From: Anaerolineae bacterium | GTDB taxonomy: Bacteria; Chloroflexota; Anaerolineae; Epilineales; JAHCIE01 | Length of the DNA stretch: 64,000 nucleotides | Direction: 5' to 3' | Assembly (NCBI GenBank): GCA_039810085.1 | Contig: JBDHWG010000009.1 | Span: forward strand, 12,609-76,608 | In this document: positions 1-64,000 of the stretch, piece after piece | How the letters are laid out: each line of letters opens with the position of its first letter | Position numbering within the stretch: the stretch's first letter is position 1 | Notes under the pieces: model-generated | Database searches by the model: none | What the model was told of the DNA's origin: nothing | What the model saw: the letters and a program-made list of their open reading frames with translations, nothing else | Position numbers and translations under genes: made by a program

Positions 1-16
1 TAGAGTTATGCACCCG

Positions 17-67
17 TGAATAACCAGTTATGCAAGAATGAATATCTAGATATTCACTGGTGAATAT
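17..67. promoter_or_regulatory. Operator-like palindrome TGAATATCTAGATATTCA (39-56) flanked by additional TGAATA(A/T) half-sites (17-23, 61-67), immediately upstream of the minus-strand HTH gene 73-426
   Basis: Perfect 18-bp inverted repeat plus direct half-site repeats read directly in sequence; position matches an autoregulatory operator for the adjacent HTH protein. Confidence 0.4.
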
Positions 68-72
68 CAGCC

Positions 73-426
73 TCAAAATCTCTGTGTCACTCGGTATTTG
101 AGGCGATAGACATTCGTTTTTCCCTGACCTCTTCGCTCAATTTCCAACAATCCCGCTTCCTGCAACTCACTAATGGCACGCGCAATCGTCGGCTGAGACG
201 AGCCGATGTCTTTCGCCATGACGTCTTGCCCTGGGAACACGAGATCATTGTGCCAGGCGTACGAGAGGAGCTTGCTGTACACGACCTTCGCGTTGGACGA
301 GATACTTGGATTGTTCAAGATGAAGTTGGGAATCTGGGTGAAACCACCAGCGCTGATCGGGTCAAACCCTTCAAGGATGATGTTCTGACGTTCTTGAAAT
401 CGATTGATCTGGGCAAGTTTCTCCAT
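73..426 (-). CDS. Winged-helix/HTH_36-like DNA-binding protein (replication-initiator-like N-terminal domain)
   Basis: 117 aa; motif FTQIPNFIL...AKVVYSKLLSYA...FPGQDVMAKDIGSSQPTIARAISELQEAGLLEIERRG typical of PF13730-type HTH found in plasmid/phage Rep-like proteins. Confidence 0.55.
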   Translation of the reverse strand: MEKLAQINRFQERQNIILEGFDPISAGGFTQIPNFILNNPSISSNAKVVYSKLLSYAWHNDLVFPGQDVMAKDIGSSQPTIARAISELQEAGLLEIERRGQGKTNVYRLKYRVTQRF

Positions 427-461
427 GTTGTTGGGTTGCTGGTTTGCTGGCTAACTGGTTT

Positions 462-848
462 TTAGACACGTCTCCCGAGATACTCATCTACTGCTTCCTG
501 CAACACTTCATAATCGTTTCTATCTGTTTCAAGCGCAAGCCGCTTGATTGCCTTGATGCTCTCCGATGAGAGGTAGCTGGTAAACTTCTTTCCTGGTGAA
601 CTGACTTGCGGGCTTCCCTGCTTGATGGGTTGCCGACTTACCGGCTTCCCTCTTTGCTGGATAACTGGTTTGCTGGCAACCTGTCTTACTGGTTTAGAAG
701 GAATCTGGTTAACGGGTTTTATGGTTTGCGGACTAGTCGGCAAAACAGCGATCTGACTTTCTTCTTTACTGGTTTGCTGGTTTACAGGTTTGCTGGTAAA
801 CAGCTGCTGATCTAGGGCTGCTAGTCTTGAAAATGGGTCGTTGCTCAT
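462..848 (-). CDS. Hypothetical protein with KPV(N/R/I/S)Q tandem repeats and C-terminal ribbon-helix-helix-like segment
   Basis: 128 aa; repeats KPVNQ/KPVRQ/KPVIQ/KPVSRQ; C-term SESIKAIKRLALETDRNDYEVLQEAVDEYL resembles RHH/CopG-like DNA-binding fold; 12-bp gap to upstream ATPase gene. Confidence 0.4.
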   Translation of the reverse strand: MSNDPFSRLAALDQQLFTSKPVNQQTSKEESQIAVLPTSPQTIKPVNQIPSKPVRQVASKPVIQQRGKPVSRQPIKQGSPQVSSPGKKFTSYLSSESIKAIKRLALETDRNDYEVLQEAVDEYLGRRV

Positions 849-860
849 GGGCCTCCTTTC

Positions 861-1742
861 TTATTTTTTCTTTTTCGGCTTGCCAATATTATGTAATCGT
901 TCCTCGGCTGCGGTTTCAACCGTGGCGCGGTCAATGACTTTCTTGTCGTTGAGAAACGCTAAGAGTAAGGAATTGTCAGCCAAGATATTTGCTTCACGGG
1001 GAACACCTTCTGAGTGTCTAAAAAGAGCATCGAGCGCGGCCGGCTCGAATGGATGTGCTTGATTGCCACTGGCCACCCGCCAACGAAAATCTATCATCTG
1101 AGCGAGTTCCTCGGTGCCAATTGGATCAAGCGTCGAGGCCATGGCAATGCGCGATCGGAAGTTACGCGCCATTGGATGGGTGATCTTATTGCGCAGCTCC
1201 TCTTGTGCGAAGAGGACGAGCTGCAACAACTTCATCTCATTCGTTTCATAGTTGATTAGTTGACGCAGAAGCTCAAGTAAGGGGAGTCTGAGGGTCTGTG
1301 CCTCATCAATGATGAGTACAACCGTCTTGCCTTCCTCCACAGCCTTGTCGTAGAGAAACATCTTGAAGATGTCGAGATTGTCCTTGTACGACCTGGCAGT
1401 CTTATAGAGCTGAAACTCGGCGATGATCGAGCGGAGCAGATTGTTGGTGGTGGGATAGTTGGGGTTCGTCAATAAGACGGACTGGTAGCCTTTGTCTAGG
1501 AATTTCTGATGGAGTAGGCGAGCCAAGGATGATTTTCCAACGCCAGTGTCGCCAAAGACTATGGTGAGGCCCTTTTTCGAATCGACCGTGAATTCAGTTT
1601 TTCCAAGTGCAGTGGAGTGGATCGGGGTGAGGAAGAAGTAGCGCGGGTTGGGAACCGTGCTAAATGGCTCTTCTTTCAGACTGAAGTAACTTAGGTAGGG
1701 GACTGGCATAAGTTGCGCGAACTCACATACCAGCTTACGCAA
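861..1742 (-). CDS. AAA_22 family ATPase (ExeA/TniB-like, ORC/Cdc6 clade)
   Basis: 293 aa; Walker A GDTGVGKSS, Walker B VVLIIDEAQ, N-terminal FSLKEEPFSTVPNPRYFF motif typical of ExeA-like ATPases. Confidence 0.75.
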   Translation of the reverse strand: MRKLVCEFAQLMPVPYLSYFSLKEEPFSTVPNPRYFFLTPIHSTALGKTEFTVDSKKGLTIVFGDTGVGKSSLARLLHQKFLDKGYQSVLLTNPNYPTTNNLLRSIIAEFQLYKTARSYKDNLDIFKMFLYDKAVEEGKTVVLIIDEAQTLRLPLLELLRQLINYETNEMKLLQLVLFAQEELRNKITHPMARNFRSRIAMASTLDPIGTEELAQMIDFRWRVASGNQAHPFEPAALDALFRHSEGVPREANILADNSLLLAFLNDKKVIDRATVETAAEERLHNIGKPKKKK

Positions 1743-1784
1743 CTTGGGCCATTCATGTCAAGAAGGGAAATGAGAAACAAGACT

Positions 1785-2033
1785 TCAAAGCAAATCTTCC
1801 AGTTGCTCAGAAGAAAGACCGGCGTCTTTGATGATGCGCATTTGAAGACCTCGGCCAAGAGTGCGGTTGTGAATAGGGATAACCAGGGATTGAGGATGTC
1901 CAGGTTTCGACATTGAGAGATGGCTTCCGGTTTGCCTGCGTTTTATGAAACCGGCACGCTCAAGTGCTCGGATAAGTTCGGTGGGACGAAGAGCTTTCAG
2001 CCGGTCGGTCACGTCGGTCCTTGACGCGATCAA
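1785..2033 (-). CDS. hicA: HicA family toxin (mRNA interferase)
   Basis: 82 aa; LRPTELIRALERAGF...RQTGSHLSMSKPGHPQSLVIPIH..L..G.L..I.KDAGL matches HicA/YcfA fold; TTG start at 2033 (GTG alternative at 2012). Confidence 0.75.
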   Translation of the reverse strand: MIASRTDVTDRLKALRPTELIRALERAGFIKRRQTGSHLSMSKPGHPQSLVIPIHNRTLGRGLQMRIIKDAGLSSEQLEDLL

Positions 2034-2277
2034 GCCAGGCTTCCAAGTGCTCGGGGATTGTCCGTCCGTCTTCTTTATCCACCTCTAGCACCAATTGGAG
2101 TGCGTCCTCGATCATCGTCAAAGCCTCATCAATGGTTCGCCCCTCAGAGTACGCAGGCGGATAGTCAGCCACTTCGATGAGGTAGCCGCCTTCTTTCTCA
2201 GGGGTCAATCGGTAGGTCATACCGTCTTTGGTAATTTGGATAATTTCTGCTGGTTGTTTTTGGACCATATGCGTCAC
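1960..2277 (-). CDS. hicB: HicB family antitoxin
   Basis: 105 aa; YRLTPEKEGGYLIEVADYPPAYSEGRTIDEALTMIEDALQLVLE typical of HicB RNase H-like domain; overlaps hicA by 53-74 nt. Confidence 0.7.
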   Translation of the reverse strand: MTHMVQKQPAEIIQITKDGMTYRLTPEKEGGYLIEVADYPPAYSEGRTIDEALTMIEDALQLVLEVDKEDGRTIPEHLEAWLDRVKDRRDRPAESSSSHRTYPST

Positions 2278-2336
2278 TGCCTTTCAGCCACTATTATAAC
2301 ACGCGGCAGCTACCGCTGGCTTTCTTCCGATCCGGA

Positions 2337-2365
2337 TTGACAACGAAAAATAGGGTACATATACT
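2337..2365 (+). promoter_or_regulatory. Near-consensus sigma70-type promoter (TTGACA-N17-TATACT) upstream of DUF2321 gene
   Basis: TTGACA at 2337-2342, 17-nt spacer, TATACT at 2360-2365; about 80 nt upstream of ATG 2446. Confidence 0.4.
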
Positions 2366-2445
2366 TCTATAGCGACGAGGGATTTGTTGTACTAGCAAGC
2401 ATATTAAAGGCAAAATAACAGAAAGAGCGATGTCCGAGAGGCAGC

Positions 2446-2940
2446 ATGAGTAGAGGGTATTACGATACTGCACAGATTTGTCTCAACGGCCACCTCATCA
2501 ACGAGCGGGTCAATACGTTCCCCCCACATAACCAGGAGTATTGTTCTCTTTGCGGAGCCAAGACAATTACGAAGTGTCTGCATTGTCAGGCTGACATTCG
2601 AGGGGCGTATGACGTACCCGGAGTTGCGGTTTTTGGACTGCGGATTGCCGTTCCCAGATTTTGCCATGCCTGTGGTCATGCATACCCGTGGACAGAAGCC
2701 AGATTGCAAGCAGCAGAAGACTTGGCCGACGAGCTTGATAAACTCAACGATGAAGAGAAAACTTATCTGAAGGACAGCGTCAACGATATTGTGAGAGATA
2801 CTCCGCAAACACCGGTAGCAGCAACGCGATTTAAGCGCTTGGTTGCGAAAGCTGGCTCAGAAGCAGCATCGATGTTTCGTGATCTTCTTGTTGACATAGC
2901 AAGCGAAACCGCCAAGAAAATAATCTGGCCCGGGCCGTGA
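2446..2940 (+). CDS. DUF2321 family zinc-ribbon protein
   Basis: 164 aa; N-terminal MSRGYYDTAQICLNGH...CSLCGAK...CLHCQADIRGAYDV...FCHACGHAYPW matches the DUF2321 Cys-rich signature. Confidence 0.7.
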   Translation: MSRGYYDTAQICLNGHLINERVNTFPPHNQEYCSLCGAKTITKCLHCQADIRGAYDVPGVAVFGLRIAVPRFCHACGHAYPWTEARLQAAEDLADELDKLNDEEKTYLKDSVNDIVRDTPQTPVAATRFKRLVAKAGSEAASMFRDLLVDIASETAKKIIWPGP

Positions 2941-3062
2941 TTATGACAGCGAGTTCACTTCGATGTCCTCGAAAAGAACTCCGATTGACCCCTAGCTGAG
3001 TTCCGTTATAATCTGCCGACGTAACCGGCAAAGAACCCACTTCGATAGACCCGAGGACAAGC

Positions 3063-4343
3063 ATGGCCGAACCAACGAAATATGTCATGATGGACGATGC
3101 CGCTGAAATCCTAGGCTTGTCACCCGTCCGGATCCGAAAGCTGATTAAAGAGGGTGCCATTCGGACAGCCGGATCCAGCCGTGCACCCTTACTCGCCTGG
3201 GATGATGTTTGTCGGATAGCAGGAGCTCAACGTCCTCCTTGGGCACTTCTCACAAATGAGCTTGTTCATGGCTCTGTCTCGCCAGAAGGCTTGTTTCTCG
3301 CGAAACTAGAATCCGCGGATACCAACACTTCATTCGAGACCAACCAGGTCGCCAAAGGTCACTGCATTGACTGGATGAAAAAGATGCCGGCCGGTTCAGT
3401 TCAAACCGTTGTGACCTCTCCTCCATACTGGGGTGTACGCCGCTATAAAGGGGAGCAGGAGGTGCTCTGGTCTGATGGTACACGATGCGCATTTGGAGCA
3501 GAGGATACCCCTGAAGCGTATGTCCGGCATACAATGGATATCCTTAGGCACCTCAAGCGTGTGCTTCGCGATGATGGCGTCATCTGGTGGAATATTGGTG
3601 ACTCGTACCAAACGCGAACACACATTCGAGAGGGGAGTGTCGAACGGCTCCATGCCCTTGATGGACGTCGACAAGATGGGTGGAAGGACTATCCCCACAA
3701 GCGCTATTCAGCAGGGCACGATTACCTCAAGGACAAGGATCTCACCCTCGTGCCCTTCGCGGTCGCGATGGGTGCGCAACATTTAGGCTTCTGGGTGCGC
3801 TCAGTCATCATCTGGAGCAAAGAAAACACACTCCCTGAGCCGGTAAAAGATCGGCCGACCACCTCGCACGAGTATATTTTCATGCTAGTTAAGTCCCGCT
3901 TCTATTACTACGCGCATGACGTTGCTAAGGACCAAACCCGGTCAACGAAATGGGCACCCGAAGATATAGACGGCCAGCTAAAGAATTGGCGCACCGTTTG
4001 GACATTTGCGACTGCTGGGAGTGAAGACCGCAATCATACAGCAGCATTTCCTGAAGAGTTACCCAAGCGATGCATAGTAGTCAGTTCGAGACCGAACGAT
4101 CTCGTCTTTGATCCCTTTGCCGGTTCAGGAACAACGCTCGTAGTGGCAAAACGTCTTGGTCGTCAATACTTCGGCTGTGATCTGAGCGACGAATATGTTG
4201 ACGAGGCGTCTGCTCGACTGGAGCGAGAACGAGGAAGCCTTCAAGCCACACTTGAAGATGCGCTCCCACCAACAGAACTTGAGCGTGTTATAGACCAAGA
4301 GTCTGAAGCTCAGCCAAACAGAGAGCAGCTGCCACTCTTGTAA
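3063..4343 (+). CDS. DNA methyltransferase (beta-class N4-cytosine/N6-adenine) with N-terminal HTH_17/excisionase-like domain
   Basis: 426 aa; N-term DAAEILGLSPVRIRKLIKEGAIRT HTH; motif IV TSPPYWG precedes motif I FDPFAGSGTTLVVA (beta permutation). Confidence 0.85.
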   Translation: MAEPTKYVMMDDAAEILGLSPVRIRKLIKEGAIRTAGSSRAPLLAWDDVCRIAGAQRPPWALLTNELVHGSVSPEGLFLAKLESADTNTSFETNQVAKGHCIDWMKKMPAGSVQTVVTSPPYWGVRRYKGEQEVLWSDGTRCAFGAEDTPEAYVRHTMDILRHLKRVLRDDGVIWWNIGDSYQTRTHIREGSVERLHALDGRRQDGWKDYPHKRYSAGHDYLKDKDLTLVPFAVAMGAQHLGFWVRSVIIWSKENTLPEPVKDRPTTSHEYIFMLVKSRFYYYAHDVAKDQTRSTKWAPEDIDGQLKNWRTVWTFATAGSEDRNHTAAFPEELPKRCIVVSSRPNDLVFDPFAGSGTTLVVAKRLGRQYFGCDLSDEYVDEASARLERERGSLQATLEDALPPTELERVIDQESEAQPNREQLPLL

Positions 4344-4358
4344 GCTGTTGAGGAGAAT

Positions 4359-5678
4359 CTATAAAACTGTTCTAAGCCAGGAGCCCAGTCGAGTAACTTC
4401 TGCCGGTATCTGTGACAGGTCGAAGCCATACCCATATACCATACGGTCATCCGCTGTACGGGCTTCCTGGAGGGTCGCAGTCCCATCCGTGAGGAAGATG
4501 AAGCCTCCAATGGGCGCGTTGTATGCGCTCATGTAAGCCGCAAGCTGGTAATGATCACTGCTATCCGGTTCAAACTTATACTTCACATCAAGAAGTGCCG
4601 CTGTCGTCTGAAGGGTTGTGGACGGACGAATAACGATGTCTGGCTGAAGATTGGCGTTGAATCTGCTTGGCACGGCTCGCTGGTACATAAATGGGCGCCC
4701 GCCCAACCGCACATCATCGCGCCATGAGCGAACGGCGTACATTGGCTCAAGCGCACGCGCAACAATGTTGCGAACGGCTCGCTCAAACAACCGCTCCATC
4801 GGAAGACGCAACGGCGGATACTCAATCTCCGGATGACTCGCTTGGGTTAATGCAAATCGTTCCAGTAGAAGGCGACAGAAGCGCAACACCGGTTCATAGT
4901 ATTCACGGTTCGGCGGAATCCCTCCCCGCTCCTCCAGCAATCGACAGACCGACACCGCCTCGGCTGCGGATGCATACTCGGTGATCGGTGGTAGCGTAAG
5001 CATCTGAGAATACAGTCGTTCGCGGGTTGATGCGGTTAGGGTATCTGCAGAGGCGGCAAGAATAGAGAGCGTTGTTGCAATCACCTTGTTCAGGGAAATG
5101 TCGAGGGTATACCGAACAATACGTTGATCTATCAGGAGTTGACCTCGTTCAATGCTGGTCGTCAGACTCTCGAAAAAATCAATTTCCCCCTCGGGGAACG
5201 CAGAGAGAATCCGTCGGTCCTGATCACCACCCGCCCAACCAAGACGCACAACCTCCTCCAACGTACTCAGCAATTGATCCACCAAGACATCAAGAATGGT
5301 GACGTCGGCTTCAAGGCCATAGTACACCTGCTGATCGGGTATGGTCACGGTTGGTTCATCGGCGAGAAGAAGCAGGCGAACCAATGAGACCGGCCCGCAC
5401 TTGGCATCAACCTGGAGAATAACCCCGTCTCCCAGCAACTCGGTGGTTACGGTGGGTGGACTCTTGGCCGCAATCGTGTGATAGCCGGCAACGGTGGAGA
5501 GGGAAATATCAACAACGTCGAGGGCAAGTGGGTTGATAACTAAGGGCAATTGATCTGTGGGAACTAGATACCGACCAGTCTCGCTAATACGAATCCAGCG
5601 GACGAGCTTACCGCTTCTCGTCACGGCGTTTTCAATGGCAGCAAATTGAGTGTCGGGGGCCATACCAGTATTCGGCAA
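4359..5678 (-). CDS. mcrC: McrC-like 5-methylcytosine-specific restriction system nuclease subunit
   Basis: 439 aa; C-terminal PD-(D/E)xK signature PDIVIRP...LLDVKYKF; 1-bp gap to mcrB stop. Confidence 0.75.
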   Translation of the reverse strand: MPNTGMAPDTQFAAIENAVTRSGKLVRWIRISETGRYLVPTDQLPLVINPLALDVVDISLSTVAGYHTIAAKSPPTVTTELLGDGVILQVDAKCGPVSLVRLLLLADEPTVTIPDQQVYYGLEADVTILDVLVDQLLSTLEEVVRLGWAGGDQDRRILSAFPEGEIDFFESLTTSIERGQLLIDQRIVRYTLDISLNKVIATTLSILAASADTLTASTRERLYSQMLTLPPITEYASAAEAVSVCRLLEERGGIPPNREYYEPVLRFCRLLLERFALTQASHPEIEYPPLRLPMERLFERAVRNIVARALEPMYAVRSWRDDVRLGGRPFMYQRAVPSRFNANLQPDIVIRPSTTLQTTAALLDVKYKFEPDSSDHYQLAAYMSAYNAPIGGFIFLTDGTATLQEARTADDRMVYGYGFDLSQIPAEVTRLGSWLRTVL

Positions 5679-5679
5679 T

Positions 5680-7380
5680 CTATGATCGGAATGTAGCCAT
5701 CAACGGATCAACCTGATCGGTCACAACCGATTCCTGGCGTTGCGTCAAAAACAACTGAAGAGATGGTCGCAAAACGGTCATATACCAGTCCATCAGGTCT
5801 GGTTTATCCTTGATGTCGACGAAATGGGCGTGTCCGATTGGATACTTGGTCAACTCGGTGATCTGCCGCATGACGGCAACGATCTCCATTGCATCGTCCT
5901 CTGTGAATGTACTGTGATCCACAAGAAAATCAAACATCTGCTTGTAGCTAACGGCAAAATCGACAGTGCGAAATCGGGAGAGCAATGCGTAGTCGAGTGG
6001 GTACGTCAAGCGGTCGAGTGTGTTCATGGTTGCAATGAGCAGCAGTTGTTTGGGGATGACAATGTTGCCCCCGCCGTGTGGTAGCGGCAAAGACGTGCCC
6101 CGATAGCCCATCTCGATCAGATGAAACCCCTCTCCAAAGACGGCTGCAACATTGGCCCGATTCAGTTCTTCAATGATCACCACTGATGGTCGATCAGCAT
6201 TACGCTGACAATGCCGAAGAAACAGTCCGGGTTCAGCGGCGAAGTCGAGCGCACCTTGGGTCAGTTTCGGTGTGAGACGTTGGATAAAATCGCCATACCG
6301 CCATTCTTGATGAAACTGGACATGGAGAACGCGCTCCGCCCAGAGAGCGGGATCTGCTGCCTCGGTCGCCTGAAGGTAATCCTCCGCAATATGGACTGCG
6401 CTATACGACTTGCCCGTTCTGGGAGCGCCCGTCAACAGAACGTTCAGTTGACCCTTCTGGATTATTCGTCGCGTAAGTTCAATTGGATCAGTTGCATGCT
6501 CCTGGCTAATCCCCAGAAGCTGCGCGTTAAATTGCATTTGCGCCATGCTACTTGCCTCTCGTAGTCGGATCTCAAAAGGATCGACCTGGCCAAACAAGAT
6601 AAGGTGGTTGTATTCCTCTTCGTCACGATCTTGTTCGAAATCGTCTGTCTGAAGGTTAGGGGCTGATGATCGTTGCGTAAAAAGAAAATACAGTTCCTCG
6701 TCCGAAAGCGAGAGTCGTGACCGCACCAAATGCGCAAGCTGGTCAAAGTTCGGCTGGACCTCGAAAACTTCATTACGGCAACACCAAATGACAAATGGAA
6801 TCCAGGGGATACTACAAAGCCTATGCTCATCAGGCCCAAAGAAAATCGGTGCTGCATCAAGGTATTTAGGTCGCAGTCGAAGGCGCGCACCTTGACCTTG
6901 TTCAGCCTCGATAAGCTCGAAGAGAAACTCACGCGGTCTCAAACCGTATCGTTGCTCCTGCTTATCGAACCAATCGTTCTTGAGTCTGGTCCAGATAACG
7001 CTTCGGTTACTGTCCTCTTTGCGCAGGAGATACCGCCGGTTATCACTGATTGGGAAAAATAGGGGGTAGCCAACAGTTCTTGAAACGCCTTGAGGTGCAG
7101 AGGGGAGGGGCGGTTGATTATTCTGAAGGGTGCCATTTTCAACGCTTAATTGCACGAGTGAACTAAATGAGTCGCTGATCCACGCTAGATATCGAAGTGC
7201 GTCCGTCGGCTTGTTCGCTGACGTGATTTTTACCTCGCTGGCAATATTCCCCTCGATTCTAGCACCGTCATACTTCAATGCTAGAAAGACGATGATATCA
7301 CTATGTGCTGTTCCGAAGAGCGAGCGAGCTGCTCGGGCAATGAGTTTTGGTTTCAAGCGAAACACGGGACCGGACCTCAT
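5680..7380 (-). CDS. mcrB: McrB-like AAA+ GTPase subunit of type IV restriction system, with unassigned approximately 300-aa N-terminal DNA-reading domain
   Basis: 566 aa; LLTGAPRTGKS Walker A, VVIIEELNRANVAAVFGEGFHLIE and LLLIATMNTLDRL motifs characteristic of McrB. Confidence 0.85.
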   Translation of the reverse strand: MRSGPVFRLKPKLIARAARSLFGTAHSDIIVFLALKYDGARIEGNIASEVKITSANKPTDALRYLAWISDSFSSLVQLSVENGTLQNNQPPLPSAPQGVSRTVGYPLFFPISDNRRYLLRKEDSNRSVIWTRLKNDWFDKQEQRYGLRPREFLFELIEAEQGQGARLRLRPKYLDAAPIFFGPDEHRLCSIPWIPFVIWCCRNEVFEVQPNFDQLAHLVRSRLSLSDEELYFLFTQRSSAPNLQTDDFEQDRDEEEYNHLILFGQVDPFEIRLREASSMAQMQFNAQLLGISQEHATDPIELTRRIIQKGQLNVLLTGAPRTGKSYSAVHIAEDYLQATEAADPALWAERVLHVQFHQEWRYGDFIQRLTPKLTQGALDFAAEPGLFLRHCQRNADRPSVVIIEELNRANVAAVFGEGFHLIEMGYRGTSLPLPHGGGNIVIPKQLLLIATMNTLDRLTYPLDYALLSRFRTVDFAVSYKQMFDFLVDHSTFTEDDAMEIVAVMRQITELTKYPIGHAHFVDIKDKPDLMDWYMTVLRPSLQLFLTQRQESVVTDQVDPLMATFRS

Positions 7381-7664
7381 TCTGGGGGAGTGTCGGTGTC
7401 GAGAAAATAATCAATTGGCTTGCCGTACAGGGAAGCAAACGCCTCCAATTCGAGGGCATCCACGCGACGCTCGCCATTCTCGGATTTAGAGATAAACGAC
7501 TGGGGTTTGCCAAGCCGCTCAGCGACCTGTTCTTGCGTCAAGCTGGCGTCAAGTCGCGCTTGGCGAAGGCGCTTGAGAAACTGGCGATAGCGGCTGTCGT
7601 AATCCTGAAGGCTCACACCCTGCCTCAAATAGAGTGACATGAGAGTTGGCAAGTTGGCAGGCAT
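7377..7664 (-). CDS. XRE-family HTH transcriptional regulator, translationally coupled to mcrB (ATGA overlap)
   Basis: 95 aa; LTQEQVAERLGKPQSFISKSENGERRVDALELEAFASLYG is a canonical HTH_3 domain. Confidence 0.75.
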   Translation of the reverse strand: MPANLPTLMSLYLRQGVSLQDYDSRYRQFLKRLRQARLDASLTQEQVAERLGKPQSFISKSENGERRVDALELEAFASLYGKPIDYFLDTDTPPE

Positions 7665-7787
7665 TATGGCTCAGGGCAGAATTTATCCCAAGTTGGGATA
7701 TTGCTGATACAGGCAGTAGGATGACGGGCCTACCGACAGCAGCTGGGGGCAATGCACATTCATACTTGACAACGAGAGATAGAAATG

Positions 7788-7812
7788 GTACAACTCTACC
7801 ATGCAAGTTGTA
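7788..7812. promoter_or_regulatory. Inverted repeat GTACAACT-N9-AGTTGTAC upstream of vapB (putative operator)
   Basis: 8-bp perfect arms read in sequence about 22 nt upstream of the vapB RBS AGAGG. Confidence 0.3.
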
Positions 7813-7833
7813 CATGTTATTAGAGGTACAGAC

Positions 7834-8094
7834 ATGAAGGAATACATTAGCAGCGTCAGCCCGAAGGGGCAGATCACTATCCCCGCAGAGATTAGGGAAT
7901 TGCTAGGGATCAAGCCAAAGGATAAAGTGATCTTTGAAATGGGTGAGGAGGGAGTCAAAATCCGTCCTCTCGCTGCTCGGCTTGAAGCGAGCTATCAAGC
8001 GATACCCGCACTTACACCCGCGAGAACGCTCGAAGAGATGATGGAGATTGCTCATGAGGATCACGCACAGGAGGCTGCCCAAGAGGGCTTATAA
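7834..8094 (+). CDS. vapB: AbrB/MazE/SpoVT-type antitoxin (VapB-like)
   Basis: 86 aa from ATG 7834 (RBS AGAGG 8 nt upstream); GQITIPAEIRELLGIKPKDKVIFE swapped-hairpin motif. Confidence 0.75.
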   Translation: MKEYISSVSPKGQITIPAEIRELLGIKPKDKVIFEMGEEGVKIRPLAARLEASYQAIPALTPARTLEEMMEIAHEDHAQEAAQEGL

Positions 8095-8100
8095 CACATT

Positions 8101-8517
8101 ATGGCGGACCACTTTCTGGACACTAACCTCATTATCCGCTACTTGACCAAGGACAATACCGACCAGGCAGCTCGTGCCTATTATGTTTTCCAGAGGCTGG
8201 AGACCGGCCAATTAACAGTCGCAATGTGCGAAGGCGTGCTCATTGAAGCAGTGCAGGTACTTTCTTCCAAACGGCTCTATAATGTTTCGCGTCAAGACAT
8301 TCGCATGCATCTCTCGACCATCATCCAGCTCCAAGGAGTCAAAATCCCCAACAAGCGCACATACCTTCGCGCACTGGATCTGTACGCTTCAACAACTCTC
8401 GATTTTGTTGATGTGCTGATTGTCGCCCATATGGAGCGCACGAAGGTACGCAGCGTCCTTAGTTTCGACCAGGGCTTTGACAGTATCACGGGAATCAGCA
8501 GACAGGAACCCGAGTAG
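8101..8517 (+). CDS. vapC: PIN-domain toxin VapC
   Basis: 138 aa; FLDTNLIIRYL...VDVLIVAHME...SFD PIN acidic residues; 6-bp gap after vapB. Confidence 0.8.
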   Translation: MADHFLDTNLIIRYLTKDNTDQAARAYYVFQRLETGQLTVAMCEGVLIEAVQVLSSKRLYNVSRQDIRMHLSTIIQLQGVKIPNKRTYLRALDLYASTTLDFVDVLIVAHMERTKVRSVLSFDQGFDSITGISRQEPE

Positions 8518-8711
8518 TTGCGGTAAAGACGCGAAGGGATCGATTTTTTGGGACTCTGCTTCATCGTATGAAAGAGCAATGCCAATGTTGCTTGTTACAT
8601 AGTGTCAACATAGGCTGCGGTCACTCTCCCCATCGTTCAGCTGCGAGATAGTAGTGATCTCCACTTTGACCGAGGCTAATCAGTCCGGTATGAAAGGATG
8701 TTCTACAAAGA

Positions 8712-9977
8712 ATGGCCGCTCGCCTCTGGAAAGACGATAAACGAGCTGCGGTCCAGAAGGATATTTCCTTCCTACTCTCTGCCTACAATGGAACAGGTTG
8801 GAATGTCACCGTCGAGAACCGACTGGCAATGACTGAGTTAGGATGCTCCATTGACGGCACAAAACTCGAAAGAAATGTGGTGATGCAAGTCCTCCAGCAG
8901 ATGATAGCTGAACAAAAAACGAGTATTGACGACTTTGAGATTGTTCTAGAACAAGTAGTTCACGAACATGAACATCGCCGGCGAGCACAGGTCGGTAAGT
9001 GGACGTTCTTCATCCCTATTGAACTTGATGTAGCAGCAGACATTCCCCTTCCCACTACTCTACGTGTTTTTGGCAGGGATTTTGTGTTCCAGACACAAGC
9101 CGCGGTACGAGAACAAATGGATGCTGAAGCACTAGGGGAAATGCTACTGCGGTGGAAGTTCTATAACTCGTGGGAAGATATCCACCTGCCAGCCTGGTTC
9201 ATCTCTATTTCGACGTACGAGGCCGAATGGAATGCTGCCTGGAAGGACATCGAGCCAGCGTATGATGTATTCCGAGGTCTGATCGAGTTCACGCTCTGTT
9301 TTGGACCAACAGGATGGTCTTTCCCCCAACGAGAAGAGCCGCGTAGAAAAATACCGCATCCGTTATGGATGATTGCCAGCAAAGGTCGGCTTGCACTGGA
9401 GCCTATTCTGTTTGAGGCTGACGAATACCCTCTTAAAGAACGGTTTACTCTGACCCCAGATTGGCTGAACGCAATCTTGGAAAATGGCAAAGCTCTGCGC
9501 GAGCTTCCCGCAAAAAACTCAACCTTATCAGTTCTAGCGGACGCTCTCCGTCTATACGCGATAGCTATGGATGCACGTTCCAACTATGCCTGTTTCTTAG
9601 GATTATGGCAGATGGTAGAGGCAATCACGCGTTCAGAGACGACGAGAGGTAAGTCTGATGAGGTCGTCTCACGCCTAAGCTGGCATCGAGAGCGTATGAA
9701 ACTACCCACCTCCGGTTATGCAGCAATCCTAAAGCGACTGGCGGACAAGCGCAACAATCTTGTCCACAGAGGTATTCATGACATTACCCACGACGACGTA
9801 ATGTTCATGAAGTTCTTCGGCGACATAGTGCTTGTTTGGCTTCTGGGAGTTTACACATCCTTGCCAACCAAAACACATCTGGATGAGTTCTATAGATTGC
9901 GCTCTCAAGGAAAATACAGCGTTCGGGCAGCAAAGGAGACCGCTCAGTATCTCGAAGATTTCACCCAGGCTGAATAG
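8712..9977 (+). CDS. Hypothetical 421-aa protein with C-terminal HEPN-like Rx4HG motif (KRNNLVHRG)
   Basis: Rx4H motif embedded in predicted helical C-terminal approximately 120 aa; no other recognisable family; N-terminal 300 aa unassigned. Confidence 0.5.
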   Translation: MAARLWKDDKRAAVQKDISFLLSAYNGTGWNVTVENRLAMTELGCSIDGTKLERNVVMQVLQQMIAEQKTSIDDFEIVLEQVVHEHEHRRRAQVGKWTFFIPIELDVAADIPLPTTLRVFGRDFVFQTQAAVREQMDAEALGEMLLRWKFYNSWEDIHLPAWFISISTYEAEWNAAWKDIEPAYDVFRGLIEFTLCFGPTGWSFPQREEPRRKIPHPLWMIASKGRLALEPILFEADEYPLKERFTLTPDWLNAILENGKALRELPAKNSTLSVLADALRLYAIAMDARSNYACFLGLWQMVEAITRSETTRGKSDEVVSRLSWHRERMKLPTSGYAAILKRLADKRNNLVHRGIHDITHDDVMFMKFFGDIVLVWLLGVYTSLPTKTHLDEFYRLRSQGKYSVRAAKETAQYLEDFTQAE

Positions 9978-10032
9978 ACCCCCTCGGATGAAAGGAAACG
10001 ATTACCCTTGACCGGTTGCACAAGGTACAGCC

Positions 10033-11082
10033 TTACTGCGGCGTGAACGAGGTCCTCGCAGTATATAACGTACCGTTATATGTGACCTGCACGCCTATTG
10101 AAACTGTATAGCCAAGTGAAGCCCGCCCTATGTTGCGTGAGCAGCTTGCAAGCCCGTCGCTGCCCGTCACCCCATCGCATGATGAGGTCGTGGTCTTGTA
10201 GTTCCATACGGTGTGCATCGGCAGGCTTTCCACGCCGCGGCCGTTGTCGATCAGGCGCCCGTAGACCGTCTCTGTCGAATTCTGTGAGGGTGAAGCGTTC
10301 GAAACACTGGCACAGAGTTGGATGCTCCCTTGCTGTGTGCAAAGAAGATTCTGTCCTGGCGGTTGCGGCACCGCTGTTGGCTCCGGTGAGTTGGTTGATG
10401 TTGGTCGTGGGGTGCTGCTGGGGGTTTCGCTTGGAGATGGCGGCGGAAGGGGTGTCTCGGTTGGGGTCGGCGTGTTGGTCGGCAACATGATTGGCGAGAA
10501 TGCAGCACGTTGGATATAGGGAAGATATAACGGATAGGCGGTTGGGCTGATGGTGGCCGTTGGGGTAATCACTGGCGCGTCTGACCACTGGTAGAGAGGA
10601 TGCAACTCAGCCCATCCACCGTGCTCCAAGTCGAGCACATAGCGCCCTTGCATTACGACGTGCTGACCAATAGATGGGAACGGTCCGCTCATGGGGTGTG
10701 GGTCAGCAGCACAAACGGGGATCGCCGGCGCATAAGTTGGACTAATGACACAGACCGGCTCGACAACCAGGTCACCATGTTGGTTCGCATTGGCTGATGT
10801 AAGGTAATGCTGATAGGGAGGATCAAGCGTCACTCTGATGTGAAGGTCGCCGTCGTCCTCCTCAATAACGTTGGCAACCATCCCGCTCATTGTCAGACAT
10901 TGGTCGAGAACTTGGAGCCGGTCGGGATGATAGACGTAATTGTCCTGGTCGTTCGAGGTGCAGTCGGTTCTAGGAGCCGCCGTGAGCGGGAGTGTGGAGA
11001 GCGCAAGCCCATAGATGGCTAGACCGATTAGTCCAAGAAGGAGAAGACGAAGCATAATTTGGCGCATTGGAAGATCTCTCAT
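10033..11082 (-). CDS. Secreted/membrane-anchored protein with N-terminal signal/TM segment and Pro/Thr-rich linker
   Basis: 349 aa; N-term LRLLLLGLIGLAIYGLALSTLPLTAAP hydrophobic; TPTPTETPLPPPSPSETPSSTPRPTSTNSPEPT linker; Cys-containing flanking domains. Confidence 0.6.
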   Translation of the reverse strand: MRDLPMRQIMLRLLLLGLIGLAIYGLALSTLPLTAAPRTDCTSNDQDNYVYHPDRLQVLDQCLTMSGMVANVIEEDDGDLHIRVTLDPPYQHYLTSANANQHGDLVVEPVCVISPTYAPAIPVCAADPHPMSGPFPSIGQHVVMQGRYVLDLEHGGWAELHPLYQWSDAPVITPTATISPTAYPLYLPYIQRAAFSPIMLPTNTPTPTETPLPPPSPSETPSSTPRPTSTNSPEPTAVPQPPGQNLLCTQQGSIQLCASVSNASPSQNSTETVYGRLIDNGRGVESLPMHTVWNYKTTTSSCDGVTGSDGLASCSRNIGRASLGYTVSIGVQVTYNGTLYTARTSFTPQ

Positions 11083-11130
11083 GACTTACGTTCTGGGGAG
11101 TATAAATAAGTCTCACCCTGGAGTGAGGAA

Positions 11131-12588
11131 ATGGACGCATCCTTTCAGCAAATCAAAACCAATTTCCGTACGCTGCTCGTCGCCGCAGTAGACGAGGGTC
11201 TTGAACATGTTGCGCAGGTAATGAGTGACAGCAGATGGATCGGAACCTACTTCCAATGGCCGGTGATGTCGAAGTGGGAAAGCGGTCTTCCGAGTTTTAG
11301 ACTAAGTCAATTTGAAGGCCCGAAAGATTACAGCATGTTATTCACCGGCCCTGATCCAATAATCGATGCTGATACACTCAAATCATTCCAAGCGCTTGTG
11401 TCATACGTTAAGCAAGAGCCATTTTTGCAGGACAGGCTACTCCCAGTGACAGTGGGTCAGGACAGGCAGGGCGTTATCGAGGATGAGCGTCTTGTCCGGA
11501 TATTCGTGTACCAAATCCTCGAAGCGCTCATTGACCGATATATTCATACACACGCAAGAACCACCTTTGACATGACGGCGTTTGAGGTTGTTTACGAACC
11601 GTATGCCCGATATTTGTTCGAGGAGCAACTCTTAGCAGATATATATGTGCCAATCCTTTTTCTGAAATTTGCTGATGATACCATCACGATAGACGAAAAC
11701 ACAGCGATTGAGCGAATGAGCGATGCATTTCAGCTAGCACGCGCTCCTCTCAAAGCGTATGGGCCAGGTGTCCATGAAGCAGTTATGGGGGCAGCAACCC
11801 ACGCTCTAGTGCTTCGAAATTGGCCGGTCCGCAACGGGAACACGTGGGAGTTCTTACAGCGCCTTACAGAAGTGAGTGTATACCCGCTGGATGACATAGA
11901 CAACTTCTTCGCGGCTGTGAGAATTGTCACGGGCTTCGAAACGGGTTACGCACAACTGCTTGTGAACCCTAAGGGGTGGGCGGCTCACTATAAAGCTGAC
12001 CTCCCTCCGATTGAGGGAACGTCAAGACGAGCCTACCCTAATCGGTTCGAGAATTTCTACTGGCTAAGAAAAGAGGTGCCTGAGATAAACAAAGCAGGTG
12101 CTCAAGAAATAGGTCGTGTGTTCCTGAAGTTACTCCAAATTAAGGGAAATTCCGTGCAGATTGCCGCGAGACGGTTGAATCTTTGCTATCTCCGTGAGCA
12201 TGAAGAGGACTATATTCTTGACGCTACTATTGCGCTTGAAGCTCTTTTCTCTGACGATGAGCGAACAGAGATGACCCACAAACTAGCCTTGAGAGTTGCA
12301 GCACTAGCAACCATCTCCGACGTGTTTCGGCGCCCCCCAAAGCAAGTGTTTCGTGAGGTGAAGCAAATTTACGGGTATAGATCAGCCGTCGTCCATGGTA
12401 GCAAAAAGACTGACCGAGCACGAGACATTACGGTACATCATACGCAACGAGTACCCGCAGGTACTCTGGCCGTAGAATATCTCCGTCATGCATTGCTTAT
12501 CTTGATTGACCATCCCCAATATCGAGAGCCATCGCGCATTGATGAGGATTTGTTGCTTGGCAAAGGCGTCGATGAGCAATCTACATAA
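11131..12588 (+). CDS. Hypothetical 485-aa protein with C-terminal HEPN-like Rx4HG motif (YRSAVVHGS)
   Basis: Motif and surrounding helical pattern parallel the 8712-9977 protein; N-terminal region unassigned. Confidence 0.5.
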   Translation: MDASFQQIKTNFRTLLVAAVDEGLEHVAQVMSDSRWIGTYFQWPVMSKWESGLPSFRLSQFEGPKDYSMLFTGPDPIIDADTLKSFQALVSYVKQEPFLQDRLLPVTVGQDRQGVIEDERLVRIFVYQILEALIDRYIHTHARTTFDMTAFEVVYEPYARYLFEEQLLADIYVPILFLKFADDTITIDENTAIERMSDAFQLARAPLKAYGPGVHEAVMGAATHALVLRNWPVRNGNTWEFLQRLTEVSVYPLDDIDNFFAAVRIVTGFETGYAQLLVNPKGWAAHYKADLPPIEGTSRRAYPNRFENFYWLRKEVPEINKAGAQEIGRVFLKLLQIKGNSVQIAARRLNLCYLREHEEDYILDATIALEALFSDDERTEMTHKLALRVAALATISDVFRRPPKQVFREVKQIYGYRSAVVHGSKKTDRARDITVHHTQRVPAGTLAVEYLRHALLILIDHPQYREPSRIDEDLLLGKGVDEQST

Positions 12589-12781
12589 CGATGGTTGTTG
12601 CGTCAATCCTGATAGTCTTAATTTCGAAAAAAGGGACCAATATGAGGGTAGAGCAGAGAAGGCGACGCGCGTTGCGCAACATGGACGGCAACACCGTCGC
12701 GTTTCCACCTCTCTTTTCCATCCTCTGGTCCCTAGAATCATTCTCTGATCACCTCCTCTTGCGGTTGTGGTCGTTCATCGG

Positions 12782-13336
12782 TTATATCAGCCCCAACTCC
12801 GACAGCCACGACTTGCAGCCGTGTTCACAGATGCCGTCTGGTTCCACGGTGCAGCCATCGGTGGCCTCGCACTCGCCGTCCATCATCCACTCCATCAAAG
12901 TTTCCAAGTCTGGGACTTGCCGACGTTCATCGTTGAACGTGCTCACCCACAAGTGGGTGTTGGGATCCCAAGACATGCGGAAGCGTGGCTTCGGTGGATA
13001 TTCAAGAAAGCGCCTGAGCACGATCTCAATGTCCGCCATAAGTGGCGCCTGAACGATATGCACATACCGCCGGCTGGATTGCTCGATGTACATCTGACAA
13101 GCCACGGCTCGCGTGCCGTCCTCAGTCACCTGTAGGAGCTCGTACCCGCCAAAGGTCTCCTCAACGTCGCCAAGCCATGCGGGGTCCGCTGGCTGCGGTC
13201 TATCAACAACAAGCAACCCAACGAGCCAATCACGACGGCCGGGCTGCATCGCTAGGCCATAGCCGGAGAAGATATCCGGGACGTCGGGATGCCAAAGCCC
13301 GTAAACGGGGTCATTGGTCGAGGTCGCAAGCGTCAT
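12782..13336 (-). CDS. Hypothetical protein (184 aa, Cys-rich C-terminus)
   Basis: Last gene of a tightly coupled 4-gene minus-strand operon (ATGA overlap with upstream gene). Confidence 0.45.
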   Translation of the reverse strand: MTLATSTNDPVYGLWHPDVPDIFSGYGLAMQPGRRDWLVGLLVVDRPQPADPAWLGDVEETFGGYELLQVTEDGTRAVACQMYIEQSSRRYVHIVQAPLMADIEIVLRRFLEYPPKPRFRMSWDPNTHLWVSTFNDERRQVPDLETLMEWMMDGECEATDGCTVEPDGICEHGCKSWLSELGLI

Positions 13337-13545
13337 CGTTCCTCCTGAAGTGTGATGTTGATCGCCGCGGCGATCTCGGGTGGGAGATCATCGAGTGATT
13401 GCGTGTATTCCAGACCGATATAGTCGTCTCCCCAATTCGCTTCGTCGAGGTCGACCACGGCAAACATGACGGGGTTATCGCCGCAGAACACCGCAGCCAC
13501 GATGCCGTTCTCGACCTCAATCACGATCTGCGGCACATCATTCAT
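13333..13545 (-). CDS. Hypothetical small acidic protein (about 70 aa, start MNDVPQ)
   Basis: Start ATG overlaps stop of upstream gene (GATGAATGA); acidic composition. Confidence 0.4.
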   Translation of the reverse strand: MNDVPQIVIEVENGIVAAVFCGDNPVMFAVVDLDEANWGDDYIGLEYTQSLDDLPPEIAAAINITLQEER

Positions 13546-13768
13546 CAAGTTCCTCCTTGAGTATTGGCAGTCGAATACGGAACGTGTAGGACACAACGAG
13601 GTCGGCGTCCAGCTCCTCATCTGGTTGGACCACACCACGTTGTAGGTCGAATAGCAGGTTCTCAATCGCCTCCTCTCGGTCTTCTGCTTCGTTGTTGACC
13701 ACGACAACGGTCGCATCGGACCGCTTCAACTCATCCAGCATCTGTAGCGCCGTTATGGTTCGGATCAT
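13538..13768 (-). CDS. Hypothetical small acidic protein (about 76 aa, start MIRTITAL)
   Basis: 1-nt gap to upstream gene; internal start chosen over long ORF extension. Confidence 0.4.
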   Translation of the reverse strand: MIRTITALQMLDELKRSDATVVVVNNEAEDREEAIENLLFDLQRGVVQPDEELDADLVVSYTFRIRLPILKEELDE

Positions 13769-13769
13769 C

Positions 13770-14126
13770 TCAGTAGTCCTCCGGGAGCAAAATGGTTGTG
13801 ACTGAGCGATCCGCCTCGGTGATGACGTAGATCTTCGTCCCCGTTCTGAGGTGATAGGCACTCAAGATCCGAAAGCCCCGTTTGACGGACAATTCGTTCT
13901 CCGCCTTGTCCTCGTCATCGAGGTCTCCCCAATCACCACCAATATGGCGGCCGAGAAACTCCGCAGGGTGTTGCCCTGCCTCCTCTAGCGCCGCTAAGGC
14001 GCCAGGGGTAGCCACAATCTGGCCGAGGTCAAAGAGCTGTCTTGCCATAGATAGGTCTCCTTTGGGCAGAATGCCCGGTAGGTAATCTACTACCCCCGAA
14101 ATGGAGTAGCGCCCCGAGAACCTCAC
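13770..14126 (-). CDS. Conserved hypothetical protein (118 aa) of a type recurrently seen on plasmids/ICEs
   Basis: Motifs LGRHIGGDWGDLDDEDKAENE and KIYVITEADRSVTTILLPEDY; family not assigned with certainty. Confidence 0.45.
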   Translation of the reverse strand: MRFSGRYSISGVVDYLPGILPKGDLSMARQLFDLGQIVATPGALAALEEAGQHPAEFLGRHIGGDWGDLDDEDKAENELSVKRGFRILSAYHLRTGTKIYVITEADRSVTTILLPEDY

Positions 14127-14290
14127 GAAGAGATACCCAGAGCGCTACACCAACTGGGAAAGAAGCTATTCAGGTTCACCGCAAGGTTTCAAGGTGCAGA
14201 AATCAATGTGTGTCAGAAACGCAACAATCAGAGAGCCATCTCCCTGGTGTTACAGTCTCAAACACTCTCCAGTATATCCTGTTTCAGAAC

Positions 14291-14875
14291 TCAAAATCCC
14301 AGGCCACGCTCTTTCAGACTTGTGAAACCGCTTCGGCCAACAACAATGTGGTCGAGCAACTCCACTTCAAGGATCCGCCCGGCTTCAACTAGGGTCTTGG
14401 TCACCCGAACGTCATCTCTGCTGGGCGTCACATCGCCCGATGGGTGATTATGAACCATGATAATGGCGTGGGCGTTGTCGAGAATGGCCGGCCGAAACAC
14501 CTCAGCGGGGCGAACGGGGCTGCTATTGAGGGTGCCCTGGTACACCATCGGACAGGAGATGATCCGGTTCTTGGTGTCGAGTGTAATGACGCGGACCTGT
14601 TCTTGGTCAAGATCCTCCATCTCAACCCGAACAAATTCATAGGCATCACGGGGACTGGTGATCTGAAGTGCATCCTCCCGAGGTCGCCCGGTCTTTGCCT
14701 CATAAAGGCGTGAGGCTTCGGCGATAAACCAGCGTAGGAGGTGGACAAACTCGGCTTCATCGGGCCGCAAGAAACTCATTTGGGCTTCATGGACTCGTCG
14801 GACTCGTCGTTCTTGGGGCAGCGGCATAGTCGAGCCAGTATAGCATATGGGGTGTAGGACTGGTGTTGATATCAC
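14291..14875 (-). CDS. radC: RadC-like JAB/MPN domain protein
   Basis: 194 aa; JAMM motif HNHPSGDVTPSRDD and C-terminal LKERGLGF; start uncertain (GTG 14875 or ATG 14827). Confidence 0.8.
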   Translation of the reverse strand: MISTPVLHPICYTGSTMPLPQERRVRRVHEAQMSFLRPDEAEFVHLLRWFIAEASRLYEAKTGRPREDALQITSPRDAYEFVRVEMEDLDQEQVRVITLDTKNRIISCPMVYQGTLNSSPVRPAEVFRPAILDNAHAIIMVHNHPSGDVTPSRDDVRVTKTLVEAGRILEVELLDHIVVGRSGFTSLKERGLGF

Positions 14876-15068
14876 GAGTTAGTGCTCGGGACCTCCCCGA
14901 TGGGCGGGCCTCCACCTGACAAACGGGCAAGGCGTATCCGCGTGAGAGACGACCTTACAATCCGTTCTCGGGTGGAAGTATAGGAACTCATCTCTCATCC
15001 GGCGATTGGCGTCGTTGCTTGTGTGTTGACTACCGTCAGTCTTGGTGGAATCATACGGATGAGGTTGT

Positions 15069-15353
15069 GTGGCGAGGTCACGAGAAAAAGGGGGGGCTGT
15101 GGGGTTCGTCGCTGTGTTCGCGATCCTGCTGGTTGGTGGCTTCATTGCCAGCAGATTACACGGTCGTATCGTGGTCAGCAATCTAGCGATCTCCATCGTT
15201 TCGATTGCTCTGCTGCTGCTCGTCTACCTGATGCTCGCAAAGCTCATACTACCGGCGGTCTGGCCAAGCGCTGATGTCATCTCGACGCTGTTATTGACGA
15301 TTGTGATTGTAGGGCTCCTCTCGCGTGGTATCTTTCGGTGGCCGGGTATGTAG
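15069..15353 (+). CDS. Possible small membrane protein (94 aa, about 3 hydrophobic helices)
   Basis: Only hydrophobicity pattern; no family. Confidence 0.2.
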   Translation: MARSREKGGAVGFVAVFAILLVGGFIASRLHGRIVVSNLAISIVSIALLLLVYLMLAKLILPAVWPSADVISTLLLTIVIVGLLSRGIFRWPGM

Positions 15354-15554
15354 AGGGCGTGATTGAGGTACGTTTCTCGTGTAGCGGGTCGCCGTGTACA
15401 AGATGGTTCTGTTGCGCCAGAGCTGCCGCACTCCGCTCTCTCACTCCTCGTTAGTCGCCTATCGGCTCCCTCCTCGTCGTTCGCTCGCTCCGTTTGACCT
15501 TGGTAGGGTTGATGCAATGTATGACTAACCACGTACAGACGGGATATTGACCAT

Positions 15555-16535
15555 GTGACTTATAATGTCTGCATGACTACAGAACATGGTCGCCAAGTCT
15601 ATGACGAACAATTTAAGGACGAAACAGTACGGGCTCTCGGTGAAAGTGGAATGACACTTACTGCATTTGCTCGGGTTCGAGGGATACCACGAACAACCTT
15701 GTGGGATTGGAAACACGGAGGCATTCAGGGAGAAGAAGCTGTAGGAAGTCCAAGAAGCCTCCTATCCACTGAAGATGGGGAACGACTGCCAACTCGTCCT
15801 AAATTAGGTATATTTATTGACGACGAACCACTCAAATTTAAAAAATGGGAGAGAGTTTTTACACTGGAAGGCTTTGAAAGTCTCACTCCAGATCAAATGC
15901 TCCATGATGGCATGTCGGATACTCAAACTATTCAAGCTTTAGATCAATGGATGGATTTACTAATTCATCTTCCTGACCGAGCTCTCAAAGATGTTGAGAT
16001 TGTGGTCATCGATCAGTTCAATTTCTCTCAGTATCTACAGATGAAAGCAAAACACTTAATAAATCGACTTCGTAGCGTTAACACAATGGCATGGGTTTTG
16101 GAAACTAGTGGAGTGGTTGAGCCACATGTATATGAGGGAACAAATGCTGTTCTTGACGCGCTTGATACCACTCAGGCAATTGACCTAGTAGAAGATGCTC
16201 CATTAACTTTATCAGCTCGTATTCAAGCATTTAAAATATTTACATTGACCCCATTCCTTGAAGCACAAAAGGCCGATACAGTAAATGATGATGAAAAATA
16301 TAGTCCTTCGGAAGGATTGAACAAATTAATAAGTCACAGGAAATTCAATGAAGCACTGGCTGCTATAGGGATATCTGAGAGAGAGTTTTTTAGCATTTTA
16401 GCACTTAAGCGAGATGATGACCTGCGCCCTATTGTGCATGATTTAGGGAATCTCATGGGGCATATGATACTTGATCATGGTGATGAATATTACACAATGT
16501 CGGTAGACAAGCTGCGACGGCTTCTTCGAAGGTAA
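15555..16535 (+). CDS. Hypothetical protein with N-terminal IS3-OrfA-like HTH (HTH_Tnp_1-like) fused to an unassigned AT-rich-encoded domain
   Basis: 326 aa; YDEQFKDETVRALGESGMTLTAFARVRGIPRTTLWDWK resembles IS3/IS911 OrfA HTH; remainder of gene markedly AT-rich relative to surroundings. Confidence 0.5.
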   Translation: MTYNVCMTTEHGRQVYDEQFKDETVRALGESGMTLTAFARVRGIPRTTLWDWKHGGIQGEEAVGSPRSLLSTEDGERLPTRPKLGIFIDDEPLKFKKWERVFTLEGFESLTPDQMLHDGMSDTQTIQALDQWMDLLIHLPDRALKDVEIVVIDQFNFSQYLQMKAKHLINRLRSVNTMAWVLETSGVVEPHVYEGTNAVLDALDTTQAIDLVEDAPLTLSARIQAFKIFTLTPFLEAQKADTVNDDEKYSPSEGLNKLISHRKFNEALAAIGISEREFFSILALKRDDDLRPIVHDLGNLMGHMILDHGDEYYTMSVDKLRRLLRR

Positions 16536-16588
16536 TTCTTCTGACCAGCGCAATTCTTCTGGACGGCTCGGCAGGTCGTCATTCTGCT

Positions 16589-16987
16589 TTACCGTCGTGC
16601 CCATTGTTCCAGTGTATCTATGACACGTTTGATAGCCGAAACGCACCTTTGTGCATCGCTTACCGACACGTCACGCTCTGCGTTATGAATAATGTTGTTC
16701 CTCTTCTTGATGGCCTCAGCAACGACTTCAATATCGGTCTCATTTATACCTGCTAGTCCTTTGATCGTGCCAAGGCCAATGTTCACAAACGCGCTTAGCC
16801 CCATGTGTTCAATGAGTTTATCGAGGTGGTCCTGATTGAGCGAGGAAGCACCTGGAAGCCGGGTGATGGCCGTCGGAGCAACTTGTCGTGCAGTTGCCTC
16901 CAATGCTATGACAGCCTCTATAATCGCTATACGTCCGTTGCCTTCCTCTAGGTGGCTAATACTATTCGCTATAAGAACCTCACGCAC
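16589..16987 (-). CDS. Small HEPN-motif protein (KKRNNIIHN, Rx4H)
   Basis: 132 aa, all-helical; Rx4H motif near C-terminus as in HepT/DUF86-like HEPN toxins. Confidence 0.5.
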   Translation of the reverse strand: MREVLIANSISHLEEGNGRIAIIEAVIALEATARQVAPTAITRLPGASSLNQDHLDKLIEHMGLSAFVNIGLGTIKGLAGINETDIEVVAEAIKKRNNIIHNAERDVSVSDAQRCVSAIKRVIDTLEQWARR

Positions 16988-17101
16988 GGGAGGCTTCTTG
17001 TTACTGTCAACAAGTTGTTGAAGCTCCTGCCAGTTCGTGCTACCTAGTGGAGTCGATAACCTGGTGCCTACTTTTGCCCCTGCTCGGGAACCGATCTCGT
17101 G

Positions 17102-17644
17102 CTATTCGTGCTCGCTGTAGTAAGTCAAGCCAACATCGCCTATCCTTCTCATCGGAGGTTCAAAAACCAATGGACGCCATTTGCCATCTTCATCTAGCCA
17201 GAGTGAATGACCACAACTGTTAAATAGTTCGACGTATGGGCTTACTGGATCAACCGGGAGCGTCTCAAGCCAGTATTGTTTCAGGACGTTTCGAACGTAA
17301 CCTGCGAAGCGGTTGTAGGTTGTCGAGACAATCACCCAGACCAGCCGATAAAACTCCTTTAGCTCGTCAGTTATCTCGCCATCTCGAAGTGCTTGTATTA
17401 CTCTGGCATTTGGTGTCGGAAGATCTGTTTCGATAACGAGATCGTGCCAAAAATAGGCGGTTTGATCGGTCGGATCGTCGGTGTAGAGGATATTGCCTGA
17501 AGGCGCTCGGACAGAGAGCCAAACGGAGTATATTCCATTCTCGATGGTGAACTGCAATCGATTAGTTTCTACGAGTGGATCAGAAGGTGAGATCCACAAG
17601 GACTCCCACAGCATGAGGGATATCTTCAACTGCATGGTTGTCAC
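17102..17644 (-). CDS. Hypothetical protein (180 aa), upstream partner of small HEPN gene
   Basis: No recognisable motif (no GSx9-13DxD nucleotidyltransferase signature). Confidence 0.45.
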   Translation of the reverse strand: MTTMQLKISLMLWESLWISPSDPLVETNRLQFTIENGIYSVWLSVRAPSGNILYTDDPTDQTAYFWHDLVIETDLPTPNARVIQALRDGEITDELKEFYRLVWVIVSTTYNRFAGYVRNVLKQYWLETLPVDPVSPYVELFNSCGHSLWLDEDGKWRPLVFEPPMRRIGDVGLTYYSEHE

Positions 17645-17707
17645 CTGGCTTTAGTGAACGGAGAGCTCAAGCCGTAATTATAGCCTCGCCTCACGAATTG
17701 TCGAAGG

Positions 17708-18001
17708 TTAGGTGGTCTGATGCTGCCTCTTGAGTTCGTCTAGGCGCTCCAAAATCCACATACGAGCCAATGTGGTTGGCCCAATCCCTTTCTTTTTCGC
17801 CAGAGTGCGGAGTTCCTCCAATGTATCTGGGTCAAGCCGAACGGTCACACCGCCAGAGAGATTCTTGGCAAACCTAACATCTACGGGCTTCCATTGATGC
17901 CAGTAGTCAGTAAAGCTATGCGTATCCCAAAACGCTGCCTCTTCCTCCCTAGTTTTGAAGTCTGGGATTGGCAGTGATGTCTTCTTTGATGTATCGGTCA
18001 T
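17708..18001 (-). CDS. brnA: BrnA antitoxin (CopG/RHH-like)
   Basis: 97 aa; DPDTLEELRTLAKKKGIGPTTLARMWILERL typical of BrnA. Confidence 0.75.
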   Translation of the reverse strand: MTDTSKKTSLPIPDFKTREEEAAFWDTHSFTDYWHQWKPVDVRFAKNLSGGVTVRLDPDTLEELRTLAKKKGIGPTTLARMWILERLDELKRQHQTT

Positions 18002-18285
18002 GCTGCGTGTTCACCCCCTTTGTCTCTTTGGTAATCTCTTCTCTCTTTCTTATCTGCGGATCGAGCGGTGACGGGATAATAAACGCCCTGACCCTCTGGA
18101 TCGAGAACAACGGCAAGCATACGTCCATCGAGCGTTGGCCCAATGACCATAATGCGCCCTTTGTAGCTCTCGCGAATGATATAATCGCCCTGGCAAACAT
18201 CTTCAACGTCCTGCTGTGTGACCCCGTGCCGTGCAATATGCTCCGTGTTCCAGGTATCCCAAAGAAGGCGAGCAATGACTATCAT
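17998..18285 (-). CDS. brnT: BrnT toxin (RelE-like fold, DUF497)
   Basis: 95 aa; WDTWNTEHIARHGVTQQDVEDV...RIMVIG...RMLAVV typical BrnT; ATGA overlap with brnA. Confidence 0.75.
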   Translation of the reverse strand: MIVIARLLWDTWNTEHIARHGVTQQDVEDVCQGDYIIRESYKGRIMVIGPTLDGRMLAVVLDPEGQGVYYPVTARSADKKERRDYQRDKGGEHAA

Positions 18286-18287
18286 AC

Positions 18288-18318
18288 AACGAACGCATCA
18301 TAACATAATGCGTTCGTT
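18288..18318. promoter_or_regulatory. Inverted repeat AACGAACGCAT-N9-ATGCGTTCGTT immediately upstream of brnT start (putative operator)
   Basis: 11-bp perfect arms read in sequence, 3 nt from brnT ATG. Confidence 0.3.
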
Positions 18319-18652
18319 GAAACAAGGGGTTCGGTTGTACTCTATGTCGCCTAATGCTCATTTTACGTCATGAGGGCATAGTGGGGTTTTAGGCGTTGGG
18401 ATGAGGTTTTTTCAATTATGGAGAAGACGGGCGCAAGAGGGATGAGCCGAGTTTCAACCTATAACCGTCGGTCGAGCTGGCTCTAGGCCACAAAAAAAGA
18501 GAACTGACGACAGGAAGACTTGGGAGTAAAGAGAGCGCGTTTCGCGCAGAAGCACCAGTTGGCGCACTCTTCGTCCATTGTCGATCCTTTTTCTTGTCGT
18601 AGTTCTCTTTCTTCAGCGCTCCAAGCGCTGACCTCATTCCTCGCGGATGATT

Positions 18653-19471
18653 TTACTCGGCCGGGGTCGCGCCCGCGTTCTGATCGCGCATGTGGTTCTC
18701 AAGGATCTCCACAAGAAGGTGGACTTCAGCAGAACTGAGGAGGTACCACCACCCGGCAAGGTTGACCACTTTGGTAGCAGTCTGAGTAGTAGGCTCGTCT
18801 TCGCCCCGGAAAACGCTCATCGTCGCCCTCCTCTCATCCAGAGCCTTCCCAAGCTTCACTTGGAGGTCCGCATCCAGAAGGTACTCCTTGCCCTGGAGGG
18901 TGATCGTCACATGTGGGGGCTGAAGCGTCTCGGGGATCTCGAAGGGCTCGATGATCTCGTTCTCCCTCTCGGTCTTGAGTCTGAGCGCCCATGGCTCCCA
19001 ACTCTCCCAGAGGTCGGAGATGATCTTGTTGTCCGGGGTGCGCTTCCGCGGCAGCTTGTTCTCCTTCAGAGGTGTATCGAGGTAGGTGTGAAAGATGTCC
19101 GGTATGCGCGTCGGCGTGTACTTGTTGTTCTCGTACACGCTTTTCTCAATCAACGCGTTGATCAGCACCTGTTGGCTCGGACTGGCAGAGTCATAGATTT
19201 CGAGCATCGATGAGATCAGGTCGAAAGTGGAGGGACCGGCCTCCTCATCGGCGTTGATGCCTAGCGCCTTCTTCTCCACCAGGTCGACCTCCAGCTCATA
19301 TGAGATCACCACCTTTCCGCGCACGGTCTGCACCTCTCCCGCTTTGATTCTGCGGTTGAGCTCCTCTCTGGAGATCCCCAGGTGATTCGCCGCCTCATTC
19401 AAAGTCATGTTCTTGCTATCTACCGCCGTCATAGCCATCGCTGTCTCCTTCGGGCATTCTGCCCTTTGCAT
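18653..19471 (-). CDS. Hypothetical protein with N-terminal HTH_17/MerR-excisionase-like HTH
   Basis: 272 aa; MTLNEAANHLGISREELNRRIKAGEV; remainder unassigned. Confidence 0.5.
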   Translation of the reverse strand: MQRAECPKETAMAMTAVDSKNMTLNEAANHLGISREELNRRIKAGEVQTVRGKVVISYELEVDLVEKKALGINADEEAGPSTFDLISSMLEIYDSASPSQQVLINALIEKSVYENNKYTPTRIPDIFHTYLDTPLKENKLPRKRTPDNKIISDLWESWEPWALRLKTERENEIIEPFEIPETLQPPHVTITLQGKEYLLDADLQVKLGKALDERRATMSVFRGEDEPTTQTATKVVNLAGWWYLLSSAEVHLLVEILENHMRDQNAGATPAE

Positions 19472-19869
19472 GTTGTTACTGTCCCAAATAGAACAGCGCC
19501 CAGAGACCTCATTGTGAGATATCCAAGCGCTGTCCTATTCAGGCAAGGAGACGGTTGAACCGATTGAGTCAATTATTTGTCCGCAAAGAATTAATGTGCA
19601 TGCAAAACAGAGAAACATCTGAGACGCACTGCCTCTGTTTCTCAATCCGCAACCTCATATTATACCCTATAGTCTGATTTATGTCAATACCAACTCCCTC
19701 TCGTTCCCTACAGTCCCCCCTCTTCCTAACCACAGTCGAGGCAAAACCACCCCTATGGCCTCCACTTCCCCGCTCTCATCTTCCTGGCAGCGGCCACACT
19801 GACTGCCTGCGGCAGTCAGACCTCTTCGGCAAACCGCCGAAGGAGCACCCGGAGCCCGAAGCGCCGTAG

Positions 19870-20140
19870 CGGAGCCGTCCTGTGGCGAAGCGGTCAGCCG
19901 GAGCGAGCAAGCGACCGGCGCGAAACGAGCGGGGTACAAGCGGACGAGGCCAGGCGAGCAGTCTGACGAGGTTCGGGGAGTCAGTCTGCGAGCCGACTAG
20001 GGCCGAAGGCCGCAGCCCGCGAGTGCAGCAGAGGAAGCAGCGAGCGAAGGCCAGCGAAGCCACGAAGACCGGCGCAGTGGAGGCGCGAAGGGTCGCCGCG
20101 AAGCGAGCGAAAGCCCCGTGCTAACGGGGCTTCAGAGGGC
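19870..20140. repeat. GC-rich non-coding tract with at least 6 GCGAAG/GAGCGAA motif repeats and several hairpins
   Basis: Direct reading: GGCGAAGCGG, GCGAGCGAAGGCC, CAGCGAAGCC, GCGCGAAGGG, CGCGAAGCGAGCGAAAGCC; hairpins CTGACTGCC-TGC-GGCAGTCAG (about 19797) and GCCCCG-TGCTAA-CGGGGC (about 20115). Confidence 0.3.
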
Positions 20141-20275
20141 GCGGACGGAGGCGGTAGCTGGTTTGCCGGCTGTCAATACGTGTGTATACTCAGAGGTGAG
20201 GCCACTATCACATCTGGAACCGGATGGTTGTCCGAAACGGCACGGCAATTTGAGAGACCACATTGCGTATCAAAC

Positions 20276-20620
20276 ATGGTGATGCTGGAAATGTCGCTGC
20301 TCGACCATGAGCAGCTGCGCGTTTTGCTGCTCGACACAAAGAACAAGGTGCATGGCATTGTCACTGTCTATAAAGGCACAGTCAACAGTAGCCAGGTGCG
20401 CGTCGCCGAGGTATTCAAGGACGCCGTGCGCCACAATCACCCAGCGATCATCGTCGTCCACAACCACCCGTCGGGCGACCCGACGCCGAGCCGTGACGAC
20501 GTGCGCGTGACGCGAGAAATGGTGCAGGCGGGCGAGCTGCTGGGCATTAACGTGCTGGACCACATCGTCATCGGCCAGCAGAAGTTCGTCAGCATGAAAG
20601 AGCGCGGGCTAGGCTTTTGA
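20276..20620 (+). CDS. radC: RadC-like JAB domain protein, N-terminally truncated paralog
   Basis: 114 aa from ATG 20276; [18 protein letters not shown]...MKERGLGF, roughly two-thirds identical by eye to 14291-14875 product over the JAB domain. Confidence 0.7.
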
Positions 20621-20625
20621 CAGAT

Positions 20626-21282
20626 TTACGTCGATGACTTTTCGATGTCCGTCTTAGTCAGCATTTCCGACGCGTGGAGGATGAGTTCGACGCAGCGGTC
20701 TTCGCCCAAGAGCGACGTGTTCAACACGAAGTGGAACGGGCTGGGGTCGTGCCAATCAGCGTGGTAGAACTGGCGCAGGTAGTTGGCACGCCGCGTGTCT
20801 TCCTGGCGAATGTACTTCTCCGCCTCCGCCTGCTTCCAGTTGCGCAGCCGCATCATGCGCTGGACCCGGTAGGCGAGGGGCGCGATGCACTGGACGTGCA
20901 AGACACCTGGCTCGCCCGCCAGGACAAACTGCGAGCCGTGCCCGAAGATGACGACGTTGCCATGCTTCGTCGCTTCCCGAATCATCTGTTGCGTGATTTG
21001 CACTTCCTGCTGCGCCGGCGACTCAAAATCGACCGATACCTGCCCCATGTCCATCGGCACCAGGGTGGTGTTCGAGAGCCACATCACGCGGGTTAGACGG
21101 TCGATGAACGAGTCAGCGCGCTCTTCGCGCGCCTGCGCCGCCTGCTGCGAAATGCCCAGCCGACGGGCGACTTCCTGCACAATCTGGGTGTCGAGGTATT
21201 CCGCCCCCAGACGCTCGGCCACCTTCTGACCAATCGACTGTCCACCACTTCCCGTATAACGCGAAATCGTGATAACTGGCAT
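20626..21282 (-). CDS. Cytidylate kinase-like family protein (AAA_33-type P-loop)
   Basis: 218 aa from ATG 21282 (RBS AGGAAGGA); N-term MPVITISRYTGSGGQSIGQKVAERLG. Confidence 0.7.
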   Translation of the reverse strand: MPVITISRYTGSGGQSIGQKVAERLGAEYLDTQIVQEVARRLGISQQAAQAREERADSFIDRLTRVMWLSNTTLVPMDMGQVSVDFESPAQQEVQITQQMIREATKHGNVVIFGHGSQFVLAGEPGVLHVQCIAPLAYRVQRMMRLRNWKQAEAEKYIRQEDTRRANYLRQFYHADWHDPSPFHFVLNTSLLGEDRCVELILHASEMLTKTDIEKSST

Positions 21283-21320
21283 GCGTCTAAATCCTTCCTG
21301 AAAACGACGCCTCGCCCCAC

Positions 21321-22673
21321 TCAGGCGAGGGTGCGCAACCTGGGTGTGAATGCCCAGAACACAGCGGCCAAGGCGAGGGAGATGACGGCGCTGACGACGA
21401 TGGTCCAGGGGGCGCCGATGTAGTTCGCCAGGGCGCCCGCCCACAGCGCGCCGAGCGGCATGCCGCCGAAGAACGTCAGGCTATAGACCCCCATCGTCCG
21501 TCCGCGCATCTCGTCGGTCACCTGTGTCTGCACCAACGTATTCGCCATGTTGAACAGGACCATCGTCCCCCAACCGACCCCAGCCAACACGAGCAGCGAT
21601 AGCGAGAGGACCTGCGTCACGGCGAAAAGAATGAGCAGGATCGGATACACGATTGTTCCGATGGTCAGCAATTTGCCGCGCCGCAAGAACGGGCCCATCG
21701 AGGCAATCATCAACGCACCGACGAGTGAGCCAGCGCCGCGCGCCGATTGGAGCAAGCCGTTGGTCATCGCATCGCCCTTAAGCACATCGACAGCCCAGGC
21801 CGGCAGGAGGGTCGCGTATGCGCTGCCAAAGAGCGCGCCAACGGCTGCCACGGCGATGAGTGTCCGAATGATCGAGTGAGACATCGTATACCGCAGGCCC
21901 TCCTTGAGCTGGTCAAGCGCTCGGCCGTGGCGCGGCGCCCGGGCGATCTGCTGAATGTGCATCAGCGCCAGGGCGACGATGACGGCGATGAACGACAGGC
22001 CGTTAATCGTGAAGCACCACGCCGCGCCAAACGCTGCGTACGTCAGGCCCGCGACGGCCGGCCCCACGACGGTGGCCGCGTTGAACATGCCGGAGTTGAG
22101 CGCAATGGCGTTCGTCAGCGCCCGCCGGTCCACCAGCTCTAGAACGAACGCCTGGCGCGCTGGCGCATCGAAAGCGTTGGCGATGCCGAGCAGGAACGCC
22201 AGGACCACGATCTCCCACGGCTGGATGATGTTGAGGAACGTCAGGATGGCCTGGATGAACGCCAGGACCATCATCGTCGCCTGGGTGATGATGAGCAAGT
22301 TGCGGCGCGACATGCGGTCCGCGATCACGCCGCCGTAGAGCATGAAAATCCACGCGGGCGCGCCCGCCGCGAAGCCGACGTAGCCCAGATAGGCCGTCGA
22401 GTGCGTGAGCTGGAACACGAGGAAGCCCTGCGCGGTCGTCTGCATCCACGTCCCGACGAGAGAGACGAGCTGTCCGGCGAACCACAAGCGATAGTTCGGA
22501 TACTGCAACGCTTCAAAAGTACGCCCCATGACCCCGGCCTGGCTGCGCTCCTCGACTCGTCGGTCGAGCGCGTCGGCCTGGGCGGGAACGATAGCCTGGG
22601 AGGTTGCACGCGCTTGCGAGGCGTCTCCGCGCGCTGGGAGGTCCTGGGGAGAAACCGCTTCATTCTTGGACAT
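21321..22673 (-). CDS. MFS transporter
   Basis: 450 aa, about 12 TM helices, MFS-typical loops (GVIADRMSRRNLLI). Confidence 0.8.
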   Translation of the reverse strand: MSKNEAVSPQDLPARGDASQARATSQAIVPAQADALDRRVEERSQAGVMGRTFEALQYPNYRLWFAGQLVSLVGTWMQTTAQGFLVFQLTHSTAYLGYVGFAAGAPAWIFMLYGGVIADRMSRRNLLIITQATMMVLAFIQAILTFLNIIQPWEIVVLAFLLGIANAFDAPARQAFVLELVDRRALTNAIALNSGMFNAATVVGPAVAGLTYAAFGAAWCFTINGLSFIAVIVALALMHIQQIARAPRHGRALDQLKEGLRYTMSHSIIRTLIAVAAVGALFGSAYATLLPAWAVDVLKGDAMTNGLLQSARGAGSLVGALMIASMGPFLRRGKLLTIGTIVYPILLILFAVTQVLSLSLLVLAGVGWGTMVLFNMANTLVQTQVTDEMRGRTMGVYSLTFFGGMPLGALWAGALANYIGAPWTIVVSAVISLALAAVFWAFTPRLRTLA

Positions 22674-22773
22674 TGTCTTCGTCTACCCATCTTGCTTTTA
22701 TCAAACTGTCTTGAGCATAATATAGGCCAACAGACGCCAGACGTCGAAAATCCGTTCGCGGACGGGAGGCAGT

Positions 22774-23217
22774 TTGAAAACCAGCATCGTCCTTGGTCTC
22801 CTGCGCTCAGGCGACCGCGTGCTATTCGTGAAGCAGAACTACGGCAGCTACTCGTGGATGCTGCCCGGCGGCCACGTCCGCCCCGACGAGAGCCTGGCCC
22901 AGGCGATCATGCGCAAGATAGGTGAGGAGGTCGGCCTGGAGGTCAATGTGCAGGGCCTCGTCGCCTTGCGTGACCAGGCGGATGCCCAGGTAGCCGTGCT
23001 CGCCGTCGCGCCGCGTGGCGGAACGATGCACACTGAAACGCCGGTCGGCCTGGCTGGGATGCAGTGGCTCGACGTGTCCGACCTGAAAGCCCTCCAGGAG
23101 CCTGTGTTCGAATTCGACCGCTTCATTGCCCACCGCGCCTTGCAGCAAGGCTCCAACATGCTGCTCCATCAAATGTGGGAGGTCCCCGACGACCTGCCGA
23201 CGGACGCATACTACTGA
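22774..23217 (+). CDS. NUDIX hydrolase
   Basis: Nudix box [26 protein letters not shown]. Confidence 0.85.
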
Positions 23218-23254
23218 GATCGCCCCTCGCCCGTTATAAGGGAGGCCCCATGCG

Positions 23255-24148
23255 GTGGCCTCCTTTTTGCTTCCATCCGACTGCATGACAGAGCAGCGAC
23301 ACAGCCCTGAACCGCATCCGCAGCGAGACGAGCAGCCGGGGCGCTCCTGGCTGCGCATCGTCGCCGTCCTCGCTATGGGCGCGGCTCTTGTAATCCTCGC
23401 GTGGCGGCTGTATGCCGTACCCTGGACGGGCTTTGCAAGCAAGACGCTGTGGGACTGGCTGGACTTGCTCATCGTCCCCATCGTCCTGGCGATTGGCGGC
23501 TGGCTCCTCAACCGCTCCGAGAAGGAGCGCGAGGAAGCCGTCACGGGGAAGCGCGAGGCTATCAACCGCGACATCGCAAACGACACGCAGCGCGAGACAA
23601 CGCTACAGACGTATTTCGACCGGATGTCCGACCTGTTGCTGACCGAGGGATTACGAACGTCGGCGGAGAAATCTGAAGCGCGCGCCGTCGCGCGTGTGTG
23701 GACGCTCACCGTGCTGCGGCGGATGGACTACGAGCGCAAAGTCATCGTGCTGCGCTTTCTCTACGAAGCCGACCTGATCCACGCCGGCCGCAGTATCGTC
23801 AACCTGAACGGCGCCGATTTCGCCAGGGCCAATCTCGCCCACATCAATCTGGGCCAGGCCGACCTGCACCGCATTGACCTGACCCGTGCCAGTCTCTTCG
23901 AGACCTATCTGCGCAACGCCGACCTGCGCGGGGCGACGCTTCGGGCGGCCAACCTGCGGGGCACAAAGCTCTACAACGCGGCGCTCCAGGGCGCCGACTT
24001 ACGCAGCGCCGACCTGACCGGGGCCAAGCTCAAGAATGCCTCCCTGCAAGGCGCTAACCTGCGCGGCGCCCAGGTCACGGAGCAGCAACTTGCCGAAGCT
24101 CGCTCGCTGCGCGGCACGATCATGCCCGACGGGTCGCAGCACCCGTAG
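23255..24148 (+). CDS. Pentapeptide-repeat protein with N-terminal TM segment
   Basis: Tandem A(D/N)LxxA(D/N)L repeats: ANLAHINLGQADLHRIDLTRASL...ADLRGATLRAANLRG. Confidence 0.8.
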   Translation: MASFLLPSDCMTEQRHSPEPHPQRDEQPGRSWLRIVAVLAMGAALVILAWRLYAVPWTGFASKTLWDWLDLLIVPIVLAIGGWLLNRSEKEREEAVTGKREAINRDIANDTQRETTLQTYFDRMSDLLLTEGLRTSAEKSEARAVARVWTLTVLRRMDYERKVIVLRFLYEADLIHAGRSIVNLNGADFARANLAHINLGQADLHRIDLTRASLFETYLRNADLRGATLRAANLRGTKLYNAALQGADLRSADLTGAKLKNASLQGANLRGAQVTEQQLAEARSLRGTIMPDGSQHP

Positions 24149-24635
24149 CACCCTCGGCCTTCGCCATGTTGGCCGCCCCGCTACGCCCCCGGCGCACCAG
24201 CAGCCAGCCGACAATGGCAAGGAGCGCGCCGAACGCGAGAAACCCCATGTCGTAGGCGAACTCATTCGGCCCGGATCGCACGTGGTGAATGCCGAGAATC
24301 TGGTGGTCGATCAGACCCTCGACCAGGTCGAACAAGCCCCAGCCCATCAGCAGCGCCCCGACAAAGACGCTCGGCGACCAGAGGACATCGCTCCGCTGCC
24401 CCGCGCGCCAAAGCATCGCCAGGCCAATCGCCGTGATTACCCATGTCGCGGCATGGAACAGGCCGTCGGCGAGAGTATTCAGTTCTAGACTTGCGACAGA
24501 CGTGGGTGGAAAGCCGGCGCTCGTGAGCATGTGATGCCACTGTAGAATCTGATGCAACACGATGCCGTCCACGAAGCCGCCCAACCCAATCCCCAGGACA
24601 ATCCCTGCCCAGAACACGGGCTTATAGCTCTTCAT
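24120..24635 (-). CDS. DUF2243-like integral membrane protein
   Basis: 171 aa from ATG 24635 (RBS GGGG); MKSYKPVFWAGIVLGIGLGGFVDGIVLHQILQWHHM. Confidence 0.55.
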   Translation of the reverse strand: MKSYKPVFWAGIVLGIGLGGFVDGIVLHQILQWHHMLTSAGFPPTSVASLELNTLADGLFHAATWVITAIGLAMLWRAGQRSDVLWSPSVFVGALLMGWGLFDLVEGLIDHQILGIHHVRSGPNEFAYDMGFLAFGALLAIVGWLLVRRGRSGAANMAKAEGATGAATRRA

Positions 24636-24799
24636 TCCCCAACCTCTCTTGCATGGCGAGTCCCTACTGCGGCTGGGCCGGTGCAAGGAGTATGCCAGGT
24701 TGGATATCAGGGCCAGGAATGCAGCCGGGGCCAGGCGGCCACCCTGCCGTCTAGCCCCGCTCGGCTCACGTTTCGAATTTCGATTTGTGCCGTGAATAA

Positions 24800-25012
24800 T
24801 TAGTCGCGGCGGCCTATGCAGTGAACGTGCGACAGGCTTTCGAGCCAATCCACCGCCTGCTCACTCAGCTTCTGGGGAATAGCGATGGTCACCGGGCCTT
24901 GCCGTTCAAACGGAACGTGCTGATCTTTCAAAGCCTTCTCGAAGAGATTAGCCTCCAGCTGCGACCCAAAGCGTAGCTTGGTCATACTGTCCATAGCCCT
25001 TTCTAGGTCCAA
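24800..25012 (-). CDS. Hypothetical small protein (70 aa)
   Basis: ORF only. Confidence 0.2.
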   Translation of the reverse strand: MDLERAMDSMTKLRFGSQLEANLFEKALKDQHVPFERQGPVTIAIPQKLSEQAVDWLESLSHVHCIGRRD

Positions 25013-25284
25013 CCCAACGGACCGTCACTCCGTTAGACGCATAGCTCAGCAACATTTTACGCTTGACGAAAACTTGCTTTTCCGACCCATAGGGTATACA
25101 ATTCGGCTGTTGTAGAACAATGTCATAGAAGACATCGCGTCGCCTGGTACTTCTTGAGCGGCGCATTCACTCGGCCGTGAGCACTCGTCTCACGGCTGTA
25201 TTTGTTTGAGGGGACAGAGCGACCGATACGGACACCGTGTTCAACAACCAATATGGGTCGCGGTCCAGGAAGGAGTCGTTTGTG

Positions 25285-25752
25285 ATGGATTACACGAGTA
25301 TTCCTATCGAGCCGAAGCATATCGCCCTGGTGGCCCACGACAACAAGAAGAAGGAGTTGCTCGAGTGGGCCGAGTACAACCGTTTCGTCCTCGCGCAGCA
25401 CCACCTGTACGCGACCGGCACGACGGGCCGCCTGCTCGATGAGGTCCTCGGGGTCGAGGTCACCAAGCTACAGAGCGGTCCGCTCGGCGGGGACCAGCAG
25501 ATCGGTGCGAAAATCTCTGAGGGTGAAATCGACTTTCTCATCTTCTTCTGGGATCCGCTGGATGCGCATCCCCATGACCCTGACGTCAAGGCGCTGCTGC
25601 GCATCGCCGTGGTGTGGAACATCCCCGTCGCATGTAACCGCGCCACTGCCGACTTCATGATCGCCTCGCCGCTGCTGTCGAGCGAATATCAGCGCATTCT
25701 CCCCGACTATAACGACTATCGGGAGCGCCTGACGCCAGCCGTGCCCGCCTGA
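25285..25752 (+). CDS. mgsA: Methylglyoxal synthase
   Basis: [21 protein letters not shown]...ATGTTGRLL...[10 protein letters not shown] signature of MgsA. Confidence 0.9.
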
Positions 25753-25844
25753 TCCCCCGGCCCGTTGTCCGGGTTACATAGCCTGACAAAACACGCGGCC
25801 CTGAGCCATGATGCTCAGGGCCGTTCACGTTAAGTGCAAGTGGG

Positions 25845-28640
25845 CTAACGTGTTACGTCCAGCGGACCTAGAAATACCTGGTCACCTGGAACAGCCGCGC
25901 CGTCCACCCTCACCGGCAGCCGCTCGCCCGTCGCCGCATCGTACAGACCGACTTCGATCCGGTATTGCCCCGGCGCAGCATTGCGATCCAGCGGGATGAC
26001 GTAGCGGTCGGCGATGTATTCGCCTGGCCGCCAACCTGTCGTCGGGCGGCTCCCCTCGACGGGAATGGTGTCAAGCTGGCCGACGATTTTCCCGTCTGGC
26101 CCGACGACGTGGGTAAACACCTTGAGGCTCTTGTCGAGCCGCCCCTGCGGATGCCAGTACAACGTTAGATCGACAGTGCTACCCGGCTTCACGCTCGGCT
26201 GTGCGATGTCGTAGCCGGCCAGCGTCACCCGATCCCCCAACGTCGCACTCAACGGGTGGCCGATGGGCGGCGGCTGTAGATTGACGGCCACCGGGCGCAC
26301 CGTCAGCCGCCCGATCTCCGCCGCTTCACCCTGGGGCTGACCATCCCCGCCAACAAGCGACACTACAACGGCATAGTCGCCGCCGGGCGTGTCTGCGTCA
26401 ACAAGGTAGTTATACTGGCCGAGCACCGTCTGGCCGGATTCCGAGGTCAGTGCGTATGTCTGGCTGCTGATGCTCGTGCCATCTGCGCCCACCAATGCAA
26501 TTTGCGCGTTGGCGTTGGGCTGCTTCACCTGCCAGCCCAATTCAAGGTGGACACTGTCGCCCGCGTCAACCGACGTTCGCTCCTGCCCCGCGCCGATGAG
26601 TCGCGCTGCGCCGAGGTCCTTGTCCAGGGGCCGCGACAGCTTGAGCGCGTCGGCCGACGGCGGACGGGCGGGCGCCATCACATTCAGTTCGGCAATCTTG
26701 TACTCTGTGCCGACCGGATTGCCCGACTCGTTCAGAATGTTCAGCCGCTTGAGGTCCGGGCTGTAGACGCCGACGACCACGGAGTAGCGGCCGGCCGGCG
26801 TGCCGGGGCGCACGTAGAGCCGCATCCTGTCGCTGTTCAGCTCGTTCGCCATCCAGCTTGCCGTCTGCTTGCGCACCGAGTTGGTCAACGCGCCGTCGCC
26901 CTGCCCCCAGACATTCCCCTCCGCATCGACCAGGTGGATGAAGGCAAGGTAGTTCTGGTCCAGGGGTGAGCGGTCGGGGTCAGCAGGGGCGGGCGCGCGC
27001 ACGCCGAAGCGCAGCCCCACGTCCAGGTCGCCGCCGCTGGGCACGGCGTCCGTCGACAGGCTGCCGCTGAACAGGGTGAGCTTATTGTCGAAGTTCAACT
27101 CCGGCCCCAGCGGCGGCGCATCTTTGCGGCGGTAGATTTGCAGCAGTTGCGGCCCGCGTCGGAAGACGCCCAGCGGCTTGAAGTTCTGGTCGATGTACGC
27201 CTGGAACTCCTTGAGGTCGCGCAGGAAACGCAGCTTCCCGAACTCCGACTGGTCCACCACGACGGCCCGCGCCCCGTCCGCCTCCATCTCCTGGACAAGC
27301 CTTGCGCCGGTGGTCTGCCCACTCGACGCCGCGCCCTGGGAGAGCGACGCCGCCGCATAGCCCGCCGGACGCTGCGCGAAGTAGTTCAGCCCCGCGTAAT
27401 CTGAGAGGAAGGTCGCGTCTGGCCCAACCTCGTACTTGAGGAACTCTGCCACGCGCCACGTTCCGTCCTCGCTGTAGCTCGCCACAACGTTGTCGGCGAC
27501 GCCCCACGGCAAGATGATGGCAGCGACGATGGCAGGCAGCAGAAAGCCGCGCTTCGTCCAGGCGAGCATCGGCTCCAGGCTCATGGCGAATAGCCCGACG
27601 AGCGCCGGCACGAGGTAGACCAGGTGACGCGACCATAGTTCCCGCGACAGAAAGATGAACGCGATCAGGCTTGGCAGCTGCCACGCCAGGAGCGTTCGCC
27701 GCCCGCCCTGCCGCCACGTGACGATTGCCATGGGCAGCGCGAACACCAGGAGCGACGCGTACTGCGCCCCATACGTCCAGTAGAACTCGATGCCCTTGCG
27801 GAAGACTTCCCAGCGCGAGAGCTGGCTGCCCTGCATAAGCTGGTGGCCGAAGATGGCCGTCCATGTCTCCGGTATCAGCAGGATCAGCAAGCCCATGACG
27901 CCGCCCGCTAACATTGCGGCGGGCAGCCCAATCGCAAGCGTGTCGTAGATAGCGCCTTTGAGCGTCCAGGTCGGGCGCCCGCGCCAGGCCTTCGGCCACA
28001 GGAGGTAGAGGATGACACCTCCCAGGGCCAGCACGCCGAACAGCTTCGTCAAGATAGCGAGGCCGAACAGCAGGCCGGAGAACACCAGCCAGCGGCGCGA
28101 CTTCCGCTCCTCGGCGATGACGAAGACCCACAACCCCATTGCGATGAAGAAGAGCATGTAGTCTTCGGGGCGATACACCCGGGCGACCTGGTAGACATCC
28201 GGGTGGGCAAGGAATGCGGCCAGCGCGGCCAGCGCCAGCGCCGGACTCATCAGGCGGCGGAAGACGCGATAGAAGCCCCAGCCCGCGCCGCCAATGAGCA
28301 GGGCGCTCAGAATGCGTAGCGGCGCCGGTGTCGGCCCAAAGATGTGCTCCACCAACCCGCCGATGCCGAGAAACAGGGGAAGCTGAGGCGTCAGCAGGTC
28401 GCGGTACGGCAGCTCACCCAGGCTGACGCGCCAGGCCTGGTACAGGTACAGCCCTTCGTCATCGACGATGAACCAGCCCATCATGTTGTACAGGATGGCG
28501 GCGACCGCGACAAGGATGATGACCAGCGCAGCGATATCGGCGTGGTCGATGACGAACGCCCACACGCGGCTCCAGGAGAGCGCGCCGAGAGTTGGGCGCG
28601 AGGAGCGAGAGATTGATTCGGTCCGCGACTCAGTACTCAT
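25845..28640 (-). CDS. GT-C fold membrane glycosyltransferase (PMT_2/ArnT-like) with three tandem C-terminal beta-domain repeats (paralog 1)
   Basis: N-term TM1 + DDEGLY motif, multiple TM helices; C-term repeats ...LTLYWHPQG...VFTHVVGPDG...GQYRIEVGLYDAATGERLP; start ATG 28640 chosen (longer ORF would overlap upstream gene). Confidence 0.75.
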   Translation of the reverse strand: MSTESRTESISRSSRPTLGALSWSRVWAFVIDHADIAALVIILVAVAAILYNMMGWFIVDDEGLYLYQAWRVSLGELPYRDLLTPQLPLFLGIGGLVEHIFGPTPAPLRILSALLIGGAGWGFYRVFRRLMSPALALAALAAFLAHPDVYQVARVYRPEDYMLFFIAMGLWVFVIAEERKSRRWLVFSGLLFGLAILTKLFGVLALGGVILYLLWPKAWRGRPTWTLKGAIYDTLAIGLPAAMLAGGVMGLLILLIPETWTAIFGHQLMQGSQLSRWEVFRKGIEFYWTYGAQYASLLVFALPMAIVTWRQGGRRTLLAWQLPSLIAFIFLSRELWSRHLVYLVPALVGLFAMSLEPMLAWTKRGFLLPAIVAAIILPWGVADNVVASYSEDGTWRVAEFLKYEVGPDATFLSDYAGLNYFAQRPAGYAAASLSQGAASSGQTTGARLVQEMEADGARAVVVDQSEFGKLRFLRDLKEFQAYIDQNFKPLGVFRRGPQLLQIYRRKDAPPLGPELNFDNKLTLFSGSLSTDAVPSGGDLDVGLRFGVRAPAPADPDRSPLDQNYLAFIHLVDAEGNVWGQGDGALTNSVRKQTASWMANELNSDRMRLYVRPGTPAGRYSVVVGVYSPDLKRLNILNESGNPVGTEYKIAELNVMAPARPPSADALKLSRPLDKDLGAARLIGAGQERTSVDAGDSVHLELGWQVKQPNANAQIALVGADGTSISSQTYALTSESGQTVLGQYNYLVDADTPGGDYAVVVSLVGGDGQPQGEAAEIGRLTVRPVAVNLQPPPIGHPLSATLGDRVTLAGYDIAQPSVKPGSTVDLTLYWHPQGRLDKSLKVFTHVVGPDGKIVGQLDTIPVEGSRPTTGWRPGEYIADRYVIPLDRNAAPGQYRIEVGLYDAATGERLPVRVDGAAVPGDQVFLGPLDVTR

Positions 28641-28666
28641 TCGATAAAGACAACGCTTCTGCTCTC

Positions 28667-28703
28667 CAAGACCTGACAGGTTTTGGAAACCTGTCAGGTC
28701 TTG
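28667..28703. repeat. Perfect 37-bp palindrome CAAGACCTGACAGGTTTTGGAAACCTGTCAGGTCTTG in the 68-bp intergenic gap between two GT-C genes
   Basis: 17-bp arms read directly; core shared with 39372-39400. Confidence 0.5.
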
Positions 28704-28708
28704 CTTGC

Positions 28709-31700
28709 CTACTGAACATCCACATCCAGCAGCAGGCGATTGTCCGGCTGCGCTGCGCCCGACGTGTCCCGTATGGGAAGCCGCGCCCCAGCCGCGTCGT
28801 ACCACCCAACCGCGATTTGATACTTACCTGGCGCTGTGCCAGGCGGAACAGTGAGGGTGTAGGGGTCCACGACAACCTCGCCCGCCTGCCACCTGCTTGT
28901 CGGATAGTGGCCGAGGCCCGGCGCGCGGTCGACCTGGCTGATAATCGAGCCATCCGGCGCGAGCATATGCACGAAGACCTTATAGTCCACCGGCGTGGGC
29001 GCGTCAGCCTTCCAGTAGAGCGTCACATCCAACGGCGCGCCCGGCGTTGCCTGCACCGCATCGTAGCCGAGCAGATGCGTTGACGCGCCGATAGTCGCGC
29101 CCGCTGCGTGTTGCGGCGGTCGGGGCGGCTGCGTCAGCGCCGTCGGCCCATCTACCCACACCCGGCCTAACACGACCGGCGACGGGAGTAGCGTCGTTCC
29201 GCTCTCGTCGACGACCTGCAACTCCACCGTCGCCGGACCACGCACTGCATCCGCCGCGACCTTGGCATGGCGAATGCCGTTGAAGACGTCGCCCGGCTGC
29301 CAGGCTTCAGGCGCGAGTTGTACCGGCAACAGGCTCTGCGGTGTCTGGGCTGCCGCGCCGCGCGCGTCGCGCACGCTCAGCACGACCCGCGCACCCTTCA
29401 CCGGCCCCGTTGCCTGCCACCACAGCGGCACGTCCACGGTGTCCCCCGGCTTGACGTCCCTATCGCCCTGGAAGCCATGCCCCAGTAAACGCAGGCCCAC
29501 CAGCGTCAGGTCCGCGTCCAGCCGCGCCGGCACGTCCACCTTCGTCGGCGCAGCCCCACGAGCGACGGATACCTTGCCTAAGGTCACGCTCTCCACCGGC
29601 CCGACCGCCTCGTTGTTGTTCGGCTTTTTGAGCCGGACGCGTAGTGTATACTCGCCTGGCGGCGTCGTGGCGGGCAGTGTCAAAGGCATCAGAGTCGTGT
29701 TAGTCGTACCGAGCGCCCAGGTGGTCGCCGGACGCAGTGCGCTATCCCGCAATGGCCGCTCGGCTGTCAACACAATGCCGCCCTCGGGGTCGAGCACATC
29801 GACGGCAGCAACCAGCGGCTCGCTCACCGGCGCGTTGACGCGCCAGGCCAGGCTCACGCCCTCTGGCTTACCAGCTTGCAACGCCGCGCCGCCTGCCCCC
29901 CAGCCGCCAAGGCTCAGCGGCCCCAGGGCCGCATTGGCAGGTTGGCTCGCAGCGGGCGCCGTGCGGAAGCGCCACACTTCCACGTCGGGGAACTTCCTCG
30001 GACCGGACTCAAGTATAGCCGCTTCCCTGAGCGCGTCCAGGGCTGCGCCTGGGTCGCCTTCTGGATAGCGCAGATACCACAGGCGTTGGACGGGCGGCAG
30101 CGCCGCCAATGCCCCCGCCACATCTGACGCCTGGAAGTGGCCGAAGACCTGCGCCACGGGCATCCCCGGCGGCGTCGAGCGCGCCGCCAGCGATGCTCCG
30201 TTGACCACGAAGCCATCGCCGGGTTGCGCCGCCTGCGTGATATACGCCAGGGGGGCGGTCGCCGTCGTGTTGGTGTAGATCCAGGCGTAGTCGATGCCGT
30301 CGATGCTGACCACCTTCAGCGGCTTCTCATCCGGGTTGTCATAGTAGCGGTTCACGAGGCTCTGGTTGCGCTGGCGCTGTACTTCGTTGAGATAAAGGAC
30401 GATGTAGTCCGTCTGGTAGGGGCGAAAGCCCGGCGCGCTGCGTGTCTCGCCGACGAACAGCGGCGCGAACTGCGATACACCCCGCGCCGCCACCTGGAGG
30501 TCGTTCGCATTCGGCAGGGTGTTCAGAAACGCCGCTGCCTGGTCGTAGCCCTCACCCCACCCCACCAGCAGCCAGCGCACGGCCGCCTGCCCGCCACCGA
30601 GGAGCGGGTTGTAGTACGTCAGGTAGTAGGGCGCGTGGGAGACGGCTATCGCCGCTTCCGTCACCAACACCAGCACGACCGCCACGACAGGCAACCACCG
30701 AGCCAGGCTCAGGCTGGCCCGCGCCCGCCGCGCCGCCACCCACCCGGCCAGCCACGTGACAGCGGCGGCAAGCCCCGCGCCCGCCACGAGGTCCAGCGGC
30801 GGGAACATCGGCAGGATGTAGCGGTCGAATTTCTTCGGGCTGAAAGAAATGAGGACGGCGAAGATGAGAGCGTAGCTCGCCAACCCGACAACGGCGTAGA
30901 CGAACGGGGAGGGTGACAGAACGAGCTGGCGCAGCGATCTCCGCGCCCGATACACTGCCGTGCCGACGCCAACGACCACGATGCCCAGCCCCAGCAGCGT
31001 CCAGGGAGAGGCGCGGAAGCCGTAGGCGACGATATACATGAACGGGCCGGGGTCGTCCACAACCTCTTCGTCGAACACGTTGCCGCCCGCGTGGGGGTTA
31101 CCGCCCTCGACCGCCGCTTTGTCCGCCACGCCGCGCACCGTTCCGACCGGGTTACTCCACGCCGACGGCCAGATGAGCAGGACGGCGATCAGCCCACCGA
31201 CGGCGAACAGCAGTGTCGCTCGAATCACCCCCCGCAGCCGCCGGTCGCGCCAGCCGAGGTAGACCAGCATGAGAACGGCCCACGGCCATAGGAACACCGC
31301 CGCCACCTTCTGCACCAGGGCCGCGCCCGCGAGGGCTCCCGCTGCGATGAGCCAGCGCCACGAAGATTCCCCACCCTCGCTCAGATAGGACAGAAACGCC
31401 GAGGCGCTGAGGCGCTCAGAAGAAACGTTTTGATGTTCTTCCTCTGCGTCTCTGCGTCTCTGCGTTTCTATCCTCTTAGCGTCCTCGACTTGTGGGCGAG
31501 TCGTCAGCAGCGTGAGGACGCTCAGCACGAGCAGGCTGCTGAGCGTCGCGTCGAGGTGGAACACGCGACTGTGCGCCATCACGAACGGATCAAAGGCCAG
31601 CAGCGCCAGTCCCAACACCGCCGCGAGCGCGCCGAGCAGCCGCCGCGCCAGCCAGTAGATGGGGATGAGCAGGAGCCAGTTGAACAGGGCGGGCGCGAAG

Positions 31701-32038
31701 CGCATGCGGAACAGAAGCGCCGCCAGGCCAGCGAGCGCCTGGGCATCGACGCCGGACGGCGCGCTCGCATTCTCCGTCGCCCGGCACGTGGCGAGGACAT
31801 CGGGCGCAGCGCCGGGCGGAACGGCCAGCGTGCCCAGCCACATTGTAATGACGCCAGGGTGGCCGGTCAGAAACGTGCTGCGCGGTTGAAGCGACGCGAG
31901 CGCCTGGCCGAACGACAGCGAGCGGCACACCCAACGCAACTCGTCGGCGGCGACGAACACATCGAGGCGGCTCAGTCTTGCCATCAGCGCCGCGAGGAGG
32001 ATGACGACGGCCAGCGCGTCCAGCCAGCGACCTTTCAA
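28709..32038 (-). CDS. GT-C fold membrane glycosyltransferase (PMT_2/ArnT-like) with tandem C-terminal beta-domain repeats (paralog 2)
   Basis: 1109 aa; DEL motif after TM1, many TM helices, C-term repeats (GYDAVQATPGAPLDVTLYWKA...YKVFVHMLAPDG...GKYQIAVGWYDAAGARLP); ATGA overlap with upstream paralog. Confidence 0.75.
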   Translation of the reverse strand: MKGRWLDALAVVILLAALMARLSRLDVFVAADELRWVCRSLSFGQALASLQPRSTFLTGHPGVITMWLGTLAVPPGAAPDVLATCRATENASAPSGVDAQALAGLAALLFRMRFAPALFNWLLLIPIYWLARRLLGALAAVLGLALLAFDPFVMAHSRVFHLDATLSSLLVLSVLTLLTTRPQVEDAKRIETQRRRDAEEEHQNVSSERLSASAFLSYLSEGGESSWRWLIAAGALAGAALVQKVAAVFLWPWAVLMLVYLGWRDRRLRGVIRATLLFAVGGLIAVLLIWPSAWSNPVGTVRGVADKAAVEGGNPHAGGNVFDEEVVDDPGPFMYIVAYGFRASPWTLLGLGIVVVGVGTAVYRARRSLRQLVLSPSPFVYAVVGLASYALIFAVLISFSPKKFDRYILPMFPPLDLVAGAGLAAAVTWLAGWVAARRARASLSLARWLPVVAVVLVLVTEAAIAVSHAPYYLTYYNPLLGGGQAAVRWLLVGWGEGYDQAAAFLNTLPNANDLQVAARGVSQFAPLFVGETRSAPGFRPYQTDYIVLYLNEVQRQRNQSLVNRYYDNPDEKPLKVVSIDGIDYAWIYTNTTATAPLAYITQAAQPGDGFVVNGASLAARSTPPGMPVAQVFGHFQASDVAGALAALPPVQRLWYLRYPEGDPGAALDALREAAILESGPRKFPDVEVWRFRTAPAASQPANAALGPLSLGGWGAGGAALQAGKPEGVSLAWRVNAPVSEPLVAAVDVLDPEGGIVLTAERPLRDSALRPATTWALGTTNTTLMPLTLPATTPPGEYTLRVRLKKPNNNEAVGPVESVTLGKVSVARGAAPTKVDVPARLDADLTLVGLRLLGHGFQGDRDVKPGDTVDVPLWWQATGPVKGARVVLSVRDARGAAAQTPQSLLPVQLAPEAWQPGDVFNGIRHAKVAADAVRGPATVELQVVDESGTTLLPSPVVLGRVWVDGPTALTQPPRPPQHAAGATIGASTHLLGYDAVQATPGAPLDVTLYWKADAPTPVDYKVFVHMLAPDGSIISQVDRAPGLGHYPTSRWQAGEVVVDPYTLTVPPGTAPGKYQIAVGWYDAAGARLPIRDTSGAAQPDNRLLLDVDVQ

Positions 32039-34731
32039 GGCTTCACCGTAATGTGGCCCAGGACAGCGTGGTCGCCCTCGGTATCCGCGCCCTGAGCAAG
32101 CAGGCGCTGGAGCGTTTTGGCATCGTAGAGACCGACGCGCAAGGGGTAGCTGCCCGGCAGCGTGGACGGGTCAATCGAGATACTGCGCGACTCGATAATC
32201 GTCTCGCCCGGCTGCCACTGTGACGTGGGGCTGGCGCCGGATGCGGGCCAGCTGTCACTCTGGCCGTGAATAATGTCGTCCTCGACGTGGGCAAAAACAC
32301 TCAGGTCTGCCCCCACTTTATCCGTTGGCTGCCAGAAGAGCGTCAGGCCGAACGGCTCACCGGCTTTCACAATCGACGAGGTCAGCTCATAGCCCAACAA
32401 CCGCACCGAGCCGAGCATGGCGTCTGTGCGCATGGCGGGCGGCGCTTCCGCGAGCGCCTGGCCGATGGGGAAGGTCGGGCCGAGATATGGGTCGAAGCGC
32501 GCAGCATCCGCCAGGGTGTAGTAGCGCGGGGCAGCCACCGGGTCCCGGCTGTAGATGCGCAGCTTGGGCGCGCCGTCGGCATCCACGTCCGCCAACAGGT
32601 GATACTCCTTCTCGATGCGGTTGAGCGGAATTTTCACCGCGTCCTGCACATCCTGGGCAACGATGTAGTAGCGCGGGTTGGCGGCGGAGCGCACCGCTCC
32701 GCGCGTGTACCAGCCCGTGACCAGCGGCTCCTCGTTGCTGTCGTAGTCGCCCTGGAGCGTGCCGTCGGCGAAAAGCGAGCCGACGATGCTCCAGCCCGCC
32801 TGGTACGGGAAGCCGAAGTAGCCGCTACTCGGGGGACGATCACCATAGACGGCGGGGTACAACGGGCTGCGCGCCGCGGGATAGATGCGTTTATACTCTG
32901 GGCTGTGGCTCACGAACGCTATCCAGATGTAGCCGCCGAGCAACAAAACGAGTAGCCCGCCGACAGCCATGAGGGCAAAGCGCGCCGAGCGCCCGAATCG
33001 CGCCTGGACACCTTGCGCCAGTGCCGCCACGCCAAGGCCCGCGAGAAGCGCCGCGCCGGGCATCATGGTGTAGAAATGGGTGGTCGGCTTCTGCGTCAAG
33101 AAGCTCGCCACCAGGAACGGCCCCAGGAACCACAGGAGTGTCGCCTTCACGCCGTCGTCGAGGCGCGGCGCCAGCGCCCACAGCAAGAGCGGCAGAAAGA
33201 GAAATAGCGAGAGGTTGTACTTGCCAACGCGCAACGCTTCCGGCGCGGCGGCAGCGACCGCCAGGGCCAGCACAGGCCAGGCCAGGGCAAGCCACCGCCC
33301 GTGGCGGAAGCCACGCCAGCCGAGCCAGGCAAACACCGCGACGAGCGCCACGGCGAGCAGGACAATGTACCACGTCGAGTTGTAGAATGTCGCGCGCAGG
33401 AAGTAGTCGGCCAGCTTGTTATACAGCGGCCCACCAGCCGCCGCCGCATTGCCGACGCCGACGCGGCGGTTGATGATATAGTCAACTGTCTCACGGAAGT
33501 GGGGGTGCAGCGCGAACGGCGCGTAGAAGAAGGCCGCAATGGCCGCACATACCGCCGTCGGCGCCATCAGCCCACGCAGCCCACCCCGCCGCCACAGCAG
33601 GTACGCCACCGGCGGGATGGCGAAGACGGCCTCGTAGTGGCCCAGGCTCCCCGCCGCGACGAGCGCCCCTGCGACGACAGCCCACCGCATTCGCCCGCCC
33701 TGGTAGTAGCGCCACGCCGCCCATACCGCGACAATCGATGTGAGCGCGACGATGCTCTGGTACTGCACGATGCGGCCAAACGCCACAAAGTAGCCATCCA
33801 GCGCCAGGATCAGCGCAGCGACCAGCCCCTCACCCCCTAGCCCCCTCTCCCAAAATGGGAGAGGGGGAACAAGAGGGGCGTTCTGGCTCCCCTTCCCCGC
33901 TTGTGGGGGAAGGGGCTGCAAGAGCATGTCATCGCGAGCAGAGCGAAGCGATCCCTCACCGGGAGATTGCTTCGCTGACGCTCGCAATGACACATCAGGG
34001 CCTGACGAGAACAGCCGCCAGCCGAGCGCGCCGATGCCAAATACAGCGGCGACGTTCATCAGGGCGAAGGGCAACCGCGCCGAGGACTCGTCGATGCCAT
34101 CCGTCGCCGCCCAGACGAGCGCCGGCATGAGCACCTCGCCCGGCGCTTTCTTGTGGAAGAACAGGATTTCGCTGCGTCCCTGCCCCAACCCCGCCGCCAT
34201 CAGCATGGCGCGCGCCTCGTCGCCCTGGAACTCGGAGTAGCTCAGGAACGTCAGGCGGAAGACCAGGGCCAGGGCGACCGGGACCGCCAGCCACCACAGA
34301 GCGCGCACGCGAACAATTGCCGGACGCGCGGCGGTCGTTCCGAGGGCCAGCCAGCCCGCCAGAACGAGCAGCGCGCCGTCGAAAGCAAGTAGCACCGGGG
34401 CGCGGGTCATGGGCGTCGGCAGGTAAGCGACCGCGAGGCTCAAGACCAGAGCGCCCGCTACCGCTAGCGCCGCATCGAGGGCGAGGCGCTCCGGCCACGC
34501 GACGCTTTCGCCAGCCATCAACCGCTCGGCGACAAGCACACCGGGCAGAGCAAACAGAACGATGGCAGCCGTAGCGCGGACGAACAAGGGAACGGGGAGG
34601 AAGAGGAGGAGGTTCGCAACCAGCGCGACAGCAAGCGCAACCAGGGCAAACCATGCCCAAGGCCGCGCGGCGAGGCGTGTCGCGGGAGAAGCGGGGCCGG
34701 CGCCGGCCATCGGGAGACCCGAATCGGCCAT
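32035..34731 (-). CDS. GT-C fold membrane glycosyltransferase (paralog 3) carrying an approximately 57-aa low-complexity in-frame insertion
   Basis: 898 aa; GDE motif, TM-rich N-half, C-term LGYELTSSIVKAGEPFGLTLFWQP...VFAHVEDD...GSYPLRVGLYD repeat. Confidence 0.75.
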   Translation of the reverse strand: MADSGLPMAGAGPASPATRLAARPWAWFALVALAVALVANLLLFLPVPLFVRATAAIVLFALPGVLVAERLMAGESVAWPERLALDAALAVAGALVLSLAVAYLPTPMTRAPVLLAFDGALLVLAGWLALGTTAARPAIVRVRALWWLAVPVALALVFRLTFLSYSEFQGDEARAMLMAAGLGQGRSEILFFHKKAPGEVLMPALVWAATDGIDESSARLPFALMNVAAVFGIGALGWRLFSSGPDVSLRASAKQSPGEGSLRSARDDMLLQPLPPQAGKGSQNAPLVPPLPFWERGLGGEGLVAALILALDGYFVAFGRIVQYQSIVALTSIVAVWAAWRYYQGGRMRWAVVAGALVAAGSLGHYEAVFAIPPVAYLLWRRGGLRGLMAPTAVCAAIAAFFYAPFALHPHFRETVDYIINRRVGVGNAAAAGGPLYNKLADYFLRATFYNSTWYIVLLAVALVAVFAWLGWRGFRHGRWLALAWPVLALAVAAAAPEALRVGKYNLSLFLFLPLLLWALAPRLDDGVKATLLWFLGPFLVASFLTQKPTTHFYTMMPGAALLAGLGVAALAQGVQARFGRSARFALMAVGGLLVLLLGGYIWIAFVSHSPEYKRIYPAARSPLYPAVYGDRPPSSGYFGFPYQAGWSIVGSLFADGTLQGDYDSNEEPLVTGWYTRGAVRSAANPRYYIVAQDVQDAVKIPLNRIEKEYHLLADVDADGAPKLRIYSRDPVAAPRYYTLADAARFDPYLGPTFPIGQALAEAPPAMRTDAMLGSVRLLGYELTSSIVKAGEPFGLTLFWQPTDKVGADLSVFAHVEDDIIHGQSDSWPASGASPTSQWQPGETIIESRSISIDPSTLPGSYPLRVGLYDAKTLQRLLAQGADTEGDHAVLGHITVKP
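33826..33995. repeat. Composite palindromic element inside GT-C paralog 3 CDS: G-rich hairpins (33841-33867, 33889-33915) plus a 64-bp imperfect palindrome (33928-33991)
   Basis: CCCCCTCTCCCA-AAA-TGGGAGAGGGGG; CCCCTTCCCC-GCTTGT-GGGGGAAGGGG; GTCATCGCGAGC...GCTCGCAATGAC also seen at 50548-50610 and 59213-59249. Confidence 0.5.
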
Positions 34732-34735
34732 CGCG

Positions 34736-35728
34736 TTACGTCGCAGCGCCTACGGACTGCGGCGCTGCATCAATTGCGTCGTCGGCCAGGATTTCCCGCA
34801 CGGCGTAGATGGGCTTGTCCTGCGCTTCGTAATAGGTGCGCGTGAGAATCTCGGCCAGCAAGCCGGTGCTGATGAACTGGACGGCAAGGATGATGAGTAG
34901 GATCGCCAGCCACAGCAGCGGCCGGTCGCCGATGTTCTGGCCCAGGAACAGCTTGACGAAGGTGAGATACAGCGCGATGAGGATGCCCAGCCCGCCGGTC
35001 AAGAGGCCGATGGTGCCGAAGACGTACATCGGGCGCGTGTCGTAGGTGAGCAGGAAGCGCACCGTGAGCAGGTCCAGAAAGACGCGCACGGTGCGCGAGA
35101 TGCCGTACTTCGAGGAGCCGAACTTGCGCGCGCGGTGGTTAACGGGCATCTCGGCGACGTTGACGCCGAGCCGGTTGGCGAGGGCCGGGATGAAACGGTG
35201 CATCTCGCCGTACAGCCGCACACCCTTGACCACGTCGCGGTGATACACTTTGAGCGAGCAGCCGTAGTCGTGCAGCTTCACACCGGTGACGTTGCCGATG
35301 AGACGGTTCGCCATCATTGACGGCAGGCGGCGGCTGAGGAACTTGTCCTGGCGGTTGACGCGCCAGCCGCTGACAATGTCGTAGCCCGACTCGGCCTTCG
35401 CCACAAGCTCCGGGATGTTGTGCGGGTCATTCTGGAGGTCCGCGTCCATCGTGATGACCCAGGTTCCCCGCGCCTGGGCGAAGCCGGCGGCAAAGCCCGC
35501 TGTCTGCCCGAAGTTGCGGCGGAAGCGGATGACCTTCAACCGCGGGTCTTCCTGGTGCAGCCGCTTCAGGATCGAGAAACTCTTGTCCTTGCTACCGTCG
35601 TCGATGACGATGATCTCGTACGAGCGGCCATATTCTTCCAGGACTGACGTCAGCTCGTCGTACATCGCCTGAACGGACTCTTCCTCGTTGTAGAGAGGAA
35701 TCACGATGGAAATGTAGGGATCAGCCAC
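34736..35728 (-). CDS. GT2 polyprenyl-phosphate sugar synthase (GtrB/ArnC/DPM1-like) with C-terminal TM helices
   Basis: 330 aa from GTG 35728 (GGTGGAG RBS, 2 nt after epimerase stop); [11 protein letters not shown]...IVIDDGSKD...DADLQNDP motifs. Confidence 0.8.
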
Positions 35729-36644
35729 GTTGCCACTCCACCTGGGCGCGCAGCCCGGTTTCGATGTCGACCATTGGCTGCCAGCCCAAGACTCGCTGCG
35801 CTTTTGAGGTATCGGCGAGGGCGTGACGCTGTCCGCCCGGGCGCGGCGGACCGGGAATACGCGCCAGCTTTCGGCCGACAATCTCTTCGACCAGGGCAAT
35901 CGTTCGGTTCCAGCTAATGTTGCTCCCGCCACCGATGTTGAATGCCTCGCGCGTCGGGCCATGAGCCAGGGCCAGCAGATTGGCAGCGACGGCATCCGAG
36001 ATGTACGTATTACCCCGCGTCTGCTCCCCGTCGCCGAAGATCGTCATCGGCTTGCCGTTCATCACAGCGTCGATCAGGATATAGATTCCCATGTCGGGGC
36101 GCTGGCGCGGCCCGTACACCGAGAAGTAGCGCAGCATCGTGAACGGGACGCCGAACGTCTCGCCGTAGCTGCGCACAAGGTTCTCAGCGGCGAGCTTGGT
36201 GACGCCGTAGGGCGACACCGGGTTGAGGGGCCGAGTCTCGTCGCCCGTTGCCTCGCGCCCGTACACTGAGGACGTCGAGGCGTGGACGAAGTGTTTCACC
36301 CCAGCCCCTTTCGCCGCCTCCAGCAGGCGCTGCGTCGCCAACAGGTTACACGTCATGTACGACCCGAACTCGGTCCAGCTCCGCAGCAGGCCCGCCATCG
36401 CCGCTTCGTGGAAGATGACGTCTACGCCATCCACCATCGGCGCAAGGTCCGCCGAGCGCAGGTCGGCCTCGTAGAACGTGAAGCCGGGCGACTCGCGCAG
36501 ACACGCCAGGTTCGCCTCTTTGACCGGCCGCGGGTAGTAGTCGGTGAAACAGTCTACCCCGACGACGCTGTGGCCCTGGGCGACCAGCGCCTCCGCCAAA
36601 TGGCTGCCGATGAAACCCGCCGCGCCTGTGACAAGACACCGCAT
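35721..36644 (-). CDS. NAD-dependent epimerase/dehydratase (SDR; UDP-sugar 4-epimerase/UDP-glucuronate decarboxylase-like)
   Basis: [11 protein letters not shown] Rossmann motif; catalytic YGVTKLAAE. Confidence 0.85.
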
Positions 36645-36645
36645 G

Positions 36646-37638
36646 CTAGGCCCGCTTCGTGGAGGCCGTCTCGGCCGGCGCTGTGTCCTCGCGCGCGCCG
36701 CGAATGCCAGCCATCAAGTACAAAACACCGCCGACCGCGCCGGTCAAGAGGTTCACAGCGTAGAACGCCAACGACAGGGCGAGCGCCTGGTCCGACGGGA
36801 CGCCGACGCTGGTGAACAGGATGACGTACGCCGTCTCTCGCGCGCCCAGGCCACCCCACGAAATGGGCAGCGACAACACGAAAGACACGATGGGCACGAA
36901 CAGGAGGTAGTACACGAAGGGCAGGCTGATGTGCAGCGCCAGCCCCAGGCAGTAGTTGACGGCCACGAGCTGGAGGTTGAATAGGAACGACACCGCCAGG
37001 GCGCGATACAGGGCCGACCCGCGGTACGAGTTGAACGACTCGGCGAAGCGGTGGATGCCAGGCTTGTCCATCCAGTGCCCCAGGCCCGGCACAACCCTGA
37101 GCCAGCGCCGCAGGTAGTCCGCTCCCAATAGGCCAACCGTGCCGATGAGTGTGCCAACTGAGATGACGATAATTGCCAGGGCCACCGACGGCTGGATGAT
37201 GCCCGGCCAGACCGCCCAGGCGACAATGAGCGTGATGAGCGCCTGGGCCATGAGCGTTACGAGGCCGGTGGCGCGGTCCATCAGCACCGAGCTTGTGGCA
37301 TTCGCCGCGCCGCGCCCGTCCTTGCTCAGCTCGTAGATGCGCACCACGTCGCCGCCGACACCTGACGGCAGCATGACGTTGAAGAACATGCCGACAAAGT
37401 AGAGGTTGGTCAGCAGCCCAAGGCTGACGTGGAGATCGAGGGCGCGCAGGAGACCCTGCCAGCGCCATGCCCGCAGCCAGACGCCCAGGAAGTACAGCGC
37501 CACACCCAGGGCAAACCAGAGCGGGTCCATGTGGAGCAGGCGGTCAACCGTCTGCTGCGCGCCGACGCGCCAAAGCAGGAGGGCGAGCAGACCCAGGCTA
37601 ACGACAATTTTCGCCCAGTCAATCAGGCGTTTGCGCAT
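36646..37638 (-). CDS. Flippase-like membrane protein (lysyl-PG synthase TM-region / UPF0104 family)
   Basis: 330 aa, 8+ TM helices; family frequently partners GT2 polyprenyl-P-sugar synthases. Confidence 0.65.
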
Positions 37639-37768
37639 GAAGAATACTCACGGTAGACCATGAAAACGCCCGCTCGGCCGTCGCCTGGCGGGCCTGACGG
37701 TATGCGGCGGGCATAAGCAAGCCGTAATTATACTCCGCTACGTCTCGTTCGCAAAGTTACACGCGGAA

Positions 37769-37826
37769 TCCCCCTCATCCCCCGACCCCTTCTCCCACTG
37801 GGGAGCAGGGGAGTCGGAGTGGGGAA
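37769..37826. terminator. Nested G/C-rich hairpin overlapping the stop codon of GT-C paralog 4
   Basis: CCCCTCATCCCC...CCCCTTCTCCCA-CTG-GGGAGCAGGGG...GGGGTGAGGG; no T-tract, so terminator function is uncertain. Confidence 0.3.
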
Positions 37827-39878
37827 CTAGGGGTGAGGGACCGGCGTCGCCAACTGCACGTAATCGCCTTCGACGCGCTGCCCGTCCACTGTGACCGGCA
37901 GCCGCGCGCCGCTCGCCAGGTCATACATGCCTACCTGGAGCCATAGCTCGCTCGGCGCGTCAGGCGGGAGGGTGATGGAGCGTTCGTCGACGATAATCTG
38001 CCCTGGGTCCCAGGTCGAGGCTGGCGAGACGCCATGCTCGGGCTGGCCGTCGCTCTGCCCGTAGCCCTTGCCACTCGCATCCACCAGGTGCGCGAACACC
38101 GTGTAGTCGATGTCTTGCCCCGCAATGGCGCGCGAGTAGAGCGTGAGGTTAACCTTCTTGCCGTCGGTCGCCAGGGCATAGCCGAGCAGGTCGGCGGCAT
38201 CGCCGAGACGGGCACTCTGCGGGTGCTGAATCTCGGCCGGGTCGAAGCGGCGATAGAGAACGCGGTCCTTCTCGCGCATCGCCGGCACGTAGCGCGCCTT
38301 GATCCAGGCCATGTAACCGTCGAGGCGGTCCAGCCGTCCGTTCCAGAGGACGATGGCGGGCGGATTATACTTAGCCACCGTTGCGATGGCTTCCTCGTTG
38401 GTGAGCTGCCCGGTCTCGATGCGCTTGGAACTTTGCGCCGCAAGCCACGGAATCTGCGTGCGACCGGCGCGAAAAGCAATCATGGGCGGGTCGGCGACGA
38501 TGATGTCCGTCGGCGTCGTGTGCGTCTTGACCCAGTCGGCCGCCGCCAGGAGCGAGCGGTACGGGCCAGGGTCAATCAGATCGCCCAGGTCGGACGCCTG
38601 CCCCGGCGCACGCACCGCGATGAGCGCCAGGGCCGCCAGGGTAACGGCGACCGACACCGCGCCCGATTGACGCGGCGCACGCAGGCTGTCCCATACCCCG
38701 GCGACACCGACAGCGGCCAGAGCGACCAGGGGAAAAAGGAACAGCATGAAGTGATGCTTGGCGAACAGCGGGCGCTGATTGACCAGGACAAGCGCCGTGA
38801 GCGCCAGCCAGCCGAGCATGACCAGGCCGGCATAGCTCCGCCGCCGCAAGAGCGTCCACGCGCCGACAACCGCGAGCGCCGTCACGCCCAGGTTCTCGAC
38901 GGTCATGTACTCCAGAAGCCACTGGGCATACTCCGGCGTCCGGTTAGGCCAAACGTCTCGCGCGGCGAGAGGTGTTGCAAGCGCCTGCGCCATGAAGCCG
39001 CGTACATCGAAAAACAGGAGAAAGGGCGCCCCCACGAGAAGTAGGCCGACGGCCAGGGCAGCCATGCCGCGCCCCGCCTCGCGTACGCGGTTCGGCGCGC
39101 GCCAGACGCCGGGTAGGGCAAAGGCGGCGAGCGGCGCGCTGTAGAGCGCGGCGGTCAGCTTGAGCCACAGCCCCCCGCTGAGGAACACACCCGCCAGGAA
39201 CAGCCAACGCGCCCGTCCCGTATGACCATAGATCAATGCCAGAGCTACCGCCAGCGTTGCCAGACTGACAGAGGGAATGTCGTGGCTGACGGAGCGCGCC
39301 AGCCAGAAGAAATTGGGCGCGAGCGCCATAAGCAGAGGCGCGGCGACAGCGGCGATACCCGGGTTGAGCAGACCTGACAGGTTTTGAAAACCTGTCAGGT
39401 ATGTGCCGGTAATGCGATCCCGCCGCGCCGAGACGCAGATGCCGGCGGCGAGACTCGCGACGGCGGCCAGGCCGAGCAGCCCATACAGAAGAACGACGAG
39501 CCGCCCGCTCTCGACACTCTCACCGAAGACGCGGAAGCCAGCCAACAGCGACAGGGGAACGCCCGGCGGCTGGTCCAGCCAGATGTCGCTGTACAGCCGA
39601 TACCCCTGTCCCATGAGCTGCGCCTGCACAAGCTGGATGCCCTCGTCCGCGTCCCACTGCGTCGCCGACAGCCAGCGCGAGTAGACAAGCCCGACGACGA
39701 CAACCACAAGCGCAACGCCAATTACCGCCACTACCGTCGCCAGCCCCCATTGTACAAGTGGCTTATTGAATTCTTTCGTCTGGACCTCGGTAGCCAGCTT
39801 CTCTCTCCCTACCCCGCCGTTTTTCCTCTGTGTCCTCTGTGACATCTCTCCGTTCACAACGGCTTCAATGGTACGCAA
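37827..39878 (-). CDS. GT-C fold membrane glycosyltransferase (PMT_2/ArnT-like, paralog 4) with one C-terminal beta-domain
   Basis: 683 aa; WDADEGIQL motif after TM1; C-term NLTLYSRAIAGQDIDYTVFAHLVDASG...WLQVGMYDLASGARLP. Confidence 0.75.
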   Translation of the reverse strand: MRTIEAVVNGEMSQRTQRKNGGVGREKLATEVQTKEFNKPLVQWGLATVVAVIGVALVVVVVGLVYSRWLSATQWDADEGIQLVQAQLMGQGYRLYSDIWLDQPPGVPLSLLAGFRVFGESVESGRLVVLLYGLLGLAAVASLAAGICVSARRDRITGTYLTGFQNLSGLLNPGIAAVAAPLLMALAPNFFWLARSVSHDIPSVSLATLAVALALIYGHTGRARWLFLAGVFLSGGLWLKLTAALYSAPLAAFALPGVWRAPNRVREAGRGMAALAVGLLLVGAPFLLFFDVRGFMAQALATPLAARDVWPNRTPEYAQWLLEYMTVENLGVTALAVVGAWTLLRRRSYAGLVMLGWLALTALVLVNQRPLFAKHHFMLFLFPLVALAAVGVAGVWDSLRAPRQSGAVSVAVTLAALALIAVRAPGQASDLGDLIDPGPYRSLLAAADWVKTHTTPTDIIVADPPMIAFRAGRTQIPWLAAQSSKRIETGQLTNEEAIATVAKYNPPAIVLWNGRLDRLDGYMAWIKARYVPAMREKDRVLYRRFDPAEIQHPQSARLGDAADLLGYALATDGKKVNLTLYSRAIAGQDIDYTVFAHLVDASGKGYGQSDGQPEHGVSPASTWDPGQIIVDERSITLPPDAPSELWLQVGMYDLASGARLPVTVDGQRVEGDYVQLATPVPHP
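39372..39400. repeat. Perfect 29-bp palindrome ACCTGACAGGTTTT-G-AAAACCTGTCAGGT embedded in-frame in GT-C paralog 4 (encodes TGFQNLSGL)
   Basis: 14-bp arms read directly; same core as 28667-28703. Confidence 0.5.
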
Positions 39879-40018
39879 GATGTTCCGAAATCGCCAATTA
39901 GGGCAGGATTTTGACTTCGCGCCACGAGAACTCTACAATAGCCTGTCTTTTCCGCGAGCCACGCCTATGCAACCCGTTCAGCCCAGTTACACGCACACCC
40001 CGCGCCGGCAGCCCCAAT

Positions 40019-42820
40019 ATGCCGGATAATACCCTCGACCGCCTCAGCAAGCGCCTGGACGCGCACCCCCGCTGGCGCGACGTCGCCCTGGTTGCGCTGC
40101 TATGGCTCGTCGCTGCGACGTTCCTCGGCCCGGCGCTCCTGCCGGACAAGGCGCTCGTCCCCTTCGACCTGCTGACGATTACAAAGCCGTGGACGAATGT
40201 GGGCCTGCCGCCGGCGCACAACATATTGCCATCGGACGTCCTGTTCGAGAACTATCCCAACCGGGTCTTCTTCGATGAGAGCCTGCGCCAGGGGCAGCTG
40301 CCGCTGTGGGACCCCAACGCCCTCGCCGGACGCTCCCTCATGGGTGACCCCAACGCCCAGCCGTTCTACCCACTGAACTATCTGCTGTTCTGGCTGCCCG
40401 CAGCGCGGGGCATGACCCTCGCCGTGTTCATCAACCTGGGCCTGGCCGGCAGCCTGATGTTCGCTTTCCTGCGTGTGTCTGGCCTGGGCGGCCTGGCCGC
40501 CTTCCTGGGCGCGGTCACGTACATGCTCAACGGCGCGCTCGTCGTCTGGCTGGAGTACCCGCCCTTCTCTGCGACGAGCGCCTGGATACCCGGCGCGCTC
40601 CTGGGCTACGCGATAGCCGTGCGGCGGCAGCGCTGGCTCTACGCGGGCCTGGGCGGTCTGGCGCTGGGTCTTGCCTTCCTCGGCGGCCAGATCGAATACC
40701 CGGTGCTGCTCGGCCTCATCATCGGCGCGTATGGCATCCTGCTCGCGGCGACGGCCCGCCGCTGGCAGCCCTTCGGCATGGCCGTGCTCCTGGGCATCGT
40801 GGGCATTGCCACCGCAGCGGTGCAAATTCTCCCCGCCTGGGAAGCCATCCGCCTCAGCGAGCGCGTCCTCAACGACTACGCGGGCCTATTGGCAACGCGC
40901 GTGCCCCTCTCCAGCCTCGTCCTGCTCCTTGCGCCGGACTTCTTCGGCAACCAGGTCACAAGCCATTACTGGGGCGCGAGCAACTACAACGAGCAGACGG
41001 CCTACTTCGCCGTTGCGCCACTACTCCTGGCCGTCGCCGCGCCCTTCCTGCGCCGCAACCTCACCACGCTGTTCTGGGCGGCCATCGCCGTCCTTACGAC
41101 GCTGTGGGTGACCGGGACACCCCTGCTGCGCCTGGCCGAGCTAGTGCCGGGCCTGGGTTACTTTGGCCTCTCACGCCTGGTCTTCCTCTATCCCCTTGCC
41201 GGCGCGATCCTCGCCGCCAATGCGCTGGATGCCCTGATGAAGCCCCAGCCGCGCGGCAGGGTAATGCACGTGCTGGCCTTCGCCGCCGTCGCGCTGGCCC
41301 TCGCCTACGCTGCCAGTCTCGCCTACCATGCCAGGGACCTCCAGGCGCAGTGGCCTCTGCCCGTGCGCTCCTACGTCGGCCCGCTGGTCTGGCTCGGCCT
41401 TGTCACGGCAGCCGCGCTGCTGGCGGTTCGCTTCCCTCGCGCCATTGTCCTCGTCGTCGCCCTTACGGTCGTGGATCTGTTTGTATTCGGCGCGGGCTAC
41501 AACACGGTCTCAGACACCGCCTGGGCTTACCCGACCACAGATCTCATTACACATCTACGCGCCGACCGCGAGAAAGAAGTCTTCCGCATCGCCACGCTCC
41601 AGGCCGAACAGCTTGTCTTCGGCCCCAACATCCCGAATGCCCTGGGCCTTGCCGAGCTAGGCGGCTACACGTCGATCCCGCCGGCGCGCACGCGGCGGCT
41701 CTGGAGCCAGGCCGAAAACTTCGTGCCAATCCCGTGGATCAACGACAACACGCTGATCCTGCAATTCGGGCAGGTGCGCGAGCGCCTCATGGGCATGCTC
41801 AACGTGAAGTACTTCGTCGTCCCCGGCGACCCCAGTCTGCCTGAGTTCAAACTCACTGACCGCTGCGACGGCGACACGGGCGAAATCTACGGGGCACGGC
41901 GCGTCGGCCAGACGTTCACCCCGGTTCAGAACGGCCTGCACCGCATCGACGTGCGCTTCCAAACCTATGGCCGCCCCAACATAGGCAAGATCGGCCTGCA
42001 CCTTACCAACGGCCCGACGAGTGACAACCACCTGGCCTATATGCAGGTGGATGCAGCCACGATCAAGGACAACGCGCCGGTCACTCTCTTCTTCGACAAG
42101 ATCCCCGACTCGGAGAACCGGCCGTTCTACTTTTATGTCGATGCGCCCAACAGCGCGCCTGGCTCGGCCGTTGGAGTGTGCCTGGCGAACACGGGCATCC
42201 CGCGCAAGGGCCAGCGGTTCGACAACGGCCAGCCTGTCAGTGGCGCTAGTAGCCTGGCGCTCGGCGTGTACAGCCTGCCGACGCCGCTCCTCAAGCGCCG
42301 TGGCACGTGGGACGACGTGCGCGTCTACCACAACCCGGCCTATCTACCTCGCGCTTATGTCGTCTACCACGTCCAGGGCGTCGAGAGCGACGGCGAAGCG
42401 CGCGAAACGGTTCTCAATCCAGCGTTCGACCCCGGCACCAGCGCCGTCGTGGAAGCCCCGCTGCCCCCCGACATCGCCGCCCTGACCCAGAATGCGGCCA
42501 CCCCCTACAGCGAAGTTGAGGACATCGAGCACACGGCGCAGCGCGTGACCCTCGACGTCGAGACGCAACAGCCGGGGTTGCTCGTCCTCTCCGACCAATA
42601 CTGGCCCGGCTGGGAGGCGACGGTGGACAATCAGCCGACCGCCATCGTCCACGCCAACTATGTTGTGCGCGGCGTTTACCTACCCGCCGGCAAGCACCAG
42701 GTTGTGTTCGCGTTCCGCCCCCTCTCGTTCTATCTGGGCCTGGCGATAAGCCTGGCGACCGTTGCCTTCGTCGCAGCACTCGGATTGTGGGAAAGACAAC
42801 GCCGTCGAGCGTCACTGTAG
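40019..42820 (+). CDS. YfhO-family membrane glycosyltransferase-like protein
   Basis: 934 aa from ATG 40019; DPNAQPFYPLNYLLFWLP motif and multi-TM N-half typical of YfhO; large extracytoplasmic C-terminal domain. Confidence 0.7.
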   Translation: MPDNTLDRLSKRLDAHPRWRDVALVALLWLVAATFLGPALLPDKALVPFDLLTITKPWTNVGLPPAHNILPSDVLFENYPNRVFFDESLRQGQLPLWDPNALAGRSLMGDPNAQPFYPLNYLLFWLPAARGMTLAVFINLGLAGSLMFAFLRVSGLGGLAAFLGAVTYMLNGALVVWLEYPPFSATSAWIPGALLGYAIAVRRQRWLYAGLGGLALGLAFLGGQIEYPVLLGLIIGAYGILLAATARRWQPFGMAVLLGIVGIATAAVQILPAWEAIRLSERVLNDYAGLLATRVPLSSLVLLLAPDFFGNQVTSHYWGASNYNEQTAYFAVAPLLLAVAAPFLRRNLTTLFWAAIAVLTTLWVTGTPLLRLAELVPGLGYFGLSRLVFLYPLAGAILAANALDALMKPQPRGRVMHVLAFAAVALALAYAASLAYHARDLQAQWPLPVRSYVGPLVWLGLVTAAALLAVRFPRAIVLVVALTVVDLFVFGAGYNTVSDTAWAYPTTDLITHLRADREKEVFRIATLQAEQLVFGPNIPNALGLAELGGYTSIPPARTRRLWSQAENFVPIPWINDNTLILQFGQVRERLMGMLNVKYFVVPGDPSLPEFKLTDRCDGDTGEIYGARRVGQTFTPVQNGLHRIDVRFQTYGRPNIGKIGLHLTNGPTSDNHLAYMQVDAATIKDNAPVTLFFDKIPDSENRPFYFYVDAPNSAPGSAVGVCLANTGIPRKGQRFDNGQPVSGASSLALGVYSLPTPLLKRRGTWDDVRVYHNPAYLPRAYVVYHVQGVESDGEARETVLNPAFDPGTSAVVEAPLPPDIAALTQNAATPYSEVEDIEHTAQRVTLDVETQQPGLLVLSDQYWPGWEATVDNQPTAIVHANYVVRGVYLPAGKHQVVFAFRPLSFYLGLAISLATVAFVAALGLWERQRRRASL

Positions 42821-42858
42821 TGTCCCACTCAGCCAGCTCCGCGCCCAAGAACACTCTG

Positions 42859-44863
42859 TCATTTTAGTAGCATCTCCGGTGTCACCTGGACTTTGCCCAG
42901 CGACACGCTCTCGCCCAACGGTCTGCCATCCGGCCCACTCACCGCCAGGTTGTGCTGCTCGCGCGCGTCCCACATGCGCACCTGCACGTCATACCCGCCA
43001 GGCGCCAGGTCTTTCGGGAGGTCGAGGACGGTCACACCGCGCACGGGCACACCGACGGGAAAGGCGGCGGTCGCCAGCCAGGCCGTGCTCGGCGCCTGGT
43101 TGTGTGTCGCCACAACGCGGCCCGAGGCATCCACCAGGTTGACGGTAACGGTGTAGTCTCGGTCGAGCGTCTGCTCAGCCCGCCAGTAGAAGATCCAGCG
43201 CAGCGCGCCCGGCTCGTCGCCGAACGGATCGACGCCGGTGAGCGTGAGCCGGTCGGCGTATGTCGCGCCCACTGGCTGCTGCGGCGTCGGGATGGCGACG
43301 ACGGGCGACCAGTCCTTGATGTTGAAGCGCATCAGGGTGTAGCCCGGTATCTGGGTGCGGATGAACGGCTCCCCCTCGCTGCGCCGGGACAGCTCAGCCA
43401 GCACCATCCCCGTGGGATCGGCAAACTCGTGGTGCCACAGGATGACCCAGACGCGCCCGGGGTGACGCGCCAGGAGATCGTTCAGCACACGCGCGCCGTT
43501 CTCGAAGTCGTAGCCAACGTGGATGCCCCACTGGGGCGTCGTGCCCTTGTAGTAATAGTTGAAGGCATACGGCGCATCTTCGACCAGCACGATGGCGTCA
43601 TCGTCGGCGCGGGCGCGGTCCATGAGGTACTGCGCCATCCGACGCGCGTCCTCCTGCGGCGACCACGAGGTTTGCGCAGCGCGCACGGCCTCGCGTCCTG
43701 AGAAGGCGAGCGCTGCGACGAGAATGACAACGTAGGCCAGGCGAAAGACCTGCTGACGCCGCCACAGGGCCTCGAACGCGAGCATCACCAGCGCCACGTA
43801 GAGCGCCGGCGCAGCGACGATGGCATAGCGCGCCGCGAACTTGGGCGCAAGCGTTACGGCCACCCCTGTGAGAGCAATCGGAATCGCCGCCGCGAGGACG
43901 ACCAACAGCTCACGCCGCGCCAGGCTCTTGTCTCGCAGCCAGCGTCGAATCAGGAACAGCGCCGCGCCCACGACCGCGAGCCCCAGCAAGAGCAGCGCCA
44001 GACGTGTCGAACCGATGGCGAGGAAGCTGCCCAGGATGCGGCCAATGACGCCTAGCGGATCCAACTCCGCCGGGAAGAAGTCGGGGTGGGCGGCCAGCCG
44101 CGCCATCTGGGCTGCCGTAGGCGCAAGCCACGGGAGATAGGCGATGAACGCCAGGGATGCAGCCGCCAGCCAGCGCAGGAACACACGGCGTCCGGCTAGC
44201 GCCGCATAGATGAACAGGGCGGGCAGCAGAAGCGCGGTGAGGTAGAGCGTGTACAGCATCCCGGCCAGCGCCGCGCCATGCAACGCCCACGGCCACACGT
44301 CTATCCAGTTTCTGATACCCCTCTGCTCCCCCTCTCCCTTTGTGGGAGAGGGGGGTGGGGGGGGGGGTACTCCGCGTCGCCCGCAGCAGGGTTGCCACGG
44401 CTAGTAGACCCCACATCGCAGCCAGGCTGTACATGCGCGCTTCCTGCGACGTGTAGATGAGGAACGGCGATAGGGCGACCAGGAGCGCGGCGGGAACGGC
44501 CGCGAACAGCGCTGCGATGCTCGAGCGCGTGCGGCCCGCGTAGACTTCGGCCAGGGTGACGTAGGCGAGGGGAATCAGCAGAACGCCGGGCGCGAGGCTG
44601 ACCCAGCGCACGGCAAACTCGCTCTGGCCCGCGACAAGCATCCAGGCATGGAGGAGCAGATAGTACAGCGGGGGGTGCAGGTCCTCCCGCACCAGGGTGG
44701 TCATCATGGCGGGCAAGGGGCGGCCCGCGAAATTGACGCTCAACCCCTCGTCAAACCACAGGCTCGCATCGCCCAGGGACCAGACCCTAGCAGTGAAGGC
44801 GACAAGTGTCACCCCCAGCATCGCCAAGGATGCCCAGCGCAACGGGCCAAACGATTTCGTCAT
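42859..44863 (-). pseudogene. GT-C fold glycosyltransferase (paralog 5) interrupted by a single frameshift at a G11/C11 homopolymer; N-part 44368-44863, C-part 42859-44367
   Basis: ORF 43910-44863 has WFDEGLSVNFA GT-C N-terminus then loses frame at TPPPTPLS (poly-C); ORF 42859-44298 continues the TM-rich body in another frame. Confidence 0.6.
44350..44367. repeat. Homopolymeric tract G6-T-G11
   Basis: Read directly: GGGGGGTGGGGGGGGGGG; coincides with the frame switch between ORFs 43910-44863 and 42859-44298. Confidence 0.6.
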
Positions 44864-46044
44864 GTCACGCTCAGAACTTCTCGATACAGCGCCATGTGCT
44901 GCCGCGCGATATTCTCCCAGCGAAATTGCGCCGCGAGTTTCCGCGCGCCTTCACCCAGGCGAGCACGGCGCGCTGGATCCGCCAGCAGCGCTGCAATGGT
45001 GTCCGCCAGCGCCGCCGCATCCTCAGCTAGCGCGAGAGCCGCATCCACACCATCGGTCAGGCCAGGGAGCGGTCCAGGCGTCGGGTTCGTCGGGCGCGTC
45101 GCAATGATGGGCAGGCCGTGGGCCAGCGCCGCCATGAGTGTGCCGCGCTGGAGCGACACACCACCGCGATACGGTAGCACCGCGATATCGGCGGCCGTGA
45201 GCGCCGCTGAGACCTCGGCCTCCGGCAGAAAGTCGGTCCAGAGCATGGCGTCACCGACACTCAGATGGTCGGCCTGGGCGCGAACCTGCGCCAGAAAGGC
45301 GCGATTCGTCGGGTCGCTTGCCCCTACCTGGCCGCCCAGCATCAGCAGGCGTGCCGGCGTTCCCGCCGCGCGCAGCCGCGCCAGCGCATCCACCAGGATG
45401 TCGGCGCCCTTCGCGCGATTCACAAAACCGAAGTATACCAGGAGGGGAACGGCTGGGCTAATTCCGAGGCGTCCTCTGAACGCGACGCCGTCGGCTGGTG
45501 TGGCCGTCGGCGTGATGTTCGAGCCGATGGGGATGACGGCAAGGCGGCGGGCCACCGGGCGCAGCACGGCGGCATCCTCATTGTTGGTGGCGATGGTGAT
45601 GTCCGACCAGCGCGCCAGGGCGAGGGTCACCCAGTTGCGCACAGGGCCGGCTTTCGGGAACAGGTAGGGAATTCGCGTGTCGTGGTACGTGGTGACGACG
45701 GGGATGCGCTGGCGGCGCAGAAGCCAGGGCAGGGCGTTGGCGACCGGGTGCATCCCATATGCCGCCGTCTGGTACTGGATGTGGACGATGCCGGCCTTGG
45801 CCGCCGCGCCGCGCACCTGGGGCCACGCACGCCAGTTCCAGCGGCGTACAGTCCGAGAGACGGGCGGGTCGTGCGGGGCGTCAATCACAGTCTCCAACGA
45901 ACTGGAGCCGGACAGGGTCATCACTTGGCACGCCTGACCCGCCGCAATCAGCGCCCGCCCCAATTCACGCGTGTAGTCGCCCAGGCCGCCCTGGACCGGC
46001 GGGTACTCGCCCGCCACGAACAGCACCGTCGGTGGACGGATCAC
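44860..46044 (-). CDS. GT4 (GT1-like) family glycosyltransferase
   Basis: 394 aa from GTG 46044 (GTGA overlap with upstream GT2 stop); N-term VLFVAGEYPPVQGGLGDY; C-term EGLP-type motif region. Confidence 0.8.
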   Translation of the reverse strand: MIRPPTVLFVAGEYPPVQGGLGDYTRELGRALIAAGQACQVMTLSGSSSLETVIDAPHDPPVSRTVRRWNWRAWPQVRGAAAKAGIVHIQYQTAAYGMHPVANALPWLLRRQRIPVVTTYHDTRIPYLFPKAGPVRNWVTLALARWSDITIATNNEDAAVLRPVARRLAVIPIGSNITPTATPADGVAFRGRLGISPAVPLLVYFGFVNRAKGADILVDALARLRAAGTPARLLMLGGQVGASDPTNRAFLAQVRAQADHLSVGDAMLWTDFLPEAEVSAALTAADIAVLPYRGGVSLQRGTLMAALAHGLPIIATRPTNPTPGPLPGLTDGVDAALALAEDAAALADTIAALLADPARRARLGEGARKLAAQFRWENIARQHMALYREVLSVT

Positions 46045-47057
46045 GAACGCAGCCTCGACCGGAGCACCTGGGCGTAGGCGCGCATCCGTTCCCGGCGCAT
46101 CGCCCGCTTGTGGCCGAGGAGCCACTTGGCGCCCTCCTCCACCATCTGCCACACGTAGGTGGCAAGGAGGAACAGCCGCAACGTTTCGGCCATGCCCGGC
46201 CCATGCCACTTGCGATAGTAGCGCACCTTGCTCGTCTGAAAGTAGATGTGCCGCTGTGCGACGACCTGCTCAGTGCTGCGACCCTCGTAGTGTATGACTT
46301 CGGCTGTGGGTAGGTAGACGACGCGCCAGCCCGCCTGCTTGAGACGCCTACCCCAATCGACCTCTTCCGAGTACATGAAAAAGCCTTCGTCCAGCAGCCC
46401 CACATCGGTGAGCGCTGCACCGCGCACGAGCATGCACGCGCCAGTGAGCCAGTCCACGTCCTGGACGATATCGTCGGAACGGTCCGCGACGTAGAAACGG
46501 CGCAGCGACGGCTGGTTCGGCCACCACTGCTGGAAGAGGGTGCTTTCGAGAAAGGCGGTCTGTCGAGTCGGGAAGCGCCGCCGCGCGGGCTGAATGCTAC
46601 CATCGGCATAGCGCAGGCGCGGTCCAAGCAGCCCGACATCCGGGTGCGCCGCCATGTAGGCGAGCATGGTCCCCAGCGCGTCGCCGACAATCTCCGTGTC
46701 GGGGTTGAGCAGCATGACATACGGGGGCGTCGAAGCCGCGATAGCAGTGTGCGCACTACTGATGTCGGCCGTGAATACATCAGTGCGAGGCGTCTCACCG
46801 CCCTGGGGACCAAAGCCCAGCGCGCGCAGCGCCAGGTTGTTGCCGGCCGTAAAGCCCAGGTTTTGCTCGGCGCGAACCAGGTGAACCCAGGGAAACTCGA
46901 CACGCACCATGTCGGCGCTGCCGTCGGTCGATGCGTTGTCTACGACGATAACAGCCACTGCTGCCCGAGTCGCCGCGCGTGCGGCTTCCAGCGACCGCAG
47001 GCACTGCCGCAGCAGGTCACGCACATTCCAGTTGAGAACGATAATTGCGAGGTCCAC
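46041..47057 (-). CDS. GT2 family glycosyltransferase (WbbL/rhamnosyltransferase-like)
   Basis: IIVLNWN...VIVVDNASTDGS...DTE motifs. Confidence 0.8.
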   Translation of the reverse strand: MDLAIIVLNWNVRDLLRQCLRSLEAARAATRAAVAVIVVDNASTDGSADMVRVEFPWVHLVRAEQNLGFTAGNNLALRALGFGPQGGETPRTDVFTADISSAHTAIAASTPPYVMLLNPDTEIVGDALGTMLAYMAAHPDVGLLGPRLRYADGSIQPARRRFPTRQTAFLESTLFQQWWPNQPSLRRFYVADRSDDIVQDVDWLTGACMLVRGAALTDVGLLDEGFFMYSEEVDWGRRLKQAGWRVVYLPTAEVIHYEGRSTEQVVAQRHIYFQTSKVRYYRKWHGPGMAETLRLFLLATYVWQMVEEGAKWLLGHKRAMRRERMRAYAQVLRSRLRS

Positions 47058-47087
47058 GGGAGTCAGGAACGCGGGGGAGCCACGGAG

Positions 47088-48158
47088 CTACTCGTGGCGG
47101 GCCACGGTGTACGCGCCGATGTCTTCGAGCACGCGGCGCGCGGGCACATCGGGGAGAGAAGCGAGCGCAGCATTTGCACGCTCGACGAACTCGGCCGCGA
47201 CCGAGCGCGCCGCCTCGATGGCGGGCGACTCGCGCACAGCAGCGACGAGCGCATCGACCGCGGCAAGCCTGTCTGCGCCTGGCGCCGCATCGAAGTAACG
47301 GCGCAGGAAGGGCGACTCTGGTTCGGCCTCGGCGTAGAGCATCACCGGCAGTGTCACGATGCCCTCGCGGAGGTCGCCGCCGACTGGCTTGCCGACCTGA
47401 GCCTGCGAGCCGGTGAAATCCAGGATGTCGTCGATAATCTGGAACGCCATGCCCAGGTTGTAGCCGTAGTCGTGCAAACGGGCGACGATATCCGGCGATG
47501 CGCCGCCCAGCTCGCCTGCCGCTTCCGCAGCGGTTGTAAACAGCGCCGCCGTCTTGCCGTAGATGCGCTCCAGGTACGCCTCACGGCTTGGCAGGCCGAC
47601 CGGACGATTGTAGAGCTGTTGCAATTCGCCGCCGACAATTGTCTTGAGGGTCTCGGCGAATAGACTAATCACCCGCGGGTTGTCGGTCTCGGCCACGTAG
47701 CGTGCGGCCCGCCCGAACATGTAGTCGCCAGCGAGGATTGTGGCGACCGGCGTCCAGACGGTGTTGAGGGTGGGGATGCCCCGGCGGAGAACAGCCTGGT
47801 CGATGAGGTCATCGTGGACGAGGGTCGCGGTATGCAGCATCTCAAGACCAGCCGCCAGGGACAGGGCGCGCTCGGTATCGCAGGGATAGATTTTGCACAC
47901 CAGGAGGGAGACGGCGGGACGCAGCCGCTTACCGCCTGCGCTCACTAGGTGAGTCAGGACTTCGGCGAGGGGCTGGTAGGGTACGTCGGACATGTTCCGC
48001 AGTTTGGCTTCGAGCCGCGTCATCTCGTCGCGGACGAGGCCGAGGTCCGGGTGGCCGACAACGCGCGTCGGTGCGGACGAGATGTTTACCCCGCCCCCAT
48101 CGTTCGCAGTCACACCATTATTATGTCCGCCGCCCATCATCGGATGTTGCTCGTTCAT
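47088..48158 (-). CDS. Polyprenyl diphosphate synthase (trans-IPPS, IspB/hepta-octaprenyl-like)
   Basis: First and second Asp-rich motifs LVHDDLID and QIIDDILDF. Confidence 0.85.
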   Translation of the reverse strand: MNEQHPMMGGGHNNGVTANDGGGVNISSAPTRVVGHPDLGLVRDEMTRLEAKLRNMSDVPYQPLAEVLTHLVSAGGKRLRPAVSLLVCKIYPCDTERALSLAAGLEMLHTATLVHDDLIDQAVLRRGIPTLNTVWTPVATILAGDYMFGRAARYVAETDNPRVISLFAETLKTIVGGELQQLYNRPVGLPSREAYLERIYGKTAALFTTAAEAAGELGGASPDIVARLHDYGYNLGMAFQIIDDILDFTGSQAQVGKPVGGDLREGIVTLPVMLYAEAEPESPFLRRYFDAAPGADRLAAVDALVAAVRESPAIEAARSVAAEFVERANAALASLPDVPARRVLEDIGAYTVARHE

Positions 48159-48244
48159 GCCCTATCGGTTTCCCCCGCAGCTACAATTCCACCCCGCATC
48201 CTATCCTCTGATGCAATGACCACGCCGCATATTTCGTCGCGGCG

Positions 48245-49057
48245 CTAGGCGCTGAGTCGGAAGAGCCGCTCCGCCGCCGTCGTCGTTTCCTGGGCGACCT
48301 GCTCCAGCGACACGCCCCGCAGCTCGGCCAGCTTCTCCGCCACCAAGCGCACATAGACCGGCTCGTTGCGCTTGCCCCGGTGTGGATGCGGTGTCAGGTA
48401 TGGGGAGTCTGTCTCTACGACGACCCGCTCGGCGGGCCATGTCGCCGCCATCGCTTGGAGCGCTCGCGAGCTTTTGTATGTCAGCGGCCCGTCCAGACCG
48501 AGACAGAAGCCCGCCGCGAGCGCGGCATCGGCGAGCGCCGCGTCGCCCGAGAAGCAGTGCAGCACACCTAGTGGGCGACGGCGGCCATGCCACGGGTGGT
48601 GCGCTGCCCACGCCGCCAGAATGTCCCACGTCGCGGCGTGGGCGTCGTGGCCTGGCTCGTCTTTACTGCGCATGTGGATGACAATGGGCAAGCCCATCTC
48701 CACCGCCAGGTCGAGCTGCGCCTGGAATACCTGGACCTGGACATCGCGCGGCGCGGCATCCCAATAGTAGTCAAGCCCAATCTCGCCGATGGCGACGACT
48801 TCCGGATGCGCGGCCAACTCGCGCAGCTCGTCCAGCGTCGTCGGTTCCCACTCCGCTGCTGAGTTCGGGTGCAGGCCAACCGTGGCGTAGACGCCCTCAT
48901 AGCGCTTCGCAAGGGCGATAGCGGCGCGGCTCGACGGCATGTCGCTGGCAATCGTGACGATGCGCGTGACCCCAGCTTTGGCGGCGCGGGCGATCACTTC
49001 GTCGCGGTCCGCGTCGAAATGCGGCATGTCGAGGTGGGCGTGGGTGTCAACCAGCAT
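48245..49057 (-). CDS. tatD: TatD family metal-dependent hydrolase
   Basis: MLVDTHAHLDMPHFDADRDEVIARA N-terminus and conserved His/Asp pattern. Confidence 0.85.
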   Translation of the reverse strand: MLVDTHAHLDMPHFDADRDEVIARAAKAGVTRIVTIASDMPSSRAAIALAKRYEGVYATVGLHPNSAAEWEPTTLDELRELAAHPEVVAIGEIGLDYYWDAAPRDVQVQVFQAQLDLAVEMGLPIVIHMRSKDEPGHDAHAATWDILAAWAAHHPWHGRRRPLGVLHCFSGDAALADAALAAGFCLGLDGPLTYKSSRALQAMAATWPAERVVVETDSPYLTPHPHRGKRNEPVYVRLVAEKLAELRGVSLEQVAQETTTAAERLFRLSA

Positions 49058-49084
49058 CGCGTCCGCCAGTGTCCACGGTTCCGG

Positions 49085-50536
49085 TCACGCCTCAGCCTTG
49101 ACGCCGGCCAGCGCCACGCCGGCCCGCAAGATATCCTGCACCTTGTCCTGGCGCGTCGTCTCGGTGTACACGCGCATCAACGGCTCGGTGCCGGAGAAGC
49201 GAATGAGCAGCCAGCCCGCTCCGTCCAACTCGTACTTGTAGCCATCCATGCGGTTGACACGGTTGACCTTGATTCCCGCAATCTCCTGGGGGTCGTCGCC
49301 ATCAAGCCTGGCCTTGATTTCCGCCCGCTGCGATGAGGGGAAGGTCATGTCAATGCGGTCGTAGTAGTGCGCTCCGACTTTGTCGAAGAGCATCTGCACG
49401 AGCTGCGACGGCGTCTTGCCTGTGCGCACCATGAAGTCCATGAGGTACAGGCCCGCCAGGATGCCGTCGCGCTCCGGCAGGCCACGGAAGGCGAAGCCGC
49501 CGCTCTCCTCGCCGCCCATCATCGCGTTCGTCTCGACCATCTTGGGGCCGACGTACTTAAAGCCAACGCCCGTCTCATACACCGGCACGTCATACAGCCG
49601 CCCTAGGCTCTCCAACATGGAAGTGGTCGAGAGTGTCTTCACAATCGGGCCGCGCTCGCCGCGATACTCCAGGAGATACAGGGCGAGCAGGCCGTAGACC
49701 TGCAACTGGTTGATGAAGACGCCGTGTTCGTCGCCCGCGCCGACCCGGTCGGCGTCGCCGTCGGTCATGATGGCGATATCGGCGCCTACCTCGCGCACCT
49801 TCGCCAGCGCCACGTCGATGTTGGGTGGAATTGGCTCCGGCCGCGACATCTCGGGAAACACCGGGTTGCGCACATCGTGCAGGAACGTCGGTTGCGTCTT
49901 GCCACCGACCAGCAGGCGCTTCCAGTAGGGCGCGCCCACGCCCCACATCGGCTCGATCACCACCTTCAGCCCGGCGTCGCGGATCTTCTCGACGTCCACG
50001 TTGGGGTAGATGCGGCGCTCGAAGTAGGCCGGCGCCGGGTCGAACAGCTCCACCAGGCCCTTCGCCTGGGCCTCCTTAAGCGGCATCCGCCGGGCGTTCG
50101 CCGCGTCGCCGATGCGCGCCTCGATCTCTTTCAAGGCATCAGGGGCAATCGCCGCGCCAGTCTCCGAGCGCACCTTGTAGCCACAGTCCCACGGCGGGTT
50201 GTGGCTGGCGGTGATGTTAATGGCCGCCGCCGCGCCCCGGTCGACGACCGAGAACGAGATCACCGGCGTCGGCGTGCCGCGGTCGGTCAGGTGCGCCTTG
50301 ATGCCGTTCCCCGCCATGACCTCGGCAGCAGCGGCGGCGAAGAACTCGGCCTCGAAACGGTTGTCGTAGCCGACGATGACACCGCCATCGGCCGCACCGA
50401 TCAGCTTGAGATAGTCTGCGAACGCCTGGCTGACGCGGCGAACGTTGTCGAATGTGTAATCCTCGGCGATGCGGGCGCGCCAGCCGTCCGTGCCGAAAAC
50501 AATATTACCGGCCATTCCGCTCTCCACTTGTGACAA
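49085..50536 (-). CDS. Phosphomannomutase/phosphoglucomutase (alpha-D-phosphohexomutase)
   Basis: Active-site [12 protein letters not shown]; four-domain length (483 aa). Confidence 0.85.
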
Positions 50537-50547
50537 AGTATATTACC

Positions 50548-50610
50548 GTCGTTGCGAGCGTCAGCGAAGCAACCTCCCGTCGCGGGATCGCGTCGCTCCG
50601 CTCGCGATGA
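50548..50610. repeat. 63-bp imperfect-palindromic repeat filling the PMM-gmd intergenic gap (copy 2 of family)
   Basis: Reverse complement GTCATCGCGAGCGGAGCGACGCGATCCC...GGGAGGTTGCTTCGCTGACGCTCGCAACGAC roughly 90% identical by eye to 33928-33991. Confidence 0.5.
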
Positions 50611-50611
50611 C

Positions 50612-51628
50612 TTAAACCCGGCTTGGGACGCGCTCGTTGCGCAGCGCCGTCAGGTCCGCCTCGACCATCATCTCCACCATCTGCTCGAACGAGACGTCCG
50701 GTGTCCACCCCAACTCCGTCCGCGCCTTGGTCGCGTCGCCAACCAGCAAATCCACCTCGGCCGGGCGCAAGTCCGACGGGTTGACGTAGACGTAGTCTTC
50801 CCAATTGAGGCCCACACACCCAAACGCCACCTCGCACAGCCGACGGACCGAGTGGGTCATCCCCGTCGCCACAACGTAGTCGCCGGGCGCGGGCTGCTGG
50901 AGCATCAGCCACATGGCGCGAACGTAGTCCGGCGCGAAGCCCCAGTCGCGCTGCGCCTCCAGGTTGCCCAGGGGCAGGCGGTCGACCAGGCCGAGCTTGA
51001 TCTTGGCGGCGTGATACGTCACCTTGTGGGTCACGAACTCAAGGCCACGGCGCGGCGACTCGTGGTTGAACAGAATGCCGGAGCAGGCGAACAGGTCGTA
51101 GCTCTCGCGGTAGTTGACCGTGATCCAGTGGCCGTAGACCTTTGCCACGCCGTAGGGACTGCGCGGGTAGAACGGCGTGCGCTCAGTCTGCGGCACCTCC
51201 TGCACCTTGCCGAACATCTCGGAGCTGGATGCCTGGTAAAACCGGATGTCCGGATCCACCATCCGAATCGCGTCGAGGACGCGCGTGACGCCAAGCGCGG
51301 TCGCCTCGCCGGTGAACACCGGCTGCACCCATGACGTTGGCACGAAGCTCTGCGCGGCAAGATTGTAGACCTCGTGGGGCCGCGTCTCACGGAGGATGGA
51401 CATGAGCGACACTTCGTCCATCAAGTCGCCCGGTACGAGGGTAATCTGATCCTGGATGTGGCGGATGCGGTCGAAGTTGACGGTGCTGGTGCGCCGCACC
51501 ATGCCGATGACCTCGTAGCCCTGCTCCAGGAGCAGTTCTGCCAGATACGAACCATCCTGGCCGGTGATTCCGGTAATCAATGCGCGCTTTCGCTGCGACA
51601 CGCTTGGTACTCCCTTCTTGTGCCCCAC
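50612..51628 (-). CDS. gmd: GDP-mannose 4,6-dehydratase
   Basis: [25 protein letters not shown]...[11 protein letters not shown]...[10 protein letters not shown] canonical GMD. Confidence 0.9.
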
Positions 51629-51668
51629 AACGGGACGAGCGCCGCCGAATGAATGCTTGGACCACGAC

Positions 51669-52634
51669 CTACACTTCTGGCCGCGTCACCTGACTCACTC
51701 GGCCACGCCAATAATCCAGGATATCCTGGAGACTCTGTTGGAATGGAATTTCAGGCTCCCACCCCGTGGCCGCTTTGAGACGACGCGGGTCACACACCGT
51801 CAGGGGCATGTCGACCGGGCGGAAGCGCGCCGGGTCAACCTCCACGCGAATCTCGGCATGGCTGAGAGCAATCAAACCTTCGAGCAAACTCCGCACACTG
51901 CGTGCAACCCCGCTGCCGACATTGTAGACCTCGCCAGGCTCGCCGTGGAGAGCGAGCAGCCAGTAGGCGCGCACAACGTCCCGCACGTCCGTGTAATCGC
52001 GTTCGGCCGCCAGGTTGCCCACCTTTACCACCGCGTCCCGCTCGCCCGCCTCGATCTGTGCAATCTGCTCCGCAAACGCAGCGGCAACGAAGTCTGGCCG
52101 CTGGCGCGGGCCGATATGCGGGAAGGGGCGCACACGAATGGCGGGAATGCCGTGGCTGAGGAAGTATTGCAGACCTAGCAAGTCCTGCGTCACCTTACTC
52201 ACGGCATACGGGCTTGTCGGGCGCAGCGGCGTGTCCTCGTCGATGGGCAGGTCCGCCGGGCGAACAGCGCCATACTCTTGCTCAGAGCCGACGACGATGA
52301 TACGCGCGCCTAGGCCCAGCTCGGCCATAACAGAGAGGAGGTTGACCTGGGTATGGATATTCGTCTCCAGGGTGTCCCACGGGTCACGCCAGGAGATGGC
52401 AACAGCCGCCTGAGCCGCCAGGTGGAAGATGACGTCCGGCATGGCGGCGCGCAAGATGGCGACCACCGCATCTCGGTCGCGGAGGTCGCCGTATAAGAGC
52501 TTCACATCGGCTGGTAGGGGCGCTAATGGCGCTTCGAGGACGACGCCCCACACCTGGCATTCTGTGTGGGATGTCAGATAATCCGCCAGATGGCTGCCGG
52601 CAAAGCCGGCGATACCGGTCACTAAAGCACGCAC
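51669..52634 (-). CDS. NAD-dependent epimerase/dehydratase, GDP-4-keto-6-deoxy-D-mannose reductase (Rmd)-like
   Basis: 321 aa from GTG 52634 (RBS AAGGGGG); [14 protein letters not shown], catalytic SPYAVSKV; adjacent to gmd. Confidence 0.7.
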
Positions 52635-52701
52635 GTCGCCCCCTTTCGGGTCAATCCTATGCAAAATGAGCGCAGAACGCAAAATACCATTGGACAAACT
52701 G

Positions 52702-52730
52702 CTTGACAAGTGGTTATGTATGCGATACAA
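52702..52730 (+). promoter_or_regulatory. Consensus sigma70-type promoter TTGACA-N17-TACAAT upstream of DUF4332 gene
   Basis: TTGACA 52702-52707, 17-nt spacer, TACAAT 52725-52730; RBS GAAGGAGG precedes ATG 52793. Confidence 0.5.
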
Positions 52731-52792
52731 TGCCTAGTGAGTAGTCGCCACTTTACTACCCTACTACCTAGCTTGGGCGAAGGAGGCCCGCG

Positions 52793-53200
52793 ATGGCAAA
52801 CATGCGCATTGGTGAGATTCGGGGGATGACCGCGGATGTAGCGACGAAGCTGAAAGCCCTCGGCATCACCGACTCCAACAGACTCTTCGAGAAAGCCCAC
52901 ACTCTTGTCGACCGTCGAAATCTAGCGAAGGAATTGGGGGTGGAGGCCAGCCAGGTCCTCGAGTACTTCAACCGCGCCGACCTGGCTCGTATCAAAGGTA
53001 TCGGGCCGCAGTTCTCGAACCTCCTCGAGGACGCCGGCGTCGATAGTGTCAAGGAACTGGCTCACCGCCGCGCCGACAACCTCTATCAGAAGCTGACAGA
53101 GGTGGCGAAGGCCGGCGGCCAGGTCAAGCGTCTGCCGCGCCCGGCTGACGTTGAGAAGTGGATCGATCAGGCGAAGGAGATAGCGAAAGCCGGCGAATAG
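52793..53200 (+). CDS. DUF4332-like HhH-containing protein
   Basis: 135 aa; two LxxIKGIGPxxxxxLxxAGV-like helix-hairpin-helix segments. Confidence 0.55.
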   Translation: MANMRIGEIRGMTADVATKLKALGITDSNRLFEKAHTLVDRRNLAKELGVEASQVLEYFNRADLARIKGIGPQFSNLLEDAGVDSVKELAHRRADNLYQKLTEVAKAGGQVKRLPRPADVEKWIDQAKEIAKAGE

Positions 53201-53302
53201 CCCGCCTGTCGCCCTGAGCCTTGTCCTTGAGCTATGCGAAGGAAGTGCGAAGGGCCTCGACGGACAGGGGATGTTTCGCTTACCATGACATCGGCGCAGA
53301 GA

Positions 53303-53333
53303 GTGGCCCGCGCATGCGCGCGGGCCACTTTGC
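53303..53333. terminator. Hairpin GTGGCCCGCGC-ATG-GCGCGGGCCAC followed by TTTG between convergent DUF4332 and metK genes
   Basis: 11-bp GC stem read directly; T-tract short. Confidence 0.45.
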
Positions 53334-53345
53334 ATTCGCAGTCAC

Positions 53346-54587
53346 TCAGTCGCCCACCGGCACGCCAACCTCGGCGGGCAGGCCCGCTTCACGGCGCAGC
53401 GTCTCGGCCTTATCCGTCGCTTCCCAGGGCGCATCGATGTCCGTTCGACCGAAGTGGCCGTACGCCGCCGTCGCACGATAAATCGGCCGGCGCAGGCGCA
53501 GGTCACGGATGATCGCGCCGGGGCGCAGATCAAAGTGCGCGAAGATGAGGTCCCGAATCGTCGCCTCGGACACGCGCGCCGTGTCGAACGTCTCGAAGGT
53601 AATGGAGACAGGGTGCGCCACACCGATGGCGTAGGCCAGTTGAACCTCAAAGCGGTCCGCCAGGCCCGCCGCGACGACGTTCTTCGCCACGTAGCGCGCC
53701 GCGTACGCTGCGGAGCGGTCCACCTTCGTCGGGTCCTTGCCGGAGAACGCGCCGCCGCCGTGCCGCGCCATGCCGCCGTACGTGTCGGCGATAATCTTGC
53801 GGCCGGTCACGCCGGAGTCACCCATCGGGCCGCCGGTTACGAAGCGGCCGGTGGGGTTGATATAGTAGTGCGTCTTGTCGTCCAGCAGGTACGCGGGAAC
53901 GGCGTGCTTGACGACTGTATCGATGACTGCATCGGTCAACGCGCGGTGACTAATCTCCGGGCTGTGCTGGGTGGAGACGACGATGGTGTCCACGCGCACC
54001 GGACGGCCGCGCTTGTACTCCACGGTGACCTGCGACTTGCCGTCGGGGCGCAGGAAGGGTAGCTCGCCCGACTTGCGTACCGCCGACAGGCGGCGGGTGA
54101 TGTCGTGGGCGAGGGAGATGGGCATGGGCATAAGCGTGTCGGTCTCGCGGCACGCGAAGCCGAACATCATCCCCTGATCGCCCGCGCCCACCGCCTCGAC
54201 GTCTTCCTCGGTCATGTGGCCGACCTTCGCCTCCAGGGCTTTGTCGACGCCGAGGGCGATGTCGGGTGACTGCTCGTGGATCGAGCTAATGACCGCGCAG
54301 GTATTGAAGTCGAACCCGTAGTCGGCGTGGGTATAGCCGATATCCCGGACCGTCTCACGAATCAGGGTCGGCACATCCGCCCAGGCGTTGGTCGTCACCT
54401 CGCCGATGACCATGACCATGCCCGTCGTCGTGGCCGTCTCGACAGCGACGCGGGACAGCGGGTCCTGGGCGATGAGGGCGTCGAGAATAGCGTCCGACAC
54501 CTGGTCGCAAATCTTGTCCGGGTGCCCCTCCGTCACCGACTCGGAGGTAAACACGTATCGATCCGCCGACATGAAAGAATCTGACAT
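53346..54587 (-). CDS. metK: S-adenosylmethionine synthetase
   Basis: [25 protein letters not shown]...[12 protein letters not shown]...hexapeptide [19 protein letters not shown]. Confidence 0.95.
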
Positions 54588-54668
54588 GGCAATCCTCTTA
54601 AGGCTTCAAAGGCGTCGCTCAATGGGTGCCGCGCCGGAGCGACCCGCGGCGCGCGTCGATGGGTCGGA

Positions 54669-55943
<1,275 letters not shown>

Positions 55944-55987
55944 TCATTCTCCTTCAACAGTTCGTTGTAATTAGCTTAGTTATGCGG

Positions 55988-56776
55988 TCACGGGCGGCGG
56001 ACGCCGCTGACCTCGATGAACTCGCACCACGGGCGAAAGCCCAATCGCGTGTATGCTGCGCGAGCCGGCGCGTTGTCGCGAGCGACGTTCAGCACCACAT
56101 CCTGCACGCCCAACTCATAACACGCCGCGACGACGGCGCTCGTGCATGTCTGCGCCAGGCCGCGCCCGCGATAGGTCGGCGCGGTGTAGACGTTGCCCAC
56201 GGCCGCGACGCCCATCTCCGGCGCTACCAGGTGCGTCCCTGCCACGGCCACAAGCCCGCCGTCGCTCTCGATTCCATAAAACAGCCCTTGCGCGACCTGG
56301 AACGGCGCGAAAGCATCAGGCCCATCGCCCATGCCCGACGCGTACAACCGCGTCAGCGCCGCCATGTCCGACGCCACAAGCCGTCGGGGCGCGTCGCCGT
56401 TCACGGCCGGCGGGCGGAAGTCCGCCCGCGACAGCCCCATGCGCAACATCGCGTCGGGCCGGCCTAGCTCATAAGCATTGTCGATAGGGGGCCAGTGGCC
56501 CGGCTCCATCACAAAGTGCAGCCACTCCGGCAGGCCGCCTTCGGCAATCAGCGCCGCGACGCCGTTTACTGCACCGATGGTGAGGCAAATCGACGGCGTC
56601 AGGCCGCGGAACAGTAGCGCCAATGCCACATCCTGCCCTGCCTCAACCGCGAACGTCCATTCGCATAACGCGAACAGCGACGGCTCCAGGTCGCCCAGGG
56701 CATACGCGCCCCAGACGCGGTCCTGGTTCAGGAACGCCTCGATACGCGCGCGGTCCGCCGTGCGCTGAATCTCCAC
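55988..56776 (-). CDS. GNAT family N-acetyltransferase
   Basis: Motif A YRGRGLAQTCTSAVVAAC...NAPARAAYTRLGF. Confidence 0.7.
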   Translation of the reverse strand: MEIQRTADRARIEAFLNQDRVWGAYALGDLEPSLFALCEWTFAVEAGQDVALALLFRGLTPSICLTIGAVNGVAALIAEGGLPEWLHFVMEPGHWPPIDNAYELGRPDAMLRMGLSRADFRPPAVNGDAPRRLVASDMAALTRLYASGMGDGPDAFAPFQVAQGLFYGIESDGGLVAVAGTHLVAPEMGVAAVGNVYTAPTYRGRGLAQTCTSAVVAACYELGVQDVVLNVARDNAPARAAYTRLGFRPWCEFIEVSGVRRP

Positions 56777-57753
56777 TAGCCGCGCACCGCCAGCCGCTCC
56801 CAGACCTGGCCGGTCGGGCGCATGTCGTAGGCGAAGTGCTCGAAGTGGGTGAAGTGCTTGAACTCCTCGTAGCGAGCAGCAATTTCCTCCGTCTCGAGAG
56901 TCTTGAGACGGTTGACGCTGAAATCTTCGACGACGAACGAGGCGACGACGCTGCCATGCACGATAGCCCGCTTCATGGCGCCAATCGTGATCGCCCCGCT
57001 GCGCGCCAGGTAGCCCATGAAGCCGCCGGCGAAGGAGTCGCCCGCGCCCGTCGGGTCCTGGATTTTCTCTAGAGGGTAGGCAGGAATAAAGAAGTTGGAC
57101 GAGATGGGATTCTCGCCGTTGGCGAACATGGCCGCGCCGTACTCGCCCTTCTTGATAATCAGCACGCTCGGCCCCAGGTCCAAAATCTTGCGCGCCGCGC
57201 GGATGAGACTGAACGTCTTGGCGAACTGCTTGGTCTCAGCCTCGTTGATAATGATGACATCGGCCAGGCGGAATGCCTCGGTCAAGACATCACGCTTGTA
57301 GTCGATCCAGTAATTCATCGTGTCCAGGACGACGAGCTTGGGCTTGCGCACCTGCTGGAGCACTTCGATCTGAACCTCCGGGTCGATGTTCGCCAGGAAC
57401 ACGTACTCCGCGTCCTTGTACGACTCGGGCAGCGTCGGGTGGAACGTGGCGAACACGTTGAGCTGCGTGTCGAGCGTCTGGGCGGTGTTCATGTCGTAGT
57501 CGTAGCGGCCCGACCAGCGGAAAGTCTTGCCGTCGGCCACCTGTAGCCCCGACAGGTCAATGTTGCGCGAGCGCAAGAAGTCGATGCCTTCAGCCGGAAA
57601 GTCCGCGCCAACCACCCCGACAAGATCAACTTGGTCGAACAGGCTGGCTGCCGCTGAGAAGTAGACGGCCGAGCCGCCCAGGGCATCCTTGACCTTGCCG
57701 AAAGGTGTCTGGATCGAGTCCAGCGCCAGTGAACCCACAACGAGAATACTCAC
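56776..57753 (-). CDS. PfkB-family carbohydrate/nucleoside kinase (adenosine kinase-like)
   Basis: N-term GSLALDSI...GGSA and C-term DPTGAGDSFAGGF signature; lies between mtnA and ahcY/metK. Confidence 0.8.
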   Translation of the reverse strand: MSILVVGSLALDSIQTPFGKVKDALGGSAVYFSAAASLFDQVDLVGVVGADFPAEGIDFLRSRNIDLSGLQVADGKTFRWSGRYDYDMNTAQTLDTQLNVFATFHPTLPESYKDAEYVFLANIDPEVQIEVLQQVRKPKLVVLDTMNYWIDYKRDVLTEAFRLADVIIINEAETKQFAKTFSLIRAARKILDLGPSVLIIKKGEYGAAMFANGENPISSNFFIPAYPLEKIQDPTGAGDSFAGGFMGYLARSGAITIGAMKRAIVHGSVVASFVVEDFSVNRLKTLETEEIAARYEEFKHFTHFEHFAYDMRPTGQVWERLAVRG

Positions 57754-57765
57754 GAGCGACTCCCC

Positions 57766-58830
57766 TTACTCTGCGATGTTCGAGCTTGACCGCTGGCGGG
57801 CGCGCTCGACGGCTTCGCGCAGGCCCGTCTCATACGGCGGGCGCACAACGCCCTCCTCGGTAATGATAGCCGTGATGTAGCGCGCAGGCGTCACATCAAA
57901 GGCCGGGTTTGCCACAGCCACACCCTCCGGCGCGACACGTTCGCTCCCGACGTGGGTCACTTCACGCGGGTCGCGCTCCTCGATGGGAATGTCCGCGCCG
58001 GTCGGCGTGTTGAGGTCAACAGTCGATGTCGGCGCAACGACGTAGAACGGGATGCCGTTCTCTTTCGCCACGACCGCCAGCTTGTACGTGCCAATCTTGT
58101 TGGCCGTGTCGCCGTTGGCCGCGATGCGGTCCGCGCCGACGAGGCACAGGTCCACCTTGCCCGACGCCAGGAAGTAGCCGGACGCGTTGTCGGCGATGAG
58201 GGTCTGGGGAATGCCCATCTCCTTCAGCTCCCACGCCGTGAGCTTGGCCCCCTGGAGCCGGGGGCGCGTCTCGTCCACCAGGACGTGCAGGTGCTTGCCT
58301 TGCTCGTGGGCCGCCCGGACGACGCCCAGCGCCGTCCCGAAGTCTACCGTCGCTAGTGCGCCGGTGTTGCAGTGGTGGATGACCGTCGCGCCATCCGGGA
58401 CGAGATCCGCGCCGAACGTGCCCATGCGCCGGTTCAAGGCGACGTCTTCATCCGCCAGAGCCTCGGCCTCGTCGAGCACCGCCGCGCGAATCGCGTCCGC
58501 GTCGCCTTCGGTAGCCTGCGCCCGCCGCAGCAGACGGTCCAGGCCCCAGCGCAGATTGGCCGCCGTGGGTCGCGCGGCGTCAATCTCGTCGGCTGCCCGC
58601 TCCAACTCGGTCAGCAGGGCAGCGCGGTCTGTCGCAGGGCTGCTGGCCGCCGCGAGGGCCAGAGCGAACGCGCCCGTTGCCCCAATCGCCGGCGCACCGC
58701 GCACCACCATGTCCTTGATCGCCGCGGCCACGTCCCGGTAGTCGGTGTACTCGACGACGACAAACTGGTTGGGCAGCGCCCGCTGGTCGATCATTCTCAC
58801 TTTGCCGTCATGCCAATCGACGGTTCGCAT
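57766..58830 (-). CDS. mtnA: Methylthioribose-1-phosphate isomerase (eIF-2B alpha/beta/delta family)
   Basis: [56 protein letters not shown]. Confidence 0.85.
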
Positions 58831-58861
58831 CAGCCTTCTCTTGTCGTTGGTGCGTCAACAC

Positions 58862-59049
58862 AAAAAAATGTCTCTCCATGCGCACAGAGAGACACTGCTG
58901 CAAGGTCTCTCATCTTTCAGGCGCTTCGCCTGCCGGAGTTGGCACCAGGCGCGGATGATCTCGGCTGGCGAGCTTACGCTCGCGTCACGATCCGGGCTGG
59001 TTGCCGGGGCTTCACAGGGCCGTTCCCTCCACCCCTCTGGATAAGAGCC
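58862..59049 (-). ncRNA. SAM-I (S-box) riboswitch with intrinsic terminator, in the leader of the mtnA-pfkB-GNAT-ahcY-metK operon
   Basis: Minus-strand RNA reads CUCUUAUCCAGAGGGGUGGAGGGAACGGCCCUGUGAAGCCCCGGCAACC...GGUGCCAACUCCGGCAGGCGAAGCGCCUGAAAGAUGAGAG, then terminator GUCUCUC-N10-GAGAGAC-AUUUUUUU. Confidence 0.8.
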
Positions 59050-59212
59050 AATCTTTAATTGTCGCAGAATACTAGCACACTCACGCCGCCGGGTCAAATT
59101 AGGGCCGGCCCTTGTGAAGAGGACGGCCGGGGTGCGGGGGCGATAGCCCCTGCCGACAAAGCAATCTTTCGGCAGGCGACAGACGGTCTGAGCGGTTATA
59201 GCGTGACTATCA

Positions 59213-59249
59213 CCCGTCGGGAGATTGCTTCGCGTTCGCTCGCAACGAC
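59213..59249. repeat. Partial (3-prime half) copy of the 64-bp palindromic repeat family, just downstream of ccmC stop
   Basis: CCCGTCGGGAGATTGCTTCGCGTTCGCTCGCAACGAC matches CGGGAGATTGCTTCGCTGACGCTCGCAATGAC of copy 1. Confidence 0.35.
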
Positions 59250-59253
59250 GCGG

Positions 59254-59967
59254 TTAGCTCGGTTGCACTTCAGCCGTGACGGGCTGCGGGTGGGCAGCGA
59301 CCTCGATCCGGTCGCGCTCCACTTCCAGGGACACGCGCAGCGCCATCAAGAAGACATACACCAGGGTGAACGAGAGCATGCCGGCCACCAGGGCCAAGAC
59401 CATCGGCTCGCTCATCGCCGGGCCGCCGGGCCGCACGACAATGGGCTGCGGGTGCAGCGTGCGCCACCAGAGGACGGCGAAGTGGATGATGGGGATGTCC
59501 AGCGCCCCGACGATACCAACGATGGCGGCGAGGCGGGCGCGGCGCTCCGGGTCGTCCAGCGCGCTGCGCAGCATCAGGTAGCCCACGTAGATGAGCCACA
59601 TGATGAGGAAGCTGGTCAGGCGCGCATCCCAGGTCCAGTACGTGCCCCACTCCAGCTTACCCCACAGCATGCCGGAAATGAGGGTAATCGTCGTGAACAG
59701 CACGCCGATTTCGGCTGACGCCAGGGCGATAATATCCCAGACATGGGTGCGCCGCCACAGGTAGAGGATGCTGGCGATAGCGACGACGCCAACGGCGAGA
59801 TACGACGCCCAGGCGGATGGCGCGTGGAAATACAGAATGCGGATCGTGTCCCCCATCGTGCGCTCTGGGGGCGACCAGACCAGGCCCAGGTAGAGGGTAA
59901 CGAGCATCGAGATGGCCGTGGCAATCCCCAGACCCCCCACAATCGGTCTCAAACGTTTGGTGGTCAT
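59254..59967 (-). CDS. ccmC: Cytochrome c-type biogenesis heme exporter protein C
   Basis: WWD domain LWGKLEWGTYWTWDARLTSF. Confidence 0.85.
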   Translation of the reverse strand: MTTKRLRPIVGGLGIATAISMLVTLYLGLVWSPPERTMGDTIRILYFHAPSAWASYLAVGVVAIASILYLWRRTHVWDIIALASAEIGVLFTTITLISGMLWGKLEWGTYWTWDARLTSFLIMWLIYVGYLMLRSALDDPERRARLAAIVGIVGALDIPIIHFAVLWWRTLHPQPIVVRPGGPAMSEPMVLALVAGMLSFTLVYVFLMALRVSLEVERDRIEVAAHPQPVTAEVQPS

Positions 59968-59969
59968 GT

Positions 59970-60755
59970 TTACTCCTCAATCACATAGCCAAAGACAAGC
60001 ATACCGACAACCAGGAACACGATATCGAAGGCGGCCAGCATTGTCAACGGCGGGCCGAGGTCCTCACCGCCGCCCCGCAGAACGATGCCCGTCGCGCCGA
60101 CCGCCGTGATGACGACGGGCACGAGAATCGGGAAGAGCAGGATGGGCAAAAGGACCTCGCGGGTGCGCGTATTGGCGGCAATCGCCGCGAAGATCGTCCC
60201 GGCCGCCACGAAACCAAGCGTTCCCATGAATATTACGGGAATCAGGTCGAGTCGGATGGGTTGGTTGTTGAGCAGGCTGTAGACCGGCACAATCACCAGC
60301 TCCATGACTGACATGAAGATGAGCGTGCTGATGAGCTTGCCCAGGTAGATGGCGCTGCGGTCCATCGGGGCGAGCATCAGCCCCTCCAGCGCGCCGCGAT
60401 CCTTTTCCAAGGCAAAGCTGCGGTTCAGGCCCAGGATACCTGCGAAGATGAAGGCCACCCAGAGAATACCCGGCCCGATGAGGTCCATCTCCGCTCGGCG
60501 CAGGTCGAACGCGAAGTTGAAGATGAGCACGACGAGCAGGCCGAAGACCAGCGTCGCCGACAGAATCTCTTTGGTGCGCCGCTCGGCGAGGAGGTCCTTC
60601 CAGACCAAGGCCCATACCTGGCGCGCATACTGCGTCGGCCCGTAGGCCGGGGCGGGGCGGGCCGTCCAGCGCTCGGCCGGCGCAGGAAACACCTCCGGCG
60701 CGTCCACCGCCATCTCCGGCGCATCAGACATCGCCGGGCTAGGAGGGCGGCTCAC
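59970..60755 (-). CDS. ccmB: Heme exporter protein B (ABC permease)
   Basis: 261 aa, 6 TM; 4-nt overlap with ccmA and 2-nt gap to ccmC. Confidence 0.8.
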   Translation of the reverse strand: MSRPPSPAMSDAPEMAVDAPEVFPAPAERWTARPAPAYGPTQYARQVWALVWKDLLAERRTKEILSATLVFGLLVVLIFNFAFDLRRAEMDLIGPGILWVAFIFAGILGLNRSFALEKDRGALEGLMLAPMDRSAIYLGKLISTLIFMSVMELVIVPVYSLLNNQPIRLDLIPVIFMGTLGFVAAGTIFAAIAANTRTREVLLPILLFPILVPVVITAVGATGIVLRGGGEDLGPPLTMLAAFDIVFLVVGMLVFGYVIEE

Positions 60756-61513
60756 GCGCTAGCTCCTGCAGCGGCGTGGGACGCAGCGACATACGCCTCA
60801 GCCAGCTCGCCTGGTCGTAGCGACGCGCAGTCGGCGGCGTACACCAGGCGGCCGCCCGCCAGAATCGCAACGCGGTCCGCGATGGCAGCGCCGCGATCCA
60901 GGTCGTGGCTTGTCATGAGAATGGTGTGGCCCTGGCGCTTCAGCACCCCGAGCATCTCCGTCAGCCAGTCCATCGCCGCCGGGTCCAGCCCTGTATACGG
61001 CTCGTCTAGCAAGAGGAGGCGTGGGTCATGGAGCAGAGCACGAGCAATGGCAACACGCTGCTGCATGCCGCGCGAGAACTGCCGCACCGGCTGGTTGGCG
61101 CGGTGGATAAGGCCAACGCGCTCCAGAAGCTCGGCGGCTCGGATTGTTCCCTGGGGCAAATCATACAGTCGGGCGAAGAAGACGAGGTTTTCCCGCGCGG
61201 TCAGGTCGGGGTAGAGCAAGGGCTGATGCGAGACGAAGCCCAGGAGGCGACGCGCGGCGATATCGTTGGCCTGCGCCACCATCCCGCTCAGGCGAATCTC
61301 GCCGCCGGTCGCTTTGCCGAGGCCGGCGACGATGCGCATCAACGTTGTCTTGCCCGCGCCGTTGGGGCCAAAGAGCGTCACGACCTCGCCGTCGCGGATA
61401 TCCACGTCAACCTCGCGCAGCGCCCAGAAGCTGCCAAAACGCTTGGAGAGACGCCGAACGCTGAGGAGCGCGGGAGCATCGGAAACTGGGGTGGAAGAGA
61501 ATACCTGACTCAT
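60752..61513 (-). CDS. ccmA: Heme exporter ATP-binding protein A (ABC ATPase)
   Basis: Walker A FGPNGAGKTTL, signature/Walker B LLLDEPYTGLD. Confidence 0.85.
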   Translation of the reverse strand: MSQVFSSTPVSDAPALLSVRRLSKRFGSFWALREVDVDIRDGEVVTLFGPNGAGKTTLMRIVAGLGKATGGEIRLSGMVAQANDIAARRLLGFVSHQPLLYPDLTARENLVFFARLYDLPQGTIRAAELLERVGLIHRANQPVRQFSRGMQQRVAIARALLHDPRLLLLDEPYTGLDPAAMDWLTEMLGVLKRQGHTILMTSHDLDRGAAIADRVAILAGGRLVYAADCASLRPGELAEAYVAASHAAAGASA

Positions 61514-61563
61514 ACCACCCTAAGTATAGGATGACGCAGCGCGCGGGTCAACGTCTGCGACAG

Positions 61564-63387
61564 CTACGGCGTAGGCTGCGGCGCGGCCACATAGATGAGC
61601 GGCAAATAGACAAGATGCGGCGTCGGTGTGGGCGTCGGTGTGGCCGTCGAGGTATGCGTTGGCGTGACCGTCGACGTGCTCGTCACCGTCCGCGTCGGTG
61701 TTGACGGGCGCGTCGACGTCGGGGTGGTCGTCGCCGTTAGCGTACTCGTCGGCGTCAGTGTGATTGTCGCCGTTTCGGTCGGCGTCTCGGTGAGGAGCGG
61801 AGTCGGCGTGAGCGTAGCCGTCTCTGTCGGAGTGAGAGTCAGCGTAGCCGTTGGGGTTACCGTCGGCGTCTTGGTGGCCGTTGCCGTGGGTGTCACGGTG
61901 GGTGTGAATGTGGCTGTCGGTGTGGACGTCACCGTCGGAGTCGTGGTCAAGGTTGGCGTGCGCGTCACCGTGGGTGTGTTGGCGGCCACGATGTTTGTGA
62001 TGGTTGTCGAGCCGACCATGCCTTGCCTCGGCACAAAGCTGACATTCAGCGTCGTGGGGCTTGAAGTGACCGGCGGGCTGCTGGCAATAGCTTCATACGT
62101 CACGCCGACATAGCTGTAGCCAGACGCCGCCGATGGGACATGCACCTCGGACAGGACGCACGAGCTAATCGCCGGAATGTACGGGATGTTGAAGAGAACG
62201 GCGCCATTGGGGGCGACATTCTGGGTGGCGTTGGTTCCGGCGACGGGCTGGCCGTTACTATCAAAGCAGCCGAGGAACAACGTGAAGACGTCGCCGGCCA
62301 CATAGCCCTCCACAGGCCCTTGCAGCCGCTTCGTAACCGTCAATACGCCGAGGCCAAACGGCGTGGCGGTGGGCGTCATCGTGCTGGTCGGCGTCACCGT
62401 CGCGGTTGCCGTGTGCGTCGGCGTGTGGGATGGGGTTGATGTGCTGGTCGGTGTGGCGGTGGACGTGGGCATGGGCGTATTGGTCGGGGTAGGCGTATCC
62501 GTCGTGGTAGGCGTATCGGTCGCGGTGGCTGTGGCTGTGTTCGGTAGCGTGGGTGTAATGGACGGTGTGTAGGTCGTTGTCGGGGTCAGCGTGATCGTCG
62601 GCGTGAGCGTGATGGTCGGGGTCGGCAGGTCAGGCTCGAAGTCATACGCCGTGCTGTTGTCGTCCAGGCCAACGGTCAGGGCGTCGACATTCCCGTCGAA
62701 CGAGTTCCAGCCTGTCCCCGCCCGGAGCGCCAGGCTACCCACAACGTAGCGGATGCCTGCGTTGGGGAAGCGCTCAAGGAAGTCGTGAAGGGTGCAGGGC
62801 AGGGCAGGGACGCAATAGTTGTTGCCGGGCGAATCGGTGGCGTACCAGCCCGCTGTGTGAAGGGCGTCCCACGTCTGCCACGCGCCGGTGTTGACGGTCG
62901 CCCCCGTCACCGACGGGTCGAAGATGAAATCGCCCTGGTAAGAGTTGTCGGCGTCGAGAAGATTATAGTCAATGCTCAAGTGGAGCTTGGCGGCCTGGCC
63001 GGGCGGATCGCTGGCAGTTTGATACGTGCTGTACGTCAGTTGAGTGAGTCGGCTCAGAGGAGTTCCCGCGTAGGATCGTGTATATATAGCGCCGCTGGCC
63101 CATGCGCTGTTGATGAGGAAGTGGAAGCTGCCAATGCCCATCGGCGGAATGTCAGGCCCGGTAACGAATTCCAGCACGGGCGCTAGAGCGTCAGGCGCGT
63201 ACGCCCAACCGTTCAGGGCCAAGGGCCGTACCGTGACCGTGGACAGGCTCTTGGGTGTCACCGTTGGGGTCGGGGTAAAGAAAGGGCCTTGGGCCGCCGC
63301 AGGTAACGGCCCAGTGGCCGCCAGGCATACGCCCACGAGCAAGCCACACCCCATCAGCCACAGCAGTGGATGCTGCCACATTTTCAT
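61564..63387 (-). CDS. Secreted protein with signal peptide and long (T/P)TxTPT linker repeats
   Basis: 607 aa; MKMWQHPLLWLMGCGLLVGVCLAATG signal; three PT-rich tracts separating globular segments. Confidence 0.65.
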   Translation of the reverse strand: MKMWQHPLLWLMGCGLLVGVCLAATGPLPAAAQGPFFTPTPTVTPKSLSTVTVRPLALNGWAYAPDALAPVLEFVTGPDIPPMGIGSFHFLINSAWASGAIYTRSYAGTPLSRLTQLTYSTYQTASDPPGQAAKLHLSIDYNLLDADNSYQGDFIFDPSVTGATVNTGAWQTWDALHTAGWYATDSPGNNYCVPALPCTLHDFLERFPNAGIRYVVGSLALRAGTGWNSFDGNVDALTVGLDDNSTAYDFEPDLPTPTITLTPTITLTPTTTYTPSITPTLPNTATATATDTPTTTDTPTPTNTPMPTSTATPTSTSTPSHTPTHTATATVTPTSTMTPTATPFGLGVLTVTKRLQGPVEGYVAGDVFTLFLGCFDSNGQPVAGTNATQNVAPNGAVLFNIPYIPAISSCVLSEVHVPSAASGYSYVGVTYEAIASSPPVTSSPTTLNVSFVPRQGMVGSTTITNIVAANTPTVTRTPTLTTTPTVTSTPTATFTPTVTPTATATKTPTVTPTATLTLTPTETATLTPTPLLTETPTETATITLTPTSTLTATTTPTSTRPSTPTRTVTSTSTVTPTHTSTATPTPTPTPHLVYLPLIYVAAPQPTP

Positions 63388-63543
63388 GTTTCCCCCGCGC
63401 CCCGACTATGTTAGGCTCTTCAAGCTGTCCCAGGGCTGGAACCATGCTCAGCTAAGAGCCGATGTGAGTGCTCTCTGAAGGACCGCCTCCTTCACAGGCA
63501 TGGTAAGATGCCTGATTGGTATAACGAACGAGCGCGTGAAGTG

Positions 63544-64000
63544 TTATTCACCGACTGGCTCAGGCGCACGGCGCTGCAAACGCTGCATGAGGATACGCGG
63601 CAGCAGGCGGGCTTCGTCCAGCCCGAGCAGCAGGACACCCGCCCCGTAGACAATCGCGCCGGCGAGACCGGCGACGACGAGAACAATGATGGAGCGCTGG
63701 TCGGCGAGCATGGTGCGCAGGACGAGCATGACGACACCGGCGACGGCGGCGCTCCCCGTGATCTTCGCCAGGCCGCCCAACAGCCAAGGGCCAGCAATGC
63801 CGTCAATCCGTCGGCGGAGAATCACAAGCAGCACCAGCGTCTCAATTGAGAAGGCGATGGAGTTGGCGAGGGCGAGGCCGGTCACGCCGAGCGGGCCACG
63901 CAGGGCGAAGGCAAGGCCCATGTTGATGAGCATCGAGACAACGGCGACCTTGAGCGGCGTCAGCGTGTCCTTCGTGGCGAAGAAGGTGCGGGCCACGATT
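63544..64000 (-). CDS. murJ: Lipid II flippase MurJ (C-terminal part; gene continues beyond window end)
   Basis: RTFFATKDTLTPLKVAVVSMLINMGLAFAL...GLALANSIAFSIETLVLLVILRRRI matches MurJ TM11-14. Confidence 0.7.
   Translation of the reverse strand, partial: IVARTFFATKDTLTPLKVAVVSMLINMGLAFALRGPLGVTGLALANSIAFSIETLVLLVILRRRIDGIAGPWLLGGLAKITGSAAVAGVVMLVLRTMLADQRSIIVLVVAGLAGAIVYGAGVLLLGLDEARLLPRILMQRLQRRAPEPVGE

Follow-up and report, generated by a model that had tools for sequence, protein, structure and literature searches.

A low-GC island of putative defence and toxin-antitoxin genes interrupts radC in an uncultured Anaerolineae bacterium

Composition and gene content of the region

The stretch of DNA that we analysed (hereafter, the window) comprises 64,000 nucleotides from an uncultured Anaerolineae bacterium. 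The initial annotation described its first 20 kb as poor in GC, and the computed values bear this out: GC content is 51.6% over positions 1-20272 and 65.1% over the remainder (0.516 versus 0.650 when the cut is made at 20150), with the maximum-likelihood change-point at 19746. Measured against the bulk at 25-64 kb, the tetranucleotide L1 distance amounts to 0.48-0.63 in all 2-kb bins below 20 kb and to 0.16-0.26 in those above, a 2-3 fold contrast in usage, and GC3 is 0.553 +/- 0.097 in the genes of the low-GC part (n=24) compared to 0.817 +/- 0.015 in the host genes (n=9). As previously assumed, the left border lies outside the window: contig L002 extends the same sequence by at least 3046 bp beyond position 1. 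The 20-kb part, of which 82% is coding, contains the following features:

1-20272, no strand: visible right-hand part of the island, low GC (composition; absence from relatives; leftward extension by L002)
7-22, 29-44 and 51-66, no strand: three palindromic 16-bp sites, TATTCACNNGTGNATA, spaced by 22 bp within a 34-36% GC stretch
73-426, minus: 117-aa wHTH protein (HTH_36, Pfam E=1.2e-10; PHROG 270 'replication initiation protein', E=6e-15)
462-848, minus: 128-aa P/Q-rich protein, no family match; C-terminus ribbon-helix-helix-like by eye
861-1709, minus: ExeA-like AAA_22 P-loop ATPase, 282 aa in the metagenome annotations (L001 gene call; Walker A GDTGVGKS)
1785-2268, minus: overlapping pair hicB (1960-2268) and hicA (1785-2012) (L001 gene calls)
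2446-2940, plus: DUF2321 zinc-ribbon protein (PF10083, E=1.6e-60)
3063-4343, plus: HTH-fused beta-class DNA methyltransferase with SPPY motif IV (m4C-type) and FAGSG (N6_N4_Mtase, 179 bits; PADLOC MTase_II, 250 bits)
4359-7380, minus: McrBC-like pair, McrB-like GTPase (5680-7380) and McrC (4359-5678)
7801-8517, plus: vapBC-type pair, AbrB/MazE antitoxin (7801-8094) and PIN toxin (8101-8517)
8712-9977, plus: 421-aa protein with C-terminal HEPN domain, RNNLVH at residues 347-352
10033-11082, minus: 349-aa predicted secreted protein with Pro/Thr-rich linker, no family match
11131-12588, plus: 485-aa single-gene HEPN protein, RSAVVH at residues 417-422; large family across phyla
12782-14875, minus: plasmid-type operon of a RadC-like JAB protein (14291-14875), a 118-aa protein (13770-14126), and 127-aa and 184-aa proteins
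15555-16535, plus: 326-aa protein with weak N-terminal transposase-type HTH and the lowest GC3 of the island (0.31)
16589-17644, minus: 132-aa mini-HEPN protein, RNNIIH (16589-16987), and upstream 180-aa protein (17102-17644)
17708-18285, minus: pair of brnT (17998-18285) and brnA (17708-18001)
18653-19438, minus: 261-aa protein with weak N-terminal excisionase-type HTH_17
19740-20180, plus: GC-rich (65%) non-coding tract at the right end of the island, with nested inverted repeats and a strong hairpin at 20112-20131

GC3 ranges from 0.31 to 0.77 between genes of the island, which may thus have been pieced together in several acquisitions instead of arriving as a single element.

Almost all gene assignments of the initial annotation were confirmed. 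All three toxin-antitoxin pairs that it named, hicAB, vapBC and brnTA, have domain matches (HicA_toxin, 60.5 bits; BrnA, 53 bits), although HicB (HicB_lk_antitox, 26 bits, just below the cut-off of 27) and BrnT (33 bits versus 34.5) fall slightly short of the Pfam gathering scores. Otherwise, as in the known HicAB, VapBC and BrnTA systems, these are canonical domain pairs encoded by small overlapping or adjacent genes. A second PIN/RHH pair is located just outside the window, in the leftward extension, so that at least four type II pairs would stabilise the island.

In the McrBC-like pair, McrC matches PF10117 (E=5e-17), and the GTPase matches AAA_5 and the Escherichia coli McrB structures (6hz4, E=1e-21); the motifs GAPRTGKS, NTLDR and PD...DVK are present, and the N-terminal 300 aa of the GTPase matched no known domain. 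PADLOC yielded only weak REase_II matches for the pair, its McrBC models remaining silent. The island module shares with McrBC, LlaJI and BsuMI a McrB-like AAA+ GTPase (Walker A, NTxDR) that adjoins a McrC PD-(D/E)xK nuclease, and with LlaJI-type systems the methyltransferase directly beside them. However, the N-terminal part of the GTPase and the convergent orientation of the methyltransferase and nuclease genes set the island module apart from all of these, and its methyltransferase is of the SPPY m4C-type beta class, whereas those of the LlaJI/BsuMI type are C5 enzymes. The components proposed initially are thus present, but the pair together with the adjacent m4C-type methyltransferase may represent LlaJI-like restriction-modification rather than a classical type IV system. 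By homology, this module would combine an m4C-type methyltransferase with a GTP-dependent McrBC-like nuclease that carries a novel DNA-binding domain.

The R-x4-H motif that had been reported in three proteins is found in all of them, with fold-level HEPN support for two; for the third, the 132-aa mini-HEPN, there is a weak Pfam match (HEPN_RiboL-PSP, E=3.8e-4, under the cut-off). The mini-HEPN and the 180-aa protein, to which no family could be assigned, form a possible two-gene module. To judge from homology, the three HEPN RNase-type proteins are probably abortive-infection effectors. The 485-aa and 421-aa families show no detectable relationship to each other, but each protein would join sensor and effector in one polypeptide in the manner of ApeA, an anticodon nuclease of the HEPN type that consists of one protein and works through abortive infection (architecture in bioRxiv 10.64898/2026.01.26.701840). 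Like ApeA, both are single polypeptides in which a large N-terminal region precedes a HEPN domain with the conserved R-x4-H at the C-terminus; unlike ApeA, they are alpha/beta and not mainly helical in their N-terminal parts, and they match neither the PADLOC ApeA models nor Pfam HEPN_Apea. PADLOC likewise found no match for McrC, the HEPN proteins or the DUF2321 protein (itself correctly recognised in the initial annotation), and the methyltransferase is the only cargo that it identified as a complete known component. The defence roles of the cargo are, accordingly, all putative.

Insertion into the host radC gene

The island sits inside a host gene encoding a 438-aa DinB_2-UPF0758_N-RadC(JAB) fusion protein, with the insertion at codon 326/327. 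The right end is defined by two features:

20273-20281, plus: right junction, at which window AACATGGTG aligns with the uninterrupted allele AACCTCGTG; identity is continuous from 20279
20276-20620, plus: 3' remnant of the host DinB_2-RadC gene, outside the island, 114 aa as called (RadC of L007, 92% identity; proteins P0121, P0126 and P0122)

The true right border is at 20273-20279, within radC, about 120 bp to the right of the 20150 given in the initial annotation. The GCGAAG tract that was taken for the border (19776-20272, 65% GC) belongs to the insert, and the heptamer GCGAAGC is not enriched in the window (21 found versus 20.4 expected). Of the two RadC/JAB proteins attributed to the island, the one at 14291-14875 holds, whereas the second (20180-20620) is the remnant of the host gene.

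The empty site is present in another metagenome, where the uninterrupted allele P0126 on contig L094 reads '...ADAANLV' up to the break and 'MLEMSLL...GLGF' beyond it, with 97.4% nucleotide identity to window positions 20273-20620. Downstream of radC, L094 differs from the window in sequence and therefore comes from a close relative rather than from the identical strain. For the left junction, protein P0122 shows no difference from P0126 in residues 1-326, after which it ends with TLVTQCRLLHPLPGTSNQIAR and a stop, its host part terminating at the same Val326 as the right junction. The only contig that encodes P0122 is 203,421 bp long, the very length of the longest contig on which the window's own proteins are encoded; the 5' part of radC joined to foreign sequence appears to lie elsewhere on the same 203-kb contig as the window. 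The two halves of the broken radC flank the island. The Asn-(Leu/Met)-Val codons shared by the junctions, the left one read as protein only, suggest a duplicated core.

In three related Anaerolineae (L007, L010 and L008), synteny with the window extends from 34.7 kb down to radC, which is uninterrupted, and stops there; these genomes carry none of the island genes, and about 80 related loci contain neither a gene nor a non-coding tract of the island. Together with composition, codon usage and the empty-site allele, this comparison upholds the proposal that the region is an accessory island, acquired horizontally, in which defence and toxin-antitoxin genes abound. Vertical inheritance of an ancestral low-GC region is ruled out because the relatives and the empty-site allele lack the insert. 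The same applies to a group II intron: in other Anaerolineales such introns break radC within a few codons of this site, but no intron RNA domains were found in 1-21500 at E<=1, the left tail in P0122 does not start with GTGCG, and the insert consists of more than 23 kb of ordinary genes. Given that the source contig was assembled from a metagenome and that the shift in composition is abrupt, an assembly or binning chimera of two organisms was considered as well. This, too, is ruled out: contig L095 (ERZ27299003) spans 18064-20487 with zero mismatches, and among contigs from other samples and assemblers, L096, L097, L098 and L099 cross the GC step and L090-L093 the radC breakpoint. Altogether, no fewer than nine short-read contigs, all independent, span one or other of these two points at 100% identity (L090 has one mismatch), and both radC halves fit the intact allele exactly at the break.

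Very probably, an island of at least 23.3 kb, acquired horizontally, is integrated in the host radC, and window 1-20272 is its right-hand part.

Nature of the element

Domain, profile and repeat searches across the readable 23.3 kb revealed no recombinase domain, integrase, transposase, relaxase or att repeat, and the window contains no tRNA and no border repeats, in agreement with the initial annotation. Integration was presumably site-specific, by a recombinase encoded in the left part of the island beyond the visible 23 kb. Foreign composition, variable presence and dense restriction, Abi-like and toxin-antitoxin genes are shared with known defence and integrative genomic islands; the insertion in a protein-coding gene, not beside a tRNA, is a difference.

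Two blocks of genes resemble a plasmid backbone. The first would consist of the Rep-like wHTH protein, the RHH-like protein and the AAA_22 ATPase, next to the AT-rich stretch with the palindromic sites. The wHTH protein resembles the N-terminal domain found in replication initiators of phages and plasmids, and the ATPase (Pfam E=3.4e-21; TIGR03015, 174 bits, under the cut-off of that model) shows faint ORC/Cdc6 similarity. The ExeA-like similarity noted initially is real, but the module looks more like plasmid-type replication or maintenance than a defence system. The palindromic sites, which recur nowhere else in the window (0.44 matches expected by chance), are a candidate iteron, operator or centromere array, and the AT-rich stretch that contains them adjoins a GC-rich tract with many inverted repeats. 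The second block would be the operon of the RadC-like JAB protein (RadC, E=1e-43) with a plasmid-family gene: the 118-aa protein has matches on 193 plasmids, 88 of them conjugative, and adjoins an ArdC-like gene in L101; the 127-aa and 184-aa proteins of this operon were not assigned to any family. Near the right end, a perfect sigma-70 consensus promoter (19659-19687, minus strand) lies by the gene of the 261-aa excisionase-type HTH protein, and the adjacent GC-rich inverted-repeat tract has a folding z of -3.2 on the plus strand and -1.5 on the minus strand, without a match in Rfam.

These features make it a reasonable, if tentative, suggestion that the island is an integrated element of plasmid-like or mobilisable type (IME, ICE or integrative plasmid). 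It would carry an establishment operon and a module for its own replication and maintenance, with the recombinase and any genes for transfer located further left; such an origin would refine rather than contradict the reading as a horizontally acquired island. Against it, the sequence searched contains no relaxase, T4SS, full-length Rep or recombinase, the wHTH protein is just 117 aa long, plasmid and viral collections contain no relatives of the 261-aa and AAA_22 proteins, and a repeat in three copies carries little weight.

That the island is a degraded prophage with defence genes as cargo seems highly improbable. Although the HTH_36 protein matches phage replication-initiator families and prophages often carry toxin-antitoxin and Abi genes, the scanned ORFs include no capsid, portal, terminase, tail or lysis domains, and the AAA_22 protein has no relatives among 2.9 million viral contigs.

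The location within radC, a known transposon hotspot in Firmicutes, brings to mind the site-specific transposons of the Tn554 family (Tn554, Tn6674, Tn559), which target att554 in radC of staphylococci and enterococci by means of the tyrosine recombinases TnpA and TnpB together with TnpC, without target duplication, and likewise leave a truncated radC. A Tn554-like transposon is nevertheless unlikely here: no genes resembling tnpA, tnpB or tnpC are seen across the visible 23 kb, the island is at least 23.3 kb long compared to about 6-13 kb for elements of this family, the host is from another phylum (Chloroflexota), the interrupted gene encodes a DinB_2-RadC fusion, and the cargo consists of defence and toxin-antitoxin genes rather than antibiotic resistance.

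The horizontally acquired island is clearly demonstrated but fairly ordinary as genomic islands go; the main new result is its insertion into the host radC, with an empty site elsewhere. The broken host gene may be partly compensated by the island's own JAB paralogue.

Composition and physical continuity of the island

The first 20,150 nucleotides of the window had been described in the initial annotation as a low-GC accessory island packed with defence and toxin-antitoxin modules, and the results presented here support this interpretation overall, with several refinements. The compositional claim was borne out: the GC content is 0.516 in 1-20150 vs 0.650 in the remainder of the window (0.651 for the host part), and the two-segment maximum-likelihood change-point is located at 19746. 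Every 2-kb bin to the left of 20 kb lies at a tetranucleotide L1 distance of 0.48-0.63 from the 25-64 kb bulk, that is, 2-3 fold higher than the bins to the right of 20 kb (0.16-0.26). Codon usage follows the same pattern, with GC3 of 0.553 +/- 0.097 in 24 island genes compared with 0.817 +/- 0.015 in 9 host genes. GC3 of the individual island genes spreads from 0.31 to 0.77, and the lowest value, that of the gene at 15555-16535 (+), is well under those of its neighbours (0.47-0.77); this spread, together with the low outlier, suggests that the island is of mosaic origin.

An assembly chimera can be excluded as the source of the compositional step because assemblies of other samples, made with other assemblers, contain contigs that match the window across the critical region. 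These matches are 100% identical in L095 (18064-20487), L097 (18437-20237), L098 (18353-19906), L099 (18435-19981) and L096 (17589-19758), and four further contigs (L090-L093) jointly span 19858-22068 with one mismatch, in L090. The left end of the window is covered by six contigs (L001-L006).

Insertion of the island in radC

Using the host-type MFS gene beside the GC step as the anchor, we searched species-representative genomes for relatives of this locus. The nearest are Anaerolineae MAGs, namely, L007 (85% amino-acid identity) and L010 (83%), along with L008. Synteny with the window extends in these three genomes from window position ~34.7 kb down to the second of two RadC-type genes of the window, and then ends:

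14291-14875 (-), RadC-like JAB protein of the island (RadC #1)
20276-20620 (+), 3' remnant of the host radC gene (RadC #2)

The radC gene of L007 codes for 236 aa, and the window retains only the counterpart of residues ~117-236 (92% identity); the 5' part of the gene is found nowhere in the window. When start-codon variants of the remnant were tested, the 114-aa truncated product (P0121) was found in the protein collection, and its 90%-identity cluster includes both an uninterrupted allele and a candidate for the opposite junction. The former, P0126 (438 aa, encoded on contig L094), is a complete DinB_2/DUF1706-UPF0758_N-RadC protein ending in GLGF. The latter, P0122 (347 aa), agrees with P0126 at every one of residues 1-326, beyond which it runs into 21 foreign residues before the stop; it is encoded on a single contig of 203,421 bp, the same size as the longest contig that carries the window's own proteins.

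The empty-site contig matches window 20273-20620 with 97.4% DNA identity, and alignment of the window with the intact L094 gene places the breakpoint at 20273-20279, ~10 residues into the JAB domain (junction codons GCT AAC CTC GTG/ATG CTG in the intact gene and TCA AAC ATG GTG/ATG CTG in the window). The GC-rich GCGAAG tract, near which the right border was originally drawn (19.5-20.15 kb), is therefore part of the insert, but the border itself lies further right, within radC. By the same token, of the two RadC/JAB proteins initially listed as cargo, the 194-aa RadC-like JAB protein indeed belongs to the island, whereas RadC #2 is what remains of the broken target gene.

Thus, both junctions flank a single target, the right one read in DNA and the left one known solely as protein P0122. 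The right end carries AAC-NTN-GTG, and the Asn-Leu-Val codons of the P0122 protein imply a counterpart at the left end; Asn-(Leu/Met)-Val codons at both ends would be compatible with a short imperfect core. A degenerate pattern for the left-junction DNA had no match in JGI metagenomes. Comparison with relatives agrees with an accessory island: the same 438-aa fusion is uninterrupted in L010, RadC is uninterrupted in L007 and L008, and the island genes and non-coding tracts are found in 0 of ~80 related loci. The site displays presence/absence polymorphism, with the uninterrupted allele P0126 on L094 and the occupied site here, that is, foreign DNA is inserted in radC and variably present across the population. 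The empty site is represented in ERZ27282907 and the occupied one in ERZ27299002-5, ERZ27268162, SRR14610235-47 and SRR8929703-4.

The host radC in the lineage of the window encodes a 438-448-aa fusion of DinB_2/DUF1706, UPF0758_N and RadC JAB domains, which is kept at 63-81% identity in several relatives (P0126, P0133-P0136; L010:12540-13853); L007 and L008 carry the plain 236-aa form without the DinB_2 fusion. The radC neighbourhood is variable beyond the island, given that L007 contains an extra 238-aa gene directly downstream of radC (L007:12060-12776) and that L094 and the window part ways immediately past the stop codon of radC (L094:2369-2573). Furthermore, L087 (JAXLWL010000012.1, 8.3 kb), a contig of the same MAG as L007, stops in radC at residue 115, ~27 nt ahead of the position of the island breakpoint, and lacks the a/b-hydrolase gene that adjoins radC in L007. 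Given 95% identity to L007 in its other parts, this contig probably comes not from the organism studied here but from a strain variant that was binned with L007 in one MAG, and it may carry an insertion at or close to the same radC site.

Group II introns in radC

Across various Anaerolineales, numerous RadC fragments that are limited to the N-terminal part end in foreign tails common to several alleles. The commonest tail stems from group II introns: in 7 JGI contigs (L103-L109), the insert starts with GTGCGAC directly after a radC codon that lies four codons downstream of the island breakpoint, in several Anaerolineales species. In L106:438-2841, the group II intron encompasses a 607-aa RT-maturase-HNH ORF, and the radC 3' exon resumes past the intron; an Rfam scan of four intron contigs detected D1-D4-7 in all four and domain V/VI in three. 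The remaining tails, at least four of them recurrent, appear to be compatible with GTGCG read in three frames, pointing to radC as a hotspot of intron homing in this order. With the commonest tail traced to group II introns and the others probably of the same kind, we do not take the recurrent tails as evidence that radC is a recurrent target of islands. Conversely, the island itself is not such an intron: there is no Rfam intron match in 1-21500 at E<=1, and the P0122 tail lacks GTGCG. Four other apparent interruptions of radC were discarded, two as frameshifted genes in long-read assemblies (P0003 and P0076), one as a split gene (P0068) and one that, judged by eye, looks like a frameshift (P0078).

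Extent of the island and class of mobile element

L002, the contig that extends the window leftwards, carries the island for 3046 bp past window position 1, so that the island spans at least 23.3 kb and its left border lies outside the window, as originally proposed. The extension contains the following:

L002, leftward 3046 bp: two small genes, each preceded by a strong ribosome-binding site; a PIN/RHH pair; a Pro/Thr-rich secreted protein

No integrase or other recombinase was identified among the readable ORFs of window 1-20272 or of the 3 kb to its left, part of the upstream flank that the initial annotation proposed to search for an integrase or tRNA. The reported lack of tRNAs in the window and of border repeats was likewise confirmed, the repeat search yielding no repeats shared between the borders or between the GC-rich tracts. 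The host part contains an inverted repeat pair (33928-33991 / 50548-50611, 64 bp, 89% identity) and a direct repeat pair (28669-28699 / 39370-39400, 31 bp, 97% identity), both unrelated to the island, as well as a SAM-I riboswitch (58907-59047 (-), 85.8 bits), the sole Rfam match at the gathering threshold in the window.

The visible 23 kb encode no relaxase, oriT or T4SS genes, only plasmid-associated accessory genes, and the readable ORFs have no Pfam or PHROG match to the virion structural, packaging or lysis genes that would mark a prophage. Site-specific integration in radC would be mediated by a recombinase encoded further left in the island, and the toxin-antitoxin pairs would stabilise the island after integration.

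Tn554-family transposons of staphylococci and enterococci classically integrate in radC, at att554 (10.1101/785295; PMC11769447). The island resembles these transposons in inserting in radC but differs from them in host phylum, size and cargo, and neither the tnpA-tnpB tyrosine recombinase nor tnpC domains were detected in the visible 23 kb; for these reasons, we do not file the island under the Tn554 family.

Plasmid-like backbone and structured tracts

Several features of the island are reminiscent of plasmids. A 117-aa HTH_36 protein matches phage and plasmid replication initiators, the match being limited to their N-terminal wHTH. Directly past the stop codon of the wHTH gene, within a stretch of 34-36% GC, there are three palindromic 16-bp TATTCACNNGTGNATA sites (7-22, 29-44 and 51-66) with 22-bp spacing and no further copy in the window (0.44 expected by chance). 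Inside the island, ~200-920 bp to the left of window position 1 (L002:1040-1760), lies a ~700-nt non-coding tract of ~65% GC with nested long-range inverted repeats and a minimum free energy of -355/-372 kcal/mol, compared with ~-291 for shuffled sequences (z -8.1 and -9.3). This tract has no Rfam match at E<=0.1; it may correspond to a large structured RNA not described before or else belong to a replication origin. In addition, the operon of RadC #1 encodes a 118-aa protein whose family is represented on 193 plasmids, 88 of these conjugative; in one Paenibacillus plasmid, a family member adjoins an ArdC-like gene.

The ATPase module initially annotated as ExeA-like does include an AAA_22 protein resembling TIGR03015 (174 bits, under the model cut-off), but, in view of the plasmid-like wHTH, the palindromic sites, the structured tract and the 118-aa family, it would more likely be a maintenance or replication module than a defence one. 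The AAA_22 protein has no relatives among viral contigs.

At the right end, the island encodes a 261-aa protein that has a weak match to an excisionase-type HTH and no relatives among plasmids; a perfect sigma-70 consensus promoter (TTGACA-17-TATAAT) at 19659-19687 (-) points at its gene. A weaker promoter-like site at 20163-20190 (+), on the island side, points at the truncated radC, which might allow expression of the JAB remnant to continue. The GC-rich tract at 19740-20180 contains nested inverted repeats with a modest excess of structure (z -3.2, + strand). The GCGAAG tract has no Rfam match, and the GCGAAGC heptamer was rejected as an enriched repeat, not being enriched overall. The structure of two other non-coding segments, 14876-15554 (z +0.6) and 7381-7800 (z -0.5), is not unusual.

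Restriction, toxin-antitoxin and other cargo genes

The annotated toxin-antitoxin modules were all recovered: hicAB, with 60.5 bits for hicA and 26 bits, slightly under the Pfam cut-off, for hicB; vapBC, consisting of a MazE/AbrB antitoxin gene followed by a PIN toxin gene; and brnTA, with 53 bits for BrnA and 33 bits for BrnT (cut-off 34.5). At 17949-18285 (-), metagenome gene callers picked an 83-aa ORF (17949-18200) in a frame differing from that of ORF 17998-18285; it is the latter ORF that matches BrnT in Pfam and shares 4 bp with brnA. The DUF2321 protein was confirmed as well (E=1.6e-60). Long Pro/Thr-rich linkers are present in predicted secreted proteins encoded at 10033-11082 (-) and L002:3122-3871 (-). 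Chloroflexota proteins often have linkers of this style, and the donor of the island might accordingly have been a lower-GC member of the same phylum.

All components of the mcrBC locus with its methyltransferase were found, that is, McrC (PF10117), an McrB-like GTPase and an N6_N4 methyltransferase. The methyltransferase is fused to an HTH domain (179 bits in Pfam, 250 bits for PADLOC MTase_II) and has an SPPY motif IV, which is of the m4C type. McrC (PF10117, E=5e-17) contains the PD...DVK nuclease motif at residues 346-366, and the McrB-like GTPase matches the E. coli McrB structure 6hz4 (E=1e-21) and carries the Walker A motif GAPRTGKS and the NTLDR signature; the two genes are adjacent (McrB stop at 5680, McrC start at 5678). 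The PADLOC matches of the McrB-like protein are to REase_II models, not to McrB, and its N-terminal 300 aa have no assigned domain. The methyltransferase and the McrBC-like pair would act as one restriction module. Given the N-terminal 300-aa domain, the REase_II matches and the adjoining m4C methyltransferase, a LlaJI-like system, protected by its methyltransferase, would be no less likely than a classical type IV system that depends on methylation; with the SPPY methyltransferase adjoining the pair, an arrangement like that of LlaJI is plausible.

HEPN proteins

The three proteins noted for HEPN motifs all carry the R-x4-6-H motif, and the two larger ones show the four-helix HEPN fold. The smallest one, a 132-aa protein, has an RNNIIH motif and a Pfam HEPN match under threshold. 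In the 485-aa protein, RSAVVH is invariant across 20 homologues; in the RNNLVH motif of the 421-aa protein, the His never varies and at least 90% of 20 sequences keep the Arg and Asn. By BLASTP and hhalign, these two larger proteins are not detectably related and hence not paralogues. The HEPN proteins would probably act as RNase effectors in abortive infection. Their nearest mechanistic analogue would be ApeA, a single-protein HEPN anticodon nuclease (bioRxiv 10.64898/2026.01.26.701840). Membership in the ApeA family is unsupported, with no PADLOC match and no Pfam HEPN_Apea match in 20 family members; 'Apea-like HEPN' appears only in some source labels.

Implications

The island is horizontally acquired and, apart from its site of insertion, a typical defence and toxin-antitoxin island that reveals no new principle. 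A more ambitious scenario, which we regard as improbable, is that it belongs to a hitherto undescribed family of integrative, plasmid-like elements that target radC in Chloroflexota, functionally analogous to Tn554 in its att554 preference. Such an element would break the host DinB_2-RadC yet bring its own JAB paralogue and would rely for replication or partition on the wHTH/RHH/AAA_22 module, with the three palindromic sites as its targets; the ~700-nt structured element might serve as an origin or represent a large non-coding RNA of a new type, and the two HEPN families, possibly, new abortive-infection systems. At the level of individual genes, the methyltransferase-linked McrBC variant and the two widespread, uncharacterised single-gene HEPN families (~420 and 485 aa) are candidates for defence testing. 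For the poorly studied, uncultured Anaerolineae, the locus provides a clean record of insertion in which the empty and occupied sites are known along with the two junctions. It also shows that mobile DNA enters radC in Chloroflexota too, as transposons are known to do at this hotspot in Firmicutes.

Follow-up and report, generated by a model that had tools for sequence, protein, structure and literature searches.

A candidate maintenance core of an Anaerolineae mobile element with an ExeA-like AAA+ ATPase in the position of ParA

We suggest that three genes at the edge of the window (the whole 64-kb stretch of DNA that was analysed) and the DNA adjoining them are the maintenance core of a mobile element, i.e. 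a plasmid or an integrative element, in which a type-Ib-like partition cassette with an AAA+ motor is combined with a replication gene and an oriV-like region. We give this reading a probability of roughly 0.6. Partition systems are classed by their motor, which is a Walker-type ParA, an actin-like ParM, a tubulin-like TubZ, or none. In the cassette described here, an ExeA/MuB-like AAA+ protein would take the place of ParA. With somewhat less than even odds, we raise the broader possibility that such ATPases represent an unrecognised class of DNA-segregation NTPases beside ParA, ParM and TubZ, that they are matched to their RHH adaptor by an exchangeable N-terminal peptide, and that the centromere lies in the coding sequence of the adaptor's disordered linker. 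We found no AAA+/ExeA partition ATPase in the literature that was searched, outside which a prior description is possible. The features are as follows, in window coordinates:

861–1709, minus strand: AAA+ ATPase of the ExeA/AAA_22 family, 282 aa from the ATG at 1709; proposed partition NTPase in the ParA position
462–848, minus strand: candidate adaptor and centromere-binding protein, 128 aa; N-terminal peptide MSNDPFSRLAALDQQLF, low-complexity linker and C-terminal RHH-like domain at about residues 88–128
574–797, no strand assigned: octamer array of about 28 in-register octamers where the adaptor gene encodes the linker; candidate for a centromere-like site
427–459, no strand assigned: second octamer cluster of four octamers, ACCAGTTA GCCAGCAA ACCAGCAA CCCAACAA; proposed second binding array and possible operator of the HTH gene
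73–426, minus strand: winged-helix protein, HTH_36, DnaD_N/RepA_N-like, 117 aa; proposed origin-binding replication protein
4–69, no strand assigned: three 22-bp palindromic units side by side; the near part of an origin-like region, which runs past window position 1

An ExeA-like ATPase and its ParA-type counterparts

The three minus-strand genes noted in the first-pass annotation are indeed co-directional ORFs, and encode an AAA_22 ATPase, a 128-aa middle protein and a 117-aa HTH_36 protein; no sigma-70 promoter was called by the scanner directly upstream of the ATPase gene. The ATPase ORF spans 861–1742 from a TTG, and the database form starts at ATG 1709. Its description as an ExeA/TniB-like ATPase without a transposase agrees with a Pfam match to AAA_22 (E 3e-21) and with the gene content of the operon. 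The Pfam matches comprise AAA_22, AAA_16 and similar families and none to CbiA, AAA_31 or ParA, which places the protein outside the ParA/MinD deviant Walker A group. It has the AAA+ fold of the initiator/TniB type, and its nearest folds are those of the DNA-binding AAA+ proteins ORC/Cdc6, MuB and TnsC, in a ranking that is soft at the pLDDT of 69 of the predicted model. In PHROGs, the ATPase matches a "DNA transposition protein" (E 2e-22); a sequence search of the PDB with the ATPase profile gave no match. With the Orc1/Cdc6 model TIGR02928, the ATPase reaches 18.7 bits where the cut-off requires 181.3, and the protein ends after the AAA+ lid without a winged-helix domain, which sets it apart from Orc1/Cdc6.

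The closest resemblance by sequence is to ExeA/GspA, MshM and the XrtA/PEP-CTERM ATPase (TIGR03015), and this similarity extends over the full length (E 4e-51, 261/269 model positions). The score of 174 bits is about half of the curated cut-off of 324.5, which leaves the ATPase outside that family. Characterised ExeA-family proteins work in secretin, pilus or EPS assembly and not on DNA, and homologues of the window ATPase have been named "general secretion pathway protein A" by JGI. Unlike ExeA/GspA, however, the window ATPase has neither a peptidoglycan-binding nor a transmembrane part, and there are no GspE, secretin or EPS genes nearby; its neighbours are the RHH adaptor, the HTH_36 gene and HicAB. 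Secretion and EPS contexts are found only in relatives with ≤41% identity, and a midpoint-rooted NJ tree places these relatives in its other half. Thus, an ExeA or TniB system with conserved partners, which the first-pass annotation had named as the outcome that would speak against its view, did not emerge for this ATPase clade. In the partners of ExeA/XrtA-type ATPases, too, a short helix-like motif, EEKLLxLIR, stands at the N-terminus. By analogy with ParA and MuB/TnsC, the clade of ExeA/AAA_22 ATPases to which the window protein belongs may act by binding DNA.

The similarity in fold to MuB and TnsC, a related ATPase (L109) that passes the Pfam TniB threshold, and the HicAB, MTase and McrBC genes that adjoin the module would all suit a defence or transposition cassette, in which the ExeA/TniB-like ATPase serves as a sensor or as a transposase target-selection factor. 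We regard this as highly improbable. Unlike MuB, TnsC and TniB, the window ATPase has an RHH adaptor as its apparent partner, and the conserved partners are this adaptor and the HTH_36/Rep-like gene, with no transposase or TniQ either in the operon or among the conserved neighbours of relatives. Moreover, PADLOC made no defence assignment for the module and returned only 40-residue P-loop matches (mad8) and generic HTH matches, and the defence genes beside the cassette are not conserved in relatives. Transposase fragments are present near one related locus (L177) and are likewise not conserved.

The gene order itself points to partition. About 40 related metagenomic cassettes have the same HTH_36 gene in third place, behind genes for an ATPase and an adaptor. 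The ATPase in the first position is of the ParA type (AAA_31/CbiA) in 19 distinct cassettes and of the AAA_22 type in 18. The first-pass annotation held that the combination corresponds to no named module; instead, its architecture of ATPase, RHH-like adaptor and repeat array appears to be of the type Ib partition kind, and a true ParA has the ATPase position in about half of the cassettes related to it. The ParA-linked cassettes are presumed partition systems, an assignment made by homology only.

A modular adaptor and octamer arrays in and after its gene

The middle protein contains the repeats KPVNQ (twice), KPVRQ, KPVIQ and KPVSRQ and a tail that resembles Pfam RHH models below threshold (Antitox_RHH, 0.012; RHH_1, 0.099). 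When the isolated tail domain and its three homologues were searched, 4/4 matched Antitox_RHH, again below threshold (best E 3.4e-5). A profile search of the PDB with the tail gave no match, and Pfam gave nothing usable for ten adaptor proteins of other types. Across the related cassettes, the adaptors are modular. At least five types of C-terminal domain occur, each with both ATPase classes, while the N-terminal peptides sort by ATPase type: ParA-linked adaptors begin with MSKKxL..NELxGSAFF and similar peptides and AAA_22-linked adaptors with MGIYDQLxNLDK, MADYSQLMNLEKK or MxNDPFxxLxxxDQxLF, the start codons in relatives being mechanically assigned. For instance, a homologue of the window adaptor (P0123) is encoded directly after a ParA gene, and the nearest homologue of the window RHH tail is a ParA partner that carries the same octamer, AACCAGCA being present in the linker of the ParA-linked homologue L175.

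The repeats and the RHH-like tail had both been described in the first-pass annotation, the repeats as a feature of the protein. At the DNA level, however, the period is 8 nt. Lag autocorrelation of the middle gene gives z = 7.2 at lag 8 and 7.5 at lag 16 versus 1.4 at lag 3, and six other genes in the window have no signal at lags 8 and 16 (z ≤0.8 and ≤1.3, respectively). The consensus of the array is ACCAGyAA on the operon strand. The second cluster fills the intergenic space and adjoins the start codon of the HTH gene, and an equivalent second cluster is present at the same position in nearly every related cassette inspected. At about 40 loci, DNA repeats with a period of 4, 8 or 12 lie in or just after the adaptor gene and are absent from the ATPase and HTH genes. 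The repeat motif (GCTAGCAyG, CAATCGAy, GAACGAAC, GGGAAGnA, TATGAAnT or ACCAGCAA) tracks the type of the adaptor C-terminal domain and not the type of the ATPase. An origin of the 8-nt period in selection on an 8-aa protein repeat was considered and rejected because lags 8 and 16 exceed lag 24, because the same octamers run on into non-coding DNA, and because the motif follows the type of DNA-binding domain across loci. On the sequence evidence, the KPVxQ repeats are a by-product of the DNA octamer array and not primarily a protein feature. An array within a coding linker is also a warning that what looks like a short repeat in a protein can be the mere reflection of sites in the DNA.

In the type Ib system of TP228, the parH centromere and the OF operator consist of ACTC tetramer boxes with regular 4-bp spacers and are coated by the RHH protein ParG (PMC3130281), the flexible N-terminal tail of which activates ParF (PMC7308502). 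The window cassette is similar to this ParF-ParG-parH system in that an NTPase gene is followed by a gene for a small, predicted DNA-binding adaptor, which follows the same plan of tail, linker and C-terminal domain with its below-threshold RHH matches. It also shares with TP228 an extended series of short boxes that recur every 8 bp. The arrays at 574–797 and 427–459, together with the co-variation of motif and domain, fit the expectation that a type Ib centromere is a short-repeat array matching its adaptor, and sister cassettes have a real ParA. By contrast, the NTPase of the window is an ExeA/AAA_22 AAA+ protein unrelated to the ParA/MinD deviant Walker A fold, and the array lies inside the adaptor coding sequence and downstream of it rather than upstream of the operon.

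RHH partition proteins such as ParG double as repressors (PMC3130281), and the octamer cluster that adjoins the start of the HTH gene, both in the window and in related cassettes, would be well placed for repression. Conjugation genes in relatives also fit a mainly regulatory module, in which the RHH protein, like omega, would globally repress the genes of the element, the HTH/rep gene among them, and the ATPase would have an accessory role that has nothing to do with positioning, e.g. in conjugation or excision. This alternative is distinctly unlikely in our view, since it accounts neither for the constant translational proximity of an NTPase gene to the adaptor gene nor for an adaptor N-terminus that changes with the class of NTPase; moreover, an operator would need far fewer octamers than the roughly 28 in such arrays. 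The two functions can be combined in one protein: omega of pSM19035 is an RHH protein that binds centromeres, regulates copy-number and TA genes, recognises 7-bp heptads and works with a ParA-type ATPase. The window protein is like the delta-omega system in that an RHH-type protein is predicted to have short-repeat arrays at several places, an ATPase partner and possibly a rep gene to regulate. Unlike in pSM19035, a regulatory role is suggested only by the position of the 427–459 array.

The HTH_36 protein and the palindromes beyond its gene

The first-pass annotation described the third gene as replication-initiator-like. Its 117-aa product matches Pfam HTH_36 with 41.5 bits against a cut-off of 25 (E 1e-10), can be aligned from end to end with the RepA_N N-terminal domain and is structurally closest to DnaB/DnaD/RepA_N domains; most of its homologues carry a precomputed RepA_N annotation. 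The protein thus has the N-terminal winged-helix origin-binding domain of RepA_N and DnaD proteins and lacks the C-terminal domain that recruits host replication proteins. It may be an incomplete initiator because a domain for recruiting a helicase or primase is absent. In Chloroflexota MAG relatives, the third gene encodes a longer protein with DnaD_N/HTH_36 or DnaA_N.

The first-pass annotation had also reported a perfect 18-bp palindrome upstream of the HTH gene. The palindrome itself is there (TGAATATCTAGATATTCA, 39–56) and is the sole perfect one of 18 bp in the window, but it lies, together with the half-sites in 4–69, downstream of the HTH stop codon (73–75) and, thus, at the 3' end of the operon. 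These coordinates led us to reject the palindromes as upstream operators of the HTH gene. Each 22-bp unit is an inverted repeat of a 9-bp half-site (RGTTATKCA / TGAATAWCN) with a 4-bp spacer. Palindromes directly follow the stop codon in 64 unique related loci, and the two half-sites change together. They also co-vary with the recognition helix, SQPTIARA occurring with TATTCAC and SKSTVNRA with TTCCCAC.

Beyond the palindromes, related loci have 15-bp direct repeats, then an A/T tract and, in many cases, a DnaA box. At least three copies of ATAYNNAG at 15-nt spacing are present in 47/64 loci against a background of 0.13. A DnaA box lies between +139 and +190, with its orientation fixed, in about 15/64 unique loci, versus about 0.5 expected. 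For the element in the window, the continuation of the origin-like region can be read on an identical contig (L002), and no DnaA box was found within one mismatch. The palindromes at 4–69 look like origin sites rather than upstream operators. As in RepA_N initiators (pSK41 RepA NTD, PDB 4pql/5kbj) and DnaD/DnaB, repeated sites that are probably cognate lie beside the gene and are followed by an A/T-rich, putative unwinding region. Unlike in RepA_N, the HTH protein is the DNA-binding domain alone, with no C-terminal effector domain, and the sites are palindromes 3' of the gene and not direct iterons within it.

Another reading is that the ATPase and the adaptor serve replication initiation and not segregation, with the RHH protein recruiting an ORC/Cdc6- or DnaC/IstB-like AAA+ remodeller or helicase-loading factor and the small HTH_36 protein, which has no recruitment domain of its own, binding the origin. 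Although this is the alternative to which we give most weight, it is improbable. ParA is not a replication factor, and in half of the cassettes a bona fide ParA has the same slot, adaptor C-terminal domains and arrays. In addition, the HTH gene separates the repeat arrays from the A/T-rich part of the origin, and seven loci in four distinct elements have the HTH_36 gene and the origin without an adjacent ATPase.

Proposed model and distribution of the module

In the partition model that we favor, the 128-aa protein would be a centromere-binding adaptor, the C-terminal RHH-like dimer of which coats the two arrays of ACCAGyAA repeats with an 8-bp period, i.e. one within its own linker-coding sequence and the other adjoining the next gene, while its N-terminal peptide engages the ATPase. 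By analogy with ParA and MuB/TnsC, the ATPase would assemble on DNA with ATP, and the adaptor peptide would stimulate hydrolysis and release. This cycle would position or separate copies of the element. Expression of rep may be coupled to this adaptor, too, through the array that adjoins the HTH gene. The HTH_36 protein would be a stand-alone origin-binding domain of the DnaD/RepA_N type that binds the three palindromes just 3' of its own gene, and these sites would lead into an oriV-like region with the 15-bp direct repeats, the A/T tract and, in many relatives, the DnaA box. Comparison of the loci shows the order of the genes, the alternation of ParA and AAA_22, the modular build of the adaptor and the co-variation of repeat motif with domain type and of recognition helix with half-site; from such synteny and co-variation we infer that the proteins bind DNA, that the ATPase is stimulated, that copies are segregated and that the origin fires.

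If the model is correct, an AAA+ motor has been swapped with ParA while adaptor domains and centromere repeats were kept, which would add a class of partition systems. The module would then also be a natural experiment on the minimal needs of a segregation motor since the adaptors used by the two motors are alike in all but a short N-terminal peptide. Furthermore, it would link the ParA ratchet with the partner-stimulated release of MuB/TnsC from DNA, which so far have been compared by analogy only.

The context supports the earlier suggestion of a mobile-element cassette, and the PADLOC matches lend nothing to the defence role suggested alongside it. GC content breaks at about 20 kb; the replicon is high in GC, and the module lies inside an island of low GC. 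Among relatives, T4 coupling proteins, an integrase and Replic_Relax are encoded. The element in the window is apparently integrated, and its cassette may currently not act on a free replicon. Rfam found nothing credible on the flanking contigs. A scan of a viral collection with the HTH profile gave only two weak loci, and a phage origin is, therefore, unlikely. Among PLSDB plasmids, megablast with window positions 1–6000 gave no match, as did tblastn of plasmids with the HTH protein; with the ATPase, the plasmid homologues were all EPS- or PEP-CTERM-linked and had ≤35% identity. Because these searches gave no match to the module, no known plasmid can be cited as a model. Metagenomes, by contrast, hold >1000 homologues of the ATPase and >800 of the HTH protein, mostly 65–80% identical. 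Since the module is abundant there and absent from 72,556 curated plasmids, it appears to mark a large family of mobile elements that is as yet uncultured and probably belongs to Chloroflexota and other soil bacteria; the putative replication origin of this family can now be recognised by sequence.

Proposed architecture and the ATPase slot

Based on the comparisons reported here, the simplest reading of the three-gene module is a partition-type cassette with a replication module after it. The former would comprise the ATPase, an RHH adaptor (the RHH call being sub-threshold) and repeat arrays, with an AAA+ ATPase in the position of ParA, while the replication part would comprise an HTH_36 origin binder and an oriV. 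The operon consists of three closely packed genes, all on the minus strand:

861-1709, minus strand: ATPase, 282 aa from the ATG at 1709 (the database form); the ORF reaches the TTG at 1742
462-848, minus strand: adaptor, 128 aa, second gene
73-426, minus strand: HTH_36 protein, 117 aa, third gene

In Pfam, the ATPase belongs to AAA_22 (E 3e-21) and the third protein scores 41.5 bits as HTH_36, where the cut-off is 25; the RHH matches of the adaptor are all below threshold. The ATPase aligns end to end with the NCBIfam model for the XrtA/PEP-CTERM-associated (ExeA-like) ATPase at 174 bits against a cut-off of 324.5. Its Walker A, Walker B and GxPR sensor motifs are invariant across 22 homologues, and its AF2 model is moderate (pLDDT 69).

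The cassette was followed in 80 metagenome loci fetched with the HTH protein, plus exact look-up loci. Upstream of the HTH_36 gene, the related loci carry an ATPase gene and a gene for a protein of 120-210 aa. In this sample, which includes many short contig fragments, the ATPase is of the ParA type (AAA_31/CbiA) in 19 distinct cassettes and of the AAA_22 type in 18, the latter mostly 31-40% identical to the window ATPase and in one case 72%. Both genes are missing in four distinct elements (seven loci). L148, L151, L152, L155, L133, L162 and L169 retain HTH_36 together with the origin-like repeats but lack an adjacent ATPase; the putative replication part can thus exist without the partition part. 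In L148 and L151 the ORF upstream of HTH_36 starts MCGRFGLS, and in L133 and L141 the adaptor is reduced to a 70-aa remnant of its C-terminal domain.

Searching species genomes with the ATPase recovered close relatives from Chloroflexota MAGs, at 61-74% identity, and the gene order there is the same: ATPase, adaptor-like protein with overlapping start, and a longer Rep-like protein that carries HTH_36/DnaD_N (a DnaA_N domain in one case). ExeA-like ATPases at 41% identity or less (Omnitrophota, Planctomycetes, Desulfobacterota) lie beside GspE-like ATPases or other partners, and distant ones on curated plasmids are located in EPS loci. A crude, midpoint-rooted neighbour-joining tree separates the cassette-linked ATPases from the secretion-linked ones, one half each; the cassette-linked half also holds one Desulfomonilaceae group with a different partner. 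At the distant ExeA-like loci L022-L066, from Omnitrophota, Planctomycetes and similar MAGs, the gene after the ATPase encodes either a protein of ~200 aa that begins with a conserved ..EEKLLxLIR.. motif or a GspE-like ATPase. Engaging ExeA-family ATPases through a short N-terminal helix on the partner encoded downstream may be general, and the adaptors of the cassette may have borrowed this mode.

A modular adaptor and its DNA repeat arrays

The N-termini of the adaptors, for which start codons are mechanical ORF calls, follow the ATPase class: ParA-linked adaptors have basic N-terminal peptides (e.g. MSKKxL...NELxGSAFF), and in AAA_22-linked adaptors the start is MGIYDQLxNLDK, MADYSQLMNLEKK or MxNDPFxxLxxxDQxLF, the last in the clade of the window. 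By contrast, the C-terminal domains are of several types, at least five of which occur with both ATPase classes; the ...VTFVRLTPEEKxQLADIVYTYKRQG... tail is ~80% identical between L096 (AAA_22) and L136 (ParA). The tail type of the window has three database homologues, one of which (P0123) is encoded immediately 3' of a ParA gene; all four tails of this type match Antitox_RHH, each below threshold.

The alternation of ParA and AAA_22 together with this modular adaptor is less consistent with an ATPase acting in replication initiation, or with a mainly regulatory module, than with the partition-type cassette.

The adaptor gene and its downstream spacer (427-848) have a strong period of 8 nt (autocorrelation z = 7.2 at lag 8, 7.5 at lag 16 and 1.4 at lag 3), and no such period was seen in the window genes for the ATPase, the HTH protein, the methylase and McrBC. 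The KPVxQ amino-acid repeats are DNA repeats, arranged in two clusters:

797 to 574: array of ~28 in-register octamers, consensus ACCAGyAA
459-427: second cluster of four octamers, touching the HTH start codon

In ~40 related loci the adaptor region has periods of 4, 8 or 12 nt, not 3 nt, and in most of them the two clusters are at the same two positions. The repeat motif tracks the C-terminal domain type of the adaptor, not the ATPase class.

Repeat motifs and the adaptor types or related loci in which they occur
GCTAGCAyG: VTFVRLTPEEK type, ParA and AAA_22 cassettes alike
CAATCGAy: KPRGFYITE type
GAACGAAC: KIRHTFDIYKDQ type
GGGAAGnA: L012, L014, L177
TATGAAnT: L007, L178
AACCAGCA: ParA-linked homologue of the window's own tail

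The adaptor and repeat arrays have the same layout as the TP228 partition system, in which the RHH protein ParG activates the ParA-type ParF through its flexible N-terminal tails and coats arrays of ACTC boxes separated by regular 4-bp spacers (PMC3130281, PMC7308502). Because the second array abuts the HTH start codon, the arrangement suggests that the adaptor may also regulate the HTH gene, which is plausible since RHH partition proteins are known as repressors.

The HTH_36 protein and the origin-like region

The first-pass annotation placed a perfect 18-bp palindrome upstream of the HTH gene. The palindrome (39-56) is indeed perfect, and the 64-kb window has no other perfect palindrome of this length; its position is 3' of the HTH stop codon. 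It belongs to three adjacent 22-bp units, in each of which a 9-bp half-site is repeated in inverted orientation:

4-25, 26-47 and 48-69: 22-bp units

Identical metagenome contigs continue beyond window position 1 (1-842 of one, L002, is the reverse complement of window 1-842), and the window edge therefore splits the origin-like region in two. On these contigs, the three palindromes are followed by an A/T-rich stretch with three ATAYNNAG repeats and a TTTTAAAAAA tract, then by a GC-rich non-coding region, and then by small ORFs and a PIN/RHH toxin-antitoxin pair.

Across 64 unique related loci, 3-5 palindromes of 22 bp always lie directly 3' of the HTH stop codon. At least three ATAYNNAG repeats are present in 47 of the 64 (background 0.13 per 260 nt), most commonly spaced by 15 nt, with an A/T tract 3' of them. 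A DnaA box (TGTGGATAA, at most one mismatch) in a single orientation at +139 to +190 occurs in ~15 loci versus ~0.5 by chance; none with at most one mismatch was found in the window's own element. Together, palindromes, repeats, A/T tract and DnaA box read as a putative theta-type origin. The half-site differs by lineage, its two arms changing together, and the predicted recognition helix varies along with it at its start.

Recognition helices and half-sites
SQPTIARA: TATTCAC
SKSTVNRA: TTCCCAC
KSQGWVSQQ: TATTAGT
HVSTVSRA: CTTGCAC

This co-variation is strong comparative evidence that the HTH_36 protein would bind the 22-bp palindromes. The family has more than 800 homologues at ~65-75% identity, nearly all of 115-130 aa. 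In PHROGs (best E 6e-15), the protein aligns with phage replication initiation, DnaD-like and O-like proteins over their N-terminal ~100 residues, and in a PDB profile search four RepA_N N-terminal domains rank first with weak E-values (0.03-0.06). Because the protein corresponds to the DNA-binding domain alone of known initiators, a partner protein is possibly missing.

In the Chloroflexota MAG relatives L010 (7559-8839) and L009 (7709-8881), the third gene encodes 390-426 aa; the L009 product has an N-terminal DnaD_N/HTH_36 region and the L010 product a DnaA_N domain near its C-terminus. These are fuller Rep-like versions of the 117-aa protein. In related loci (e.g. L096, L100, L125), a conserved element of the form GAGGCT-ATTTT-AGCCTC or GAGGCT, inverted or direct depending on the locus, separates the palindromes from the 15-bp repeats ~70-100 nt 3' of the HTH stop; it is missing from the window's own element. 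The GC-rich non-coding stretch (~650 nt; L002 960-1600, where L002 minus is the window plus strand) has long-range inverted repeats and folds at z = -5.3. It is preceded by a promoter-like TTGACA-17-TACAAT (L002 1632-1604) directed at the origin-like region, and has no Rfam match and no homologue among the other loci. One possibility is that this stretch is a structured RNA, perhaps linked to replication control.

Genomic setting

The GC content is 47-54% over 1-20 kb of the window and 62-68% from 20 kb on, with a sharp break at ~20 kb. Ordinary envelope glycosylation genes lie on the high-GC side, whose genes include MFS, PMT_2 glycosyltransferase, GT2, LPG_synthase_TM and YfhO; on the low-GC side there are a toxin-antitoxin pair, restriction-modification genes, McrBC, RadC and many ORFs without a Pfam match. 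Given this break and the ordinary genes beyond it, the module appears to sit in an acquired island, which is probably an integrated element; neither a tRNA gene nor a clear att site turned up. Directly upstream of the operon, 1785-7380 is a cluster of defence/addiction genes:

1785-2033: HicA
1960-2277: HicB
2446-2940: DUF2321
3063-4343: N6_N4 methyltransferase
4359-5678: McrC-like
5680-7380: McrB-like AAA_5

Were the module itself a defence or transposition cassette, the ParA/AAA_22 alternation and modular adaptor would fit less well; PADLOC lends defence no support, and a conserved transposase partner was not found.

The cassette is absent from PLSDB plasmids and nearly absent from IMG/VR. 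Its relatives harbour type IV coupling proteins, a relaxase-like gene, an integrase with an excisionase-like HTH_17 protein, or Replic_Relax. RadC-like JAB domain genes are common on conjugative elements, and one such protein is encoded at 14291-14875 (E 1e-43), within the low-GC island.

What the first reader, a model, noticed from the sequence alone, without database searches (positions are those of the whole stretch)
3063..7664. McrBC type IV system coupled to an XRE controller and converging on an HTH-fused SPPY methyltransferase
mcrB carries canonical GTPase motifs but has an unassigned 300-aa N-terminal reader domain. An XRE HTH gene overlaps the mcrB start (ATGA), suggesting C-protein-like control of a modification-dependent nuclease. 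Immediately downstream and convergent is an orphan-looking beta-class N4C/N6A methyltransferase with its own HTH_17 domain. Coexistence implies that the McrB reader must ignore the mark written by the adjacent methyltransferase.
Basis: partly seen in the sequence, partly recalled or inferred. Interest (0 to 1): 0.55.

Follow-up and report, generated by a model that had tools for sequence, protein, structure and literature searches.

The report
Methylase-protected McrBC-like restriction system
The four genes are real, but they most likely form an ordinary self-protecting restriction-modification system whose cutting enzyme is an McrBC-type motor nuclease carrying a rare DNA-recognition domain with no match to any solved structure, rather than a nuclease that attacks methylated DNA.

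Summary
All four genes are at the stated coordinates. They are an XRE regulator (7377-7664, -), an McrB-like AAA+ protein (5680-7380, -), an McrC-like PD-DxK nuclease (4359-5678, -) and a convergent beta-class SPPY methyltransferase with an N-terminal excisionase/MerR-type HTH (3063-4343, +). The ATGA overlap between the XRE gene and mcrB is real.

The "type IV plus orphan methylase" reading is not supported. The McrB N-domain is rare: 15 clusters among 1.84 billion representatives. In all 11 related loci a DNA methyltransferase lies next to the mcrB/mcrC pair. It is either an ortholog of this N4-type enzyme or a C5 methylase fused to a G/T-mismatch glycosylase or accompanied by Vsr. Four further orthologous methylases adjoin other AAA_5 or McrC-like genes.

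The N-domain model is confident (pLDDT 84) but resembles no solved structure, including SRA, YTH, EVE and B3. A 17-bp palindrome overlapping the -35 of the XRE promoter is conserved in the closest homologous locus.

Best explanation: a controller-regulated, methylation-protected R-M system of the LlaJI/LlaI/BsuMI kind, a kind already described. What is new is the recognition domain. Methylation sensitivity itself is untested. Interest is moderate.

The parts
2985..3012 (+). Promoter-like site of the methyltransferase gene (TTGACC-16-TATAAT, 11 of 12 matches)
   Evidence: Consensus scan only. It lies 51 nt upstream of ATG 3063. It is not conserved in L001.
3063..4343 (+). DNA methyltransferase, 426 aa. 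It has an N-terminal excisionase/MerR-type winged HTH (aa ~7-55) and a beta-class N6_N4 catalytic domain (SPPY at 119, FAGSGTT at 352). It is probably N4-cytosine specific.
4359..5678 (-). McrC-like nuclease subunit (439 aa from TTG 5678, more likely 434 aa from ATG 5663) with a PD-x16-DxK motif
   Evidence: PF10117 E 5e-17. P346, D347, D364, K366, Y367 and K368 are invariant in 9 homologs. The 434-aa gene call is on the identical contig L009.
5680..6525 (-). McrB-like AAA+ NTPase domain (aa ~286-566): P-loop GAPRTGKS followed by Y, Walker B IIEELNRAN, signature loop MNTLDR
   Evidence: Aligns to E. coli McrB 6hz4/6ut6, E 1e-21. AAA_5. NCBIfam McrB E 1.6e-21, far below the equivalog cut-off.
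6526..7380 (-). N-terminal domain of the McrB-like protein (aa 1-~285). It is the predicted DNA-recognition module and matches no known family or fold.
7377..7664 (-). XRE/HTH_3 controller gene (95 aa as listed, probably 79 aa from GTG 7616). Its stop codon overlaps the mcrB start codon (ATGA).
   Evidence: HTH_3 E 4e-13. PADLOC Control_protein E 2.9e-5, RmrA 1.5e-9. PDB C.BclI E 2e-3. Overlap seen. The GTG start aligns with the L001 gene start.
7684..7700 (.). Perfect 8-1-8 palindrome TATCCCAAnTTGGGATA, the predicted operator of the XRE protein
   Evidence: It is the only exact copy in the window. It is unique apart from one unrelated 3-mismatch match at 33846, and 0.05 matches are expected by chance. 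It is conserved in L001 at 6665-6681 inside an otherwise diverged intergenic region.
7663..7691 (-). Promoter-like site of the XRE-mcrB-mcrC operon (TTGGGA-17-CATAAT). The -35 hexamer lies inside the palindrome.
   Evidence: Consensus scan, 9 of 12 matches. L001 has the same geometry, TTGGGA-17-AATAAT, read directly.

Best explanation
This is a four-gene, controller-regulated restriction-modification module in which methylation protects the host.

**Proposed mechanism**
- The methyltransferase is transcribed from its own strong promoter. It marks a cytosine-containing host site, probably as N4-methylcytosine.
- The McrB-like protein uses its ~285-aa N-terminal domain to bind that site only when it is unmethylated.
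- Its AAA+ ring, together with the McrC-like PD-DxK subunit, translocates DNA by NTP hydrolysis and cuts it.
- The XRE protein binds the palindrome over the -35 of its own promoter. This sets the level and timing of nuclease expression, as C-proteins do.

**Shown here**
- The gene identities and intact catalytic motifs.
- The conserved and co-varying linkage between methyltransferase and nuclease.
- The conserved operator and promoter geometry.
- The absence of any known modified-base reader fold.

**Inferred**
- That methylation blocks rather than triggers cutting.
- The methylated base.
- GTP use.
- The translocation mechanism.
- The direction of regulation by the XRE protein.
For: **1. Synteny**
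- L001, L002, L003, L005, L006/7, L008, L010, L011 and L012 all carry a DNA methyltransferase next to a B/C pair with this N-domain. In L005 only the C-terminal part of a C5 enzyme is on the contig, with Vsr upstream.
- L017 and L018 do too. Their N-domains are related by hhalign at 98.2% and 95.6% probability.
- L017 repeats the full XRE-B-C plus convergent M layout.

**2. Co-variation**
- The N6_N4 partners are mutual orthologs (41-71% identity, TSPPYWG).
- The C5 partners are mutual orthologs (54-59% identity).

**3. The linked methylases act on the host genome**
- The complete C5 partners carry a conserved N-terminal region that hits HhH-GPD in L002 and L012, or Vsr accompanies them in L005. 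Such functions are known to repair 5mC deamination.
- A nuclease dependent on that mark would therefore be suicidal.

**4. Orthologous methylases elsewhere**
- Methylases at 51-57% identity in L013-L016 and L019 are also next to AAA_5 or McrC-like genes.
- 74 of the 80 loci fetched showed no such neighbour.

**5. Mobility as a unit**
- In L011 the B-C-M unit is inserted between two phosphonate-binding genes.

**6. No reader fold**

**7. PADLOC**
- The McrB-like protein hits only models labelled Type II REase.

**8. Precedent**
- LlaJI reads an unmodified site and needs its methylases (PMC1459862, PMC12707154).
- LlaI has a controller, a methylase and an McrB/McrC-like nuclease, and BsuMI is site-specific (10.64898/2026.08.31.748284).
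- Methyltransferase-associated McrB clades were reported by Bell et al. (PMC11090510).

**9. Regulation**
- The operator and promoter are conserved.
Against: - No experiment or methylome was available. Blocking by methylation is inferred from synteny alone.
- The family is small: 12 loci including the window.
- The signature loop MNTLDRLT departs from the consensus MNT[A/S]D[R/K]S.
- LlaJI subunits themselves showed no nuclease or GTPase activity in vitro (PMC1459862), so the mechanistic template is incomplete.
- The promoter calls are consensus matches no more frequent than in shuffles (5 found, 4.1 expected).
Confidence: 0.75

Rival explanations
1. The system is a type IV, modification-dependent McrBC. 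Its N-domain reads some foreign modification. The neighbouring methyltransferase is an unrelated or orphan enzyme whose mark the nuclease ignores.
For: - The AAA+ and McrC domains are homologous to E. coli McrBC.
- The fused N-domain-plus-motor architecture is the canonical McrB layout.
- McrB N-domains are known to be diverse modified-base readers (PMC12707154).
- The locus lies in a small island with toxin-antitoxin genes, where unrelated systems cluster.
Against: - Methyltransferase adjacency holds in all 11 related loci, across phyla and in an archaeon, with orthologous methylases. Island clustering does not explain this.
- There is no similarity to SRA, YTH or EVE folds.
- C5-methylase partners with deamination-repair functions rule out 5mC dependence in the sister clade.
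Confidence: 0.1
2. This rival concerns the regulator only. The XRE protein is a plain autorepressor or a general repressor of the nuclease operon, for example one released on infection or stress like CapH or RmrA-type regulators. It would not be a C-protein-type activator/repressor timing switch.
For: - There is a single palindrome centred on the -35, not the two-operator C-box arrangement.
- The best PADLOC hits are RmrA (1.5e-9) and capH (4.8e-7), ahead of Control_protein (2.9e-5).
- Similarity to solved C-proteins is generic (C.BclI E 2e-3).
- Sister loci use other regulators: a small 61-70 aa gene, or HTH_3 fused to the methylase.
Against: - The gene position and its translational coupling to the nuclease gene are the classical C-R arrangement.
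- LlaI, a system of the same kind, has a controller protein (10.64898/2026.08.31.748284).
- There is no partner protease or sensor gene next to the XRE gene.
Confidence: 0.35
3. The nuclease pair is not a DNA restriction enzyme partnered with the methylase. It would be an abortive-infection or RNA-directed effector, as proposed for some McrBC derivatives, with the N-domain sensing something other than DNA sequence.
For: - The N-domain fold is unknown.
- Some McrBC relatives are predicted to target RNA (PMC11090510).
Against: - The McrC PD-DxK motif is intact and invariant, unlike the inactivated nucleases of the RNA-directed clades.
- The signature loop is NxxD, not NxD.
- There are no HEPN, coiled-coil or CARF partners in the operon.
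- The tight methyltransferase linkage would be left unexplained.
Confidence: 0.05

Closest known systems
LlaJI (Lactococcus lactis pNP40) and H. pylori LlaJI-type systems
   Same: - The nuclease has two subunits. One is an McrB-like NTPase with a fused, family-specific N-terminal DNA-binding domain, and the other is an McrC-like PD-(D/E)xK subunit.
- Cognate methyltransferases lie in the same cassette.
- It recognises an unmodified site (PMC1459862, PMC12707154).
   Different: - LlaJI reads DNA with a B3 domain. No B3-like or other known fold was found here.
- LlaJI has two methylases for an asymmetric site. This module has one beta-class SPPY enzyme with its own HTH.
- This module has a separate XRE controller.
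LlaI (pTR2030) and BsuMI non-canonical McrBC systems
   Same: - They are methylase-protected and site-specific, with an McrB-like AAA+ protein and an McrC-like nuclease.
- LlaI also encodes a controller protein (10.64898/2026.08.31.748284).
   Different: - In LlaI and BsuMI the DNA-binding module (R1) is a separate protein and the N-linker is absent. Here it is fused to the motor, so the nuclease has two genes rather than three.
E. coli K-12 McrBC (type IV)
   Same: - The AAA+ domain is homologous (E 1e-21), with P-loop, Walker B and NxxD loop.
- The partner is McrC-like, and the gene order is B then C.
   Different: - EcMcrB has an SRA-like DUF3578 reader for methylcytosine and no cognate methylase.
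- Here the N-domain is unrelated and a methylase is always linked.
- NCBIfam scores are far below the equivalog cut-offs (76.6 against 637, and 27 against 338).
Methyltransferase-associated McrB clades in the McrBC census of Bell et al. 2024
   Same: - These are NxxD-type McrB GTPases contextually linked to predicted DNA methyltransferases. The authors noted this as surprising for type IV systems and left it for a later paper (PMC11090510).
   Different: - That paper gives no description of this N-domain or of its pairing with N4 and C5 methylases. I could not check whether these sequences are in its data set.
C-protein (controller) regulated type II R-M systems such as PvuII, AhdI, Esp1396I and BclI
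   Same: - A small HTH_3 protein is encoded just upstream of the endonuclease gene and overlaps it.
- There is a palindromic operator in its own promoter.
- The methylase has a separate promoter.
   Different: - The operator is a single 8-1-8 palindrome, not the usual pair of C-boxes.
- No GACT...AGTC-type sequence is visible in the region read.
- Sequence similarity to solved C-proteins is only generic.

Membership tests
McrBC type IV (modification-dependent) restriction system | McrB-type AAA+ GTPase domain with P-loop, Walker B and Nx(x)D signature loop | tested here: met
   Aligned to EcMcrB at E 1e-21. GAPRTGKS, IIEELNRAN and MNTLDR are present.
McrBC type IV (modification-dependent) restriction system | McrC partner with PD-(D/E)xK nuclease | tested here: met
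   PF10117 E 5e-17. PD-x16-DxK is invariant in 9 homologs.
McrBC type IV (modification-dependent) restriction system | N-terminal modified-base reader domain (SRA-like DUF3578, YTH, EVE/PUA) | tested here: not met
McrBC type IV (modification-dependent) restriction system | No cognate protective methyltransferase | tested here: not met
   A methyltransferase is adjacent in the window and in all 11 related loci.
McrBC type IV (modification-dependent) restriction system | Cleavage requires modified DNA | not testable with these tools
   This needs restriction assays with methylated and unmethylated DNA.
LlaJI/LlaI/BsuMI-type methylase-protected McrBC-like R-M | McrB-like NTPase plus McrC-like nuclease encoded with cognate methyltransferase(s) | tested here: met
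   The synteny is conserved and the methylases are orthologous.
LlaJI/LlaI/BsuMI-type methylase-protected McrBC-like R-M | Family-specific DNA-binding module (B3 in LlaJI.R1, separate R1 in LlaI/BsuMI) | tested here: inconclusive
   A family-specific N-domain is present and fused as in LlaJI, but its fold is not B3 or any known DNA binder. DNA binding was not tested.
LlaJI/LlaI/BsuMI-type methylase-protected McrBC-like R-M | Recognises an unmodified specific site, and methylation protects | not testable with these tools
   Inferred from synteny only.
C-protein controllers of R-M systems | Small HTH_3 protein encoded immediately upstream of, and co-transcribed with, the endonuclease gene | tested here: met
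   HTH_3 E 4e-13. ATGA overlap with mcrB. The same arrangement occurs in L001 and L017.
C-protein controllers of R-M systems | Palindromic operator (C-box) in its own promoter | tested here: inconclusive
   One conserved 17-bp palindrome overlaps the -35. It is a single site, and it is not the known C-box type by reading.
C-protein controllers of R-M systems | Concentration-dependent activation then repression that delays endonuclease expression | not testable with these tools
   This needs reporter assays.
Beta-class N4-cytosine DNA methyltransferases | N6_N4_Mtase fold with the catalytic motif before the AdoMet motif FxGxG | tested here: met
   PF01555 E 1.7e-52. SPPY at 119 and FAGSGTT at 352.
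Beta-class N4-cytosine DNA methyltransferases | SPPY/F catalytic tetrapeptide (N4C) rather than DPPY (N6A), with m4C as the product | tested here: inconclusive
   SPPY is present. The nearest annotated relatives are partners of XcyI-family enzymes, and some homologs are named cytosine-N4-specific by JGI. The rule linking motif to target base comes from prior knowledge and has exceptions. The product is not testable here.

The most novel reading that the evidence does not exclude
The first ~190 residues of this McrB-like protein are a previously undescribed DNA-recognition fold. It would bind a cytosine-containing site only when that cytosine is unmethylated, and it would be blocked by either N4- or C5-methylation. 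This would explain why sister clades of the same nuclease pair with an N4-type methylase or a C5 methylase. It would be a methyl-averse counterpart of the SRA/YTH/EVE readers found in other McrB proteins, and a new portable specificity module for NTP-driven nucleases.
Probability: 0.35. Interest if true: 0.6.

Novelty: new variant of a known kind. Interest (0 to 1): 0.4.

Why it matters
- It corrects an annotation trap. An McrB/McrC pair is routinely called type IV, but here the evidence points to a classical, methylation-protected enzyme.
- It adds a fused-architecture member with a new recognition domain to the few known McrBC-like R-M systems (LlaJI, LlaI, BsuMI). That group is being used to ask how McrBC motors evolved from site-specific to modification-dependent targeting.
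- The family pairs with either N4-type or C5 methylases. That gives a natural experiment on how the recognition domain senses cytosine methylation.
- The domain could become a new specificity module for engineered motor nucleases.
- None of this overturns current understanding.

Tried and rejected
- **TAL effector hits.** A profile of the N-domain against PDB sequences returned only TAL effector repeats, with no stretch significant on its own. I treated these as a repeat artefact.
- **The search for related loci.** The closest methylase relatives are from Chloroflexi MAGs.
- **AFDB Foldseek.** The library was unavailable.
- **Third homologous-protein search.** The profile run returned one fragment only.
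- **Plasmid and phage collections.** tblastn of the N-domain found nothing in plasmids. tblastn of the full-length protein against phages matched only the AAA+ part.
- **Methyltransferase upstream regions.** The window and L001 share no operator. The inverted repeat at 2951-2981 is therefore not claimed as a regulatory site.
- **McrC against PDB sequences.** No hit.
- **Methylase N-terminus.** I redid it with database homologs.
- **NJ tree.** L017 was translated out of frame, so its placement is ignored.
- **Cluster look-up.** It gave no source names.
Full report
**1. Observation**

The window carries four genes at the stated coordinates:
- 7377-7664 (-): a 95-aa HTH_3 protein.
- 5680-7380 (-): a 566-aa AAA_5 protein.
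- 4359-5678 (-): a 439-aa PF10117 (McrBC) protein.
- 3063-4343 (+): a convergent 426-aa N6_N4_Mtase. Its N-terminal HTH_17 match is weak.

The XRE stop codon and the mcrB start codon overlap as ATGA. Residues 311-521 of the AAA_5 protein align to E. coli McrB structures at E 1e-21. The motifs present are GAPRTGKS-Y, IIEELNRAN and MNTLDR, an NxxD loop. The McrC-like protein has PD-x16-DxK, and this motif is invariant in nine homologs. The methyltransferase has SPPY at 119 before FAGSGTT at 352, which is the beta-class order.

**2. The N-terminal domain of the McrB-like protein**

- It has no Pfam, NCBIfam or PADLOC family in aa 1-300.
- An exhaustive HMMER scan of 1.84 billion cluster representatives with aa 1-300 found 15 proteins. 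All are ~550-583-aa McrB-like proteins or fragments.
- An AF2 model built from 13 sequences is confident (pLDDT 83.9, pTM 0.88).
- The domain is therefore not the E. coli DUF3578/SRA reader, not YTH or EVE, and not the B3 domain of LlaJI.R1.
- Residues ~191-240 are also recognisable in more distant methylase-linked AAA_5 proteins. This suggests a unique module of about 190 aa followed by a shared helical adaptor and linker.

**3. Gene neighbourhoods decide the interpretation**

Every relative with this N-domain for which enough flanking DNA exists has a DNA methyltransferase next to the B/C pair:

| Locus | Methyltransferase and layout |
|---|---|
| L001 (McrB 53% identical) | Same XRE-B-C layout with a convergent N6_N4 methylase |
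| L006/L007 | Divergent N6_N4 methylase preceded by a 61-aa gene in L006 |
| L010 (archaeal context: TBP, AGOG) | Divergent N6_N4 methylase preceded by a 70-aa gene |
| L011 | Convergent N6_N4 methylase. The B-C-M unit sits between two phosphonate-binding genes. |
| L002, L003, L008, L012 | C5 methylases of 711-779 aa. Three carry HTH_3 hits and two carry HhH-GPD glycosylase hits. |
| L005 | Vsr upstream and the cut C-terminus of a C5 methylase downstream |
| L017 (Chloroflexi MAG) | XRE-B-C with a convergent methylase. N-domain related at hhalign probability 98.2%. |
| L018 (Nostoc sp. XA010) | B-C with a convergent methylase. N-domain related at probability 95.6%. |

The N6_N4 partners are mutual orthologs (41-71% identity, TSPPYWG). 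The C5 partners are mutual orthologs (54-59% identity).

Orthologs of the window methylase at 51-57% identity in L013-L016 and L019 also adjoin AAA_5 or McrC-like genes. 74 of the 80 loci fetched showed no such neighbour, and most of those methylases are more distant (32-41% identity).

Linkage that persists across phyla, across two methylase families and with co-varying partners is what a cognate R-M pair shows. Island clustering would not give it.

The C5 partners come with deamination-repair functions (HhH-GPD or Vsr). This shows that these methylases mark the host genome, so the nuclease cannot depend on that mark.

**4. Methyltransferase**

- SPPY, the nearest annotated relatives (36% identity, partners of XcyI-family endonucleases) and JGI names for some homologs all point to N4-cytosine methylation.
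- The rule linking motif to target base comes from prior knowledge. The product is untested.
- The HTH fusion is therefore supported, although the Pfam score is below the gathering cut-off.
- The gene has a near-consensus promoter-like site, TTGACC-16-TATAAT.

**5. Regulator**

- A perfect palindrome TATCCCAAnTTGGGATA lies at 7684-7700. It is the only exact copy in 64 kb. Apart from one unrelated 3-mismatch match at 33846 it is unique, and 0.05 matches are expected by chance.
- It is conserved in L001 within an otherwise diverged intergenic region.
- In both loci its right half contains a -35-like TTGGGA, followed after 17 nt by (C/A)ATAAT (and direct reading).
- The -10 hexamer overlaps ATG 7664. 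The XRE gene therefore probably starts at GTG 7616, which matches the L001 gene start.
- The palindrome is absent from the methylase promoter.
- This fits a controller that acts on the nuclease operon only. Whether it is a C-protein-type switch or a simple autorepressor cannot be told from sequence. PADLOC scores for RmrA and capH exceed those for Control_protein, and similarity to C.BclI is generic.

**6. Comparison with known systems**

- LlaJI has an McrB-like subunit with a unique N-terminal DNA-binding half, an McrC-like subunit and two methylases. It targets an unmodified site (PMC1459862). A review places it among McrBC relatives that recognise unmodified DNA through a B3 domain (PMC12707154).
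- LlaI encodes a controller, a methylase, a separate DNA-binding R1, an McrB-like R2 and an McrC-like R3. BsuMI is site-specific (bioRxiv 10.64898/2026.08.31.748284).
- Bell et al. reported that McrB clades with NxxD, NxD and NxxxD loops are contextually associated with methyltransferases, and they deferred the analysis (PMC11090510).
- The kind is therefore known. This module differs in three ways. It has a new recognition domain fused to the motor. It has one HTH-fused SPPY methylase. Its family alternates between N4-type and C5 partners.
- An NJ tree places the N4-linked L011 among C5-linked members. That tree has no support values.

**7. Verdict**

- The most likely identity is a controller-regulated, methylation-protected McrBC-like R-M system (confidence about 0.75).
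- The type IV reading retains about 0.1.
- Novelty: a new variant of a known kind.
- Interest is moderate (0.4). It rests mainly on the recognition domain, which matches no solved structure, and on the alternation between N4-type and C5 partners.

Noticed in passing
window 1785-2277 (-) and 7801-8517 (+): Two toxin-antitoxin pairs flank the R-M module: HicA/HicB, and a MazE/AbrB-type antitoxin with a PIN toxin. Together they form a small defence/addiction island.
   Followed up: partly
window 8712-9977 (+) and 11131-12588 (+): Two large ORFs (421 and 485 aa) have no Pfam, PADLOC or NCBIfam match. Each has an Rx4H motif near the C-terminus (RNNLVH, RSAVVH), which is a HEPN-like lead. They are not similar to each other by BLASTP.
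   Followed up: partly
window 2446-2940 (+): A DUF2321 protein (E 1.6e-60) with a zinc-ribbon-like N-terminus lies immediately upstream of the methyltransferase promoter. An imperfect inverted repeat at 2951-2981 lies between them.
   Followed up: no
window 73-1742 (-): An HTH_36 protein, a 128-aa proline- and glutamine-rich ORF and an AAA_22 ATPase lie in a row. The ATPase has a weak PADLOC mad8 hit. This could be part of a mobile element or another defence gene set.
   Followed up: no
window 25845-42820: A cluster of four very large PMT_2-type glycosyltransferase-like membrane proteins, a GT2 enzyme and a YfhO-like protein. This is a chromosomal envelope-glycosylation region, so the window is chromosomal rather than plasmid or phage. 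No tRNA genes occur in the 64 kb.
   Followed up: no
L013 53-2516, L014 150-2613, L015 2676-5616, L016 5488-7609: Orthologs of the window methyltransferase (55-57% identity) sit beside a different two-gene pair. It consists of an AAA_5 protein only about 23-26% identical in the motor, and a ~415-aa partner with no Pfam McrBC hit but a PD...ExK-like stretch. This looks like a second, more divergent methylase-linked motor-nuclease family.
   Followed up: partly
L002 928-3195, L003 3229-5547, L008 2767-4902, L012 1100-3439: The C5 methyltransferases of the sister clade are 711-779-aa proteins. Three have an N-terminal HTH_3 hit. L002 and L012 have an HhH-GPD glycosylase hit, and the region is conserved in all four. 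The methylase appears to carry its own regulator and probably its own 5mC-deamination repair.
   Followed up: partly
L006 5688-5873 and L010 3013-3225: A conserved 61-70-aa gene (64% identical between a bacterial and an archaeal locus) overlaps the start of the N6_N4 methylase gene in place of the XRE controller. It has no Pfam hit, and its sequence looks ribbon-helix-helix-like by eye.
   Followed up: no
L011 4134-10260: In a 13.2-Mb contig (GCA_026626705.1) the B-C-M unit lies between two PF12974 phosphonate-binding protein genes. This suggests that the three genes were inserted as one mobile unit.
   Followed up: no

Follow-up and report, generated by a model that had tools for sequence, protein, structure and literature searches.

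ApeA (Gao_Ape) is a single-protein HEPN abortive-infection tRNase that is activated by deoxydinucleotides; it forms a doughnut-shaped decamer or dodecamer, has a deoxydinucleotide pocket and cleaves the tRNA anticodon (10.64898/2026.01.26.701840). DARNA is a single-protein HEPN tRNase activated by SSB-bound ssDNA (10.64898/2026.02.22.705581). PrrC and RloC, latent HEPN-type RNases located in or beside type I restriction–modification (R-M) operons, carry an N-terminal ABC-type ATPase, and the lactococcal-type Abi proteins (AbiV, 9bj5; the C-terminal HEPN domain of AbiA, 8oz7; AbiD/F Abi_2; AbiJ; AbiU2) carry other N-terminal domains. HEPN-MNT toxins (HepT/MntA; 5yep, 7ae2, 8xdj) and the archaeal/bacterial HEPN proteins 2hsb, 1wwp and 4nqf are about 120–150 aa long and have an MNT nucleotidyltransferase next to them as neutralising partner. 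Not all HEPN domains are catalytic, some binding RNA or ligands instead.

Two larger proteins with HEPN-like motifs, A and B, are encoded in the 64,000-nucleotide stretch of Anaerolineae DNA analysed here (the window). The features of the locus are as follows.

7801–8094, forward strand: AbrB/MazE-type antitoxin of a VapBC-type pair (PF04014, E 7e-12)
8101–8517, forward strand: PIN toxin of the VapBC-type pair (PF01850, E 8e-11)
8712–9977, forward strand: gene A, ORF of 421 aa with the motif KRNNLVHRG (R347...H352)
8712–9503, forward strand: A residues 1–264, putative sensor/regulatory region, with a four-helix N-terminal segment (8–92) and an alpha/beta domain (95–262)
9504–9974, forward strand: A residues 265–421, predicted HEPN domain with core helices 271–286, 291–305, 336–353 and 360–380
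9750–9767, forward strand: A catalytic-type motif R347-N-N-L-V-H352 (Rx4H), conserved family-wide
10033–11082, reverse strand: gene C, ORF of 349 aa with a hydrophobic N-terminal signal/anchor, several Cys and a PT-rich linker
11131–12588, forward strand: gene B, ORF of 485 aa with the motif YRSAVVHGS (R417...H422)
11131–12138, forward strand: B residues 1–336, putative sensor/ligand-binding region, with a long N-terminal helix, a helical segment and an alpha/beta domain
12139–12564, forward strand: B residues 337–478, predicted HEPN domain with core helices 340–354, 358–373, 403–422 and 443–460
12379–12396, forward strand: B catalytic-type motif R417-S-A-V-V-H422 (Rx4H), conserved family-wide

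The ORF calls reproduced A and B with both motifs, as well as the secreted-type, Cys- and PT-linker-containing C on the opposite strand, as given in a preliminary description of the locus; vapBC, also placed beside the genes there, was recovered by its PF04014 and PF01850 matches directly upstream of gene A (7801–8517, forward strand). The A and B genes are 1.1 kb apart in the window, and the starts of C and B are divergent, with 48 bp between the start codons. A and B are located in a low-GC defence/mobile island of a high-GC genome, the GC content of the island being 51% vs. 65% for the remaining window. The island contains McrBC, an N6/N4 DNA methylase, VapBC, RadC and a mini-HEPN, and the defence-type setting suggested earlier was borne out by the first three of these. 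Promoter and terminator scans gave nothing beyond shuffled expectation.

The Rx4H motif occurs twice in A and four times in B, compared with 0.7 and 1.0 occurrences per protein expected from shuffles, and alone is not above chance. The motifs R347/H352 and R417/H422 stand out because they are invariant family-wide: R347 was found in 146 and H352 in all of the 147 sequences of the A family, and R417 and H422 each in 119/119 sequences of the B family. An invariant Glu is present in HEPN helix 2 of both families; in the A family, E303 and W299 of this helix are each conserved in 147/147 sequences, while the B family is also invariant at R348, R355, D360, D364, E370, K384 and R388. In the AF2 models (pLDDT 87.6 for A; pLDDT 90.7 and pTM 0.90 for B), the C-terminal domains of both proteins are predicted to form the HEPN four-helix up-down bundle, with the catalytic-type motifs closing core helix 3 (336–353 in A, 403–422 in B). 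The modelled B domain has an additional helix (381–392) and a beta-hairpin insertion (432–442) past the catalytic helix. Conservation and models together predict a C-terminal HEPN domain for both A and B, in which the catalytic-type Rx4H motif is invariant. The preliminary description had taken the motifs as HEPN signatures ending the two proteins and had proposed AlphaFold models as a check. The signature is supported by its invariance and by the predicted HEPN fold, with R and H closing core helix 3 in the models, but not by the motif itself, and both motifs actually lie about 65–70 residues before the C-termini.

A, B and C gave nothing above threshold against Pfam, NCBIfam, PADLOC (v2.0.0) and PHROGs, and the same was true of family members (sets of 18, 40 and 69) in direct family-model searches. 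PDB sequence searches with the single A and B proteins and with their profiles returned no relevant match, and C had no family or PDB match. Sub-threshold family matches were to HEPN models only, namely PF18735, PF18739, PADLOC DUF3644, RTasHEPN and AbiD. PF18735 (HEPN_RiboL-PSP) scored 12.7 bits on A (E 0.12), under its gathering threshold of 28.4 bits, and matched 9/18 A-family members weakly (best E 0.0045). Membership in the HEPN families named earlier is thus not upheld, with PF18735 and PF18739 below cut-offs and the PADLOC ApeA model giving no match. The N-terminal regions (about 265–335 aa) had been described as unlike anything recognised, and they indeed had no Pfam, NCBIfam, PADLOC, PHROGs or PDB sequence match; that of B contains many invariant aromatic and Gly/Pro residues, e.g., T271-G-Y-x-Q275, W283 and W311. 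Foldseek of full-length B against the PDB returned nothing at E≤0.001. Its vinculin/alpha-catenin matches, with a probability of ≤0.12, were too weak to use, although ApeA is reported to have an N-terminal domain of catenin-like type.

Homologues of A, about 400–430 aa and full-length, numbered 20 in a word-index search, and an exhaustive HMM search yielded 1064 cluster representatives at E≤1e-3. The A family comprises about 1,000 clusters at 50% identity, mainly environmental, and bears no family name. One A homologue lies within a type I R-M operon (order HsdM-HsdS-[A]-x-HsdR), another adjoins a Lit-type peptidase U49, and further ones are near TIR genes, resolvases and integrases; a Pfam scan of 150 neighbours showed that most are outside R-M operons. 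The family was absent from the phage and IMG/VR collections searched.

For B, at least 408 homologues were found, and the family forms more than 400 clusters at 90% identity from many phyla, its hosts including Citrobacter, Salmonella, Klebsiella, Hafnia, Vibrio and Shewanella. Homologues were located in 48 genome loci spread over many phyla. In Hafnia, a B homologue is flanked by gpV and gpS of a P2-like prophage, and in E. coli the orthologous position of P2 is occupied by Ec2ApeA, an experimentally validated defence gene; both V-S cargos have a GC content of 33–35% vs. 54–56% for the flanks. Other B homologues are in integrative conjugative elements, three IMG/VR contigs contained B homologues, and the plasmid collection gave a single B-family match. 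The GenBank phage collection gave no match, and blastn did not find the B family in complete E. coli genomes. The P2 hotspot literature, searched by keyword, had no mention of the V-S cargo site under the terms tried. The B homologues in Hafnia and Citrobacter are each adjoined by a gene of about 430 aa; these two genes are related neither to one another nor to A. The claim that the genes are undescribed was too strong for B, as RefSeq names some of its homologues 'HEPN domain-containing protein'; the literature, searched by accession and keyword, yielded nothing on either family and no functional test of the B family.

A and B are probably two unrelated, independently mobile single-gene latent HEPN RNases that are triggered by infection. 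In each, the predicted HEPN four-helix domain forms the C-terminal part and is preceded by an N-terminal region peculiar to the family, of about 265 aa in A and about 335 aa in B. The mechanism is drawn by analogy with ApeA, DARNA, PrrC/RloC and Csm6. The HEPN domains would dimerise, so that two Rx4H motifs form one metal-independent RNase site, and this site would be silent as long as the N-terminal region detects no sign of phage infection. Once activated, it may cut tRNA or further RNAs of the cell or the phage, upon which translation would stop and the infection would be aborted. The abortive-infection role of single genes put forward in the preliminary description is plausible from the contexts of the homologues. 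However, the genes beside A and B homologues include many ordinary housekeeping genes, and the association with defence islands therefore rests on examples rather than on background statistics.

Among the described systems close to the two proteins, ApeA is likewise a single gene whose product has its HEPN domain with Rx4H at the C-terminal side, behind a large N-terminal part without catalytic role. It resembles them locally in the motif of the catalytic helix and its surroundings, and is a low-GC mobile-element cargo, the feature being found here as a lack of conserved neighbours and as the P2 V-S slot that a B homologue shares with Ec2ApeA. As in B, an insertion separates HEPN helices 3 and 4 of ApeA. 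ApeA differs in its length (583–601 aa vs. 421 aa for A and 485 aa for B) and in its N-terminal and middle regions, which have no detectable relation to A and B, the profile similarity being limited to 42–65 columns. In DARNA the order is reversed, the HEPN domain being N-terminal and the sensor a C-terminal helical repeat, whereas A and B have alpha/beta middle domains. One A-family member lies between hsdS and hsdR, similar to PrrC/RloC; A and B had no P-loop domain match, however, and thus no ATPase fusion of the PrrC/RloC type, and the A homologues are for the most part found outside such operons. The N-terminal domains of the lactococcal-type Abi proteins are unlike those of A and B, for which the Abi models of Pfam and PADLOC gave no significant match. 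From the minimal HEPN toxins, A and B differ in having 265–335 extra N-terminal residues and no conserved neighbour; neither a toxin of about 130 aa nor an adjacent conserved MNT was found, A being 421 and B 485 aa.

A coincidental motif match, with A and B not being HEPN proteins at all, would fit the 0.7–1.0 chance occurrences of Rx4H per protein and the curated thresholds of Pfam, NCBIfam and PADLOC that were never reached; given the family-wide invariance and the predicted fold, it is very improbable. We regard as equally remote that A, C and B, either alone or together with vapBC, are one multi-gene defence module, in which an envelope or secreted protein would act jointly with two RNase effectors that differ in their sensors. 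The three genes are adjacent in the window, C and B start divergently only 48 bp apart, metagenomic contigs from this organism repeat the A-C-B order, and one A-family locus (L053) has a secreted PT-tailed protein after the A homologue. The metagenomic contigs are, however, 100% identical and therefore represent the same locus rather than independent evidence, and the secreted protein of L053 is not homologous to C. When all window island proteins were compared by tblastn with 117 loci, B or C was found in 0/55 A-family loci and A or C in 0/57 B-family loci; vapBC was not found beside A or B homologues elsewhere. In Pfam scans no neighbour family exceeded 3/150 for A homologues or 3/135 for B homologues, and all-against-all clustering of the ORFs of the 48 B loci revealed no conserved partner, by which a conserved-partner hypothesis was rejected. 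The single defence module suggested before is therefore largely contradicted by the lack of co-occurrence in the 55 A and 57 B loci and of any conserved neighbour, the bracketing of C by A and B is confined to this locus, and neither C nor vapBC is more than an unrelated neighbour of the two HEPN genes. Nor was the C-terminal region that A and B were said to share seen at sequence level: BLASTP detected no similarity, this region included, and profile–profile comparison (hhalign) gave a probability of 0.2%, and A–B homology was rejected on these two comparisons. A joint MAFFT alignment does place E, R and H of A and B together, which is not evidence of homology.

It is doubtful that B, and perhaps A, are divergent ApeA proteins, i.e., rings of HEPN dimers that are activated by 5′-phosphorylated deoxydinucleotides and cleave the tRNA anticodon loop. 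One B-family member carries the JGI label 'Apea-like HEPN', and PF18739 (HEPN_Apea) did not match B but weakly matched 5/40 family members (best E 0.051); the model also misses Ec1ApeA (WP_000706972.1) and Ec2ApeA (PDB 9HXI) at E<0.01, and therefore its negative result for B says little. The PADLOC ApeA model (PDLC02157), which detected the controls Ec1ApeA (1385 bits) and Ec2ApeA (E 1.3e-12), gave no match at E≤1 to A, B, P0123, P0093, P0074, P0003 and P0007, and 0/69 family members matched at E≤0.01. In hhalign comparisons with an ApeA profile built from 27 sequences, B aligned with a probability of 31.5% (E 5e-4) over 42 columns covering the catalytic helix only, IYxYRSAIVHGS of B falling on IYRTRNxIVHSG of ApeA, and A with 4.9% over 65 columns, HEPN helices 1–2 of each being matched. 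The B insertion between helices 3 and 4 and the common P2 V-S slot also favour this kinship; A and B profiles searched against PDB sequences did not match the ApeA chains. Somewhat less doubtful, but still unlikely, is that A and/or B are not defence effectors but housekeeping or regulatory RNA-binding or processing proteins, or addiction toxins that stabilise the island. Against a non-defence role are the patchy, horizontal distribution across phyla without synteny, the atypical GC content, the homologues in prophage cargo slots, integrative conjugative elements and R-M operons, the lack of an antitoxin-like conserved neighbour, and the strict conservation of the catalytic-type R and H.

As infection-triggered RNases, A and B would add two sizeable families to the single-protein HEPN abortive-infection RNases. 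We tentatively suggest, as a possibility rather than an expectation, that they found two new single-gene anti-phage systems, in which unseen sensor folds respond to cues unlike those of ApeA, DARNA and PrrC and switch on an HEPN tRNase or mRNase, and that B-family genes and ApeA can replace each other functionally in the P2 V-S slot, itself perhaps an unrecognised defence hotspot of P2-like phages. The slot common to Ec2ApeA and a B homologue points to a cargo site of prophages, the N-terminal regions without known relatives are candidates for new phage-sensing modes, and the enterobacterial B homologues are directly testable in E. coli. If A and B do not defend, they are merely two more hypothetical HEPN proteins of a mobile island.

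In the models, the middle domains of A and B have a similar predicted order of elements (beta-beta-beta-alpha-alpha-beta-alpha-beta-beta-alpha), which is only an idea at this stage.

The window falls into two GC zones, about 20 kb at about 51% GC, in which genes A, B, and C lie, and a remainder at 65%. The step between the two zones is sharp (positions 1–20000 at 51% vs. 20001–64000 at 65%), the low-GC island extends past the window start, and no tRNA gene was found at the boundary. The ORFs of A and B have the coordinates and lengths that the preliminary description had assigned to them, and C, encoding a secreted or anchored protein, lies between them on the opposite strand as described there.

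Genes of the low-GC island
Within the island: AAA_22 ATPase gene
Upstream of A: DUF2321 gene
3063–4343, upstream of A: N6/N4 DNA methylase
4359–5678, upstream of A: McrC
5680–7380, minus strand, upstream of A: AAA_5 McrB-like gene, 566 aa
Upstream of A: XRE-type HTH gene
7801–8517, upstream of A: AbrB/MazE antitoxin and PIN toxin pair (VapBC)
8712–9977, plus strand: A, ORF of 421 aa
10033–11082, minus strand: C, ORF of 349 aa with an N-terminal hydrophobic signal/anchor, several Cys residues, and a PT-rich linker
11131–12588, plus strand: B, ORF of 485 aa
14291–14875, minus strand, downstream of B: RadC, at one end of a minus-strand operon
16589–16987, minus strand, downstream of B: mini-HEPN ORF of 132 aa with KKRNNIIHNAE
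Downstream of B: AbiEi-like HTH gene

With McrBC, a methylase, toxin-antitoxin genes, RadC, the mini-HEPN, and an AbiEi-like gene as neighbors, the setting of A, B, and C is therefore a defense and mobile island.

The catalytic-type Rx4H motif was counted in A and B against shuffled proteins. By chance 0.7 and 1.0 motifs are expected in A and B, respectively, vs. 2 and 4 observed, so that the presence of Rx4H is on its own no more than chance. R347-x4-H352 of A and R417-x4-H422 of B are set apart from chance motifs because they are conserved family-wide. In detail, R347 was found in 146 and H352 in all of 147 A-family sequences, W299 and E303 of an upstream helix likewise in all 147, and both R417 and H422 were invariant among 119 B-family sequences, likewise R348, R355, D360, D364, E370, K384, and R388. 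The most conserved part of both families is the C-terminal 150 residues.

AlphaFold2 modeling from the family alignments gave confident models of A (pLDDT 87.6) and B (pLDDT 90.7, pTM 0.90). In both, the third core helix (336–353 in A, 403–422 in B) ends with Rx4H, the same place at which the HEPN catalytic residues sit in the ApeA structure (10.64898/2026.01.26.701840). The likenesses of B were AF0298 (7.8), Csm6 (7.5), TTHA0636, 4nqf, HepT 5yep (7.0), YutE, AbiA, and AbiV. Sequence methods gave hints that were all sub-threshold and all to HEPN models, namely PF18735 in 9 of 18 A-family members, PF18739 in 5 of 40 B-family members, and lone weak PADLOC matches to DUF3644, RTasHEPN, and AbiD. 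The C-terminal HEPN domain proposed earlier for both proteins is thus borne out by the modeled fold, the motif at the end of helix 3, and these matches, and A and B are each very probably carriers of a catalytic-type HEPN domain.

The preliminary description had further proposed that the two putative HEPN RNases, which flank C and lie next to vapBC, are a candidate for an undescribed defense module. In the HEPN region A and B showed no BLASTP similarity and a profile–profile probability of 0.2%; judged by their sequences, they are unrelated to each other. Among 57 loci with a B homolog, drawn from genomes, prophages, and metagenomes, and 55 with an A homolog, none carried A and B together, and neither C nor, apart from a generic HTH, any further gene of the island had a homolog there. 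The A–C–B contigs in sequencing runs were identical and come from the same organism. Clustering of neighboring ORFs yielded no partner gene, nor did a Pfam scan of 150 A-neighbors and 135 B-neighbors, in which the commonest family occurred three times among 111–116 families. Since similarity, co-occurrence, and partner genes are all lacking, A and B are stand-alone genes that became neighbors through co-location in the island, and C is an unrelated secreted protein; the module, never found together in these loci and having no recurring partner, is not upheld, and A and B are almost certainly independent of each other and of C. On a Phototrophicaceae contig, an A homolog is followed by a convergent gene for a secreted PT-tailed protein (L053:9341–10675, minus strand; 444 aa, faint SH3_3), which is not homologous to C of the window and whose position is probably a coincidence.

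Membership of A and B in the ApeA family, single-gene HEPN tRNases activated by deoxydinucleotides, was evaluated with full-length Ec1ApeA and Ec2ApeA taken from E. coli genomes and an ApeA profile built of 27 sequences. The PADLOC ApeA model detected both controls (Ec1ApeA at 1385 bits, Ec2ApeA at E 1e-12) and matched no A- or B-family protein scanned. By hhalign, B aligned with ApeA over the catalytic helix only (IYxYRSAIVHGS vs. IYRTRNxIVHSG, 42 columns, 31.5% probability), and A over HEPN helices 1–2 only (65 columns, 4.9% probability). Therefore, A and B lie outside the ApeA family by every test used. PF18739 (HEPN_Apea) at E<0.01 misses the genuine Ec2ApeA and Ec1ApeA themselves (control loci L061:2605–4356 and L062:2651–4456), so an absent PF18739 match cannot exclude ApeA-like proteins. 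B is like ApeA in architecture, a large N-terminal part followed by a HEPN domain whose helix 3 precedes an insertion, and also in single-gene status and genomic niche. Both A and B are unlike the HEPN–MNT toxins, small proteins that act with an MNT partner, and unlike PrrC and RloC with their ABC ATPase; they also differ from DARNA, a HEPN tRNase triggered by ssDNA with phage SSB, whose HEPN domain is at the N-terminus (10.64898/2026.02.22.705581).

The A family gave 20 matches at first in a word-index search, and an exhaustive profile search recovered 1064 cluster representatives at E<=1e-3, of which 246 reached E<=1e-30. Almost all have about 400–430 aa and match over the full length. All members looked up were unnamed or "hypothetical protein," mainly from soil and sediment metagenomes. 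On one contig (ERZ1426628), hsdS and hsdR of a type I R-M operon are separated by the A-family gene (P0020) and an unassigned 193-aa gene, in the order HsdM-HsdS-[A]-193 aa-HsdR-YgjP-TIR, the last two being YgjP-like and CAP12/PCTIR TIR genes. PrrC-type latent RNases classically lie at such a place within type I R-M operons, and the layout is similar to that of PrrC. Another A homolog adjoins a Lit-type peptidase U49, and the element that carries it also has a serine recombinase. Further ones have TIR genes, Uma2, resolvase, integrase, and IS21 in their vicinity, and the neighbors also include Fic, AAA_13, and a TdeIII R-M pair.

The B family is large, with at least 408 clusters in a word-index search, and ranges over Chloroflexota, Acidobacteriota, Planctomycetota, Bacteroidota, Firmicutes, Spirochaetes, and Alpha-, Beta-, and Gammaproteobacteria, including Citrobacter, Salmonella, Klebsiella, Hafnia, Vibrio, and Shewanella; homologs of 485 aa occur in Citrobacter freundii and Salmonella. 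Many members are named "HEPN domain-containing protein" in RefSeq and one "Apea-like HEPN" by JGI, so the HEPN nature of B is already known to annotation pipelines. The Citrobacter and Shewanella homologs are in integrative conjugative elements (ICEs), adjoining TraC, TraG, TrwC, and integrase genes; three IMG/VR contigs carry a B homolog, and neighbors include Schlafen/AlbA_2, KAP NTPase, HNH, C5 methylase, integrase, and IS110. Many neighbors of A and B homologs are housekeeping genes, and the contexts, as individual examples, are suggestive of defense and mobile elements.

In Hafnia alvei, the B homolog WP_281726597.1 is opposite-strand cargo of a P2-like prophage. It occupies the slot that separates baseplate gene V from tail gene S (L055:10001–13007), beside an unrelated 437-aa TM/coiled-coil gene. 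The same slot of a P2-like prophage in E. coli JNQH497 (NZ_CP091925.1) holds Ec2ApeA, labeled just "hypothetical protein" in RefSeq, which is an experimentally validated defense gene with a solved structure (9HXI). Between the two prophages, the flanking V, W, S, and R proteins share 43–58% identity, and the cargos have 33–35% GC vs. 54–56% in the flanks. The P2-hotspot papers searched yielded no passage on the V–S slot. This shared slot may be a defense cargo site and is one lead; the most useful lead is the B-family genes of enterobacterial prophages and ICEs, which are easy to test.

A and B are two uncharacterized families of stand-alone HEPN proteins with N-terminal domains of no recognized family, and belong to a kind already well known from defense islands, in which a HEPN effector is joined to a variable sensor. 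The analysis shows the modeled fold, the motif, the gene autonomy, and the genomic contexts, and from these we infer how they might dimerize and act, and with what trigger, target, and phenotype. Each would be a self-contained sensor-effector, whose HEPN domains would dimerize so that two Rx4H motifs form a composite metal-independent RNase site, an arrangement well documented in the superfamily (Anantharaman et al., 2013, PMC3710099). The family-specific N-terminal region would hold this site off until an infection cue is detected; in B, this region is rich in invariant aromatic, Gly, and Pro residues, which suggest a putative binding pocket. RNA cleavage would then arrest translation and abort the infection. 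That A and B are infection-triggered stand-alone HEPN RNases with an N-terminal sensor is the reading we favor, with moderate confidence.

Other genes of the island were also inspected. In the McrB-like protein, AAA_5 is confined to residues 313–470, and the N-terminal region of about 300 aa, which has no Pfam match, may be an unusual target-recognition domain. The mini-HEPN has a sub-threshold PF18735 match (E 3.8e-4, 20.8 bits vs. a 28.4 cut-off) and may form a two-gene HEPN toxin system with the 180-aa gene just upstream (17102–17644, minus strand; no Pfam match). Directly 3′ of B, public gene calls conflict over two overlapping ORFs, 12591–13052 (plus strand, 153 aa) and 12782–13336 (minus strand, 184 aa). 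The latter shares 4 nt with the next minus-strand ORF, consistent with an operon from RadC, and because it fits that operon the 153-aa ORF is probably spurious.
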